32,000 nucleotides of DNA, taken from Crocosphaera subtropica ATCC 51142. Its GTDB lineage: Bacteria > Cyanobacteriota > Cyanobacteriia > Cyanobacteriales > Microcystaceae. Of this stretch, positions 1-32,000 are shown piece after piece. Position 1 is the first letter of the stretch. Each line of letters opens with the position of its first letter. Where the stretch lies: contig NC_010547.1 in assembly GCF_000017845.1 (NCBI RefSeq), forward strand, positions 60,001 through 92,000. The letters run 5' to 3'. The translations under genes and the position numbers were made by a program. The notes beneath the pieces are model-generated. The model made no database searches, was not told the origin of the DNA, and saw only the letters and a list, made by a program, of their open reading frames with translations.

Positions 1-1
1 T

Positions 2-889
2 ATTAAGATTCAGGAAGAAATCGGCTTAGATGTCCTAGTACACGGGGAATTTGAACGGACAGATATGGTGGAATATTTTGGGCAACAGTTAGACGGTTTC
101 GCCTTTACCCAACAGGGATGGGTACAAAGTTACGGCAGTCGTTATGTGCGTCCTCCCATTATTTTCGGCGATGTGGTGCGAACTGCACCGATGACTGTCC
201 AAGAATACCAATTTGCTCAATCTTTGACCGAAAAACCCGTCAAAGGAATGTTAACTGGCCCAGTCACCATTCTTAACTGGTCTTTCCCTCGTAGCGATAT
301 TTCTCGTCAAGAACAAGCCTATCAAATTGCGATCGCTATACAAGAAGAAGTCACAGACTTAGAAAAAGCGGGTGCAAAAATGATTCAAGTGGATGAACCT
401 GCATTTCGGGAAGGTTTACCCTTAAAACAGGAAAAATGGTCTGATTATCTTTCCTGGGCTGTGGATGCCTTTCGTTTAGCCACTGCCAGTGTACAACCCC
501 AAACCCAAATTCACACCCATATGTGTTATTCCGAGTTTGGCGACATTATCCAAGACATTGAACGCTTAGACGCAGACGTGATTTCCATTGAAAACAGTCG
601 TAGCAATAATCGTACCTTAGAAGAAGTCGCCGAAGGAGGCTATTCTCATCAAATTGGTAATGGAGTTTATGATATCCATTCCCCCGTTATCCCAACCGTA
701 GAACAGTTAACCCAACAATTAAAAACCGGAATTTCTACTCTTCCCTTAGAACAAATTTGGGTCAACCCTGATTGTGGGTTAAAAACCAGACGTTGGGAGG
801 AAGTGATTCCTTCATTGAAAAATATGGTCGAAGCAACCCGAAAAGTCCGAGAAGAGATTGATTTATCGACCCATCATCAAAATTTATAA
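2..889 (+). CDS. metE: Cobalamin-independent methionine synthase, C-terminal catalytic part (5' end lies outside the window)
   Basis: The frame is open from base 2 ([26 protein letters not shown]...). MetE Zn-ligand signatures HTHMCYSEF and NPDCGLKTR are present. Confidence 0.9.
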
Positions 890-1003
890 CCTGTTACTCC
901 CTTTCACCCAATCAAGCAAAAGCCCAATTCTTATAAGCGGAATGTTAGGATTAAGTCAACAACGCAAATACCAAAAATAACTTGTTGATAAGTGAGGAGA
1001 AAA

Positions 1004-1465
1004 ATGTTACCAAATAATATCCAAGATTGGCAACAAACCTTCATCGAAACTAACTTTATTGTTCTGGGTTTTAATGCTTGGAATGGGTATCTAAAATCTG
1101 GACGAGGGGTAATTGTGTGTAGTACCAATTCCCCTTCCATTAATCGTTTTGGGGAAAGCTTTAAAACTCATTTTGTTCCTCGTTCTCGCCTCGCTCCTTT
1201 TTTAAATGCTTGGTTGGCCGCCCCTGATACGGTCATTGTAAAAGGACATTTTATGACGGATCATATTTTAGAGGCAGTTGATAATTATGATCCGAATCGA
1301 GCTGTTATTTTACTGTTAGAGTTAGGAGAAAATTGTTCATTTTTTTATCTAAAAGAATTGCCCTTATCTCCTCCAAAGTGTCACCAAACAATTTTTAAAA
1401 CTTGGGATGAATTTAAGTTATCTCAAGGGAAATTAAAACCAACCTGTGACACAAAAAATCATTGA
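1004..1465 (+). CDS. Conserved hypothetical protein (no family recognised)
   Basis: Long ORF with ATG at 1004 preceded by GAGGAG (995-1000). The track ORF starts at GTG 992. I recognise no motif. Confidence 0.5.
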   Translation: MLPNNIQDWQQTFIETNFIVLGFNAWNGYLKSGRGVIVCSTNSPSINRFGESFKTHFVPRSRLAPFLNAWLAAPDTVIVKGHFMTDHILEAVDNYDPNRAVILLLELGENCSFFYLKELPLSPPKCHQTIFKTWDEFKLSQGKLKPTCDTKNH

Positions 1466-1528
1466 TAATTTAGACTATGTTACAATTTAAAATTGGTTTT
1501 TAATTATACATAAGGTGTGAGTGATTGT

Positions 1529-3286
1529 ATGTCAAATTTATTTTTTGTTTTCAAAATATCAGCGTTTGTTTTTGGTATGATTTCCCTATCAACAACAGTA
1601 AACGCTTTACCAGAGGAAAATTTTCCCAGAAAACAGTTTCAGAACAGTTCCGTAAACTCTGAGACTGCTCAAAAAGCGAATGTTTCAGCCTCACAAGAAA
1701 CCTCCCCTGTTCTTACACTACCTAAACCCGATCACAACTTTCACTTAAGACAGTCTCGTGATGGCTTTTTAAACCCGGCCAGTCGTCGTCAACGTTCCAT
1801 GTCTCAAGTCACCAGTGTTTCGGAATTACAAGACATTTCCCCTACCGACTGGGCCTATGAAGCCCTGCGGGGACTGGTAGAACGGTATGGCTGTATTGTG
1901 GGGTATCCTGATCGTACCTTTCGAGGCAATAGGGCTTTATCTCGTTACGAGTTTGCTGCTGGCTTAAATGCCTGTATGAATACTATAGAACGATTAATCC
2001 AGGAAAATGTTGCTGTTTTACGGGAAGACATCGAAAAATTGAAGCGGTTGGCACAGGAATTTGAACAAGAATTGATCGCTTTGGGCGCAAGGTTGCGCAA
2101 TTTAGAGGAACGGGTCGCTTATCTCGAAGATCATCAGTTTTCTACTACAACTAAGTTAACTGGAGAGTTTGTGGTTGGTTTAACCGGTATTACCAGTGGA
2201 GAAAGAGACGGAGGCAGCGAAGAAATTAACAAAGTTACTAACTTCGGTTACAGGGGACGACTGGAACTTAATACTACGTTTGACGGCAATGATTTGCTCT
2301 ATACCCGTCTTGCAACTGGTACTGTACCCGCCTATTCTGACATTACAGGGACGTTTGAAGGAGAATTAGGCTTTTCGCAGCCTGACGGGAGCGATCTCGC
2401 CGTAGAACTCATTATTTACGAGTTTGACCTGGCAGAGAATATCAGAATGTTTGTTGAACCGGTTGGGGGTGCATTTGATGACTTTGTACCAACAGTGAAC
2501 TTTTTAGACGGTGACGGGGCGTTTGGTGCCATTTCTGCCTTTGGTAGTCGTAACCCCATCTATTATATGGGTGAAGGTCCAGGAATTGGCTTCCAGGGTC
2601 GTTTATTTGAGGTATTTGAGTGGAGTGGGGGTTATTTAGCAACAGATGGTAATGATCCCTCCTTGGGTGCCGGGATGTTTAATGGTCCTTATGGGTTAAT
2701 AGGACAATTTGCTTATGAACCCAGTGACCGATTAAAAGTAGCGTTTACCTATGTTCATGGTTACAATAATTTGGACTCCGGAACAGGAACCCTTCGCTCC
2801 AATTTTCAAACCTTTGTTGAAGAAGAATTTGAGCAGTCGGTTAACACGGTTAATAATTCCTACGGGGTTGAATTTACTTGGCGTATTTTTGATCGGTTTG
2901 TGTTAGGCGGTTGGGGCGGTTTTACTAGCACGAGAACCCTTAATGCTATTGATGCTGGTGACGAGTTTGATGTTATCCAACGGGGTAAGTTAGATATTTG
3001 GAATTGGGCGGCAACCTTAGCCTTTCCTGATGCGTTTAAAGAGGGAGATACGGGAGCAATTATTGTTGGTATGGAACCGTGGATTTCTAAGGCCGATATT
3101 AATTTTCCTGATGATTTAAGAAGAACGGATCAAGATAGTTCTTTTCATATTGAGGCAATTTATCAATATCCTATTAATGACAATATCGTAATTACCCCTG
3201 GAATTATTGTTATTACTGAGCCTGATTTTGATGACCGAAATGAGGCTTTAGTTATCGGTACTATTCGTACCACTTTTACATTTTAA
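1529..3286 (+). CDS. Cyanobacterial outer-membrane porin: signal peptide + SLH domain + coiled coil + OprB-type beta-barrel
   Basis: Signal peptide MSNLFFVFKISAFVFGMISLSTTVNA. SLH motif DISPTDWAYEALRGLVERYGCIVGYPDRTFRGNRALSRYEFAAGLNAC, then a heptad-rich segment. The C-terminal part is Gly/aromatic-rich and ends in F. The ORF is also open from GTG 1517. Confidence 0.85.
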   Translation: MSNLFFVFKISAFVFGMISLSTTVNALPEENFPRKQFQNSSVNSETAQKANVSASQETSPVLTLPKPDHNFHLRQSRDGFLNPASRRQRSMSQVTSVSELQDISPTDWAYEALRGLVERYGCIVGYPDRTFRGNRALSRYEFAAGLNACMNTIERLIQENVAVLREDIEKLKRLAQEFEQELIALGARLRNLEERVAYLEDHQFSTTTKLTGEFVVGLTGITSGERDGGSEEINKVTNFGYRGRLELNTTFDGNDLLYTRLATGTVPAYSDITGTFEGELGFSQPDGSDLAVELIIYEFDLAENIRMFVEPVGGAFDDFVPTVNFLDGDGAFGAISAFGSRNPIYYMGEGPGIGFQGRLFEVFEWSGGYLATDGNDPSLGAGMFNGPYGLIGQFAYEPSDRLKVAFTYVHGYNNLDSGTGTLRSNFQTFVEEEFEQSVNTVNNSYGVEFTWRIFDRFVLGGWGGFTSTRTLNAIDAGDEFDVIQRGKLDIWNWAATLAFPDAFKEGDTGAIIVGMEPWISKADINFPDDLRRTDQDSSFHIEAIYQYPINDNIVITPGIIVITEPDFDDRNEALVIGTIRTTFTF

Positions 3287-3427
3287 TAGACTAGAAGTGT
3301 CATGAAAAATTGAGTTTAATTGTGTAAATGTATGGGTTAATTGAGTGGAATCATCGGTTTGTGTGGCTTCTGGGCTTTCGTCCTCTTATCGTCAACAGTT
3401 AGGAGGGCGTTTAAAAATAGTATTAAA

Positions 3428-4756
3428 CTAGAGTCTTACACTGGGCAATAATAAATCCATTCCTGCTTGATAGGTTAAGACCCAACCAACGATAAAAACA
3501 ATCATAGCACTGACAATTGATAAAATTTTTGTCATTTTAATCTGATGAGGAAGACGTTCAAATAAGGATTTAGTATTGATTAGTAGCAAACCTAAAGCAG
3601 TTAAGGTTCCTGCTAATCCCAAACAGAAAATTAAAACTAACAAAATTCCCCAACCAATTTGACCTAAGGCAACCGTACTAAACAGTAAAACCAGAGCTGA
3701 GGGACAAGGAACTAAGCCTCCTGCAATACCTAAAGTCAACAAACTCCCCCAACTGATAGAGTCTGTGTCACCATCTACCGGGAGATGGCTATGAGTATGA
3801 TGGGAATGGTCATGAGCATGATGAACATGATCGTGATTGTGAGTATGATGGGAATGGTCATGGGTGTGAAAACTTGTTGTTTGATAAAGCAACAGACGCT
3901 TTTTTAATAGCTGAAAACCCAAAGCAACCACCATTAACCCTGAGAGCAAACTCAACCAAGGGATAAACACCGTCGGTAGAAAATACTGGGAAGCCACCAA
4001 AATAAGAAACCCTAACATTAACACCCCTATAGTATGAGTGACAGTTGTGGTTAAGGCTAAAAATAGAGCGTGTTTGGCTTTAGCCTTCGTTCCAACTAAA
4101 TAAGCTCCTACGAGGGTTTTTCCGTGTCCAGGGGATAAAGCATGAGCAGCACCCCAAACAAAAGCCCCAAATAATGCCACCAGAGAACCTGTTCCTAAGT
4201 ATGGAGGTGTGTTAAGTAGGTCTATTTCTAGGGTAGGTTGATAGGGGGTAAACAGATAATTGACCTTTTGACCGTTGCGAAAAATAGTAGTTAGACAGCG
4301 AGCATTAGGGGAATTATCCAATAATTCATAATCTATTTTTATTTTATCCACTGGATGTAACCAAGTGTAAGTTAACCCAAGGGTGCTATGGGTATTTTGA
4401 CCTGGAAAATTCCCTGGCAGTAATTGTTGATCGGTGGCTTCTACTTTTAGTGTGGCTGAATGTCCGTGACTATCGTTTAAACGAAGATGACTGGTGAAAA
4501 AATTCTGTAGTTGTTGTTGATTATCAGTAATTTCTGCGGTAGATAACTGAAAATCATGATTTGTATCAGCAAAATCTAGTAAATTACTGGGTATAGCTAA
4601 GGTAATGCGAGTCATTAAAGGTTCAACGTTAATGTGAGCAACGGCTAAATCCGTACCATGACCATGAAGTGGCTGTATCCTGAATATTGACCATCCTAGT
4701 GATATTAAACAAGTTAATACAGCAAGAATAAGCATTTTTTTGCCTGTTTTTACCAT
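3428..4756 (-). CDS. RcnA/NicO-family metal (Ni/Co/Zn-type) transporter with an extra N-terminal periplasmic domain and a His-rich loop
   Basis: GAAHALSPGHGKT and GGLVPCPSALVLLF match the RcnA signature segments (E. coli GALHGLEPGHSKT / GGLIPCPAAITVLL). His-rich loop HTHDHSHHTHNHDHVHHAHDHSHHTHSH. About 190 aa of non-membrane N-terminal domain follow a signal/anchor. Confidence 0.75.
   Translation of the reverse strand: MVKTGKKMLILAVLTCLISLGWSIFRIQPLHGHGTDLAVAHINVEPLMTRITLAIPSNLLDFADTNHDFQLSTAEITDNQQQLQNFFTSHLRLNDSHGHSATLKVEATDQQLLPGNFPGQNTHSTLGLTYTWLHPVDKIKIDYELLDNSPNARCLTTIFRNGQKVNYLFTPYQPTLEIDLLNTPPYLGTGSLVALFGAFVWGAAHALSPGHGKTLVGAYLVGTKAKAKHALFLALTTTVTHTIGVLMLGFLILVASQYFLPTVFIPWLSLLSGLMVVALGFQLLKKRLLLYQTTSFHTHDHSHHTHNHDHVHHAHDHSHHTHSHLPVDGDTDSISWGSLLTLGIAGGLVPCPSALVLLFSTVALGQIGWGILLVLIFCLGLAGTLTALGLLLINTKSLFERLPHQIKMTKILSIVSAMIVFIVGWVLTYQAGMDLLLPSVRL
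3792..3862. repeat. 23-bp perfect direct repeat (3792-3814 and 3840-3862), 48 bp apart and in frame, inside the His-rich loop of the transporter gene
   Basis: tgagtatgatgggaatggtcatg occurs twice. On the coding strand this duplicates the HDHSHHTH segment. Confidence 0.85.
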
Positions 4757-4765
4757 TGCTTTAAC

Positions 4766-4780
4766 CCATAATGATTGTTA
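4766..4780. promoter_or_regulatory. Weak Zur/Fur-like half-conserved box upstream of the RcnA-like gene
   Basis: ccataatgattgtta shares the AATGATT core and about 11 of 15 positions with the TGATAATGATTATCA boxes found later in the window. It lies only 10-25 nt from the first ATG. Confidence 0.3.
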
Positions 4781-4951
4781 CAAACCTCTGTTAATGCACA
4801 AAATAAAGAAGTTTGTACGGTTAGCCCTACATTATCACATTGATTTAGAAAACTGCGAAACCTAGAAATATTCTTGCTCTTGACTATGTCTTGATTATCT
4901 TTGGTTCGGTATGCACTACTATTTTTTAAAGTCAAGGTCTTGCAATACTTC

Positions 4952-4969
4952 GTTACATTGTGTTACATT
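4952..4969 (+). promoter_or_regulatory. HLR1 element (RpaB-type high-light regulatory direct repeat) upstream of hli
   Basis: GTTACATT-GT-GTTACATT exactly fits the published HLR1 pattern (G/T)TTACA(T/A)(T/A)-N2-(G/T)TTACA(T/A)(T/A). It ends 34 nt before the hli ATG. Confidence 0.65.
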
Positions 4970-5002
4970 TCTTAATGTAGATAGTTAATAAAAAATAAAT
5001 TT

Positions 5003-5215
5003 ATGACTTCCCGCAGTTATGTAACCGAAGAACAAGGCCGTTTAAATAACTATGCTATTGAACCCAAAATGTATGTTGACCAAAAGAAACAATTTGGATT
5101 TAATAAATATGCAGAGAAACTCAATGGCCGTCTTGCCATGATTGGATTTATTTCATTATTAGCATTTGAAAGCTTAACTGGACAAGGTTTAGTCACTTGG
5201 CTAACTAATCTCTAG
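5003..5215 (+). CDS. hli: High-light-inducible protein (Hlip/Scp, single-helix CAB family)
   Basis: 70 aa with the chlorophyll-binding helix motif AEKLNGRLAMIGFISLLAFE. An HLR1 box lies upstream. Confidence 0.9.
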   Translation: MTSRSYVTEEQGRLNNYAIEPKMYVDQKKQFGFNKYAEKLNGRLAMIGFISLLAFESLTGQGLVTWLTNL

Positions 5216-5250
5216 ATAAGATAACTATTTAAAATAAACTAAGATAGATG

Positions 5251-5280
5251 TGGCTGGTAAGATTTAATAGTTACCAGCCA
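5251..5280 (+). terminator. Perfect 10-bp stem-loop downstream of hli (possible terminator, no U-tract)
   Basis: tggctggtaa-gatttaatag-ttaccagcca. It is not followed by a T run, so it is a non-canonical terminator at best. Confidence 0.35.
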
Positions 5281-5402
5281 TACAACAATTGAAAAAAAAT
5301 AAAAAATACTTAAAAAGGTTAGAGAAATACCTCCCTATCGGATTGTAAAATAATTCAAACTTTTGATAAGATTCGTGGGGATGTTGTAGTTGGGTATTGG
5401 GT

Positions 5403-6200
5403 ATGCACTCTTTTGCGAAAAAACTATTTTGGATAATTGCTTTATCACCATTATTAATCAGTCAACCTGTTTTTGCTCATGTGATTTGGTTTGAGCCACT
5501 CAACAATAATCAATACGAAATTATTTTCGGTCATCCTGAACTTAATCAACCTGAGCCTCTTCTTTTAGATAAGTTCCAAGAAGCCAGAGCCTATGATGAA
5601 AATAAAATGCTTATTCCTAGCACAACCCTGTTTGAGAATGACCGTTTATTCATTAATACAAATACTTCCGTCGCAGCTTTAACTGCTTTTTATGATAATG
5701 GTTTTTGGCGACAAAATCCCGATGACACTTTTGATAATATTACTCAAGAAGAAGCAGAAGCGATAAACTACGAAAATGTTTCTCAATTTGTTAAATATGC
5801 TAAGGGACTATATCAGTGGAATGATACCTTATCACAACCTTTTGGTTTACCCATAGAAATCATAGCTTTAGAAAATCCATTTAAGTTACAAGATGGAGAT
5901 AATCTGCCCATTCAAGTATTATTTGAAGGAATGTTAATTGATAATCCTTTAGTAGAATATTTAGGACAGACAATTAGTGTTAACGAGGAAGGAATTGCCT
6001 TAATTCCGATTGGTGCATCAGGATTACAAGTGATTGAAGCAAGTTATACCGACCCTAACTCTGAAAATCCGACGATTTCTTACGCTGCGACCTTTACCTC
6101 ACAATCTGTTCCTGAACCACAAACTCTAGGATTATTAATAACAACAACGGCGTTAGGAATTAATCAAAGCTTTAAAAATCGAAAGAAGAAAAAAGTTTAA
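5403..6200 (+). CDS. Secreted DUF4198-like (NikM/periplasmic metal-binding-like) protein with a C-terminal PEP-CTERM sorting signal
   Basis: The signal peptide ends in VFA, followed by HVIWFEP, a His at the mature N-terminus as is typical for DUF4198. The C-terminus VPEPQTLGLLITTTALG...KNRKKKKV reads as PEP motif + TM + basic tail. Confidence 0.6.
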   Translation: MHSFAKKLFWIIALSPLLISQPVFAHVIWFEPLNNNQYEIIFGHPELNQPEPLLLDKFQEARAYDENKMLIPSTTLFENDRLFINTNTSVAALTAFYDNGFWRQNPDDTFDNITQEEAEAINYENVSQFVKYAKGLYQWNDTLSQPFGLPIEIIALENPFKLQDGDNLPIQVLFEGMLIDNPLVEYLGQTISVNEEGIALIPIGASGLQVIEASYTDPNSENPTISYAATFTSQSVPEPQTLGLLITTTALGINQSFKNRKKKKV

Positions 6201-6378
6201 AGTTCAACGAGAGAAGCCCCGACCCTGCGAAAGTGTCAGAAATGAGTTATTAAAAATAGGTCAAAATTGATTTAAAAATCCTCTCTTTTGACTTTTTTTT
6301 ATACTGCTCTGTTCTCCTTTTTAGAGAGAACAGAACAGAGCGAGCTTACGCCCACTTTGTCTTATGTGAGACTAAAAA

Positions 6379-6714
6379 CTAGATTAGTCCAGATCCTTTG
6401 CCACGAATGTCTTTATCCATAGTTAGTTTTCCCTGTCCATCTTCTGCCAAGTTTTTCAACTCGCGAACTCGTTTTTTGGCTCTTTGTTCCTCTAAAGTGC
6501 GCAAATCACCTGGAACTTCGATGTACATTTCTGGTTCTACGGCATAGTTATTAAGAAGACCTTCTCGGTCTATGGTATAACCACCTGTAGTATTGATAGC
6601 TTCTTCTTGTACTTCTTCAGGCTTAGCACCAAAGAATTCGCCTTCTCTGTTTTTACGAGCGGCAATCTCACCAGGGATGATCGCTCGGTCATATTGAGGG
6701 GTTGAGGTATTCAT
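6379..6714 (-). CDS. Small soluble conserved protein carrying an Hlip-like N-terminal motif (LLNNYAVEPEMY) but no TM helix
   Basis: A strong SD (AAGGAGG) lies upstream of the ATG. The motif G-L-LNNYAVEPEMYI parallels GRLNNYAIEPKMYV of the neighbouring Hlip. No hydrophobic segment is present. Confidence 0.65.
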   Translation of the reverse strand: MNTSTPQYDRAIIPGEIAARKNREGEFFGAKPEEVQEEAINTTGGYTIDREGLLNNYAVEPEMYIEVPGDLRTLEEQRAKKRVRELKNLAEDGQGKLTMDKDIRGKGSGLI

Positions 6715-6903
6715 AAAAACCTCCTTTAACTTTCTTTACATTTACAGCTTAACCATTTAGTCAAGTTGTTGCAACATTTATTAACAAAAAGCCCAGATTG
6801 TTAAATATATAAACAATACTGAATAGGGATTGATTTGCTCAACCCCTACGATTAATAGGTGATTTTTTATTAATCAGAGCAGTAGAAATAATTTGCTGTT
6901 AAC

Positions 6904-7443
6904 TTAAGCCTCTCGCCAAAGTTTCTGTATGTAGTCCGGCAACCAACCGGCAATCTCCTCAATCCGTTCTGCGGAAAGTTCGTCTTTAGTAGCAGAAAAC
7001 ACGGCTTTAACAGCTTGCTCTCGCTCAATCTGTGGTGCTAGTCCTCCTTCGTTGGCAGCGCGGAATAGGAAGCGATCAGAGTCGATTTTAAAGATCCCTG
7101 GACCTTGCCAAGGCGGACGTACTCGACTCAAAAATCCGACCAATGGATTGCGATCTTTCCAAAGATCAGCTACTTCCATCTGTAGTGCTTTCTCATCCGT
7201 CGACATAACCTCTTGGTGTAGTTCTCCTTCGACGCGATCGGCTGTTTCTGTCTCCATTAAATCGCGCATGATCCGAAATACTACGTCAGTAAAGTCTCTT
7301 GCATCATAGGGATCAGCAAACCCCCCTTTGACCATGACTTTCTCCAAAAATGAGCGATTCTCGTCAGCGATGACGGTTCTGGAATCTTCTAACTCCGTCG
7401 AATCGATTTCGGGCAGATTTTTCTTTAATGTTTCATCCGGCAT
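6904..7443 (-). CDS. DUF2267-like conserved hypothetical protein
   Basis: Two-repeat helical protein with [19 protein letters not shown]... and ...[31 protein letters not shown], resembling DUF2267. The ORF is open to 7473, but ATG 7443 (MPDETLKK) is the more likely start. Confidence 0.55.
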
Positions 7444-7550
7444 TTTTTTTTGGTGCTTTCTAATGTAAAACAATTTTGTCTATATAAATAAATTTACATA
7501 GGTTGAAACATTTAGCATCCCTCGGAAGAGGGATAAACGTTTCTTCAGTA

Positions 7551-7832
7551 CAGTTTGGATAAGGATTATAAGCCTCCGCAGCAGTTGCTATTTTTCTTAT
7601 AAATAAACGTGGTTGCTGCGGAAGGAGTTTGATCCAAAAATCTAGTGCGCCCCCACTCGACTTAAATGAGATCCGAGATGCAATCGCCAAAGGTGATGAA
7701 AAATGGCAACCCACATTGAGCGTAGTTTTCTTCGAGTCACGGGGATACTTTTGGTCAAAACAATTCGGAGAAATAAATATTTAGGTAAGGTTTACGGCTG
7801 GTAGCAAAGGTCTACGGGTCGTAGACTTTTTT
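7551..7832 (+). ncRNA. Candidate ncRNA 1: copy 1 of the conserved hairpin element (7551-7650, hairpin 7576-7621), a unique body and an intrinsic terminator (7810-7832)
   Basis: A 13-bp stem ccgcagcagttgc/gtggttgctgcgg carries G-U pairs valid only on the + strand. The terminator is gtctacg-ggt-cgtagac followed by TTTTTT. No credible ORF is present. Confidence 0.5.
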
Positions 7833-7837
7833 AATCT

Positions 7838-8065
7838 GCTAGCGCAGTCAAGCAAAAATTTGTATATGAGGTTTTTACAATGGCAACTAAACAACAAACC
7901 TTGGTGTTAGCCGATCTCGGTGGATCTTCAAAAGACAAGCTAGGAATTGATCTAACGAACCTAGACTCACTCTTAGAGACAATTTCTCTTCTCATTCTTA
8001 ACCGAGCAGTATTGCGATTCATCGTTGAAATCAAGCACGAAAAAATGGCTAAGTTTATGGCATAA
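7838..8065 (+). pseudogene. Decayed duplicate of the polymerase leader and first ~32 codons (7838-7978 matches 8495-8634), fused to an unrelated or degraded tail
   Basis: The leaders (gctagcgc...tgaggttttt-acaATG at 7838 vs gctagcgc...tgaggtttt-aacaATG at 8495) and MATKQQTLVLADLGGSSKDKLGIDLTNLDSLLE vs MATKQLTLVLADTDGSSKDKLGIDLTNLDSLLE match, including a ~47-nt identical run. The 61-codon ORF lacks every polymerase domain. Confidence 0.7.
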
Positions 8066-8070
8066 TCAAA

Positions 8071-8334
8071 TAGCCTCTATCTCAGTCTGGATAAAGATCA
8101 TACTTATCCGCAGCAATTACTATTTTTCTTATAAATAATCGTGGTTGCTGCGGGTATAAATCCACTAAAAAAGCTAGCGCTGATATTTGATGAAACCTGA
8201 CATCCAATAGACCAGCACCTGACAGAATCAAACAAAATTATTGTTGCGGGAAGTCGAAGATTTGAGGACGACAAGTTAATGAAGCCAAACTAAAACAACA
8301 GGTTCTGAGAAGCCGTGTCTTCTCTTTTTTTTTT
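8071..8334 (+). ncRNA. Candidate ncRNA 2: copy 2 of the conserved hairpin element (8071-8180, hairpin 8108-8153), a unique body and an intrinsic terminator (8307-8334)
   Basis: Stem ccgcagcaattac/gtggttgctgcgg. A -10-like CATAAT (8061-8066) sits just upstream. The terminator is gagaag-ccgtgt-cttctc followed by T10. Confidence 0.5.
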
Positions 8335-8382
8335 GCCGAATCATCGTCGAAATCTAGCACGAAAATACCGTCAAGATAAAGC

Positions 8383-8535
8383 TATAATGAATCAGCCTCT
8401 ATCTCAGTCTGGATAAGGATTATACCCTTCCGCAGCAGTTACTATTTTTCTTATACAAAATCGTGGTTGCTGCGGGTAAAAATTGATTCAAAAAGCTAGC
8501 GCATTTTTGCAAAAAGTTGTAATGAGGTTTTAACA
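8383..8535 (+). promoter_or_regulatory. Promoter -10 (TATAAT 8383-8388) plus the structured 5' leader of the polymerase gene: copy 3 of the conserved element (8394-8502, hairpin 8430-8475)
   Basis: A perfect TATAAT lies ~6 nt before the start of the conserved element. The 13-bp stem is ccgcagcagttac/gtggttgctgcgg with a 20-nt AU-rich loop. An SD-like TGAGG lies before ATG 8536. Confidence 0.5.
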
Positions 8536-10524
8536 ATGGCTACAAAACAACTGACCTTGGTGTTAGCTGATACCGATGGATCTTCAAAAGACAAGCTAGG
8601 AATTGATCTAACGAACCTAGACTCGCTCCTAGAGAAATATAGTAAGAATCTAACTCCTTACCCGAATGCAGACTACGAAATCATAAGCGACGATGAGAGT
8701 TTAGTCACTGCGCTAAAAGAGCTAGAGACTCACACTGTAGTCGGATTAGACATAGAAACCACTGGGCTTGACCCTCATACATCAGAAATAAGCTTAATTC
8801 AAATAGCAGCGCCAAACCGTCCCGTCATCCTTATCGAATTCAGAGGTATAACTAACAAGGAAACACTCAGACGGTTTATTGAGCATCCCAAGATTCCAAA
8901 GGTAGGGCATAACCTAGCCTTTGAGATTCAATTTCTCACAAAACATCTAGGTATTAATCCCGCAAAAACAGCGTGGATTGACACAATGCTAATGTCCCAA
9001 TTATTGGCAGCAGGGCTACCTCCAACTTTAGAGGAGGATGCAAAAACGGGTGTACTACCAATTCCTGATCTAACTCGATCTATTAAGAACAAGAAAAAGC
9101 TCAAACAGGAACTCAATCGTAACCTACCTGGTAGTTATAGCCTCATGAGAGTAGTAGCGAGAGAGCTAGGCTACAGCTTGGATAAATCACTACAAGTTTC
9201 TGATTGGGGGAAACCCTTAACCCAAGAACAACTACAATATGCTGCTAATGATGCTGCCGTGGTGCTTCCGTTACGAGAGGCACTACGAAATAAGATCATT
9301 GATAATCAACTGACAGATGCTATCCAGGTAGAACTAGGCGCATTAGCCAGAGTTGCTCAGATGGGGCTTATGGGGATGGGTCTTGATTTAGACCGATGGG
9401 GTGAACTCGCCAAAGAAATAGAAACAAGGAGAGAGGATGCTGCTAAGATCGCTTGTCAGGTGTTAAAACCAGATCACGCGCAGTTGAATTTGTTTGGAGG
9501 AGAAGCGTCAATTAATCTTGACTCTAACGAACAAGTGATCGCTGCATTAGCTCGATTAGGAATCCACACCGACAGTACCAGTAAAGACACCCTCGATAAA
9601 CTTTCAGAAAACCATCCCGAAGTGTTTACCATTATTGAGTATCGGCATTGGTCTAAGGCTCACAGTAGCTTTGGAGAAAAACTGCCAACTTTCGTCAACC
9701 CTGTTACTCATCGTATTCATCCAAACGTCAATCAGATGCGAGCTGCGAGTGGACGGTTTTCATTTTCTAACCCTAACCTACAGCAAATTCCCAGAGAAAG
9801 ACAATATCGAAGCTGCTTTGTCCCTGCTCCGGGCTATAAACTGATCATTGCTGACTATTCGCAGATTGAATTGAGGATAGCAGCTGAGATTGCCAATGAT
9901 TCGGTGATGATCGATGCGTATTGCAACGAGAAAGACTTACATCGACTTACAGCCGCTTTAGTGTCGGGAAAAGATATCGATGAAGTAACCAAGCAAGAAC
10001 GTCAACTAGGAAAGGCTGTCAATTTCGGTTTGATCTACGGTATGGGAGCTACTAAATTGAGGATTTATGCTGAAACTAACTACGGCGTGTCTATGACGTT
10101 TGATGAAGCACAACGATTTCGAGATAACTTCTTCAAAGGCTACCCAGGACTCCATCAATGGCATCAAGATACTGCGTGTAAGTTGCGGACTACGAAAGTC
10201 AAAGACATTCGTACCTTGAGCGGACGACTGCGACGATGGAAAGATGAACCCCCTTTAACCTCGTTATTGAATACCCCCGTCCAAGGAACCAGTGCAGATA
10301 TCACAAAACTGGCACTGCACAAGCTAAACTCTGACCTTGATGAAATCGGTGGATTTCCTATTGTCGTCGTCCACGATGAAATTGTCCTTGAAGTGCCAGA
10401 GGATCATGTCGCCGAAGGAAGCGCTATGCTTGAAGAGGCTATGGTTTCAGCGGGGAAACGATTTCTCAAATCGGTTCCTGTTGTCGTCGAAGCTGCGATC
10501 GCCGATTCTTGGGCAGAAAAGTAA
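8536..10524 (+). CDS. Family-A (Pol I-like) DNA polymerase with 3'-5' exonuclease and polymerase domains and no 5'-3' exonuclease/FEN domain
   Basis: Exo motifs VGLDIETTGLD (ExoI), GHNLAFEIQFL (ExoII) and YAANDAAV (ExoIII). Pol motif A ADYSQIELRIAAE, motif B RQLGKAVNFGLIYGMG, motif C VVHDEIVLEV. It is 662 aa, versus >900 aa for bacterial Pol I. Confidence 0.9.
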   Translation: MATKQLTLVLADTDGSSKDKLGIDLTNLDSLLEKYSKNLTPYPNADYEIISDDESLVTALKELETHTVVGLDIETTGLDPHTSEISLIQIAAPNRPVILIEFRGITNKETLRRFIEHPKIPKVGHNLAFEIQFLTKHLGINPAKTAWIDTMLMSQLLAAGLPPTLEEDAKTGVLPIPDLTRSIKNKKKLKQELNRNLPGSYSLMRVVARELGYSLDKSLQVSDWGKPLTQEQLQYAANDAAVVLPLREALRNKIIDNQLTDAIQVELGALARVAQMGLMGMGLDLDRWGELAKEIETRREDAAKIACQVLKPDHAQLNLFGGEASINLDSNEQVIAALARLGIHTDSTSKDTLDKLSENHPEVFTIIEYRHWSKAHSSFGEKLPTFVNPVTHRIHPNVNQMRAASGRFSFSNPNLQQIPRERQYRSCFVPAPGYKLIIADYSQIELRIAAEIANDSVMIDAYCNEKDLHRLTAALVSGKDIDEVTKQERQLGKAVNFGLIYGMGATKLRIYAETNYGVSMTFDEAQRFRDNFFKGYPGLHQWHQDTACKLRTTKVKDIRTLSGRLRRWKDEPPLTSLLNTPVQGTSADITKLALHKLNSDLDEIGGFPIVVVHDEIVLEVPEDHVAEGSAMLEEAMVSAGKRFLKSVPVVVEAAIADSWAEK

Positions 10525-10535
10525 TCCAAGCAATT

Positions 10536-10559
10536 CCTAGCATTCTGCTAGGTTTTTTT
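10536..10559 (+). terminator. Rho-independent terminator of the polymerase gene
   Basis: cctagca-ttc-tgctagg followed by TTTTTTT, 12 nt after the stop codon. Confidence 0.8.
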
Positions 10560-10704
10560 CGTGTAGAATGACAATAAAGTTGGAAACTTCCTGTAATTCT
10601 TTCACTGACTAAACTATAGGCAATTATCTTATGCCGAACTCAGGTGATCAGGCTTTGCCTGTTATTCCTTTGTGGTTGGATAGAATTTATCTTAAAATGT
10701 AGTC

Positions 10705-10740
10705 AAAAAACGCTAGAGATGAGCTTAACACTCATCTCTA
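10705..10740 (-). terminator. Rho-independent terminator of the COG0523-folE transcription unit
   Basis: The 10-bp stem tagagatgag/ctcatctcta is followed on the minus strand by GCGTTTTTT, ~20 nt after the folE stop. Confidence 0.75.
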
Positions 10741-10759
10741 ACAGTGGCCCGCAAATCGA

Positions 10760-11415
10760 TTAACGCAAGCTAGGATTGTGTTGAATCAAACTCATAAACT
10801 CCTGACGGGTTTTAGCATCATTAGCAAATTCCCCTCTAAGCGCACTGGTGGAAGTCCAAGAACCAGGTTTTTGCACCCCTCGCATTACCATACACATATG
10901 ACTTGCCTCTACAACCACGGCCACTCCTTTCGGTTGCAATAATCCTTGAAGTGCATCGGCAATCTGTGCGGTAAGGCGTTCCTGTACCTGTAAACGTCGT
11001 CCGTACATTTCACAAATACGAGCAATTTTTGAGAGTCCAATGACTTTCCCATCGGGAATATAAGCAACATGAGCGCGGCCGAGAATGGGTAAGATATGAT
11101 GTTCACAGGAACTAAATAGGTCAATATCACGAACTAAGACCATTTCATTAGCATTTTCATGAAAAACTGCCCCATTTAGCAATTCGTCTAACGATTGATG
11201 ATAGCCAGAAGTTAAAATTTAAGAGCTTTAACTACTCGTTTTGGTGTATCTTTCAAACCTTCGCGATCGGGATCTTCTCCTAATCCTAACAGTAAAGTCC
11301 TTACCGCTTGGCGCATCTCCTCCTCAGAAACGGGAGGCTGTTGTGTCGTCGTTAATGACGGCAATTTATTATCGATTTTATTAACTGGATTGGGTTCGGA
11401 CTGAGCTAAGGTCAT
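10760..11415 (-). pseudogene. folE: GTP cyclohydrolase I (FolE type IA, Zn-dependent type), interrupted by a 1-nt frameshift in a homopolymer run at 11214-11217
   Basis: The N-terminal ORF ends ...[12 protein letters not shown]. The next frame continues [17 protein letters not shown]...SSCEHHILP...HMCM. One extra T in the TTTT run would restore KALKF-L-TSGY, the expected FolE sequence. Confidence 0.65.
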
Positions 11416-11429
11416 AGTTTTGAGTTAAA

Positions 11430-12389
11430 TTAAAGGGTAACAGAGGTAGCTAAGCAGTTATTTAGCTGTTGGCGGAGTTTATCGGCATCTAAATGACGAC
11501 CGATAAAGACTAGCTGGTTCACAGGGGAATTAGACCAAGGTTCGGACTTGATATCGTTGCGCTGTCCGCACAGTTGGAAAATGTGGCGTAATTGGCTTCC
11601 TGCAAACCAAACAATTCCTTTGGCACGAAAAACCTCTAGGGGAAGTTCTTCGTTTAAAAACTTGTGAAATTTATAGACATCAAAGGGTTTGTCGCTTTGA
11701 AAAGACATGGACATAAAACCCTCTGTTTTGAGGTGATGGGAATGTTGGCGATATTCTTGTTCAACAAAGCTATCTGTGTTAGTTAAACCCACATCCAAGA
11801 TTAAAGGTAACGGGACTTGGGCGTATTGGGTATGGATAATTCTGGGATTCTTTTTAACAGAGGCAATGTAGCTTTCTAATGCGGTTAGTTGTTCGTTATT
11901 TGCTAAATCAGTTTTATTCAATAAGAGAATATCTCCATAGGCGATTTGTTTAAACGCTACCTTGCTATCAAAATGTTCTGGGGTAAAGGTTTCTGCATCA
12001 ATTAAGGTAATCACCGCATCTAAGTGTGTAAAATATCGAAAATCTGAACCAACAAACGTCAAAATAATCGGTAGAGGGTCTGCTACCCCCGTCGTTTCGA
12101 TAATCAAACGATCTACTTTTTCTTTCCTAGCTAAGATTCGTTTTACCGCTTCTACCAAACCGTCATTGATAGTACAGCAAATACAACCATTGCTCAACTC
12201 CACCATGTCATCTTCGTAAGAAACTAAAAGTTGAGCATCGATATTAATATCACCAAACTCGTTAACCAAGACTGCAACTTTTTGATCAAGGTCATTTTGC
12301 AGAATTTGATTGAGTAAGGTGGTTTTTCCACTACCGAGAAAGCCGGTAATGATGGTAACTGGTAATCCTTGCTGGTTAATCTCTGACAT
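11430..12389 (-). CDS. COG0523 (CobW/ZigA/Zng1-like) G3E P-loop GTPase, putative zinc metallochaperone, paralog 1
   Basis: Walker A GFLGSGKTT, metal motif GCICCT and CobW_C-like end FRAKGIVWF...LVFIGRHLD. The short His patch is QHSHH. ATG 12389 is the likely start; the ORF is open to TTG 12404. Confidence 0.9.
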   Translation of the reverse strand: MSEINQQGLPVTIITGFLGSGKTTLLNQILQNDLDQKVAVLVNEFGDINIDAQLLVSYEDDMVELSNGCICCTINDGLVEAVKRILARKEKVDRLIIETTGVADPLPIILTFVGSDFRYFTHLDAVITLIDAETFTPEHFDSKVAFKQIAYGDILLLNKTDLANNEQLTALESYIASVKKNPRIIHTQYAQVPLPLILDVGLTNTDSFVEQEYRQHSHHLKTEGFMSMSFQSDKPFDVYKFHKFLNEELPLEVFRAKGIVWFAGSQLRHIFQLCGQRNDIKSEPWSNSPVNQLVFIGRHLDADKLRQQLNNCLATSVTL

Positions 12390-12432
12390 GACGAAGAGAA
12401 GCAATTGCCTTTACAAAAGTTAATTATACTAT

Positions 12433-12445
12433 AACGATAATCGTT
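12433..12445. promoter_or_regulatory. Degenerate Fur-family palindrome abutting a perfect -10 (minus-strand TATAAT at 12423-12428) upstream of COG0523 paralog 1
   Basis: aacgat-a-atcgtt is a perfect 6-1-6 palindrome with the GATAATC core. It is separated by 4 nt from the minus-strand TATAAT. Confidence 0.45.
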
Positions 12446-12522
12446 CTTAAATTTTTCAGAATTTTAAGTTTCCCATGCTGCCTATTCCTCCTGAAACTGG
12501 AGTAAACTTCAGGGAAAGTATG

Positions 12523-13563
12523 TCAAGGGAGGAAATTAAGTAAACTCAATGGATGGTGAATATCTAGCTTGACTAAGCATTCATTAAGCTGTTGTTTAAT
12601 TAACGACTTATCTAAATTACGCCCGATGAAGACAAGTTCGTTTTTTGGATGGGTTGTCCAATCATCCGCTTGGAGATCGTAGCGAGATCCACTCAATTGA
12701 AAAATATGTCGGGCAGGACTTTCTTGAAACCATAGTATCCCCTTGGCACGAAATATATTATTAGGTAATTGTTCAGATAAAAAATGTTCAAATTTCTCAA
12801 TTTCAAAGGGGCGATCGCTCTCAAAAGAAACAAAGTTAAAGCCATCGGTTTCTAAATGATTATCAAAATTAGATTTATTGCGTCGAAATTCAGAAATTTC
12901 AGCTTGATAGGTATCTGTTTGAGTTAAACCAATATCTAAAATTAATGGTAAAGGAACTCTACCGTATTCACTGGGTAAAATTCTAAATCCTGGTTTAGTA
13001 TCTTCAATAAATGCTTTTAATTCGTTGATTTTGTCTTTAGTTGCTAAGTCAATTTTATTTAAAATAACCATGTCACCGTATCTAATTTGTCTTAAAGCAG
13101 CATCACTATCAAAATGCTTGGCATCAAAAGCGGCTGCATCCACAACGGTAATGACAGCATCAAGGCGAGTTAAAAACTTTAATTCTGTACCAAGAAAAGT
13201 CATAATAATTGGAAACGGATCTGCCAATCCTGTTGTTTCGATCACTAAATAATCGATCTTTTCTTCTCTTTCTAAAACTCGATAGACAGCATTAACTAAA
13301 CCATCATTAATAGTGCAACAAATACAACCATTATCCAATTCGATCATATCTGAATCCACTGATATTAAAAGCTGTTCATCAATATTAATATCTCCAAATT
13401 CATTAACTAATACTGCTATTTTCAAGTTGTCTTTATTCTGTAAAATTTGATTGAGTAAAGTCGTTTTGCCACTACCTAAAAAACCAGTAATGATGGTGAC
13501 TGGCATTCCACTTTTCGGTAAGGATGGTAGAGCATCGGACAGGGTGAAGTTTAGACGAGTCAT
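12523..13563 (-). CDS. COG0523 G3E GTPase, putative zinc metallochaperone, paralog 2
   Basis: GFLGSGKTT, GCICCT and FRAKGILWF. It is about 85% identical by eye to the ORF at 21595-22635. Confidence 0.9.
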   Translation of the reverse strand: MTRLNFTLSDALPSLPKSGMPVTIITGFLGSGKTTLLNQILQNKDNLKIAVLVNEFGDINIDEQLLISVDSDMIELDNGCICCTINDGLVNAVYRVLEREEKIDYLVIETTGLADPFPIIMTFLGTELKFLTRLDAVITVVDAAAFDAKHFDSDAALRQIRYGDMVILNKIDLATKDKINELKAFIEDTKPGFRILPSEYGRVPLPLILDIGLTQTDTYQAEISEFRRNKSNFDNHLETDGFNFVSFESDRPFEIEKFEHFLSEQLPNNIFRAKGILWFQESPARHIFQLSGSRYDLQADDWTTHPKNELVFIGRNLDKSLIKQQLNECLVKLDIHHPLSLLNFLP

Positions 13564-13593
13564 AGTCTTAAGTTAATTCGTTTCGGGATATTT

Positions 13594-13608
13594 TGATAAT
13601 GATTATCA
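13594..13608. promoter_or_regulatory. Zur-type operator, perfect 7-1-7 palindrome, in the divergent COG0523/thrS intergenic region
   Basis: TGATAAT-G-ATTATCA. Confidence 0.8.
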
Positions 13609-13621
13609 ATTTACGCTATTA

Positions 13622-13636
13622 TGATAATGATTATTA
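13622..13636. promoter_or_regulatory. Second Zur-type operator in the same intergenic region
   Basis: TGATAATGATTATTA, one mismatch from the perfect palindrome, 28 nt (start to start) from the first box. Confidence 0.7.
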
Positions 13637-13652
13637 TTACAATAACTTACCA

Positions 13653-15527
13653 GTGGTCAGCCAATTAACTCAATCTCCCTTGTCAATCGCCAACCCAGAA
13701 CAATTAGAACGCATTCGTCACACTTGCGCCCACGTCATGGCAATGGCAGTACAAATCTTATTTCCAGAGACAAAAGTTACCATTGGTCCCACGACAAATA
13801 CGGGTTTTTATTACGATTTTGATCGCCCACAACCCTTTGCCCCTGAAGATTTGAAAAAAATTACCAAGCAGATGCGCTTCATTATTAAGGCTAATTTGCC
13901 GATTATTCGTGAAGAGATAACTAGAGAAGAAATTAAAGCCGAAATCGAACAGTTAGGGGAACCTTATAAACTAGAGATTTTAGATAGCATCCCTGAAGGA
14001 GAAACCATCACCCGTTATTACATCGGCAGTCCCGACGGTGGTAGATTGCCAGATGTAGGAGAAAAACTCAAAACTGCTTTACCAGAACCTTCTTTGATTA
14101 AGCCTGTCAAAATTCCTGCTACAGTATCTTGGTGGGATCTCTGTGCTGGGCCTCATATTAACTACACAGGAGAGATTAACCCCAATGCTTTCGCCCTAGA
14201 AAGCGTAGCCGGGGCATACTGGCGCGGAGATGAAACCAAAGCTCAATTACAACGCATCTATGGTACAGCTTGGGAAACCCCCGAACAATTAGACGCTTAT
14301 TTGCAACAACAAGAAGAAGCTAAACGCCGAGATCATCGCAAACTAGGCAAAGAGTTAAAACTGTTTAGCATTCAAGAAAATGCTGGGGGTGGTTTGGTAT
14401 TTTGGCATCCTCGCGGTGCAACCATGCGTTACCTCATTGAAGATTATTGGCGTAAAGCTCATTTAGATGGAGGTTACGAACTTCTTTATACTCCCCACGT
14501 GGCTAACTTAGAATTGTGGAAAACATCAGGGCATTTTGACTTTTATCGGGAAAATATGTTCGATTCGATGGATATCGAGGAACAAGCTTATCAAATCAAA
14601 CCGATGAACTGTCCTTTTCACGTTTTAACTTATAAAAATGACCTTCATTCCTATCGAGAATTCCCATTGCGTTGGGCAGAATTAGGGACAGTGTATCGCT
14701 ACGAACGTTCTGGGGTTCTACATGGTTTAATGCGAGTACGGGGTTTTACTCAAGATGATGCTCATATTTTCTGTTTACCCACACAAATTGCTTCAGAAAT
14801 TTTGGGTGTACTCAATTTAACGGAAAAGATTCTTTCGGATTTTGGGTTTAAAGACTATGAAGTTAATCTTTCCACTCGCCCAGAGAAGTCAGTGGGGACA
14901 GATGAAGGTTGGGAATTGGCAACTCAAGCTTTAGTAGAAGCGTTAAATAGCAAAAGTTGGGAATATATTGAAGATAAGGGCGGCGGTGCTTTCTATGGTC
15001 CTAAAATCGATATCAAAATTAAAGATGCTATTGGACGGACTTGGCAATGTTCCACTATCCAGGTTGATTTTAACTTACCAGAACGCTTTGACATGGAATA
15101 TGTAGCAGCCGATGGTTCTCGTCAACGTCCGATTATGATTCATCGGGCAATTTTTGGGTCTTTAGAGCGTTTTTACGGAATTTTAATCGAAAACTATGCA
15201 GGAGATTTTCCTTTATGGTTAGCACCTATCCAATTACGTTTGTTACCAGTTAGTGAAGCACAAAGAGAATATGGGGAAGCTGTCGTTGCTACCCTAAAAG
15301 AGGCTGGTTATCGGGTAGAAATAGACTGTACAGGGGAACGTTTAGGCAAACAAATACGTAACGCCGAACTAGAAAAAATTCCTGTAGTGGCCATCGTTGG
15401 AAACAAAGAAGTTGAAACTCAAAGTTTGAGTATTCGTACTCGCCAACAGGGAGATATTGGTACAATGGATTTGACTGAGTTGAAAAAGAGTTTAGATGAT
15501 GCGATCGCTAATAAGACTAATATTTAG
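13653..15527 (+). CDS. thrS: Threonine--tRNA ligase (no TGS domain; editing, catalytic and anticodon-binding domains present)
   Basis: Editing motifs HTCAHVMA and LCAGPH. Class II catalytic core with Zn-ligand positions MNCPFH, QDDAHIF and MIHRAIFGS. The ORF is open from TTG 13593, but that part overlaps the operators, so GTG 13653 (MVSQLTQSP...) is my preferred start. Confidence 0.9.
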   Translation: MVSQLTQSPLSIANPEQLERIRHTCAHVMAMAVQILFPETKVTIGPTTNTGFYYDFDRPQPFAPEDLKKITKQMRFIIKANLPIIREEITREEIKAEIEQLGEPYKLEILDSIPEGETITRYYIGSPDGGRLPDVGEKLKTALPEPSLIKPVKIPATVSWWDLCAGPHINYTGEINPNAFALESVAGAYWRGDETKAQLQRIYGTAWETPEQLDAYLQQQEEAKRRDHRKLGKELKLFSIQENAGGGLVFWHPRGATMRYLIEDYWRKAHLDGGYELLYTPHVANLELWKTSGHFDFYRENMFDSMDIEEQAYQIKPMNCPFHVLTYKNDLHSYREFPLRWAELGTVYRYERSGVLHGLMRVRGFTQDDAHIFCLPTQIASEILGVLNLTEKILSDFGFKDYEVNLSTRPEKSVGTDEGWELATQALVEALNSKSWEYIEDKGGGAFYGPKIDIKIKDAIGRTWQCSTIQVDFNLPERFDMEYVAADGSRQRPIMIHRAIFGSLERFYGILIENYAGDFPLWLAPIQLRLLPVSEAQREYGEAVVATLKEAGYRVEIDCTGERLGKQIRNAELEKIPVVAIVGNKEVETQSLSIRTRQQGDIGTMDLTELKKSLDDAIANKTNI

Positions 15528-15589
15528 ATTTTTTAGTCTGATACTGTCAATTAGTAAAGCATCAAAGTAACTATATCTCCTAAGTAAAA

Positions 15590-16144
15590 ATGTTAAGTAT
15601 TGGAACACAAAAAAGCGATCGCATTACCACAATTACGAATACGACTTGGGCTGAATATATTAGTTTAAATTTGCCAAGTAAACGAGTTTCATTTCGCAAT
15701 GGAGTTATTACTATCGTGTCCCCAGGACGTAACCATGAATTGATCGGTGATTATGTTAGAGCCATTATTTGGGCTTACTGCCGTCAAAACAATATTGCAC
15801 TATTTCCTTACAACCAAACGACTCTTAAAGAAGAAGGAAAAGAAGGAAAAGAACCTGATGTTGCTTACTGTTTTGACATAGACAAAGATAAGCCAGATTT
15901 AGCAGTGGAAATAAATCTAACTTCAGGCAGTATCGACGATTTAACTAAATATCAATATTTAAAGATTTCTGAAGTTTGGCTATGGGAAAACAATAAAATT
16001 AGATTCTTTGTTTATCGTGATTCAGGATATTTAGAATTAACCACCAGTAATTATCTGCCTAACTTAAACAGCGAACACGTGACAAAAATTGTGAATAGTT
16101 GTTTTGGCAAAAGTGTTTTAGAAGTAGAAAAATATTTCTCTTAA
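15590..16144 (+). CDS. Uma2-family (DUF820) restriction-endonuclease-fold protein
   Basis: Typical cyanobacterial Uma2 layout: ...ITIVSPGRNHE..., PDVAY..., PDLAVEI..., KYQYLKISEVWLW (a PD-(D/E)xK-like core). Confidence 0.75.
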   Translation: MLSIGTQKSDRITTITNTTWAEYISLNLPSKRVSFRNGVITIVSPGRNHELIGDYVRAIIWAYCRQNNIALFPYNQTTLKEEGKEGKEPDVAYCFDIDKDKPDLAVEINLTSGSIDDLTKYQYLKISEVWLWENNKIRFFVYRDSGYLELTTSNYLPNLNSEHVTKIVNSCFGKSVLEVEKYFS

Positions 16145-16168
16145 AAATTAATTTGATAAGAACTAAAT

Positions 16169-16687
16169 ATGAACCAAAATGAATCTTTACTACCTTTAAA
16201 AATTGCAGTATTGACGGTTTCTGACACAAGAACAGAAGCTGATGATAAATCGGGCAAAATATTAGTGGATAATTTAACCGCCACAGGTCATTTGTTAGCA
16301 GAAAAAACTATCGTTCCCGATAACATTTACCAAATTCGTGCTGTAATATCTAGATGGGTTGCAGATGAGTCTGTTCAAGTCATTTTAACCACTGGTGGTA
16401 CGGGAGTGACAGGACGGGATGCAACTCCAGAAGCTATTAAACCCCTCTTAGACAAAGAAATTGAAGGGTTTGGTGAGATATTTCGCATGATTTCCTATCA
16501 AGAAATTAAAACCTCTACCATTCAGTCTCGAACTTTGGCTGGCGTGGCCAATGGGACTTATATCTTTTGTTTACCTGGTTCTAGCGGTGCTTGTCAAACA
16601 GGATGGAGTATTATCAAAGATCAACTTGATTCTCGCCATCGTCCCTGTAATTTAGCTCAATTGATACCGAGATTGACTGAAAATTAG
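16169..16687 (+). CDS. moaB: Molybdenum cofactor biosynthesis protein B (MoaB/MogA family)
   Basis: [30 protein letters not shown] and [10 protein letters not shown] are MoaB/MogA signatures. Confidence 0.85.
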
Positions 16688-16774
16688 AGATAAGAAAGTG
16701 AGAGCTTGAGGATAGTCGAGATGTTGCTTGTTTTTTAATTCTCAGATCCCTTTTTGCTCTCATCGTAGACTGTC

Positions 16775-17701
16775 TTAAACAATAATGAATTCTGATTCTG
16801 GAGTTGATTCAACCACAGGTTGTTGTCCCCTCAGTACAGAGTTACCACTATGTAGGTGACGTTGATCAATGGGAGAGGAATTTAACCAATCACTTTCTTT
16901 AATTTGTCCACTTTGTCCATAAGCCGTTAGAGCATTTTGATAGCAAACAGCTTTAATATGGTCTTCGGGAATGCCTTCTTGTTGCATTAATTGGGCAGTT
17001 TTTGGGACAGCTAAAGGATCACTTATGCCCCAATCTGCACTACTATCGACAATAATGCGATCACAACCATAGTTCCGCACCACCTCAACCATTCTTTTAT
17101 TACCCATTTTTGTGTGGGGATAAAGGGTAAAAGCTGCCCAAAATCCTCGATCTAAGACTTCTTTAACGGTTTCCTCGTTGTTATGGTCAACAATTACCAT
17201 CGATGGTTCTAAACCATGTTCTCGACAGACATCCATACTGCGAGATGTGCCGGATTTTTTATCCCGATGGGGAGTATGAATCATCACCGGTAAATTTAAT
17301 TCCTTGGCTAATTCTAACTGGAGACGAAAGTATTTATCTTCGGCCGGAGTCATATCGTCATAACCAATTTCTCCAATAGCTACCACTCCTTCTTTACAAG
17401 CATAAAGGGGTAATATTTCCATTACGCCTTCTGCTAATGCTTCATTATTGGCTTCTTTGGAGTTTAAACCCATAGTACAGTAGTGTTTGATGCCAAACTG
17501 ACTAGCGCGAAATCTCTCCCAACCAATTAGAGAACTGAGATAATCTTTATAAGTCTCAGCACTGGTACGTGGTTGCCCCAACCAAAAAGCTGGCTCAATA
17601 ACTGCCACGATTCCGGCTTTAGCCATTGCTTGATAGTCATCAGTGGTTCTGGAACTCATGTGGATGTGTGGGTCGATAAACATCATTTTATTTTTTAGCA
17701 T
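16775..17701 (-). CDS. TatD-related amidohydrolase-superfamily metal-dependent hydrolase
   Basis: FIDPHIH (HxH metal motif), GEIGYD, VMIHTPH, VIVDHNN and IVDSSADW follow the TIM-barrel metallohydrolase ligand pattern. Confidence 0.7.
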   Translation of the reverse strand: MLKNKMMFIDPHIHMSSRTTDDYQAMAKAGIVAVIEPAFWLGQPRTSAETYKDYLSSLIGWERFRASQFGIKHYCTMGLNSKEANNEALAEGVMEILPLYACKEGVVAIGEIGYDDMTPAEDKYFRLQLELAKELNLPVMIHTPHRDKKSGTSRSMDVCREHGLEPSMVIVDHNNEETVKEVLDRGFWAAFTLYPHTKMGNKRMVEVVRNYGCDRIIVDSSADWGISDPLAVPKTAQLMQQEGIPEDHIKAVCYQNALTAYGQSGQIKESDWLNSSPIDQRHLHSGNSVLRGQQPVVESTPESEFIIV

Positions 17702-17737
17702 TTGTTGATCTGATTATTGACTAGGGAAGTTAAAATG

Positions 17738-17756
17738 AGAACAATAATCATTATCA
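17738..17756. promoter_or_regulatory. Zur-type operator (variant) between the divergent TatD-like and QueD-like genes
   Basis: agaaCAATAATCATTATCA matches 13 of 15 positions of TGATAATCATTATCA and shares the GAGAA-AATAATCATT extension with the boxes at 19999, 23555 and 26958. Confidence 0.6.
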
Positions 17757-17873
17757 TTGTACATATTTTGTCAAAAAAGATCCCCAATGGATTGTATTAT
17801 GCGGTAATTGCGGAAATAAGGTTCTAAAAGATAAATGATGTTGTTTAATATTCTATCTCCATAGTTACAAGTG

Positions 17874-18236
17874 ATGAAGCAGTCCCTAATCTTCGATTAT
17901 CAAATCCGTGCTATCTTACGTCGCAAGCATCATAATCCTCCAATCTGGATAGAGAACCATTGGCATGATTTTCAAGTTACGTTACATCTTCGCGCTCAAC
18001 GTAATCCATCTGATATGTATGGATTAGATATGGTCGAGATGGAACAGCGACTACAGGAATGGGGAGAGCGTTTACCGATAATTGTAAACGATTGTCCTCT
18101 ATGTCCTGGAGGAACGACTGAGGAACTCTGTTGCTATTTTGCTTCTATTCCTTTAGAGAGTCATGTGACGTTAATTGGAGTTTCTGTCGCTGAAAATGCA
18201 GAACGACTCACTTATCTATCCATTAGTGAGACATAA
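17874..18236 (+). CDS. 6-pyruvoyl-tetrahydropterin synthase/QueD-fold protein with a degenerate metal site (tentative)
   Basis: By-eye alignment to E. coli QueD: NHWHDFQVTLHL vs LHGHSFMVRLEI; YGLDMVEMEQRL vs GWIIDFAELKAA; TTEELCCYF vs TSEVLAKWI. The first His ligand (AAHRL) reads AILRR here. Confidence 0.4.
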   Translation: MKQSLIFDYQIRAILRRKHHNPPIWIENHWHDFQVTLHLRAQRNPSDMYGLDMVEMEQRLQEWGERLPIIVNDCPLCPGGTTEELCCYFASIPLESHVTLIGVSVAENAERLTYLSISET

Positions 18237-18289
18237 AAAGCTGAGTCGTAAATTTCTCTGCGAACAAAAAATATTGCTCAAAACAATTG

Positions 18290-19273
18290 CTACTCTTTGG
18301 CGTTTCTTTTTGTCCAAATCCCCAAAAGACTAACTGTGATAATGCCAAATAAAACCCCTGGTTCAGGAACAGATGTAGGTGAACTGACAAAGCCAAAGAA
18401 AATGACTCCCGGATTCGTTCCTACCAAGTCCCAAGTGCCATCGGTGAGATTATAGCGAGCAATTCCACCCAATCGCTCAGAAGGGGTATCAGGATCATTA
18501 TCCGAGTCAATAAAATTAACATTGCCGAATAAAGTATCAAAAGACCCATCTTGATTCGTATCTACCCCAGTCAGTGCAGCAAATCCACTGTAGATAGAGC
18601 GATCGCCAGAAGTCACCGCTCCTACCGAACCGACAACCCCTGCCTCTCCCGTATCAGGATTAAAGTGAATTAAGCTATCAGTATCGAGATCCACGCCGTA
18701 AAGTTGATTTTCAACCGAACCAAGGCTAATAATAAAAGGCTCTGCTGTTCCTAGTGTTGAACCTCGTGCTTCATCGATCGCATCTCCAACCTCTGTCGTA
18801 CTTCCTTTAGGAATTGTCATCCCCGTAGTCAAGTCAAGGGCATTAATTTGCTGAGTGTTGAAGTTGCTATCAAAAGGGATAAGAAATCCACGCTGGTCGT
18901 CGAGAATGTCAAAACCGGTGCTAGTGAGTCCATTTGCACTACCAATCGGGGTTAAATTGGCTGTTAGCGGATCGATTTCTACCAATTGTCCTCCCGACGC
19001 AAAACCAAGTAACCGTTGATTCAGCGTTCCGGCAAGGGCTGAAGGAAGACCGGTTGTTTCAGGGGATACCGGGGTAGCGATCCCTGTATTAGAGTCAATG
19101 GCATAGATAAAGTTTTCCCGAATATCATCATGCTCACCAGGTACCGCAGGAATGAAACGCTGTCCTGAAGCATAAATTGTGACAGCTTGAGCTTGACCGA
19201 CCGACAAAAGTAATCCTATCGCCATGAGGACACACTCACTGGCTGTCCGTTTGCTAAAAATCTGATTGATCAC
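18290..19273 (-). CDS. Secreted repeat-rich (beta-propeller-like) protein with PEP-CTERM anchor
   Basis: Signal peptide ...GQAQA. C-terminus VPEPGVLFGIITVSLLGIWTKRNAKE. Confidence 0.75.
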   Translation of the reverse strand: MINQIFSKRTASECVLMAIGLLLSVGQAQAVTIYASGQRFIPAVPGEHDDIRENFIYAIDSNTGIATPVSPETTGLPSALAGTLNQRLLGFASGGQLVEIDPLTANLTPIGSANGLTSTGFDILDDQRGFLIPFDSNFNTQQINALDLTTGMTIPKGSTTEVGDAIDEARGSTLGTAEPFIISLGSVENQLYGVDLDTDSLIHFNPDTGEAGVVGSVGAVTSGDRSIYSGFAALTGVDTNQDGSFDTLFGNVNFIDSDNDPDTPSERLGGIARYNLTDGTWDLVGTNPGVIFFGFVSSPTSVPEPGVLFGIITVSLLGIWTKRNAKE

Positions 19274-19276
19274 TGT

Positions 19277-19975
19277 TTAACCTCTTCTAATCAAACCTTT
19301 ACATTTTCCGAGTCCCATCAGTGAAACCAATCCTAGTCCTACAAGGGTTGTCGGTTCAGGGACTTGACTGGCAATCATTCGTTGTCCGAATTCATCCCCT
19401 GCTGTTGGGTCATCTAATAATTCGGCAGTGGTTCGGGTGAAAAATGCCACATCTAAATGACTACCAAAACCAATTTCTAAATCGGGAAAATCATTGCCCC
19501 GGTCGGTTAAATGAACGTGAGGAATCGCAACACCGTCTGACCCGATGGGTGCGGCTGACCAAAAATTCAACCCATTAGCCAATCCATTAGCTTCGTCAAT
19601 TAACACATACTCCCCAATATCAATCCCATTGGGTTCGTCAAAAGAACCATCCTGTAAAATTGTTCTCGTTGTTGTGTCGAAATTGAAATTAAAGTCGGGA
19701 TAGGTCAAATGATTATCGATAAATTCTTTGATGAGATTGCCCTCTGGGTCAAAAAAGGCAATGTCAAAGGATTCAAGGTCATTTTTTCTAACAATGCCAT
19801 TGTCATAATCTTTGGTTTCATCATAGCTAAATGAACCCTCAGCCCGATAACCAAGGATTTGCCCAGTCCATGACAGTTGGAAGGTGACAGCTTGGGCTGG
19901 ATTTTCAGCCCAGAAAACTAGACTTGTCACCACTCCAAAGACTGATACCTTAATACTTTGCCGACAATCGAACAT
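19277..19975 (-). CDS. Secreted PEP-CTERM protein
   Basis: Signal peptide ...NPAQA. C-terminus VPEPTTLVGLGLVSLMGLGKCKGLIRRG. Its stop is 3 nt from the next gene's start. Confidence 0.75.
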   Translation of the reverse strand: MFDCRQSIKVSVFGVVTSLVFWAENPAQAVTFQLSWTGQILGYRAEGSFSYDETKDYDNGIVRKNDLESFDIAFFDPEGNLIKEFIDNHLTYPDFNFNFDTTTRTILQDGSFDEPNGIDIGEYVLIDEANGLANGLNFWSAAPIGSDGVAIPHVHLTDRGNDFPDLEIGFGSHLDVAFFTRTTAELLDDPTAGDEFGQRMIASQVPEPTTLVGLGLVSLMGLGKCKGLIRRG

Positions 19976-19998
19976 CTTGTCTTCTCCTAAACAAAATG

Positions 19999-20015
19999 AG
20001 AATAATAATCATTCT
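19999..20015. promoter_or_regulatory. Zur-type operator, AGAAT-variant, upstream of the PEP-CTERM gene pair
   Basis: AGAATAATAATCATTCT lies within a 26-nt block (19995-20020) that is identical in reverse complement to 26956-26981. Confidence 0.6.
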
Positions 20016-20096
20016 TATTTTAGGCATGAAAATTATGGTTGTTTGAACTATTATTGTTAAAAAAAACTAAAGCTTTAATCGTTGGACGAGGAACGG

Positions 20097-21545
20097 CTAT
20101 GAGCTATGAACAATGCTCGTTTCTCCATTAGGGTGATCGATTAGAGTAATTCCCTTTTCTTGTAATTGTTCCCTAAGGCGATCGCTTTGGGCATAATCTT
20201 TGACTTTTCTGGCTTCATTACGTTGTTGAATCAATTTAGTAATTTCTGCCTCATCGAAGTTCTGGTTATCTTCTAAATTGGCTTCAGATTTAGCTTCTAA
20301 TCCTAAAATTCCTGCTAAATGAACTAAAGTTTGCCATTGTCGTTGTAAATTATCTGAATCAGTAGGGTTTTTACCTTCATGGGTTAACAGATTTCCTTCA
20401 CGACGGAGATTTTTAGCGAGTTCAAACAAAACCGCTAATCCCCCAGGAGAGTTAAAATCATCGTCCATTGCTGCTTTAAATTGTTCTATAACAGCAGAGT
20501 CAAGTTCTTGGTTTTTCTGCCAACCTAATCTATCCTCATACTTTTCCCCAAAGCGTAAACCTTGCTGTAAAGTCTGCCAACCATTAGTTGCCGAACTAAT
20601 TGCCTCTTCAGTAAAATCTAAAGGCTTTCGGTAATGTGCCTGTAAAACAAACAATCTAATTACCATTGGATCGAGGGGACGATTTAATAACTCGCGAATG
20701 GTCGTAAAGTTGCCCAAAGACTTAGACATTTTTTCCCCATTCACCGTTACCATGCCGTTATGCAGCCAGTATTTAGCCAGAGGTTTACCATTAGCAGCTT
20801 CTGACTGAGCAATTTCATTTTCATGATGGGGAAATACCAAATCCCCTCCACCACCATGAATATCGATGGTTTCTCCTAATAATGCCCTCACCATAGCAGA
20901 ACACTCAATATGCCAGCCAGGACGACCCTCACCCCAAGGAGAATGCCAAGCCGGTTCTTCTGGTTTCGCACTTTTCCAGAGAGCAAAATCTGAAGGATGT
21001 TTTTTCTTAGTTTTTTCTAAGTCGTTAACGGCTACTCTACCACTAGCCCCCGCTTGCATCATTGACTGGCTACGTCCAGAGAGTTTGCCATATTCTCCAA
21101 AAGCTTCCACATGAAAGTAAACGTCTCCATCCACGGCATAAGCATAGTTTTTATCGAGCAATACCTGAATTAATTGCTGAATTCCAGAAATATTATCGGT
21201 AACGCGGGGATATTGATCGGCATCCATAACATTTAAGGGACGAATATCTGTAAAATAAGCTTCGATAAAACGTTGGGAAATATCGGCCATCGATACCCCT
21301 TCCTGTTGGGCGCGACGGAGAATCTTATCATCGATATCTGTAAAGTTCTGCACGTAGGTTACTTCATATCCCCACCATTGCAGATAGCGACGTACCATAT
21401 CCCAGATAATATAGGAACGGGCATGACCTAAATGGCAATAATCGTAGACGGTCACGCCACAGCAATACATAGTTACTCTACCTGGGAGAAGCGTTACAAA
21501 GGGTTCGAGGCGACGGGTTTGGCTATTGTAAATTTTTAAAGTCAT
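20097..21545 (-). CDS. cysS: Cysteine--tRNA ligase
   Basis: HIGH motif CHLGHARS and KMSKS are present. Zn-ligand positions are conserved (MYCCGVT, GWHIECS, FPHHENE). The likely start is MTLKIYN (21545); the ORF is open to 21557. Confidence 0.92.
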
Positions 21546-21548
21546 TTC

Positions 21549-21576
21549 ATTTATCATTTATCATTTAGCATTTACC
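21549..21576. repeat. Four tandem heptamers ATTTANC (minus strand GNTAAAT) immediately upstream of the cysS start
   Basis: atttatc atttatc atttagc atttacc. Confidence 0.8.
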
Positions 21577-21594
21577 ATTAATGTTCAATGAGGT

Positions 21595-22635
21595 TCACCA
21601 GGGTAAATTAAGCAGACTAAATTTATTGGGTAAAATCAAACCAGCCAAACAATCATTAAGCTGTTGTTTAATTAGAGACTCATCCAAATTACGCCCAATG
21701 AATACTAGTTCATTCTTTGGTTGACTCGTCCAATCATCTGCTTGCAGATCGTAGCGAGGTCCACTCAGTTGAAAAATATGGCGAGAGGGACTTTCTTGAA
21801 ACCAGAGTATCCCCTTGGCACGAAATACACTATTAGGCATTTGTTCAGATAAAAAGTGTTCAAATTTTTCAAGTTCAAAAGGGCGATCGCTGTCAAAAGA
21901 AAAGAAATTAAAGCCATCGGTTTCTAAATGATTGGTAAAAGCAGATTTGTTACGTCGAAATTCAGAAATTTCAGTTTGATAATTATCTGATTGAGTCAAA
22001 CCAATATCTAAAATTAACGGTAAAGGGACTTGTCCATATTCACTCTCTAAAATTCTAACGCCTGGTTTAGTCTCTTCAATAAATGCTTTTAATTCACTAA
22101 TTTTATCTTTAGGGGCTAAGTCAATTTTATTTAAAATAACCATGTCACCGTATCTAATTTGGCTTAAAGCAGCATCGCTATCAAAATGTTCAGCATCAAA
22201 AGCTTCTGCATCCACAACGGTAATAATAGAATCAAGACGAGTTAAAAATTTTAATTCTGTTCCTAAAAAAGTCAAGATAATCCGTAAGGGATCTGCTAAT
22301 CCTGTTGTTTCAACAACTAAATAATCTACTTTTTCTTCTCTTGCTAAAATTCGATAAACAGCATTAATTAAACCATCATTAATGGTGCAACAAATACAAC
22401 CATTATCTAATTCTATCATATCTGAATCGACTGAAATTAAAAGTTTCTCATCAATATTAATGTCGCCAAACTCGTTGACTAACACTGCTATTTTCAAATC
22501 ATCTTTATTTTGTAAAATTTGATTGAGTAAAGTGGTTTTGCCACTCCCTAAGAAACCAGTAATTATGGTGACTGGCATTCCACTTTTAGGTAAGGATGGC
22601 ATCGCATCGGACAGGTTGAAGTTTAGACGAGTCAT
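21595..22635 (-). CDS. COG0523 G3E GTPase, putative zinc metallochaperone, paralog 3 (near-duplicate of paralog 2)
   Basis: GFLGSGKTT, GCICCT and FRAKGILWF. Same length (346 aa) as 12523-13563. Confidence 0.9.
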   Translation of the reverse strand: MTRLNFNLSDAMPSLPKSGMPVTIITGFLGSGKTTLLNQILQNKDDLKIAVLVNEFGDINIDEKLLISVDSDMIELDNGCICCTINDGLINAVYRILAREEKVDYLVVETTGLADPLRIILTFLGTELKFLTRLDSIITVVDAEAFDAEHFDSDAALSQIRYGDMVILNKIDLAPKDKISELKAFIEETKPGVRILESEYGQVPLPLILDIGLTQSDNYQTEISEFRRNKSAFTNHLETDGFNFFSFDSDRPFELEKFEHFLSEQMPNSVFRAKGILWFQESPSRHIFQLSGPRYDLQADDWTSQPKNELVFIGRNLDESLIKQQLNDCLAGLILPNKFSLLNLPW

Positions 22636-22708
22636 AGTATTGAGTTAATTCGTCCTATTAATAAGGTTTTAGCTGATCAAGGATATCGAGGGAAGCGACC
22701 CCAACAGA

Positions 22709-23476
22709 TTAGGCTTGCTTTTTGAGTTTAGTCGCAAATCCTAACCCACAAATGGCGAGAAGACCAAGAATAGTTCCAGGTTCTGGTACGGAGTTGATGT
22801 TGATCGAAAGGTCGTCAATAAAAAAGGAACTAGATGGACCTGGCGAGTTAAATGTTGTGTTATCGAAAATGTGAAAAATCTCAACTTGTACTAGCTCCGT
22901 AGCAGGATTATCAAAAGCTTCGGAACCGATGAAGGTGCCGTCTACGAAAGCATTCGAGGTTTGTGTTTGGAAATCCAGAACCAACTTAAGGTCAATCCAC
23001 CTGTCGGTCTCAATAGCCGCCACTTCGCCCCCAAATTCTACGCGATTACCATCGCGGACGGCGAGTTGTGAAACGAAACCATTCTCACCAATCAAGGCCA
23101 TGGGTGAAAGGAATGTGGAAGGGGAAGTCCATCCGTCCGTTCCGTCGAGATAAATGGAGTGCTTCACTGACACCATCGGAGCGGATGTCGAATAAGGCCC
23201 GACTCGAAATGTCAGGCCAAAGGGGTTTTCACCTACAGCTTGACGTACCTCCAGCGATTGGGAACCCGTGCGTGCGAACCCCGACGTGACTACAGGATCA
23301 ATATCAAAACTGTTAAGCCAACCTTCTTGACCGCTGAGCGCACCCACTGAGTAGTCTGGTGCTTCATAGCTCGTCGAATAGAGGACACCAGCGTATGCCT
23401 CAGCATCAAAGCAAACTGCAGAGGTCATTCCGCAAAACAGCGGAACTATGAACATTCGGGCAGTTCTAATTTCCAT
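22709..23476 (-). CDS. Secreted PEP-CTERM protein (possible lectin/LamG-like beta-sandwich)
   Basis: N-terminal signal. C-terminus VPEPGTILGLLAICGLGFATKLKKQA. Confidence 0.7.
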   Translation of the reverse strand: MEIRTARMFIVPLFCGMTSAVCFDAEAYAGVLYSTSYEAPDYSVGALSGQEGWLNSFDIDPVVTSGFARTGSQSLEVRQAVGENPFGLTFRVGPYSTSAPMVSVKHSIYLDGTDGWTSPSTFLSPMALIGENGFVSQLAVRDGNRVEFGGEVAAIETDRWIDLKLVLDFQTQTSNAFVDGTFIGSEAFDNPATELVQVEIFHIFDNTTFNSPGPSSSFFIDDLSININSVPEPGTILGLLAICGLGFATKLKKQA

Positions 23477-23554
23477 GATTCATTCTCCCGTAACTAGGGG
23501 GTAAATGTTTCTGAAACTTGTTTGCATATTGTGTGCAATCATACCATTATTGTA

Positions 23555-23571
23555 AGAATGATTATTATTCT
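23555..23571. promoter_or_regulatory. Zur-type operator, AGAAT-variant, upstream of the PEP-CTERM/COG0523/cysS unit
   Basis: AGAATGATTATTATTCT, the same 17-mer as at 26958-26974. Confidence 0.6.
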
Positions 23572-23607
23572 CACAGTAAACATAACATAATAATACTTTG
23601 TATTTAT

Positions 23608-24093
23608 TTACAATTGTGTCGGGTTAGGGGTATCCCCATAAACGGCTTTGGGATCAAATGTTTTCTCGGTTTCAGTAAAAGTCAACTGTAGTGGTTGCTG
23701 GGAATCAATAGCATTTTTTCCCGTAGGAATACGGCGATAAAAACAAGAACGATAACCAACGTGACAACTAGCTCCCGAACCAGCGACTATAACCTGCATC
23801 CAGAGACAATCTTGGTCATCATCAATGGTTAACTGCGCTACTTTTTGCACCAGTCCACTGGATTGACCTTTATGCCATAGTTGCTGACGACTGCGACTGT
23901 AATAGTGAGCTTCTCCGGTTTCAATGGTTTTAACTAACGCCTCTTCGTTCATATAAGCGTGCATCAGCACTTCACCCGTGTTGACATCGGTGGTAACGAC
24001 TGGAATTAAACCATTGCCGTCGAATTTTGGAGCAAGGAACAAACCTTCTTCTACTTGTTCGACTGAAGTTCTGGCAGTAAATAGGGGATTCAT
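23608..24093 (-). CDS. hisI: Phosphoribosyl-AMP cyclohydrolase (monofunctional HisI)
   Basis: GLIPVVTTD...[13 protein letters not shown]...[17 protein letters not shown]...DCL...[10 protein letters not shown]. The Cys/His metal ligands are present. Confidence 0.88.
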
Positions 24094-24114
24094 ATTGGCT
24101 CAATTTTTCAATTT

Positions 24115-24129
24115 TGATAATCATTATCA
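24115..24129. promoter_or_regulatory. Zur-type operator, perfect 7-1-7 palindrome, upstream of hisI
   Basis: TGATAAT-C-ATTATCA, 22 nt upstream of the hisI ATG. Confidence 0.8.
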
Positions 24130-24147
24130 TAGTAAAAGGAATGACCT

Positions 24148-25797
24148 TTAGGTAATTAACAGTCCACCCCAGGCGAGTAATAAAGAAAAAAACATCGCAG
24201 CGATCGCCTGTTTCCCTAACAGCAATAAGGCAAATCGAGAAGATTTTTCCTGCATAATAGTTAACAGAGTAACTAAACAAGGTAGCAATACTCCTGCTAG
24301 ATAAACCCCAGTCAAAACTTGTAAGGGGGTCAACATAGCCAAGGTTTCTGGTTCGGCAAACAGCAGCAATCCGTCTTTGCGAATAGAAGCTAAAACAATA
24401 GGCAATGAGGCTTCAGGGGGTAGATTAAACCATCCCATTAAAGGATTGATAATATTGGCTAAAGTGGCAATCACGCCTAACCAATTCAAGACAGAAGCAA
24501 TAATCGTAATCATTAAAAAGATGGGAATGGCATTGAACAAAAATTGCTGAATCGTTGACTTAGCTTCGCGCCAAATGACCGACCAACGGGGGAATTCTAA
24601 AAAGGCTCTTCCTTCAATTACCAGGGAATTTTGAGTTGATTTGGCTGTCGGGGAAGAAATGATACGAGCATAGATTAAAGTAGTTATGGTTAGGTAAAGT
24701 AAGTAAGGAATTACTAAATAAGTTAACGAAGCCGCACTAAACACCCCTAAAGTGGCGCCAAACTGATAAGAACAAGCCGAACCAAAAGCGATCGCCGAAA
24801 TACAAGTTCCTCTAGAACAACTAGAACAGCCACGAGTGCTAATTACCGCAGGAACATTACAACCAAACCCCATAATGACTCGCACTAAATCCCTTCCCGA
24901 TAACCCGAACGGACGCAGTAAAGGATCGAGAGTAATCGTAATCCGTTCTACCAAACCACTAGCTTTATATGCACCCAAGAATAAAGCATAAAGAACTACT
25001 GTCGGCATTGCCCAAATAAACAACAACGGCCCCATCGTTACCAGTCCATATTGACCGATGAGTATTTCTTTTAACCCAATCGGGAGTTGGGATAACGGTT
25101 CAATCAAAGAAGCGACCGCAGCTTGCATGACGGGGTCTACTAAAGTGGCAAAGGAGTTAGCCCCCCAAACAGCAATTATGGCAGGAATCAGTAATAGGGT
25201 GATCGCTAGTAGCCAGCCCAGTCGCGGATGCTCTAACAGCGTCGGTTGCGGTTGAATGTGCCAACCAGCCCTTTGAGGAATCCATTGTGGGAGAAAAGGA
25301 TGAGGTTCTCGTAGAGCCTCTACAATCAAGTTTTGCTGTTCTGCTGTCAGGTAGCGAGCATCTACTGTGACAATGCTCAGGTTAGAGGTTTGGCTCCACT
25401 CTCGCACCACTTGTTGATTGTGGGTCGTTGAGGATAGCTTATCCCAAAAAGTAATCACCACAATACCCCGTTTATCTGCTACCAAGGGTAATAAATCTGC
25501 TAAATCTCGATCGACGTCAGTAGCTTTGACTACTAATAGTACCGTGTCATTCTCTTGCAACTGTCTCAAAGCTTGCCTAGTGGTTAGGCTGTCGGAACGA
25601 TAAAGAATTCCAGGGGTATCAATAAAACTATAGGCTTCAGATTGATACGTTTCGCAAGCTATGGTAGAGCCACGAAAATTGTCACTATATGCAGATTTAC
25701 CCGTCAGAGAAGCAATTAGTTGTGACTTGCCCGTATTTTCTTTGCCAATGACAACAACACAATCTCGTTCTATTTTTGAGGGTGTAAAGATATTCAT
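24148..25797 (-). CDS. FeoB-family metal transporter, short form (N-terminal small GTPase domain + membrane 'gate' domains)
   Basis: G1 GKENTGKS and G3 DTPG. FeoB membrane signature GFGCNVPAVISTRG followed by CSSCSRGTC. It is ~550 aa versus 773 aa for E. coli FeoB. The ORF is open to 25818 and overlaps the upstream gene. Confidence 0.75.
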   Translation of the reverse strand: MNIFTPSKIERDCVVVIGKENTGKSQLIASLTGKSAYSDNFRGSTIACETYQSEAYSFIDTPGILYRSDSLTTRQALRQLQENDTVLLVVKATDVDRDLADLLPLVADKRGIVVITFWDKLSSTTHNQQVVREWSQTSNLSIVTVDARYLTAEQQNLIVEALREPHPFLPQWIPQRAGWHIQPQPTLLEHPRLGWLLAITLLLIPAIIAVWGANSFATLVDPVMQAAVASLIEPLSQLPIGLKEILIGQYGLVTMGPLLFIWAMPTVVLYALFLGAYKASGLVERITITLDPLLRPFGLSGRDLVRVIMGFGCNVPAVISTRGCSSCSRGTCISAIAFGSACSYQFGATLGVFSAASLTYLVIPYLLYLTITTLIYARIISSPTAKSTQNSLVIEGRAFLEFPRWSVIWREAKSTIQQFLFNAIPIFLMITIIASVLNWLGVIATLANIINPLMGWFNLPPEASLPIVLASIRKDGLLLFAEPETLAMLTPLQVLTGVYLAGVLLPCLVTLLTIMQEKSSRFALLLLGKQAIAAMFFSLLLAWGGLLIT

Positions 25798-25805
25798 TTT
25801 CTTTT

Positions 25806-26927
25806 TTAACAAACACAATCGTTATCGCAGCAAGAAAGGTCATCTAAAAACAACCCTTCTCGACGATAGACTTGCAAGGGAGTCGTATCGATTTCCAGAC
25901 GTTGAGCGATCGCATTAACGACCACAGCAAATCGTTGCCGAAATTTGTAAATAAAGCAAAAAATTAACTCCCCGTGACGGACCGAAGGCCCGACGACAAA
26001 TAATCCTGGCGTTAGGGTAGACTCATCTTCTTGAGTCAGTGCCGCATAGCCATTTGACCAATCAAACATGGGAGCAATCTGTTTTAAACTGCTATCAAAA
26101 CCGGTACAGAGAATTGGCGGTGTTGAACTAAACCACTTTTCATACTTACTTTCTACTACATATCCATTTTTGACGGCCTTAACTTCTTCGATTTGTTTTT
26201 CCCCAATTAGCTCGACTCGACCCAGAGAATAAGCTATTTCGAGACGTCTTAGGCTATAGGGAGATAAAGAAATACTGGGGTCTGGGTCTAAGTTTGCCCA
26301 GCTACTGTTGCGATCTAATAACTTGACTTTTTTCCCTAATGCTGCTAAGTTTGACGCTGCATCGACACCGCTTTCATAGCCCCCAACCACCACAAATTCA
26401 TCTCCTTCAAGCTTGGACCAAGAACGGACTTGAGAATTATGAATACATAAATCCGCACCAGGAAACGGGTTTAAACGAGGATATTGAAATTCTCCTGCTG
26501 CCCAAATGACAAACTGCGCTCGGAACTCACCTCTATTGGTTTGAATAACAAACCCCTTGCATTGACGTAGAACTTCAATTGTTTCTACATCCGTCTCAGT
26601 TTTTACGGGAAGTTGAAAATACTCGGTGATAGTCTCCAAATATAAGGCATACTCCTTCCCCGAAAGATGTTCCTGTCCAAAGGTGAGGGCAGGAGAAGTT
26701 TTTAAAACGACTGAATTGAGATCCAGGAGTCCAAACCCATGACTGGGAAACGACGGCGTAATGAAGCGCATTTCCTCTGGCCAACGGCTAAAAGAAGCAC
26801 CCACTTGATGCCGTTCTAAAATAACAAAGTTTTCAATGCCTAAATCTTTTAAGACCACCCCACAACCAATTCCAGCAGCCCCAGCTCCGACAATGACAAC
26901 GTCATATTGGGGATTCTTGGTATTCAT
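25806..26927 (-). CDS. FAD/NAD(P)-binding oxidoreductase (flavin-monooxygenase / CzcO-like class) with a Cys-rich C-terminal tail
   Basis: Two dinucleotide-binding motifs, VVIVGAGAAG and FVVVGGYESG. The C-terminus is LSCCDNDCVC. Confidence 0.7.
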   Translation of the reverse strand: MNTKNPQYDVVIVGAGAAGIGCGVVLKDLGIENFVILERHQVGASFSRWPEEMRFITPSFPSHGFGLLDLNSVVLKTSPALTFGQEHLSGKEYALYLETITEYFQLPVKTETDVETIEVLRQCKGFVIQTNRGEFRAQFVIWAAGEFQYPRLNPFPGADLCIHNSQVRSWSKLEGDEFVVVGGYESGVDAASNLAALGKKVKLLDRNSSWANLDPDPSISLSPYSLRRLEIAYSLGRVELIGEKQIEEVKAVKNGYVVESKYEKWFSSTPPILCTGFDSSLKQIAPMFDWSNGYAALTQEDESTLTPGLFVVGPSVRHGELIFCFIYKFRQRFAVVVNAIAQRLEIDTTPLQVYRREGLFLDDLSCCDNDCVC

Positions 26928-26957
26928 CGGCAGACAACCTCGAGATACTTTTTTATA

Positions 26958-26974
26958 AGAATGATTATTATTCT
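26958..26974. promoter_or_regulatory. Zur-type operator, AGAAT-variant, in the divergent flavoprotein/COG0523 intergenic region
   Basis: AGAATGATTATTATTCT, 31 nt from the flavoprotein ATG. Confidence 0.6.
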
Positions 26975-27082
26975 CATTTTATCAGTTAATGAGCTAATAT
27001 AAAAAAGAATGTATATCAACCGATAGAGTAAATCTACCTGTTGATTGTTTTCTTGCCCATAAGTTAACTACTCCGAAAAATT

Positions 27083-28174
27083 ATGCAAATAGTGGATAAA
27101 CAGCCCCGAAACAATGATATAATTGATGCAACCAAACGGGGCGTACCTGTAACAGTTATTACTGGGTTTCTCGGAAGTGGAAAAACAACACTTCTCAACC
27201 ACATTTTAACCAATCAAGAAGGAATAAAAACAGCAGTTTTAGTAAATGAGTTTGGAGAAATTGGCATTGATAATGAGTTAATTGTTACCACTGAAGATAA
27301 TGTAGTAGAACTCAACAATGGTTGCGTCTGTTGCACAATTAACGAAGATTTAGTTCAAGCAGTTTATAAAGTTTTAGAACGTCCTGAAAAAGTAGATTAC
27401 CTGATTGTTGAAACCACAGGATTAGCTGATCCTATCCCAGTTGCTTTTACGTTTTTGGGGACAGAATTAAGAGACATGACTCGTCTAGATTCTATCATTA
27501 CAATGGTAGATTGTGCTAATTTCAGCCTCGATTTATTCAAGTCAGAAGCAGCTCAAAGTCAGATTGCTTATGGAGATATTATTGTTTTAAATAAGACTGA
27601 CTTAGTAGATGAAGCTGAGGTCGATTCTTTAGAAAATAGAATTAGAGAGATGAAAGAATCTGCTAGAATTTTGCGTACTAAGAAATCTCAAGTTTCCTTG
27701 CCGTTAATTCTGAGTGTGGGATTATTTGAATCTGATAAATATTTTGAGCATCAAGAAATTGAACATCACCATGATCACGACCATGATCACCATGATCACC
27801 ATCACCATGATCATGACCACGATCATCATCACCATGATCACCATTCCCATCATTTAGAAAATGATGGTTTTACCTCCGTTTCTTTTGAAAGCGATAAACC
27901 TTTTTCTCTTCGGAAATTTCAATATTTTCTAGATAACCAAATCCCCAAAAATGTTTTTCGAGCTAAAGGTATTTTATGGTTCAATGAAAGTAGCGATCGC
28001 CACATTTTTCATCTTAGTGGTAAGCGGTTTACTTTAGAAGATGATCAATGGAAAGGGACACCCAAAAATCAATTGGTTTTGATTGGACAAAATTTGGATA
28101 AGGATAAATTGTATCAACAGATCGAGCATTGTTTATCTGTTCCTACCACAACCAAAGGCAAAGAACTCGATTAA
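27083..28174 (+). CDS. COG0523 G3E GTPase with long His-rich insert, putative zinc metallochaperone, paralog 4
   Basis: GFLGSGKTT, GCVCCT and FRAKGILWF. His-rich insert HHHDHDHDHHDHHHHDHDHDHHHHDHHSHH. Confidence 0.92.
   Translation: MQIVDKQPRNNDIIDATKRGVPVTVITGFLGSGKTTLLNHILTNQEGIKTAVLVNEFGEIGIDNELIVTTEDNVVELNNGCVCCTINEDLVQAVYKVLERPEKVDYLIVETTGLADPIPVAFTFLGTELRDMTRLDSIITMVDCANFSLDLFKSEAAQSQIAYGDIIVLNKTDLVDEAEVDSLENRIREMKESARILRTKKSQVSLPLILSVGLFESDKYFEHQEIEHHHDHDHDHHDHHHHDHDHDHHHHDHHSHHLENDGFTSVSFESDKPFSLRKFQYFLDNQIPKNVFRAKGILWFNESSDRHIFHLSGKRFTLEDDQWKGTPKNQLVLIGQNLDKDKLYQQIEHCLSVPTTTKGKELD
27764..27853 (+). repeat. (CAY/GAY)n codon microsatellite encoding the His/Asp tract
   Basis: 30 consecutive codons, all His (CAT/CAC) or Asp (GAT/GAC) except one Ser (TCC). 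Confidence 0.9.
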
Positions 28175-28180
28175 TTCGAT

Positions 28181-28903
28181 TTAATTACCGAAACCCTTTT
28201 TCTCCCCATAGTAAACTGTCTTAAACTCCAAACAATCGCTATTAGGACTATAAAGGGTGTAAGTAGCCTTTCCTGGTTCTCTACCGACATTTCCTACCCC
28301 TACAACCCTTCTTTTGGGTGCAGTCATGGTTTGCGTGGGTTCCTGGCGATCTAAAGTCATCACCGCACTATTAACCGAACCCCTTTGTAATACATATTCA
28401 AATACTTGACCGGAACGACCACAAAAAAGAGAATTGGCCTCTACTCTTTGCAAACGGTCGAGCATTTGCCAGGGGGGGGTTTCGGGGGTTAACTCATCGC
28501 TGGCACTAACGGTGCTACCGTGAATTAACAGACAATCTAATTCAAAGAAGCCAAAATGACAATTACGTAACCATTGTACCGTTTCACGGGATATGGAATC
28601 CCAGAGAATTTTTGTGGTTTCCATACCAAAGCGATCAATTAATTCTGTCGGTTCTGATGTCGAACCGACAGCGTGTAAAGCAAAGCATTGTTCCTCCCAC
28701 CAACCGACACAGACTTGGGGTTGTAATTCTCCAGGTAAAGGGTTTTGAATTCGTTTAATTACTTTTTCGCTATTGGGGTTGGCTGCTATGATATCCCCTA
28801 AAATATACAATGCCTCTACTGGAATGCGTTGGCGTTTGATATCTGCCAATACTGCCTCGTAAGCTGCGATATTTCCTTCAATTCCACTTAAAATTGCCCA
28901 CAT
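28181..28903 (-). CDS. Metallophosphoesterase-fold protein with degenerate metal ligands (probable pseudoenzyme)
   Basis: It aligns to the upstream paralog, but SDIHGN reads SGIEGN and GHTH reads GRSG. GD (ILGD) and IHGS are retained. Confidence 0.7.
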   Translation of the reverse strand: MWAILSGIEGNIAAYEAVLADIKRQRIPVEALYILGDIIAANPNSEKVIKRIQNPLPGELQPQVCVGWWEEQCFALHAVGSTSEPTELIDRFGMETTKILWDSISRETVQWLRNCHFGFFELDCLLIHGSTVSASDELTPETPPWQMLDRLQRVEANSLFCGRSGQVFEYVLQRGSVNSAVMTLDRQEPTQTMTAPKRRVVGVGNVGREPGKATYTLYSPNSDCLEFKTVYYGEKKGFGN

Positions 28904-28937
28904 TGATTTTCAATTCTTTATATTTAAGTAATTTAAG

Positions 28938-29753
28938 TTACCTTTCGCAAACATGAGTCGGATCGTCCGCTTTTTCGGCAAATTCCAAGCCTCTAGCCAA
29001 ACGCCAAGCAAAAATCGGTGGTAAACCTGCATCTAAAATAGCTTTGCAGGTTATTTTATAGTCATACTCCACCTCTCGTAAGTTTACTGCTTGTGTCTCT
29101 GTATCATAAATCACATAGGTAGCATTGGGACGACCATGACGGGGTTCCCCAACCGAACCGACATTGATAATTCGTTTGAGAGGAGTATTAAAACTAACGG
29201 TAGGTTGTTCCTTTTTATGGGGTTGATGAACGCTTACCTGTAATTGTCCAGAATCTAAGGTGCGAACGTAGGGAACATGGGTATGTCCGCAAAATAATAT
29301 CTCTGCATCACTGGAAAGGACTCTTTCTAAAGCAGTAAAAGCATCCATTTCGGGTAACAAATATTCGTGGTTGCTATGAGGACTACCATGTGCGAAACAG
29401 AGATTCCCTTCTTTATAAGTATGGGGGAGTTGGGCTAAATATTCACGAACTTCGGGATTGACGTGCTTATTTGTCCATTCGTGAGCAATTACACCTCTTT
29501 TTTCCGCTAAAAGGGAAGGATAACTACACTCACAAGCGTTGAGTCCTTCTACAATATCTTCATCCCAACAACCCTGTACAGTGGGAATGTCTAAAGAACG
29601 AATTTGCTCAGCTACTGCATTGGGAAAGGGTCCATAACCCACTAAATCCCCAAGACAATAAATCTTTTCGGCTTTTTGTTGGTCAATATCCAGTAAAACT
29701 GCCTCTAAAGCTGCATAATTACCATGAATATCTGATATTACTGCTATTTTCAT
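28938..29753 (-). CDS. Metallophosphoesterase (YfcE/MJ0936-like calcineurin-fold phosphoesterase)
   Basis: Canonical motifs SDIHGN, LGDLVGYG, AHGSP, CGHTH and NVGSVG. Confidence 0.8.
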   Translation of the reverse strand: MKIAVISDIHGNYAALEAVLLDIDQQKAEKIYCLGDLVGYGPFPNAVAEQIRSLDIPTVQGCWDEDIVEGLNACECSYPSLLAEKRGVIAHEWTNKHVNPEVREYLAQLPHTYKEGNLCFAHGSPHSNHEYLLPEMDAFTALERVLSSDAEILFCGHTHVPYVRTLDSGQLQVSVHQPHKKEQPTVSFNTPLKRIINVGSVGEPRHGRPNATYVIYDTETQAVNLREVEYDYKITCKAILDAGLPPIFAWRLARGLEFAEKADDPTHVCER

Positions 29754-30496
29754 AATACCTCTAATTCAGTTGCTAAAGCTTCTTTTACTTGTTGTTGATA
29801 ATAATTAATGGCTACTTCGGGAACGCAGCAATCTCGGACAGTCTGAACAATTTCAGCTTTATCTAAATTACTACCCACTACTTCAAAACCACTAAAACGA
29901 TCTGGTTTACCATTTAACCAACGGGGTAAATTTAAGGGTTTAAATGCTAATTCCGATTTCCCTGATATAAAATCACCATAATAAATTTGTCCGTCTGCTA
30001 AATCAAAGATTCCCTTGGCCCGAACGACTTCACCGTAAGCACCTTGGATAAGTTCCAGCCAAAAAGTAGCCAAACTGTTCATATCTAAGATTTCGCCTGT
30101 CAAAACGCCCCGATGAATCTGTAAACCTGTGGTTGGTTTAATAATGTTAATTGCTGAAATAATTTCCTCGGCCCAACTCTTTAATTCTGTACCGTCTGTA
30201 TCATCTGGAATGATAGCCACTCGATGAGAATTATCCGTTTGCAGTAAAGGTTCAATTCCCTCTTTATCTAAATACCAGGGAATTTCAACATAGGTGATGG
30301 TGTCAGTGAATGCTGCTTCTTCTCCTGTCTGATAAAGCTTCAATTGAGGATATTTACTTTGGAGATAAATGGCATCAATGGGGATGGAATCGGTTTCGGG
30401 GCTGAAATAGCCCACAGTTTTATTAGTTTGGGCTATTTGTTGATGAATCCAGTGGGTTTTGCCCGCACCTGGGGGACTAGCGACAGCAATAATCAT
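29750..30496 (-). CDS. Divergent CobW/COG0523-like P-loop protein lacking the CxCC metal motif
   Basis: Walker A SPPGAGKT. CobW_C-like C-terminal half VVRAKGIFDL...FEVVGSNLD. There is no GCxCC. The stop overlaps the next gene's start (ATGA). Confidence 0.6.
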   Translation of the reverse strand: MIIAVASPPGAGKTHWIHQQIAQTNKTVGYFSPETDSIPIDAIYLQSKYPQLKLYQTGEEAAFTDTITYVEIPWYLDKEGIEPLLQTDNSHRVAIIPDDTDGTELKSWAEEIISAINIIKPTTGLQIHRGVLTGEILDMNSLATFWLELIQGAYGEVVRAKGIFDLADGQIYYGDFISGKSELAFKPLNLPRWLNGKPDRFSGFEVVGSNLDKAEIVQTVRDCCVPEVAINYYQQQVKEALATELEVL

Positions 30497-30508
30497 AGAA
30501 TGATATTT

Positions 30509-30529
30509 TGATAATGATAATCATTATAG
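30509..30529. promoter_or_regulatory. Fur-family/Zur-type operator (two overlapping boxes) between hemB and the CobW-like gene
   Basis: tGATAATGATAATCATTATAg. Positions 30510-30528 match the classical 19-bp Fur-family consensus GATAATGATAATCATTATC at 18 of 19. Confidence 0.75.
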
Positions 30530-30570
30530 CCAAAAATTCAAAGTCTGTTGCAAGGAAAATTTGGAGGATT

Positions 30571-31596
<1,026 letters not shown>

Positions 31597-31605
31597 TCAT
31601 CAAAA

Positions 31606-31620
31606 TGATAATCATTATTA
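31606..31620. promoter_or_regulatory. Zur-type operator upstream of hemB
   Basis: TGATAATCATTATTA (one mismatch), 31 nt upstream of the hemB ATG. Confidence 0.7.
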
Positions 31621-31627
31621 TACAACG

Positions 31628-31642
31628 AGAATGATTATTATT
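31628..31642. promoter_or_regulatory. Second (AGAAT-variant) operator upstream of hemB
   Basis: AGAATGATTATTATT, 8 nt after the first box and ending 3 nt before the stop of the upstream PEP-CTERM gene. Confidence 0.55.
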
Positions 31643-31644
31643 AT

Positions 31645-32000
31645 TTATTGTTTGACACGACGAGTTAAAGAAATTCCGCCGAAAATACCTAAGCTAATCA
31701 ATGAAAATAGACTACTTGGCTCAGGAACAGGAGCATAGTTAAACTGACTATTGAAAGTCACAGATTCTCCTGCATTTAGGTTAAAATCCCATTGAAAAGC
31801 GAAGGTATTATCACTCGGAGGAATCGGAAAAGGAACATTCAGAGAGGGATTATCGGGTAACGTTGTGGGACCATCAAGATCATTAAAAAACTTATTGTAA
31901 AGCGTCACAAAATCAGCAATTTCATAGTGAGATGGAGTGGGACTGACTTGGGTAAGAATTGATAGGGGTTTTGTCGCGCTATTCAGAATAATTGTCCCAA
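31645..32000 (-). CDS. PEP-CTERM secreted protein, C-terminal part (N-terminus outside the window)
   Basis: The C-terminus is VPEPSSLFSLISLGIFGGISLTRRVKQ. The reading frame stays open from 31908 to the window edge. Confidence 0.7.
   Translation of the reverse strand, partial: GTIILNSATKPLSILTQVSPTPSHYEIADFVTLYNKFFNDLDGPTTLPDNPSLNVPFPIPPSDNTFAFQWDFNLNAGESVTFNSQFNYAPVPEPSSLFSLISLGIFGGISLTRRVKQ

Follow-up and report, generated by a model that had tools for sequence, protein, structure and literature searches.

What is the short imperfect palindrome that recurs three times, always on the same strand, 5' of a DNA polymerase gene in Crocosphaera subtropica ATCC 51142, and is it likely to be read as RNA, as duplex DNA or as single-stranded DNA? 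The three copies lie in the window, by which we mean the whole 32,000-nucleotide stretch of DNA that was analysed, and each can be drawn as a 46-nt hairpin.

Three hairpins in a duplicated region

The exact hairpin pattern is matched three times in the window, in each case on the + strand, and never in dinucleotide shuffles (Table 1). As described in an earlier, sequence-only reading of this DNA, copies 1 and 3 share a G9.T wobble, all three copies have T10.G and T11.G wobbles, and stem position 9 reads G, A, and G and position 12 reads G, A, and A in copies 1, 2, and 3, respectively. Within the nominal 20-nt loop, the variable positions are 27, 29, and 32. This loop is itself partly self-complementary (CTATTTT with AAAATCG), and the entire 46-mer is a near-palindrome whose stem is continued into the loop by ViennaRNA. 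When folded as RNA, the window units reach −31.1, −26.9, and −26.4 kcal/mol on the + strand (z-scores −2.8 to −4.1) and the less stable values of −22.2, −24.7, and −23.2 kcal/mol on the − strand; when folded as DNA, the two strands of the hairpin are equally stable (z-scores −3.5 to −5.8). In the window, the stem is followed by AAGGAG, GTATAA, or GTAAAA, and in other copies mostly by ATC.. Lacking a U-tract after the stem, the hairpin does not qualify as a simple intrinsic terminator, a point that the sequence-only reading had made correctly, and a terminator scan of the window called none of the three.

The hairpins sit in a 98-nt direct repeat (7551–7648, 8083–8180, and 8405–8502), and copies 2 and 3 also belong to a 166-nt repeat (8015–8180 and 8337–8502) that is 83% identical between its two occurrences; all of this lies within nested segmental duplications, and the window carries duplications D1–D4 in all. 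Because of this location in nested duplicated segments, the window copies are not independent of one another. Identity between copies amounts to 91–93% in the hairpin and to roughly 62–75% across the remainder of the unit, and the hairpin is therefore better conserved than its surroundings.

Table 1. Features of the hairpin-bearing region, in positions of the window.
Feature	Position	Strand	Remarks
98-nt repeat unit 1, truncated "class A" unit	7551..7648	+	homology to the other units begins only 25 nt 5' of the hairpin
Hairpin/palindrome copy 1	7576..7621	+	CCGCAGCA GTTG CTATTTTTCTTATA AATAAACG TGGT TGCTGCGG
Fused gene remnants	7656..7774	+	ribonucleotide reductase piece, then topoisomerase IA piece
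5' fragment of ribonucleotide reductase large-subunit gene (LDLNEIRDAIA)	7656-7688	+	29/33 identical to L088:1587-1619
3' end of topoisomerase IA gene (..VVFFESRGYFWSKQFGEINI*)	7722-7774	+	154/180 identical to L089:3586-3764
Intrinsic terminator, GTCTACG ggt CGTAGAC then T6	7810..7832	+	read from sequence
GCTAGCGC start-associated motif	7838..7845	+	end lies 34 nt 5' of the ATG at 7880 (truncated polymerase copy)
61-aa ORF, duplicated 5' end of the polymerase gene	7880..8065	+	7866-7979 90% identical to 8522-8635
Complete class A unit, D2 copy a	8015..8180	+	CATAAT −10-like box 8061-8066, hairpin 2, GCTAGCGC 8173-8180
Hairpin/palindrome copy 2	8108..8153	+	family-profile score 55 bits (+ strand)
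Intrinsic terminator, GAGAAG ccgtgt CTTCTC then T10	8307..8334	+	5' of class A unit b
Complete class A unit, D2 copy b	8337..8502	+	TATAAT −10-like box 8383-8388, hairpin 3, GCTAGCGC 8495-8502
Hairpin/palindrome copy 3	8430..8475	+	polymerase start codon 60 nt downstream
Family A DNA polymerase with 3'-5' exonuclease domain, 662 aa	8536..10524	+	cargo gene 3' of unit 3
Intrinsic terminator, CCTAGC attct GCTAGG then T8	10536..10560	+	after the polymerase gene

The window holds a decayed fragment of a plasmid-like element, and several of its pieces can be matched to counterparts in Cyanothece sp. BG0011. Positions 1531–3645 of locus L089 of this genome match the Pfam family Topoisom_bac, and a homologue of the terminator that follows the gene remnants in the window is found after the topoisomerase gene there. 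The same truncated-polymerase arrangement also occurs in BG0011 (228/253 identical to L089:4342–4593). The first D2 copy includes a conserved non-coding stretch that bears the −10-like CATAAT. The full-length polymerase product matches DNA_pol_A (6.6e-84) and DNA_pol_A_exo1 (2.7e-29) and is 100% identical to a Crocosphaera subtropica ATCC 51142 protein, and terminators with the CCTAGC/GCTAGG stem are present in the related element as well.

A palindrome family with invariant boxes

The hairpin belongs to a family whose copies came from one pattern scan of genome collections. About 40 copies lie in 110 kb of contigs of Crocosphaera chwakensis CCY0110 and BG0011 (three and six copy-bearing contigs, respectively, with plasmid-like genes on them), and three more are those of the window; matched to the family profile, the first of these three reaches 51 bits on the + strand and 17 bits on the − strand. 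Across the family, the consensus reads CCGCAGCA-N4-CTATTTTTCTTATA-N-A-NN-A-NN-G-N4-TGCTGCGG, preceded by T and followed by R. In an alignment of 38 distinct copies from three genomes (A2), the exact length of 46 nt is kept in 36, and six pairs of the 8-nt boxes are invariant in all 38 and the remaining two in 37, the outer boxes having been fixed by the search pattern in about two thirds of the copies. The 12 copies outside the scan pattern keep the boxes too (2 mismatches in 192 nt), and C13, T16, T23–A26, A31, and G34 are invariant though the pattern left them free. Free variation is seen in the N4 blocks, which are positions 9–12 of the stem as first drawn, and at positions 27, 29, 32, and 33. 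The inner left half is far better conserved than the inner right half; the earlier idea that the near-invariant "loop" forms a recognition surface agrees with the conservation of its 5' half, CTATTTTTCTTATA, across the 38 distinct copies and three genomes.

Both parts of the motif are practically confined to the palindrome. Practically all 77 CCGCAGCA or TGCTGCGG 8-mers of those loci fall within hairpins, and the core motif is near-exclusive to them (32 inside, with 7 weak matches outside). At orthologous sites, up to 4/4 N4 positions differ between copies while the boxes are intact and the flanks 80–99% identical, from which it follows that the copies are old and that the boxes are under purifying selection in place.

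Other searches looked further afield. The family is absent from the remaining 29 kb of the window, and BLAST of the unit and the hairpin against PLSDB plasmids and phage collections gave no match bar one chance match of 29 nt. The specific pattern had 0 matches in viral contigs, where the 74 matches of a loose pattern were unrelated GC-rich palindromes. A core-only pattern, meant to catch members with other stems, returned at least 120 matches in metagenomes and was uninformative: among the matches listed, the boxes were missing throughout, and the flanks were complementary no more often than by chance. Rfam gave no match at gathering thresholds and nothing meaningful at permissive ones (the best being the Plastid-psbA-1 3'UTR, with 27.5 bits against a threshold of 54.3), and no tRNA or tmRNA genes were found. 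The hairpin is absent upstream of the closest homologue of the polymerase gene (58% identity, metagenome locus L001), and two more distant polymerase loci (L091 and L092) have neither hairpin nor GCTAGCGC; motif and polymerase family therefore do not go together.

Sequence and pairing in the stem

According to the sequence-only reading, the hairpin is a + strand RNA stem kept by pair-preserving substitutions. This claim fails in the 38-sequence alignment, where substitutions disrupt pairing as often as they preserve it: stem positions 9–12 hold standard pairs in 60.5% of cells, the same as in shuffled columns, and the 21-pair structure as a whole is paired in 80.3% of cells versus 80.8% in column shuffles. 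All covariation measures for the 38 copies are below the shuffle means. RNAalifold keeps nine pairs, eight in the box and one flanking it, and reports 0 compensatory pairs and −0.03 as the covariation term; the eight outer pairs show no covariation and are simply invariant. The stem had also been said to be coherent on one strand only, which holds for class A copies, with their G-U pairs at positions 9–12; family-wide, both strands pair about equally. Likewise, the two pair-preserving variants were observed correctly but carry little weight as evidence (p about 0.04–0.1 for two out of two), the chance that a random stem substitution keeps a pair being 0.2–0.33, and 58–65% for transitions. Two or three "pair-preserving" differences among local paralogues are thus no proof of RNA structure, a lesson that applies to genome scanning in general. 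To judge from this conservation pattern, the palindrome is conserved in sequence and not in base pairing, and it looks like a protein docking site rather than a self-folding regulatory RNA. An extension of the lower stem by flank pairing (ATTAT/ATGAT with ATCGT/ACGAT; GGATTA/TGATTC) was also considered and set aside, as it occurs in few copies and RNAalifold keeps one flanking pair.

Placement between genes and the GCTAGCGC motif

All palindrome copies are intergenic. Relative to the neighbouring genes, about 33 of 42 are co-oriented and about nine inverted, so that roughly one fifth stand in the opposite direction with the core kept; among independent class B loci, 11 are co-oriented and four inverted. 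Of these inverted loci, three have a fully intact palindrome in CCY0110 and in BG0011 alike, and the fourth has two left-box mismatches in BG0011. The palindrome lies 9–43 nt after a stop codon, or else after a terminator and a conserved stretch of 95 nt. In class A units, a terminator is followed by a conserved stretch that bears a −10-like box, then by the hairpin, and finally by the start motif; the −10-like CAT(A/T)AT lies 41 nt 5' of the hairpin in 12 of 14 such units.

A second motif, GCTAGCGC, is linked to gene starts. It is found 7–23 nt 3' of the hairpin in about half of the palindrome copies, and 30–38 nt 5' of an ATG in about 35 cases, which make up most start codons of the element; some 12 of these cases have a hairpin 7–23 nt upstream. 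In start modules without a hairpin, the T-run of an intrinsic terminator fills the hairpin's slot. Neither a scan nor inspection revealed a promoter-like site 3' of the hairpins, and no canonical −35/−10 pair follows the stem. Inspection for a sigma70 promoter in or just after the hairpin, for an NrdR, Fur, or IHF box, for parS, and for a protelomerase site gave no match.

The host element

The palindrome resides on a plasmid-like replicon of the Crocosphaera subtropica/C. chwakensis group. Genes for transfer and partition (a TraG/TraD-like T4SS coupling protein, a NikA-like protein, ParA, and ParB) are accompanied by replication genes (a primase-helicase-like DUF3987 protein, clamp-loader subunits, and the family A DNA polymerase) and by genes for a ribonucleotide reductase, a topoisomerase, and a YonO-like single-chain RNA polymerase. 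The YonO-like genes are located at L082:13–2997 and L084:216–3809 and, in ATCC 51142, at cce_4975, on the same 429,701-bp replicon as the window; by its size, we take this replicon to be the strain's linear chromosome. Elements with the YonO-like gene also occur in other Crocosphaera, in Gloeothece, and in Microcystis. IS605-family tnpB genes are present on the palindrome-bearing contigs, and PDB sequence searches with the large unannotated proteins of the loci found nothing. The palindrome is a marker of these cyanobacterial plasmid-like replicons, a little-described class with replisome parts and a YonO-like RNA polymerase of their own.

A candidate protein-binding site between transcription units

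The explanation that we favour, and hold tentatively, is that the palindrome is a sequence-specific site, probably recognized at the DNA level by a protein, which punctuates transcription units and at the same time acts as a recombination hot spot. The candidate reader would be a protein encoded by the element itself and most probably acting on DNA, and the layout it would recognize consists of two invariant 8-bp boxes, inverted and fixed in their spacing, with 4-nt spacers that vary freely and a core that is AT-rich and asymmetric. Placed between transcription units, a bound site could provide punctuation or insulation as well as control of the downstream start module, much like a roadblock or operator of the stoperator type; this role, like the DNA-level reading, we infer from the arrangement of the sequence. 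With an identical sequence common to many intergenic regions, gene cassettes would be expected to recombine there, and we propose that recombination at shared palindromes is the reason why the window has three copies with gene fragments between them. The cassette order is indeed unlike between CCY0110 and BG0011, and in one orthologous pair of palindromes the right flank is 99% and the left flank 84% identical, with eight differences within the hairpin.

Several features constrain the putative reader. At 38 bp from centre to centre, the boxes are far apart for a simple dimer on B-DNA, and their joint recognition would require bending, a tetramer, or an extruded hairpin. Conservation is far stronger in the left inner box than in the right one, so this is no symmetric operator, and the variable distance to GCTAGCGC (7–23 nt) argues against a phased activator site. 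The co-orientation of most copies, together with the sense-strand G-U pairs at positions 9, 10, and 12 of class A, fits an RNA reading and speaks against a DNA reading.

Alternative explanations

A reading at the RNA level is the alternative that survives best, possible though on the whole doubtful. Here, once transcribed within the intergenic RNA, an 8-bp GC clamp would present the U-rich CUAUUUUUCUUAUA to an RNA-binding protein or a nuclease, with a role in factor-dependent 3'-end formation, processing, stability, or 5'-leader control of the downstream gene; parallels would be T7 RNase III sites and the 3' inverted repeats of chloroplasts. Such a role would suit the roughly 80% of copies that are co-oriented with flanking genes, the occupation by the hairpin of the terminator slot of other intergenic regions, the greater stability of the + strand folds in the window, the restriction of class A variation at positions 9, 10, and 12 to transitions that keep G-U or A-U, and the −1/+1 pair flanking the stem, which is U-A or U-G in 87% of copies. 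However, covariation is found nowhere, N4 and inner-helix pairing being at the level of shuffled columns, and an RNA helix of eight sequence-invariant pairs would be unusual where the neighbouring N4 is saturated and compensatory drift would be expected. In both genomes, moreover, the inverted copies have kept the asymmetric core, which in them lies on the antisense strand, and Rfam offers no match.

It is rather unlikely, in our judgement, that the palindrome and GCTAGCGC are cis-signals of the element's own transcription by its YonO-like two-barrel RNA polymerase. In that case, GCTAGCGC would serve as promoter or initiator, and the palindrome, perhaps folded into its hairpin, would be a terminator, an insulator, or an upstream element recognized by its sequence. 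Cyanobacterial YonO-like proteins have been called enigmatic (PMC2919709), and the promoter recognized by YonO is described as still to be determined (PMC5467207). Were this reading true, the locus would supply a testable set of promoter and terminator for this enzyme class and, with it, an experimental route to the transcripts of cyanobacterial YonO-like enzymes.

That the palindrome is a site-specific recombination site of a cassette system (attC, lox, or pdif-like), whose arms flank an asymmetric TCTTATA and at which a recombinase moves genes, appears improbable. The succession of outer box, spacer, inner box, centre, inner box, spacer, and outer box does parallel the attC layout (1L-2L...2R-1R) and the lox layout (arm-spacer-arm). 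Like attC sites, the palindromes are imperfect, stand at cassette boundaries in same-orientation arrays (300–800 bp spacing, with short ORFs between), and combine conserved outer boxes with unpaired spacers and weaker inner boxes; they are located near stop codons, with the next start codon 44–66 nt further on, the genomes differ in cassette order, and gene fragments occur at junctions. Yet the outer boxes CCGCAGCA/TGCTGCGG have no terminal GTT/AAC core (RYYYAAC, GTTRRRY), no inner box is an inverted copy of an outer one, and the centre is conserved, whereas that of attC is variable. No tyrosine or serine recombinase, and specifically no integron integrase (Phage_integrase/IntI), was detected with Pfam in about 40 scanned ORFs, a subset of those on the fragmentary contigs of the roughly 110 kb of loci. 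Finally, there is no fixed crossover point: homology breaks off at −25 nt in unit 1, at GCTAGCGC in the 7838/8495 pair, and near position 34 in one orthologous pair, and such scattered breakpoints fit homologous exchange better than recombination with a fixed crossover.

We consider it just as improbable that the palindrome is a single-stranded DNA signal used in conjugative entry or lagging-strand synthesis, where a primase, an HUH enzyme, or an RNA polymerase would read the hairpin as in the RSF1010 ssi sites, Frpo, or the N4 hairpin promoters. Enzymes that recognize ssDNA hairpins read a conserved stem sequence plus the loop, and conserved stem sequence and loop are both present here; the element also has conjugation genes, a prim-pol/helicase-like DUF3987 protein, and a YonO-like polymerase, the majority of copies occupy one strand, and the DNA hairpin folds have z-scores of −3.5 to −5.8. 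Nonetheless, with about 20 bp at most, the stem that can fold is too short to rebuild a −35/−10 duplex as in Frpo and has no −35/−10 pair at 16–18 nt spacing, the strand bias is just about 80%, and forty strictly intergenic sites at fixed start distances point to gene expression rather than replication.

Least probable of all is a selfish miniature mobile element, REP/REPIN-like or MITE-like and without function for the host element: although the palindrome is extragenic, imperfect, and present in many copies, with a REPIN-like inverted doublet 21 nt apart (L081:3240–3352 and its orthologue in L090) and IS605-family tnpB genes on the same contigs, the family belongs with neither REP/REPIN-with-RAYT elements nor MITEs, its copies are not near-identical, target-site duplications and any consistent direct duplication in the flanks are absent, the scanned ORFs contain no Y1_Tnp/RAYT transposase (Pfam), in the pattern scan the family is limited to a few plasmid-like contigs instead of being dispersed, and the saturation of N4 and of the 3' inner half next to boxes invariant at orthologous sites of two species bespeaks purifying selection in place and not recent spread.

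Relation to known intergenic signals

Repeated conserved intergenic palindromes or operators are known from other mobile elements, as exemplified by ESAS/SAS (PMC3203893), PeSLs (PMC4122927), and the Reg576 operators of a conjugative plasmid (PMC6294495), and the palindrome described here represents a clean case. Its inverted boxes are invariant, its spacers free, and its asymmetric core conserved; orthologous sites of two species have kept it, and it is linked with a second motif that stands at a fixed distance from start codons. The hairpin offers a further example of the repeated intergenic signals by which mobile elements organize and reshuffle genes.

The SAS of Cluster K mycobacteriophages is a short asymmetric motif linked to gene starts, whose 11–19 copies in a genome all point the same way (Pope et al., 2011; PMC3203893). 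Just 5' of about half of the SAS copies lies ESAS, an imperfect inverted repeat whose left arm is closer to consensus, and SAS/ESAS are conserved at orthologous genes, their function being unknown (PMC3203893). The palindrome and GCTAGCGC are alike in organization, with GCTAGCGC 30–38 nt before the ATG, the palindrome 5' of a subset of its copies, and the left inner half better kept; sequence similarity there is none. ESAS has 17-bp arms and a variable spacer of 4–13 bp, whereas the palindrome has a fixed length of 46 bp, with invariant 8-bp boxes on the outside, N4 blocks that vary freely, and an asymmetric centre that is conserved. The distance from SAS to the start codon is 3–8 bp, in contrast to the roughly 34 nt that separate GCTAGCGC from it, and SAS/ESAS reside in phages rather than on a cyanobacterial plasmid-like replicon.

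The PeSLs of T4-type phages are repeated intergenic stem-loop units near start signals, among small variable genes (PMC2839356, PMC4122927). They occur at the junctions of indels, duplications, and replacements, and cassette shuffling by recombination has been proposed for them (PMC2839356, PMC4122927). In the same manner, the palindrome units are associated with duplications (D1–D4) and with duplicated or truncated genes, and cassette order differs between genomes. PeSL stems, however, vary, act as terminators, and are followed by −35/−10 boxes of the sigma70 type, whereas the palindrome stem is invariant and has neither a U-tract nor a −35/−10 pair.

For the protein-read site that we favour, the closest functional parallels would be repressor-bound arrays. 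The stoperators of L5 and the KorB OB sites of RK2 comprise many invariant, repressor-read copies in short intergenic spaces, mostly in one orientation. Repeated operators on a conjugative plasmid are likewise read by a repressor in the case of Reg576 (PMC6294495). The palindrome shares with these arrays its sequence invariance, its many copies in short intergenic spaces, and its largely uniform orientation; the stoperator and operator sites are 13–14 bp long or consist of dual heptamers, whereas the palindrome extends over 46 bp, with boxes 38 bp apart and the potential to form a hairpin.

Conservation and Covariation of the Hairpin Family

The 46-nt hairpin had been proposed, from its three copies in the window, to be a + strand RNA stem maintained by pair-preserving substitutions. 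The pattern CCGCAGCA(R)TT(R)C-N20-GTGGTTGCTGCGG matches the window exactly three times (7576-7621, 8108-8153, and 8430-8475, all on the + strand) and gives 0 matches in shuffled sequence, and the wobble pairs and variable stem positions are as the sequence-only reading described. The three copies are paralogues within a 98-nt direct repeat rather than independent samples; copies 2 and 3 lie inside a 166-nt repeat, and the whole set sits within nested duplications that also include approximately the first 100 nt of the downstream gene (7866-7979 versus 8522-8635, 90% identical). Identity between window copies is 91-93% across the hairpin versus approximately 62-75% in the rest of the unit. Because a random stem substitution preserves its pair with a probability of 0.2-0.33, the two pair-preserving substitutions are weak evidence when taken alone. 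Folded as RNA, the window units perform better on the + strand than on the - strand, and folded as DNA the two strands are equally good. Sub-threshold Rfam matches to a plastid psbA 3'-UTR stem-loop family overlap the hairpins at 7511-7622 and 8376-8476 (27.5 and 24.3 bits, threshold 54.3) and were judged a chance likeness between AU-rich stem-loops.

A single scan of a species-representative genome collection, using a pattern of the fixed outer boxes plus TATTTT, detected the motif in Crocosphaera chwakensis CCY0110 and Cyanothece sp. BG0011 and nowhere else apart from one chance match, and a metagenome scan aimed at members with other stems gave chance matches only, among the matches listed. 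Profile searches recovered approximately 40 copies in the fetched loci, every one intergenic and with a clear orientation (45-55 bits versus 16-30 bits in reverse), and no further hairpins elsewhere in the window. The 38 distinct copies align almost gap-free to the consensus T-CCGCAGCA-N4-CTATTTTTCTTATA-N A N N A N N G-N4-TGCTGCGG-R. The outer 8-bp boxes are invariant, six pairs being the same in 38/38 copies and the other two in 37/38. Two thirds of the copies were found with a pattern that pre-set these boxes; the 12 copies that fall outside this pattern still have intact boxes, which removes most of the ascertainment concern. Positions C13, T16, T23-A26, A31, and G34 are also invariant without having been fixed by the search, and variation is free in both N4 spacers (stem positions 9-12 of the original proposal) and at positions 27, 29, 32, and 33.

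The claim that substitutions preserve the stem does not hold in this larger alignment: the full 21-pair structure pairs in 80.3% of cells versus 80.8% after shuffling, all covariation measures across the 38 copies lie below the shuffle means, and RNAalifold, whose covariation term is -0.03, retains only the box and one flanking pair. The inner helix pairs in 70% of cells and the N4 helix in 60.5%, and several copies have 0/4 N4 pairs, which refutes the proposal for the variable stem positions; the invariant stem positions carry no information on structure. The G-U pattern stands for class A, the subfamily of 14-16 copies that includes those of the window, in which TGGT is the constant 3' N4, the 5' N4 reads R-Y-N-R, and positions 9, 10, and 12 (but not 11) always pair via G or U partners; the remainder of the family does not share it. 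Orthologous copies of CCY0110 and BG0011, matched by their flanks, differ at up to 4/4 N4 and 5/8 3' inner-half positions while their boxes are untouched and their flanks 80-99% identical, and this divergence of N4 beside intact boxes indicates that the copies are older than the split of the two genomes. Purifying selection holds the boxes and core, the variable positions being simply free.

Position, Orientation, and a Start-Associated Motif

Outside class A, the hairpin lies 9-43 nt after a stop codon at most loci and 44-66 nt before the next start codon, a slot between transcription units that suggests punctuation or control. Class A units follow the order stop codon, intrinsic terminator, conserved 95-nt stretch, hairpin, gap of 17-23 nt, GCTAGCGC, and gene, and 12 of them, besides the two with this stretch in the window, lie in loci L077, L078, L080, L083, L088, and L089. 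The stretch of approximately 95 nt contains a -10-like CAT(A/T)AT in 12 of 14 units and might represent a promoter of host type, or else a small RNA that has its end at the hairpin.

The oriented 8-mer GCTAGCGC is strongly over-represented in hairpin loci, with GCTAGCG[CT] occurring 62 times in approximately 104 kb versus approximately 3 expected. It stands 30-38 nt upstream of start codons in approximately 35 cases, is often followed by T/A-GA after 8-10 nt, and has directly on its 5' side either the T-run of an intrinsic terminator (approximately 16 cases) or the 46-nt hairpin 7-23 nt away (approximately 12 cases); in the window, 33 and 34 nt separate the ends of two of the motifs from the ATGs of the polymerase gene and of its truncated copy. 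We regard it as a candidate promoter/initiator or start-associated motif. The closest organisational parallel comes from Cluster K mycobacteriophages, whose start-associated SAS motif is preceded in about half of its copies by an imperfect inverted repeat, the ESAS; the left ESAS arm is better conserved than the right, and the pair is described as having no known function (PMC3203893).

Approximately 33 hairpins are co-oriented with neighbouring genes and approximately 9 are inverted (11 versus 4 among independent loci outside class A). The asymmetric core is retained in inverted copies, where it falls on the antisense strand. Of the four inverted loci, three are fully intact in CCY0110 and BG0011 alike, and the BG0011 copy of the fourth has two left-box mismatches. 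A REPIN-like doublet of two hairpins in inverted orientation, 21 and 18 nt apart (L081:3240-3352 and L090:338-447), is conserved in both genomes directly upstream of a TraG/TraD-like coupling protein gene.

Candidate Functions of the Hairpin

The inverted boxes, which are invariant and set a constant distance apart, the free spacers of uniform length, the conserved asymmetric centre, the lack of covariation, and the tolerance of inversion lead us to favour, tentatively and as something short of probable, recognition of the sequence itself, in the simplest case by a DNA-reading protein. Such a site could be a roadblock or insulator that stops read-through, or the operator of the start module that follows, a role that we liken to that of stoperators and the repeated operators of plasmid global regulators (PMC6294495). 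Recognition of the hairpin at the RNA level is rated somewhat less likely, with real support from its co-orientation with genes, the class A G-U pattern, and the terminator-like position.

Site-specific recombination, a single-stranded DNA signal, and a selfish element are less likely explanations than either of these. Hairpin units mark the junctions of the window duplications and deletions, and their presence at shuffling junctions parallels the role of PeSL (PMC4122927). Cassette order also differs between CCY0110 contig 21 (L083, L088) and BG0011 unitig_139 (L080), the reordered small-gene cassettes being located between the ribonucleotide reductase small- and large-subunit genes, and one cassette with its own hairpin-flank type occupies different sites in the two genomes. 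In one orthologous pair, flank identity changes from 84% to 99% across the hairpin. The homology breakpoints share no one fixed position (examples being -25 nt, GCTAGCGC itself, and the vicinity of position 34), which homologous exchange between repeated units fits better than a site-specific crossover. As for a selfish element, orthologous copies predate the genome split and the boxes and core are under purifying selection, a conservation pattern that argues against recent spreading and for something reading the sequence.

The Host Element and a YonO-Like Polymerase

The hairpins belong to an element of plasmid-like or conjugative type that carries replication genes of its own. Genes on the hairpin-bearing contigs code for a TraG/TraD-type coupling protein, a NikA-like protein, ParA, a ParB-like protein, a DUF3987 primase-helicase-like protein, clamp-loader subunits, the two class I ribonucleotide reductase subunits, topoisomerase IA, a PAPS-reductase-like protein, and TerD, and a weak Pfam match that falls below threshold points to an actin-like protein. 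Small ORFs are also numerous. A group II intron reverse transcriptase gene and tnpB genes of the IS605 family have inserted into the plasmid-like contigs (L076:2544-4454 (-), L076:6416-7678 (-), and L077:4027-5256 (-)), none of them next to a hairpin.

Two large unannotated proteins of approximately 1,000-1,200 aa on hairpin-bearing contigs (L082:13-2997 (+) and L084:216-3809 (-)) have no Pfam match and contain QADFDGD; their homology (E 5e-52 and 6e-55) to the cyanobacterial L091:19023-22106, which passes the Pfam RdRP threshold, identifies them as YonO-like two-barrel polymerases. The strain 51142 orthologue, cce_4975, is 97% identical and lies outside the window on a contig of 429,701 bp, which is also the length of the window's contig; we take this size to be that of the linear chromosome of strain ATCC 51142. 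Homologues of 34-51% identity occur in Microcystis, Gloeothece, Scytonema, Calothrix, and other genera. Cyanobacterial YonO-like proteins have been called enigmatic (PMC2919709), and the promoter recognised by YonO has been described as still to be determined (PMC5467207). Co-occurrence makes both GCTAGCGC and the palindrome candidates for signals that the YonO-like enzyme uses.

The Polymerase Island

The segment 7551-10560 is a decayed fragment of the plasmid-like element among chromosomal genes, as indicated by the spacing of GCTAGCGC before the polymerase ATGs and by the CCTAGC/GCTAGG stem of the polymerase gene's 3' terminator, which is found again in the related element. The polymerase is 100% identical to a Crocosphaera subtropica (Cyanothece) ATCC 51142 protein whose gene lies on a contig of 429,701 bp. 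Between the hairpins, gene remnants form a mosaic (see table).

Table. Features of the polymerase island and examples of the start-associated motif (window coordinates unless a locus is named)
Feature	Position	Remarks
Ribonucleotide reductase gene, 5' end remnant	7656-7688	Fused to topoisomerase IA fragment
Topoisomerase IA gene, 3' end remnant	7722-7774	
Terminator of topoisomerase gene	7810-7832	
Truncated copy of polymerase start	7880-8065	61-aa ORF, duplicate of polymerase N-terminus
Class A conserved non-coding stretch (..GCCGAATCATCGTCGAAATCnAGCACGAAAAAATGGCTAAGTTTAGGGCATAATGAA..AGCCTCTATCTCAGTCTGGATAAGGATTATAACCTT)	8015-8082, 8337-8404	Between terminator and hairpin
Family A DNA polymerase with 3'-5' exonuclease domain	8536-10524	ORF downstream of hairpin 3
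GCTAGCGC in window	7838-7845, 8173-8180, 8495-8502	Only three copies, versus 0.2 expected
GCTAGCGC, examples in loci L076-L090	L078:1070-1077, L083:4900-4907, L088:1504-1511	

The truncated polymerase duplicate and its flanking units are also found in BG0011 (L089:4342-4593), and the arrangement is therefore older than the divergence of the two strains. At the locus of the nearest polymerase homologue (58% identity), the order is topoisomerase-type zinc ribbon, terminator, and polymerase, and the hairpin is absent. The rest of the window is chromosomal-looking, with two cobW genes, folE, a thrS paralogue, NicO, DUF4198, and an OprB porin. The island (approximately 7551-10560) is flanked by DUF2267 and folE, and the genes around it at 3428-15527 (two COG0523/cobW, the GTP cyclohydrolase I gene folE, a second threonyl-tRNA synthetase, a NicO-like transporter, and DUF4198) resemble a gene set for zinc starvation, of the Zur type.

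Follow-up and report, generated by a model that had tools for sequence, protein, structure and literature searches.

A region of roughly 21 kb (~10.7–31.7 kb of the window, the whole 32,000-nt stretch of DNA analyzed) is very probably a zinc-limitation island under the Fur-family zinc sensor Zur, with gene adjacency mainly reflecting shared regulation and cassette shuffling. Four canonical COG0523 GTPases (P1–P4) and a relative without CxCC (P5) lie here among folE, thrS, cysS, hisI, hemB, and two metallophosphoesterase-like genes. That four of the roughly 11 genomic COG0523 genes fall inside ~20 genes is far beyond chance (~2e-5). The whole region forms one predicted Zur-box regulon, and co-regulation alone explains the clustering.

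The Zur-box consensus is a 7-1-7 palindrome, TGATAATNATTATCA, that agrees with published cyanobacterial Zur sites, some of them from this very genome. Matches at ≤3 mismatches number 29 versus 3.8 expected, a count reached by no shuffle, and 10 of the 11 sites at ≤2 mismatches fall in island promoter regions. Two operators had been noted between P2 and thrS, and both were found: the intergenic palindrome TGATAATGATTATCA at 13594–13608 is perfect, and the copy at 13622–13636 has one mismatch. A promoter-like TTGATA-18-TATTAT (13593–13622) overlaps these boxes. Further boxes are common to the divergent TatD-like and QueD/PTPS-like genes (17742–17756) and to the flavoprotein/FeoB-like unit and divergent P4 (26962–26976). 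Others lie ahead of a pair of PEP-CTERM exoprotein genes (19997–20011; genes 19277–19975 and, behind it, 18290–19273, both minus strand), ahead of the PEP-CTERM gene upstream of P3 (23559–23573; gene 22709–23476, minus strand), and ahead of hemB (31606–31620), with overlapping boxes ahead of P5 (30509–30529). A perfect box at 24115–24129 serves as hisI's own operator. The 23559–23573 box probably marks the promoter of a PEP255-P3-cysS transcript; consensus searching gave no Zur box in the 73-nt gap upstream of P3, and neither P1 nor P3 has an operator within its own upstream gap. Judging from the sequence, P2 probably leads a P2-P1-folE operon, and because the P2–P1 gap contains a promoter-like element without a Zur box (12450–12423), Zur-independent expression of P1-folE is also possible. 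No zur gene occurs within the 32,000-nt window, and an Rfam search of the region gave no match, either to the ZTP riboswitch or to any other family.

Among relatives, a Zur box lies upstream of thrS in 17/17 cases, hemB in 5/5, hisI in 10/12, P2/3 (the clade of P2 and P3) in 37/44, P4 in 6/6, and the two-gene PEP-CTERM unit in 3/3. An operator of their own is rare for cysS (1/11) and folE (2/21), which therefore depend on the promoter of the upstream COG0523 gene. From these sites, whose positions are directly observed, Zur binding and induction under zinc limitation are predicted.

P1–P4 each match Pfam cobW (E 1e-55 to 1e-60) and CobW_C (~1e-24) and carry GFLGSGKT, GC[IV]CC, ETTG, NK[TI]D, and RAKG, which bears out their assignment as canonical COG0523 proteins in the first-pass annotation. 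P1 (11430–12404, minus strand; cobW 2.6e-56, CobW_C 1.1e-23) is called from ATG 12389, its probable start. P2 (12523–13563, minus strand), divergent from thrS, aligns across both domains (E 1e-39) with E. coli YjiA (PDB 1NIJ, 4IXM), to our knowledge the sole solved COG0523 structure. P3 (21595–22635, minus strand) is a duplicate of P2 with 86% identity, and P4 (27083–28174, plus strand) was recognized by Pfam, motifs, and its His/Asp tract. The described variation in linker His content also stands: QHSHH in P1, no such tract in P2 and P3, and 30 residues of His/Asp in P4 (residues 228–257, nt 27764–27853).

Several of these features bear on a reading to which we give a limited chance, namely that the COG0523 paralogs are largely redundant and, through dosage or buffering, form a reservoir of zinc (or another metal) and a general allocator, the P4 tract adding low-affinity capacity and local duplication occurring without division of labor. 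The P2/P3 DNA duplication spans only the gene and 18 nt upstream, P2/3 genes occur at least twice, in varying surroundings, in many relatives, and Cyanothece 51142 has 11 COG0523 genes (Haas 2009). His-rich inserts are likewise common and variable in cyanobacterial COG0523 proteins, 77% of which are catalogued with His-rich linkers. However, both P2 and P3 are under purifying selection (dN/dS 0.14, dS 0.56); the P1, P2/3, and P4 clades, mutually 50–58% identical, are old and have been kept together in many genomes; and P1 is coupled to folE more constantly than a purely generic role would allow.

By their sequences, the neighboring enzymes look like paralogs for low-zinc conditions and not like housekeeping clients, with a second genomic copy documented for CysRS alone, in a literature table (two CysRS genes; Rubio 2015, Dataset S1). 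The folE paralog (10760–11415, minus strand), a type IA GTP cyclohydrolase I with Pfam PF01227 on both of its pieces, retains the zinc ligands CEHH and HMC and is followed by a strong terminator-like hairpin (10743–10711). It is broken by a 1-nt deletion, T5 to T4 (plus-strand A-run 11214–11217), that recurs in three further Logan assemblies of this strain, while folE is intact in relatives; given the frameshift, the strain can evidently do without the island copy. The thrS paralog (13653–15527, plus strand; probable start GTG 13653) encodes a ThrRS that looks like the low-zinc T2 form, without a TGS domain, with a ~32-aa insert ahead of the DLCAGPH editing motif and with Cys/His/His zinc ligands retained; T2-type traits, including an insert beside the editing motif, are known from Anabaena T2 (Rubio 2015). 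The cysS paralog (20097–21557, minus strand; no operator of its own) retains Cys/Cys/His/Glu. As ThrRS, CysRS, and FolE keep all zinc ligands, they still require zinc, and their loading may be chaperone-assisted.

The two remaining enzymes are altered at their metal motifs. Monofunctional HisI (23608–24129 including the Zur box, minus strand) has DDDQDC in place of canonical DCDxD (Cys to Asp), a motif kept in 12 relatives; a canonical HisI is present in one relative (L049). HemB (30571–31620 including the Zur box, minus strand) is of the Asp-rich, zinc-independent type: its nearest structures, the Mg-type, zinc-independent ALADs 1W1Z and 1B4K, carry DVALDPF as it does. On this Asp-type motif, a catalytic zinc site was rejected for HemB.

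P5 (29750–30496, minus strand), a 248-aa P-loop protein with a CobW_C-like domain, had been counted as a fifth COG0523-type GTPase. Part of that view survives: P5 retains RxKG, a motif of the COG0523 C-terminal domain, and its predicted fold is YjiA-like, the model's top three fold matches being YjiA entries (probability 1.0), although the TM-score against YjiA is only 0.31 because domain placement and size differ. As a COG0523 GTPase recognizable by sequence it was rejected: unlike in YjiA, the N-domain is truncated (~125 residues) and motif searching found neither CxCC nor NKxD; no cobW G-domain match was obtained, CobW_C fell short of its cut-off (21.4 against 22 bits), and a profile search over 1.84 billion proteins recovered only P5's own small family. 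Of the two metallophosphoesterases reported next to it, the first stands (28938–29753, minus strand; 4-nt overlap with P5), and the second (28181–28903, minus strand), a degenerate paralog that has lost its DxH and GH metal-ligand motifs, was discarded as an intact metal enzyme. The remaining genes are a TatD-like hydrolase (16775–17701, minus strand) divergent from the QueD/PTPS-like gene (17871–18236, plus strand), and a flavoprotein (Pfam Pyr_redox_3; 25806–26927, minus strand) overlapping by 13 nt a FeoB-like GTPase-permease (24148–25818, minus strand). The order flavoprotein-FeoB-like-hisI is kept in three related loci (L007, L013, L044).

The host is Crocosphaera subtropica (Cyanothece sp.) ATCC 51142, and the island apparently lies on its 430-kb linear chromosome. 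Neighbors were compared across 50 related loci. Synteny of the island is retained in C. chwakensis CCY0110; in other relatives its parts are reshuffled as cassettes.

This comparison bears on the proposal of the first-pass annotation that every paralog is a dedicated chaperone for its neighbor: P1 for FolE, P2 for ThrRS, P3 for CysRS, P4 for HisI or the flavoprotein/FeoB-like string, and P5 for HemB or the phosphoesterases. The gene identities behind it (folE, thrS, cysS, hisI, the FeoB-like gene, the Pyr_redox_3 flavoprotein, hemB, and a metallophosphoesterase) were confirmed, as were the short P1-folE (14 nt) and P3-cysS (37 nt) gaps and the divergent P2/thrS arrangement; as a general scheme, the proposal is nonetheless improbable. 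P1 is intact here while its neighbor folE is a pseudogene, hisI lies 3 kb from P4 with its separate operator, and HemB is zinc-independent, with hemB the upstream neighbor of P5, itself without CxCC, in just 2/7 relatives. A one-to-one assignment is not borne out for P2 and P3: they are 86% identical, and no alignment column distinguishes thrS-side from cysS-side P2/3 copies. Neighbors of this clade are highly variable (elsewhere hisI, folE, P4, the flavoprotein, the degenerate phosphoesterase, or a QueD-like gene), and in some genomes, such as L031, a lone copy sits between thrS, hisI, and cysS. An interaction between COG0523 and ThrRS2 was sought in Anabaena and could not be demonstrated (Rubio 2015). 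What the proposal retains are the only conserved operon pairs, P1 then folE directly (13/14 relatives), P5 then metallophosphoesterase (7/7), and, less strictly, P2/3 then cysS, together with the usual transcription of cysS and folE downstream of a COG0523 gene, the intact zinc ligands of FolE, ThrRS, and CysRS, and the precedents ZagA-FolE and ZNG1-METAP1. Divergent C-terminal domains have also been proposed to avoid paralog crosstalk within a cell, and identity among the three clades is modest. Very unlikely is one of two hypotheses of Haas 2009, that COG0523 proteins supply a non-zinc metal (e.g., Co, Fe, Mn) to the paralogous enzymes in zinc shortage: the HisI ligand change and P5's metallophosphoesterase partner would fit a metal switch, but Anabaena ThrRS2 is active with zinc only (Rubio 2015), the ThrRS, CysRS, and FolE ligands are unchanged, and CxCC binds zinc with high affinity in the members studied.

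Under the preferred reading, a Zur-controlled zinc-limitation island, Zn-Zur would sit on the palindromes overlapping the promoters of about ten units when zinc is sufficient and repress them; in zinc shortage every such unit would be derepressed together. Substitutes or back-ups for zinc enzymes would then be released: the zinc-independent Asp-type HemB, the T2-like ThrRS, a second CysRS, the altered-motif HisI, the FolE copy (inactivated in this strain), and the QueD-like and TatD-like proteins. The four COG0523 GTPases, holding zinc on CxCC and hydrolyzing GTP with the help of an arginine finger (RxKG) in the C-terminal domain, would allocate the scarce zinc, a transfer predicted from their motifs. 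The PEP-CTERM exoproteins, the FeoB-like permease, and the flavoprotein may provide export or uptake functions.

The idea of pairing COG0523 with zinc-enzyme paralogs is not new. Zur-regulated COG0523 genes beside ThrRS, CysRS, HisI, HemB, and FolE paralogs have been described, and joint Zur regulation was predicted for proteobacteria (Haas 2009), similar to that of three COG0523 genes, hemB2, thrS2, and folE2 in Anabaena (Napolitano 2012, Rubio 2015). The Anabaena sp. PCC 7120 cluster all4725-all4721 (hemB2, thrS2, COG0523 all4722, folE2) resembles the island in its Asp-type hemB, the ThrRS insert by the editing motif, a COG0523 gene directly upstream of folE, and 7-1-7 palindromes before hemB and before thrS. 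It has one COG0523 gene, whereas the Crocosphaera island has four plus P5, a thrS that diverges from the COG0523 gene instead of sharing its transcript, a frameshifted folE, and additional cysS, hisI, QueD-like, TatD-like, FeoB-like, flavoprotein, PEP-CTERM, and phosphoesterase genes. The Haas 2009 clusters (e.g., Cupriavidus metallidurans, Pseudomonas fluorescens) likewise combine COG0523 with co-localized and co-regulated CysRS, ThrRS, HisI, HemB, QueD, and FolE paralogs, with zinc ligands missing in some (HemB2) and retained in CysRS and ThrRS; Additional file 5 of that study lists two Cyanothece 51142 sites, neither of them in this island. The island differs from those clusters in its higher COG0523 gene density, a type IA folE with zinc ligands instead of FolE2/IB, and a changed HisI motif where HisI ligands were reported conserved.

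When zinc is limiting, Bacillus subtilis ZagA (YciC) similarly ties COG0523 to GTP cyclohydrolase I, and P1-folE is the island's most conserved pair. The ZagA client is the housekeeping, IA-type FolE, with ZagA ZTP-responsive and its own gene neighbor folE2/IB, whereas the P1 partner is a Zur-regulated IA-type copy. ZepA neighborhoods hold thrS, cysS, QueD, COG0523, and PEP-CTERM genes (Sarasa-Buisan 2024), as do the surroundings of the Zur-box-preceded PEP-CTERM genes here, but H-x(2-9)-H-[FY]-H, ZepA's defining motif, occurs in none of the island's four PEP-CTERM proteins. The island is an unusually dense case of an arrangement already described, in which one chaperone per enzyme is only partly supported; the stable operon couples P1-folE, P2/3-cysS, and P5-phosphoesterase are candidates for functional pairs.

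The region at about 10.7–31.7 kb is best explained as a zinc-limitation island controlled by Zur, the Fur-family zinc sensor, a reading that we consider highly probable from the sequence. The cyanobacterial Zur-box consensus, a 7-1-7 palindrome that matches published cyanobacterial sites including those of ATCC 51142, occurs 29 times in the window at ≤3 mismatches versus 3.8 expected. Promoter regions at 13.6–31.6 kb account for ten of the 11 sites with ≤2 mismatches, and the boxes are predicted to be operators of the cyanobacterial Zur regulon. Two are located between thrS and P2, one of the four canonical COG0523 GTPase genes (P1–P4). Single boxes precede hemB, a pair of PEP-CTERM genes, the PEP-CTERM gene ahead of P3-cysS, and hisI, where the match is perfect. 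Further boxes separate the TatD-like gene from a divergent QueD-like gene (17742–17756) and the flavoprotein gene from P4, and an overlapping pair precedes P5, which encodes a CxCC-less protein of putative YjiA-like fold. The scoring of two boxes as lying inside thrS is an artefact of an overextended ORF, the likely start codon being the GTG at 13653.

This regulatory pattern recurs in 50 related loci, where boxes were found upstream of thrS (17/17), hemB (5/5), P4 (6/6), hisI (10/12), and the P2/3 clade of near-duplicates comprising P2 and P3 (37/44). Since boxes are rare upstream of cysS (1/11) and folE (2/21) in these loci, both genes are predicted to depend on the promoter of the upstream COG0523 gene for their expression. 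The 118-nt gap between P2 and P1 displays no Zur box and a promoter-like TTAAGA-16-TATAAT at 12423–12450 (−), which could provide some Zur-independent expression of P1-folE; promoter and terminator scans did not rise above shuffled expectation and are used descriptively only. An Rfam scan of the window retrieved neither a riboswitch nor any other RNA.

The names assigned to the neighboring genes in the first-pass annotation (folE, thrS, cysS, hisI, FeoB-like, flavoprotein, metallophosphoesterase, and hemB) and the intergenic gaps given there were correct. Taken together with the Zur boxes, the features of the encoded enzymes suggest that these are low-zinc paralogs and not the housekeeping forms. 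The ThrRS retains the Cys/His/His zinc ligands, lacks a TGS domain, and carries an insert of ~32 residues directly before DLCAGPH (relative to PDB 6VU9), with two Zur boxes upstream of its gene. In Anabaena, the zinc-deficiency-induced, editing-impaired ThrRS T2 is marked by “insert a” beside the DxCRGPH editing motif (Rubio 2015); the insert observed here occupies the same position, so that both the insert and the Zur boxes of the T2 type are present. Zinc ligands are likewise kept in FolE and in CysRS, for which Rubio 2015 Dataset S1 lists two genes in ATCC 51142.

The metal motifs of HisI and HemB depart from the canonical form. The monofunctional HisI (23608–24093) displays DDDQDC versus the canonical DCDxD, such that Asp replaces a zinc-ligand Cys (Cys86 of PDB 1ZPS by our own count) and a new Cys appears four residues later. 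Twelve relatives share DDDQDC while locus L049 encodes a canonical, 51%-identical HisI, and the motif may represent an altered metal site in a low-zinc paralog. The first-pass annotation had counted HemB among the zinc enzymes. Its active-site metal position instead bears an Asp-rich sequence, conserved in relatives, in place of the Cys triad. The structures it matches best, ALADs 1W1Z and 1B4K (Mg-type enzymes), have DVALDPF in common with it. Because it is Asp-rich and closest to these two ALADs with the same motif, the island HemB is predicted to be a zinc-independent form.

A different irregularity was found in folE, which is split into 67-aa and 140-aa ORFs by a 1-nt deletion (T5 to T4; 11205–11220, −). 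Three Logan assemblies of the strain also display the T4 run, while every relative possesses T5 and an intact gene. Sequencing error is an unlikely cause given that these three other assemblies share T4, and programmed frameshifting was rejected on account of the in-frame relatives with T5 and the lack of an X XXY YYZ heptamer. ATCC 51142 thus retains P1 although the conserved partner gene of P1 is broken.

The four canonical GTPases themselves are as initially described. P1 (11430–12404, −), P2 (12523–13563, −), P3 (21595–22635, −), and P4 (27083–28174, +) all match the cobW G-domain (PF02492, E = 2.8e-55 to 2.8e-60 by profile search) and CobW_C (PF07683, about E = 1e-23 to 1e-24), and a motif scan recovered GFLGSGKT (Walker A), ETTG, and NK[TI]D from each. 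The metal motif, defined in the literature as N(G/S)CxCC between G2 and G3, reads NGCICC in P1–P3 and NGCVCC in P4. FRAKG is found in all four; according to the literature, RxKG is the one motif invariant in the C-terminal domains of COG0523 proteins, where it functions as an arginine finger. P2 aligns with E. coli YjiA at E = 1e-39. The reported differences in linker His content also held, with a 30-residue His/Asp tract in P4, QHSHH in P1, and no such stretch in P2 or P3; a literature survey described His-rich linkers in 77% of the 150 cyanobacterial COG0523 proteins that it covered.

The central proposal of the first-pass annotation, that each of the five GTPases is the dedicated zinc chaperone of an adjoining zinc enzyme, fared less well. 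A tree with neighbor labels was built for 66 COG0523 proteins of related loci, and adjacencies were counted. The P1 clade lies directly upstream of folE in 13/14 cases. P5 adjoins a phosphoesterase gene in 7/7 relatives. The P2/3 clade, however, changes neighbors: downstream are P1 (8), cysS (8), folE (3), or P4 (2), and upstream are divergent thrS (11), hisI (5), or, once each, a flavoprotein gene, a QueD-like gene, and a degenerate phosphoesterase gene. Locus L031 possesses a single P2/3 copy between hisI and cysS, with thrS farther upstream on the opposite strand. P2 and P3 share 86% protein identity and 86.5% DNA identity, the DNA similarity extending no farther than the gene and 18 nt, with a dS of 0.56 and a dN/dS of 0.14. 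Overall, the thrS-side and cysS-side P2/3 proteins are not distinguished by any alignment column; within Crocosphaera, they differ at only five positions, of which four lie close to the C-terminus (328–337).

These variable neighbors and the lack of context-specific residues contradict a division of P2 and P3 into ThrRS and CysRS specialists. Dedicated pairing is similarly contradicted for P4 with HisI, given that hisI, 3 kb away, has an operator of its own, and for P5 with HemB, whose gene is upstream of P5 in only 2/7 relatives. The dedicated-pair hypothesis survives, judging from gene order, for P1-FolE, P2/3-CysRS, and P5-phosphoesterase only, as candidates. Based on the adjacency counts and the absence of context-specific P2/3 residues, the layout is better described as reshuffled, predicted Zur-controlled cassettes with few stable couples than as five fixed pairs.

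P5 (29750–30496, −) was regarded as a degenerate COG0523 relative, which is borne out by its C-terminal domain and not by its GTPase domain, which is unrecognizable as COG0523 from sequence. The cobW G-domain PF02492 finds no match in P5 or in 25 family members, and P5 has no NCBIfam match. CxCC is absent, the COG0523 segment bearing it being deleted in the hhalign alignment. CobW_C (PF07683) is matched by 21/25 family members at E ≤ 0.01 (best 1.2e-6), the window protein itself scoring 21.4 bits, under the cutoff of 22. The family retains an xPPGxGKT P-loop and an invariant RAKG (R159, K161, G162), and aligns with the COG0523 C-terminal domain at an hhalign E of 9e-4. A permissive local profile–profile alignment yielded a weak collinear match to COG0523 (E = 7e-4, probability 27%), which global hhalign did not return. 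A search of 1.84 billion representatives with the family profile retrieved no more than 137 proteins, mostly 240–280 aa, as well as one canonical COG0523 protein (E = 2e-4, via the C-terminal domain). The AF2 model (pLDDT 83) gave E. coli YjiA as its top three PDB matches in Foldseek, with a probability of 1.0 and an E of 2e-7 at a TM-score of only 0.31. P5 is best described as belonging to a small, putatively COG0523-derived family that lacks the canonical metal site.

The P5 gene overlaps the adjacent phosphoesterase gene by 4 nt. Two metallophosphoesterases had been proposed here; the 271-aa protein qualifies, while the 240-aa protein is a 29%-identical paralog of it that has lost two ligand motifs, DxH and GH. 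The three genes for P5, the metallophosphoesterase, and the ligand-less paralog (28181–30496) form a unit that is conserved and preceded by a Zur box.

Several other genes accompany the COG0523 cassettes. A FeoB-like GTPase-permease gene, scoring below the feoB equivalog cutoff, and a Pyr_redox_3 flavoprotein gene overlap by 13 nt (24148–26976); the pair sits behind a Zur box, is conserved with hisI in L007, L013, and L044, and can be regarded as a candidate for metal uptake in the response to low zinc. Four PEP-CTERM exoprotein genes were identified in the island (two at 18290–19975, the others at 22709–23476 and 31645–32000), three of which, in two transcription units, lie behind Zur boxes. 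The last runs past the window end and encodes 275 aa in L001. Assignment of these proteins as ZepA was rejected, as the homolog list names none and not one of the four displays H-x(2-9)-H-[FY]-H. At 16775–18236, a gene for a TatD-like hydrolase lies beside a divergent 121-aa gene that weakly resembles PTPS/QueD; QueD paralogs are members of proteobacterial Zur regulons. Uma2-family and MoaB/MogA-like genes (15590–16687) follow thrS without their own Zur box, an order retained in many related loci. Left of the island (65–7473) are genes for the C-terminal part of MetE, a zinc enzyme, and for an OprB porin, a NicO-like transporter, DUF4198, and DUF2267. No strong Zur box was seen in this segment, and MetE-like and OprB-like genes recur next to the islands of other genomes (L007 and L051; L018, L021, and L049). 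GC content is even across the window at about 0.40.

Zur-regulated COG0523 genes are known to colocalize with paralogs of HisI, HemB, CysRS, ThrRS, QueD, and FolE, with zinc ligands lost in some and retained in others (Haas 2009). That study counted eleven COG0523 genes in ATCC 51142, and its site table includes two other loci of the strain but not this island. The Anabaena Zur regulon contains three COG0523 genes, hemB2, thrS2, and folE2, and the COG0523 protein adjoining T2 (All4722) was proposed as its chaperone, with no interaction with ThrRS2 detected in what is the sole published test of this kind (Rubio 2015). For zinc, the survey of 150 cyanobacterial proteins considered a separate chaperone for each metalloprotein improbable. 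The linear chromosome of ATCC 51142 is reportedly syntenic only with Cyanothece CCY0110, of which a contig displays the same gene order as the island at 88–99% protein identity. The island is thus a real, unusually dense case of an already known kind of locus, and it leaves the current picture unchanged, since the arrangement, Zur control, and the chaperone hypothesis have all been published previously.

Because few clients of bacterial COG0523 proteins are known from the literature, a genome that sets several paralogs next to different paralog enzymes requiring zinc is a convenient test bed. The comparative data speak against treating P2 and P3 as specialists and narrow the worthwhile pairs to P1-FolE, P2/3-CysRS, and P5-phosphoesterase. 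We consider it unlikely that any conserved operon couple truly forms a dedicated GTPase–client pair; the candidates that stand out are P2/3-CysRS and P5-phosphoesterase. The CxCC-less P5, with its own RxKG finger, may activate the neighboring metallophosphoesterase, which would make it a COG0523-derived accessory protein functioning without the canonical metal site. The Zur-induced CysRS may receive its zinc from a P2/3-type COG0523 protein; if so, this candidate pair would provide the first case in which an aminoacyl-tRNA synthetase is served by a zinc chaperone.
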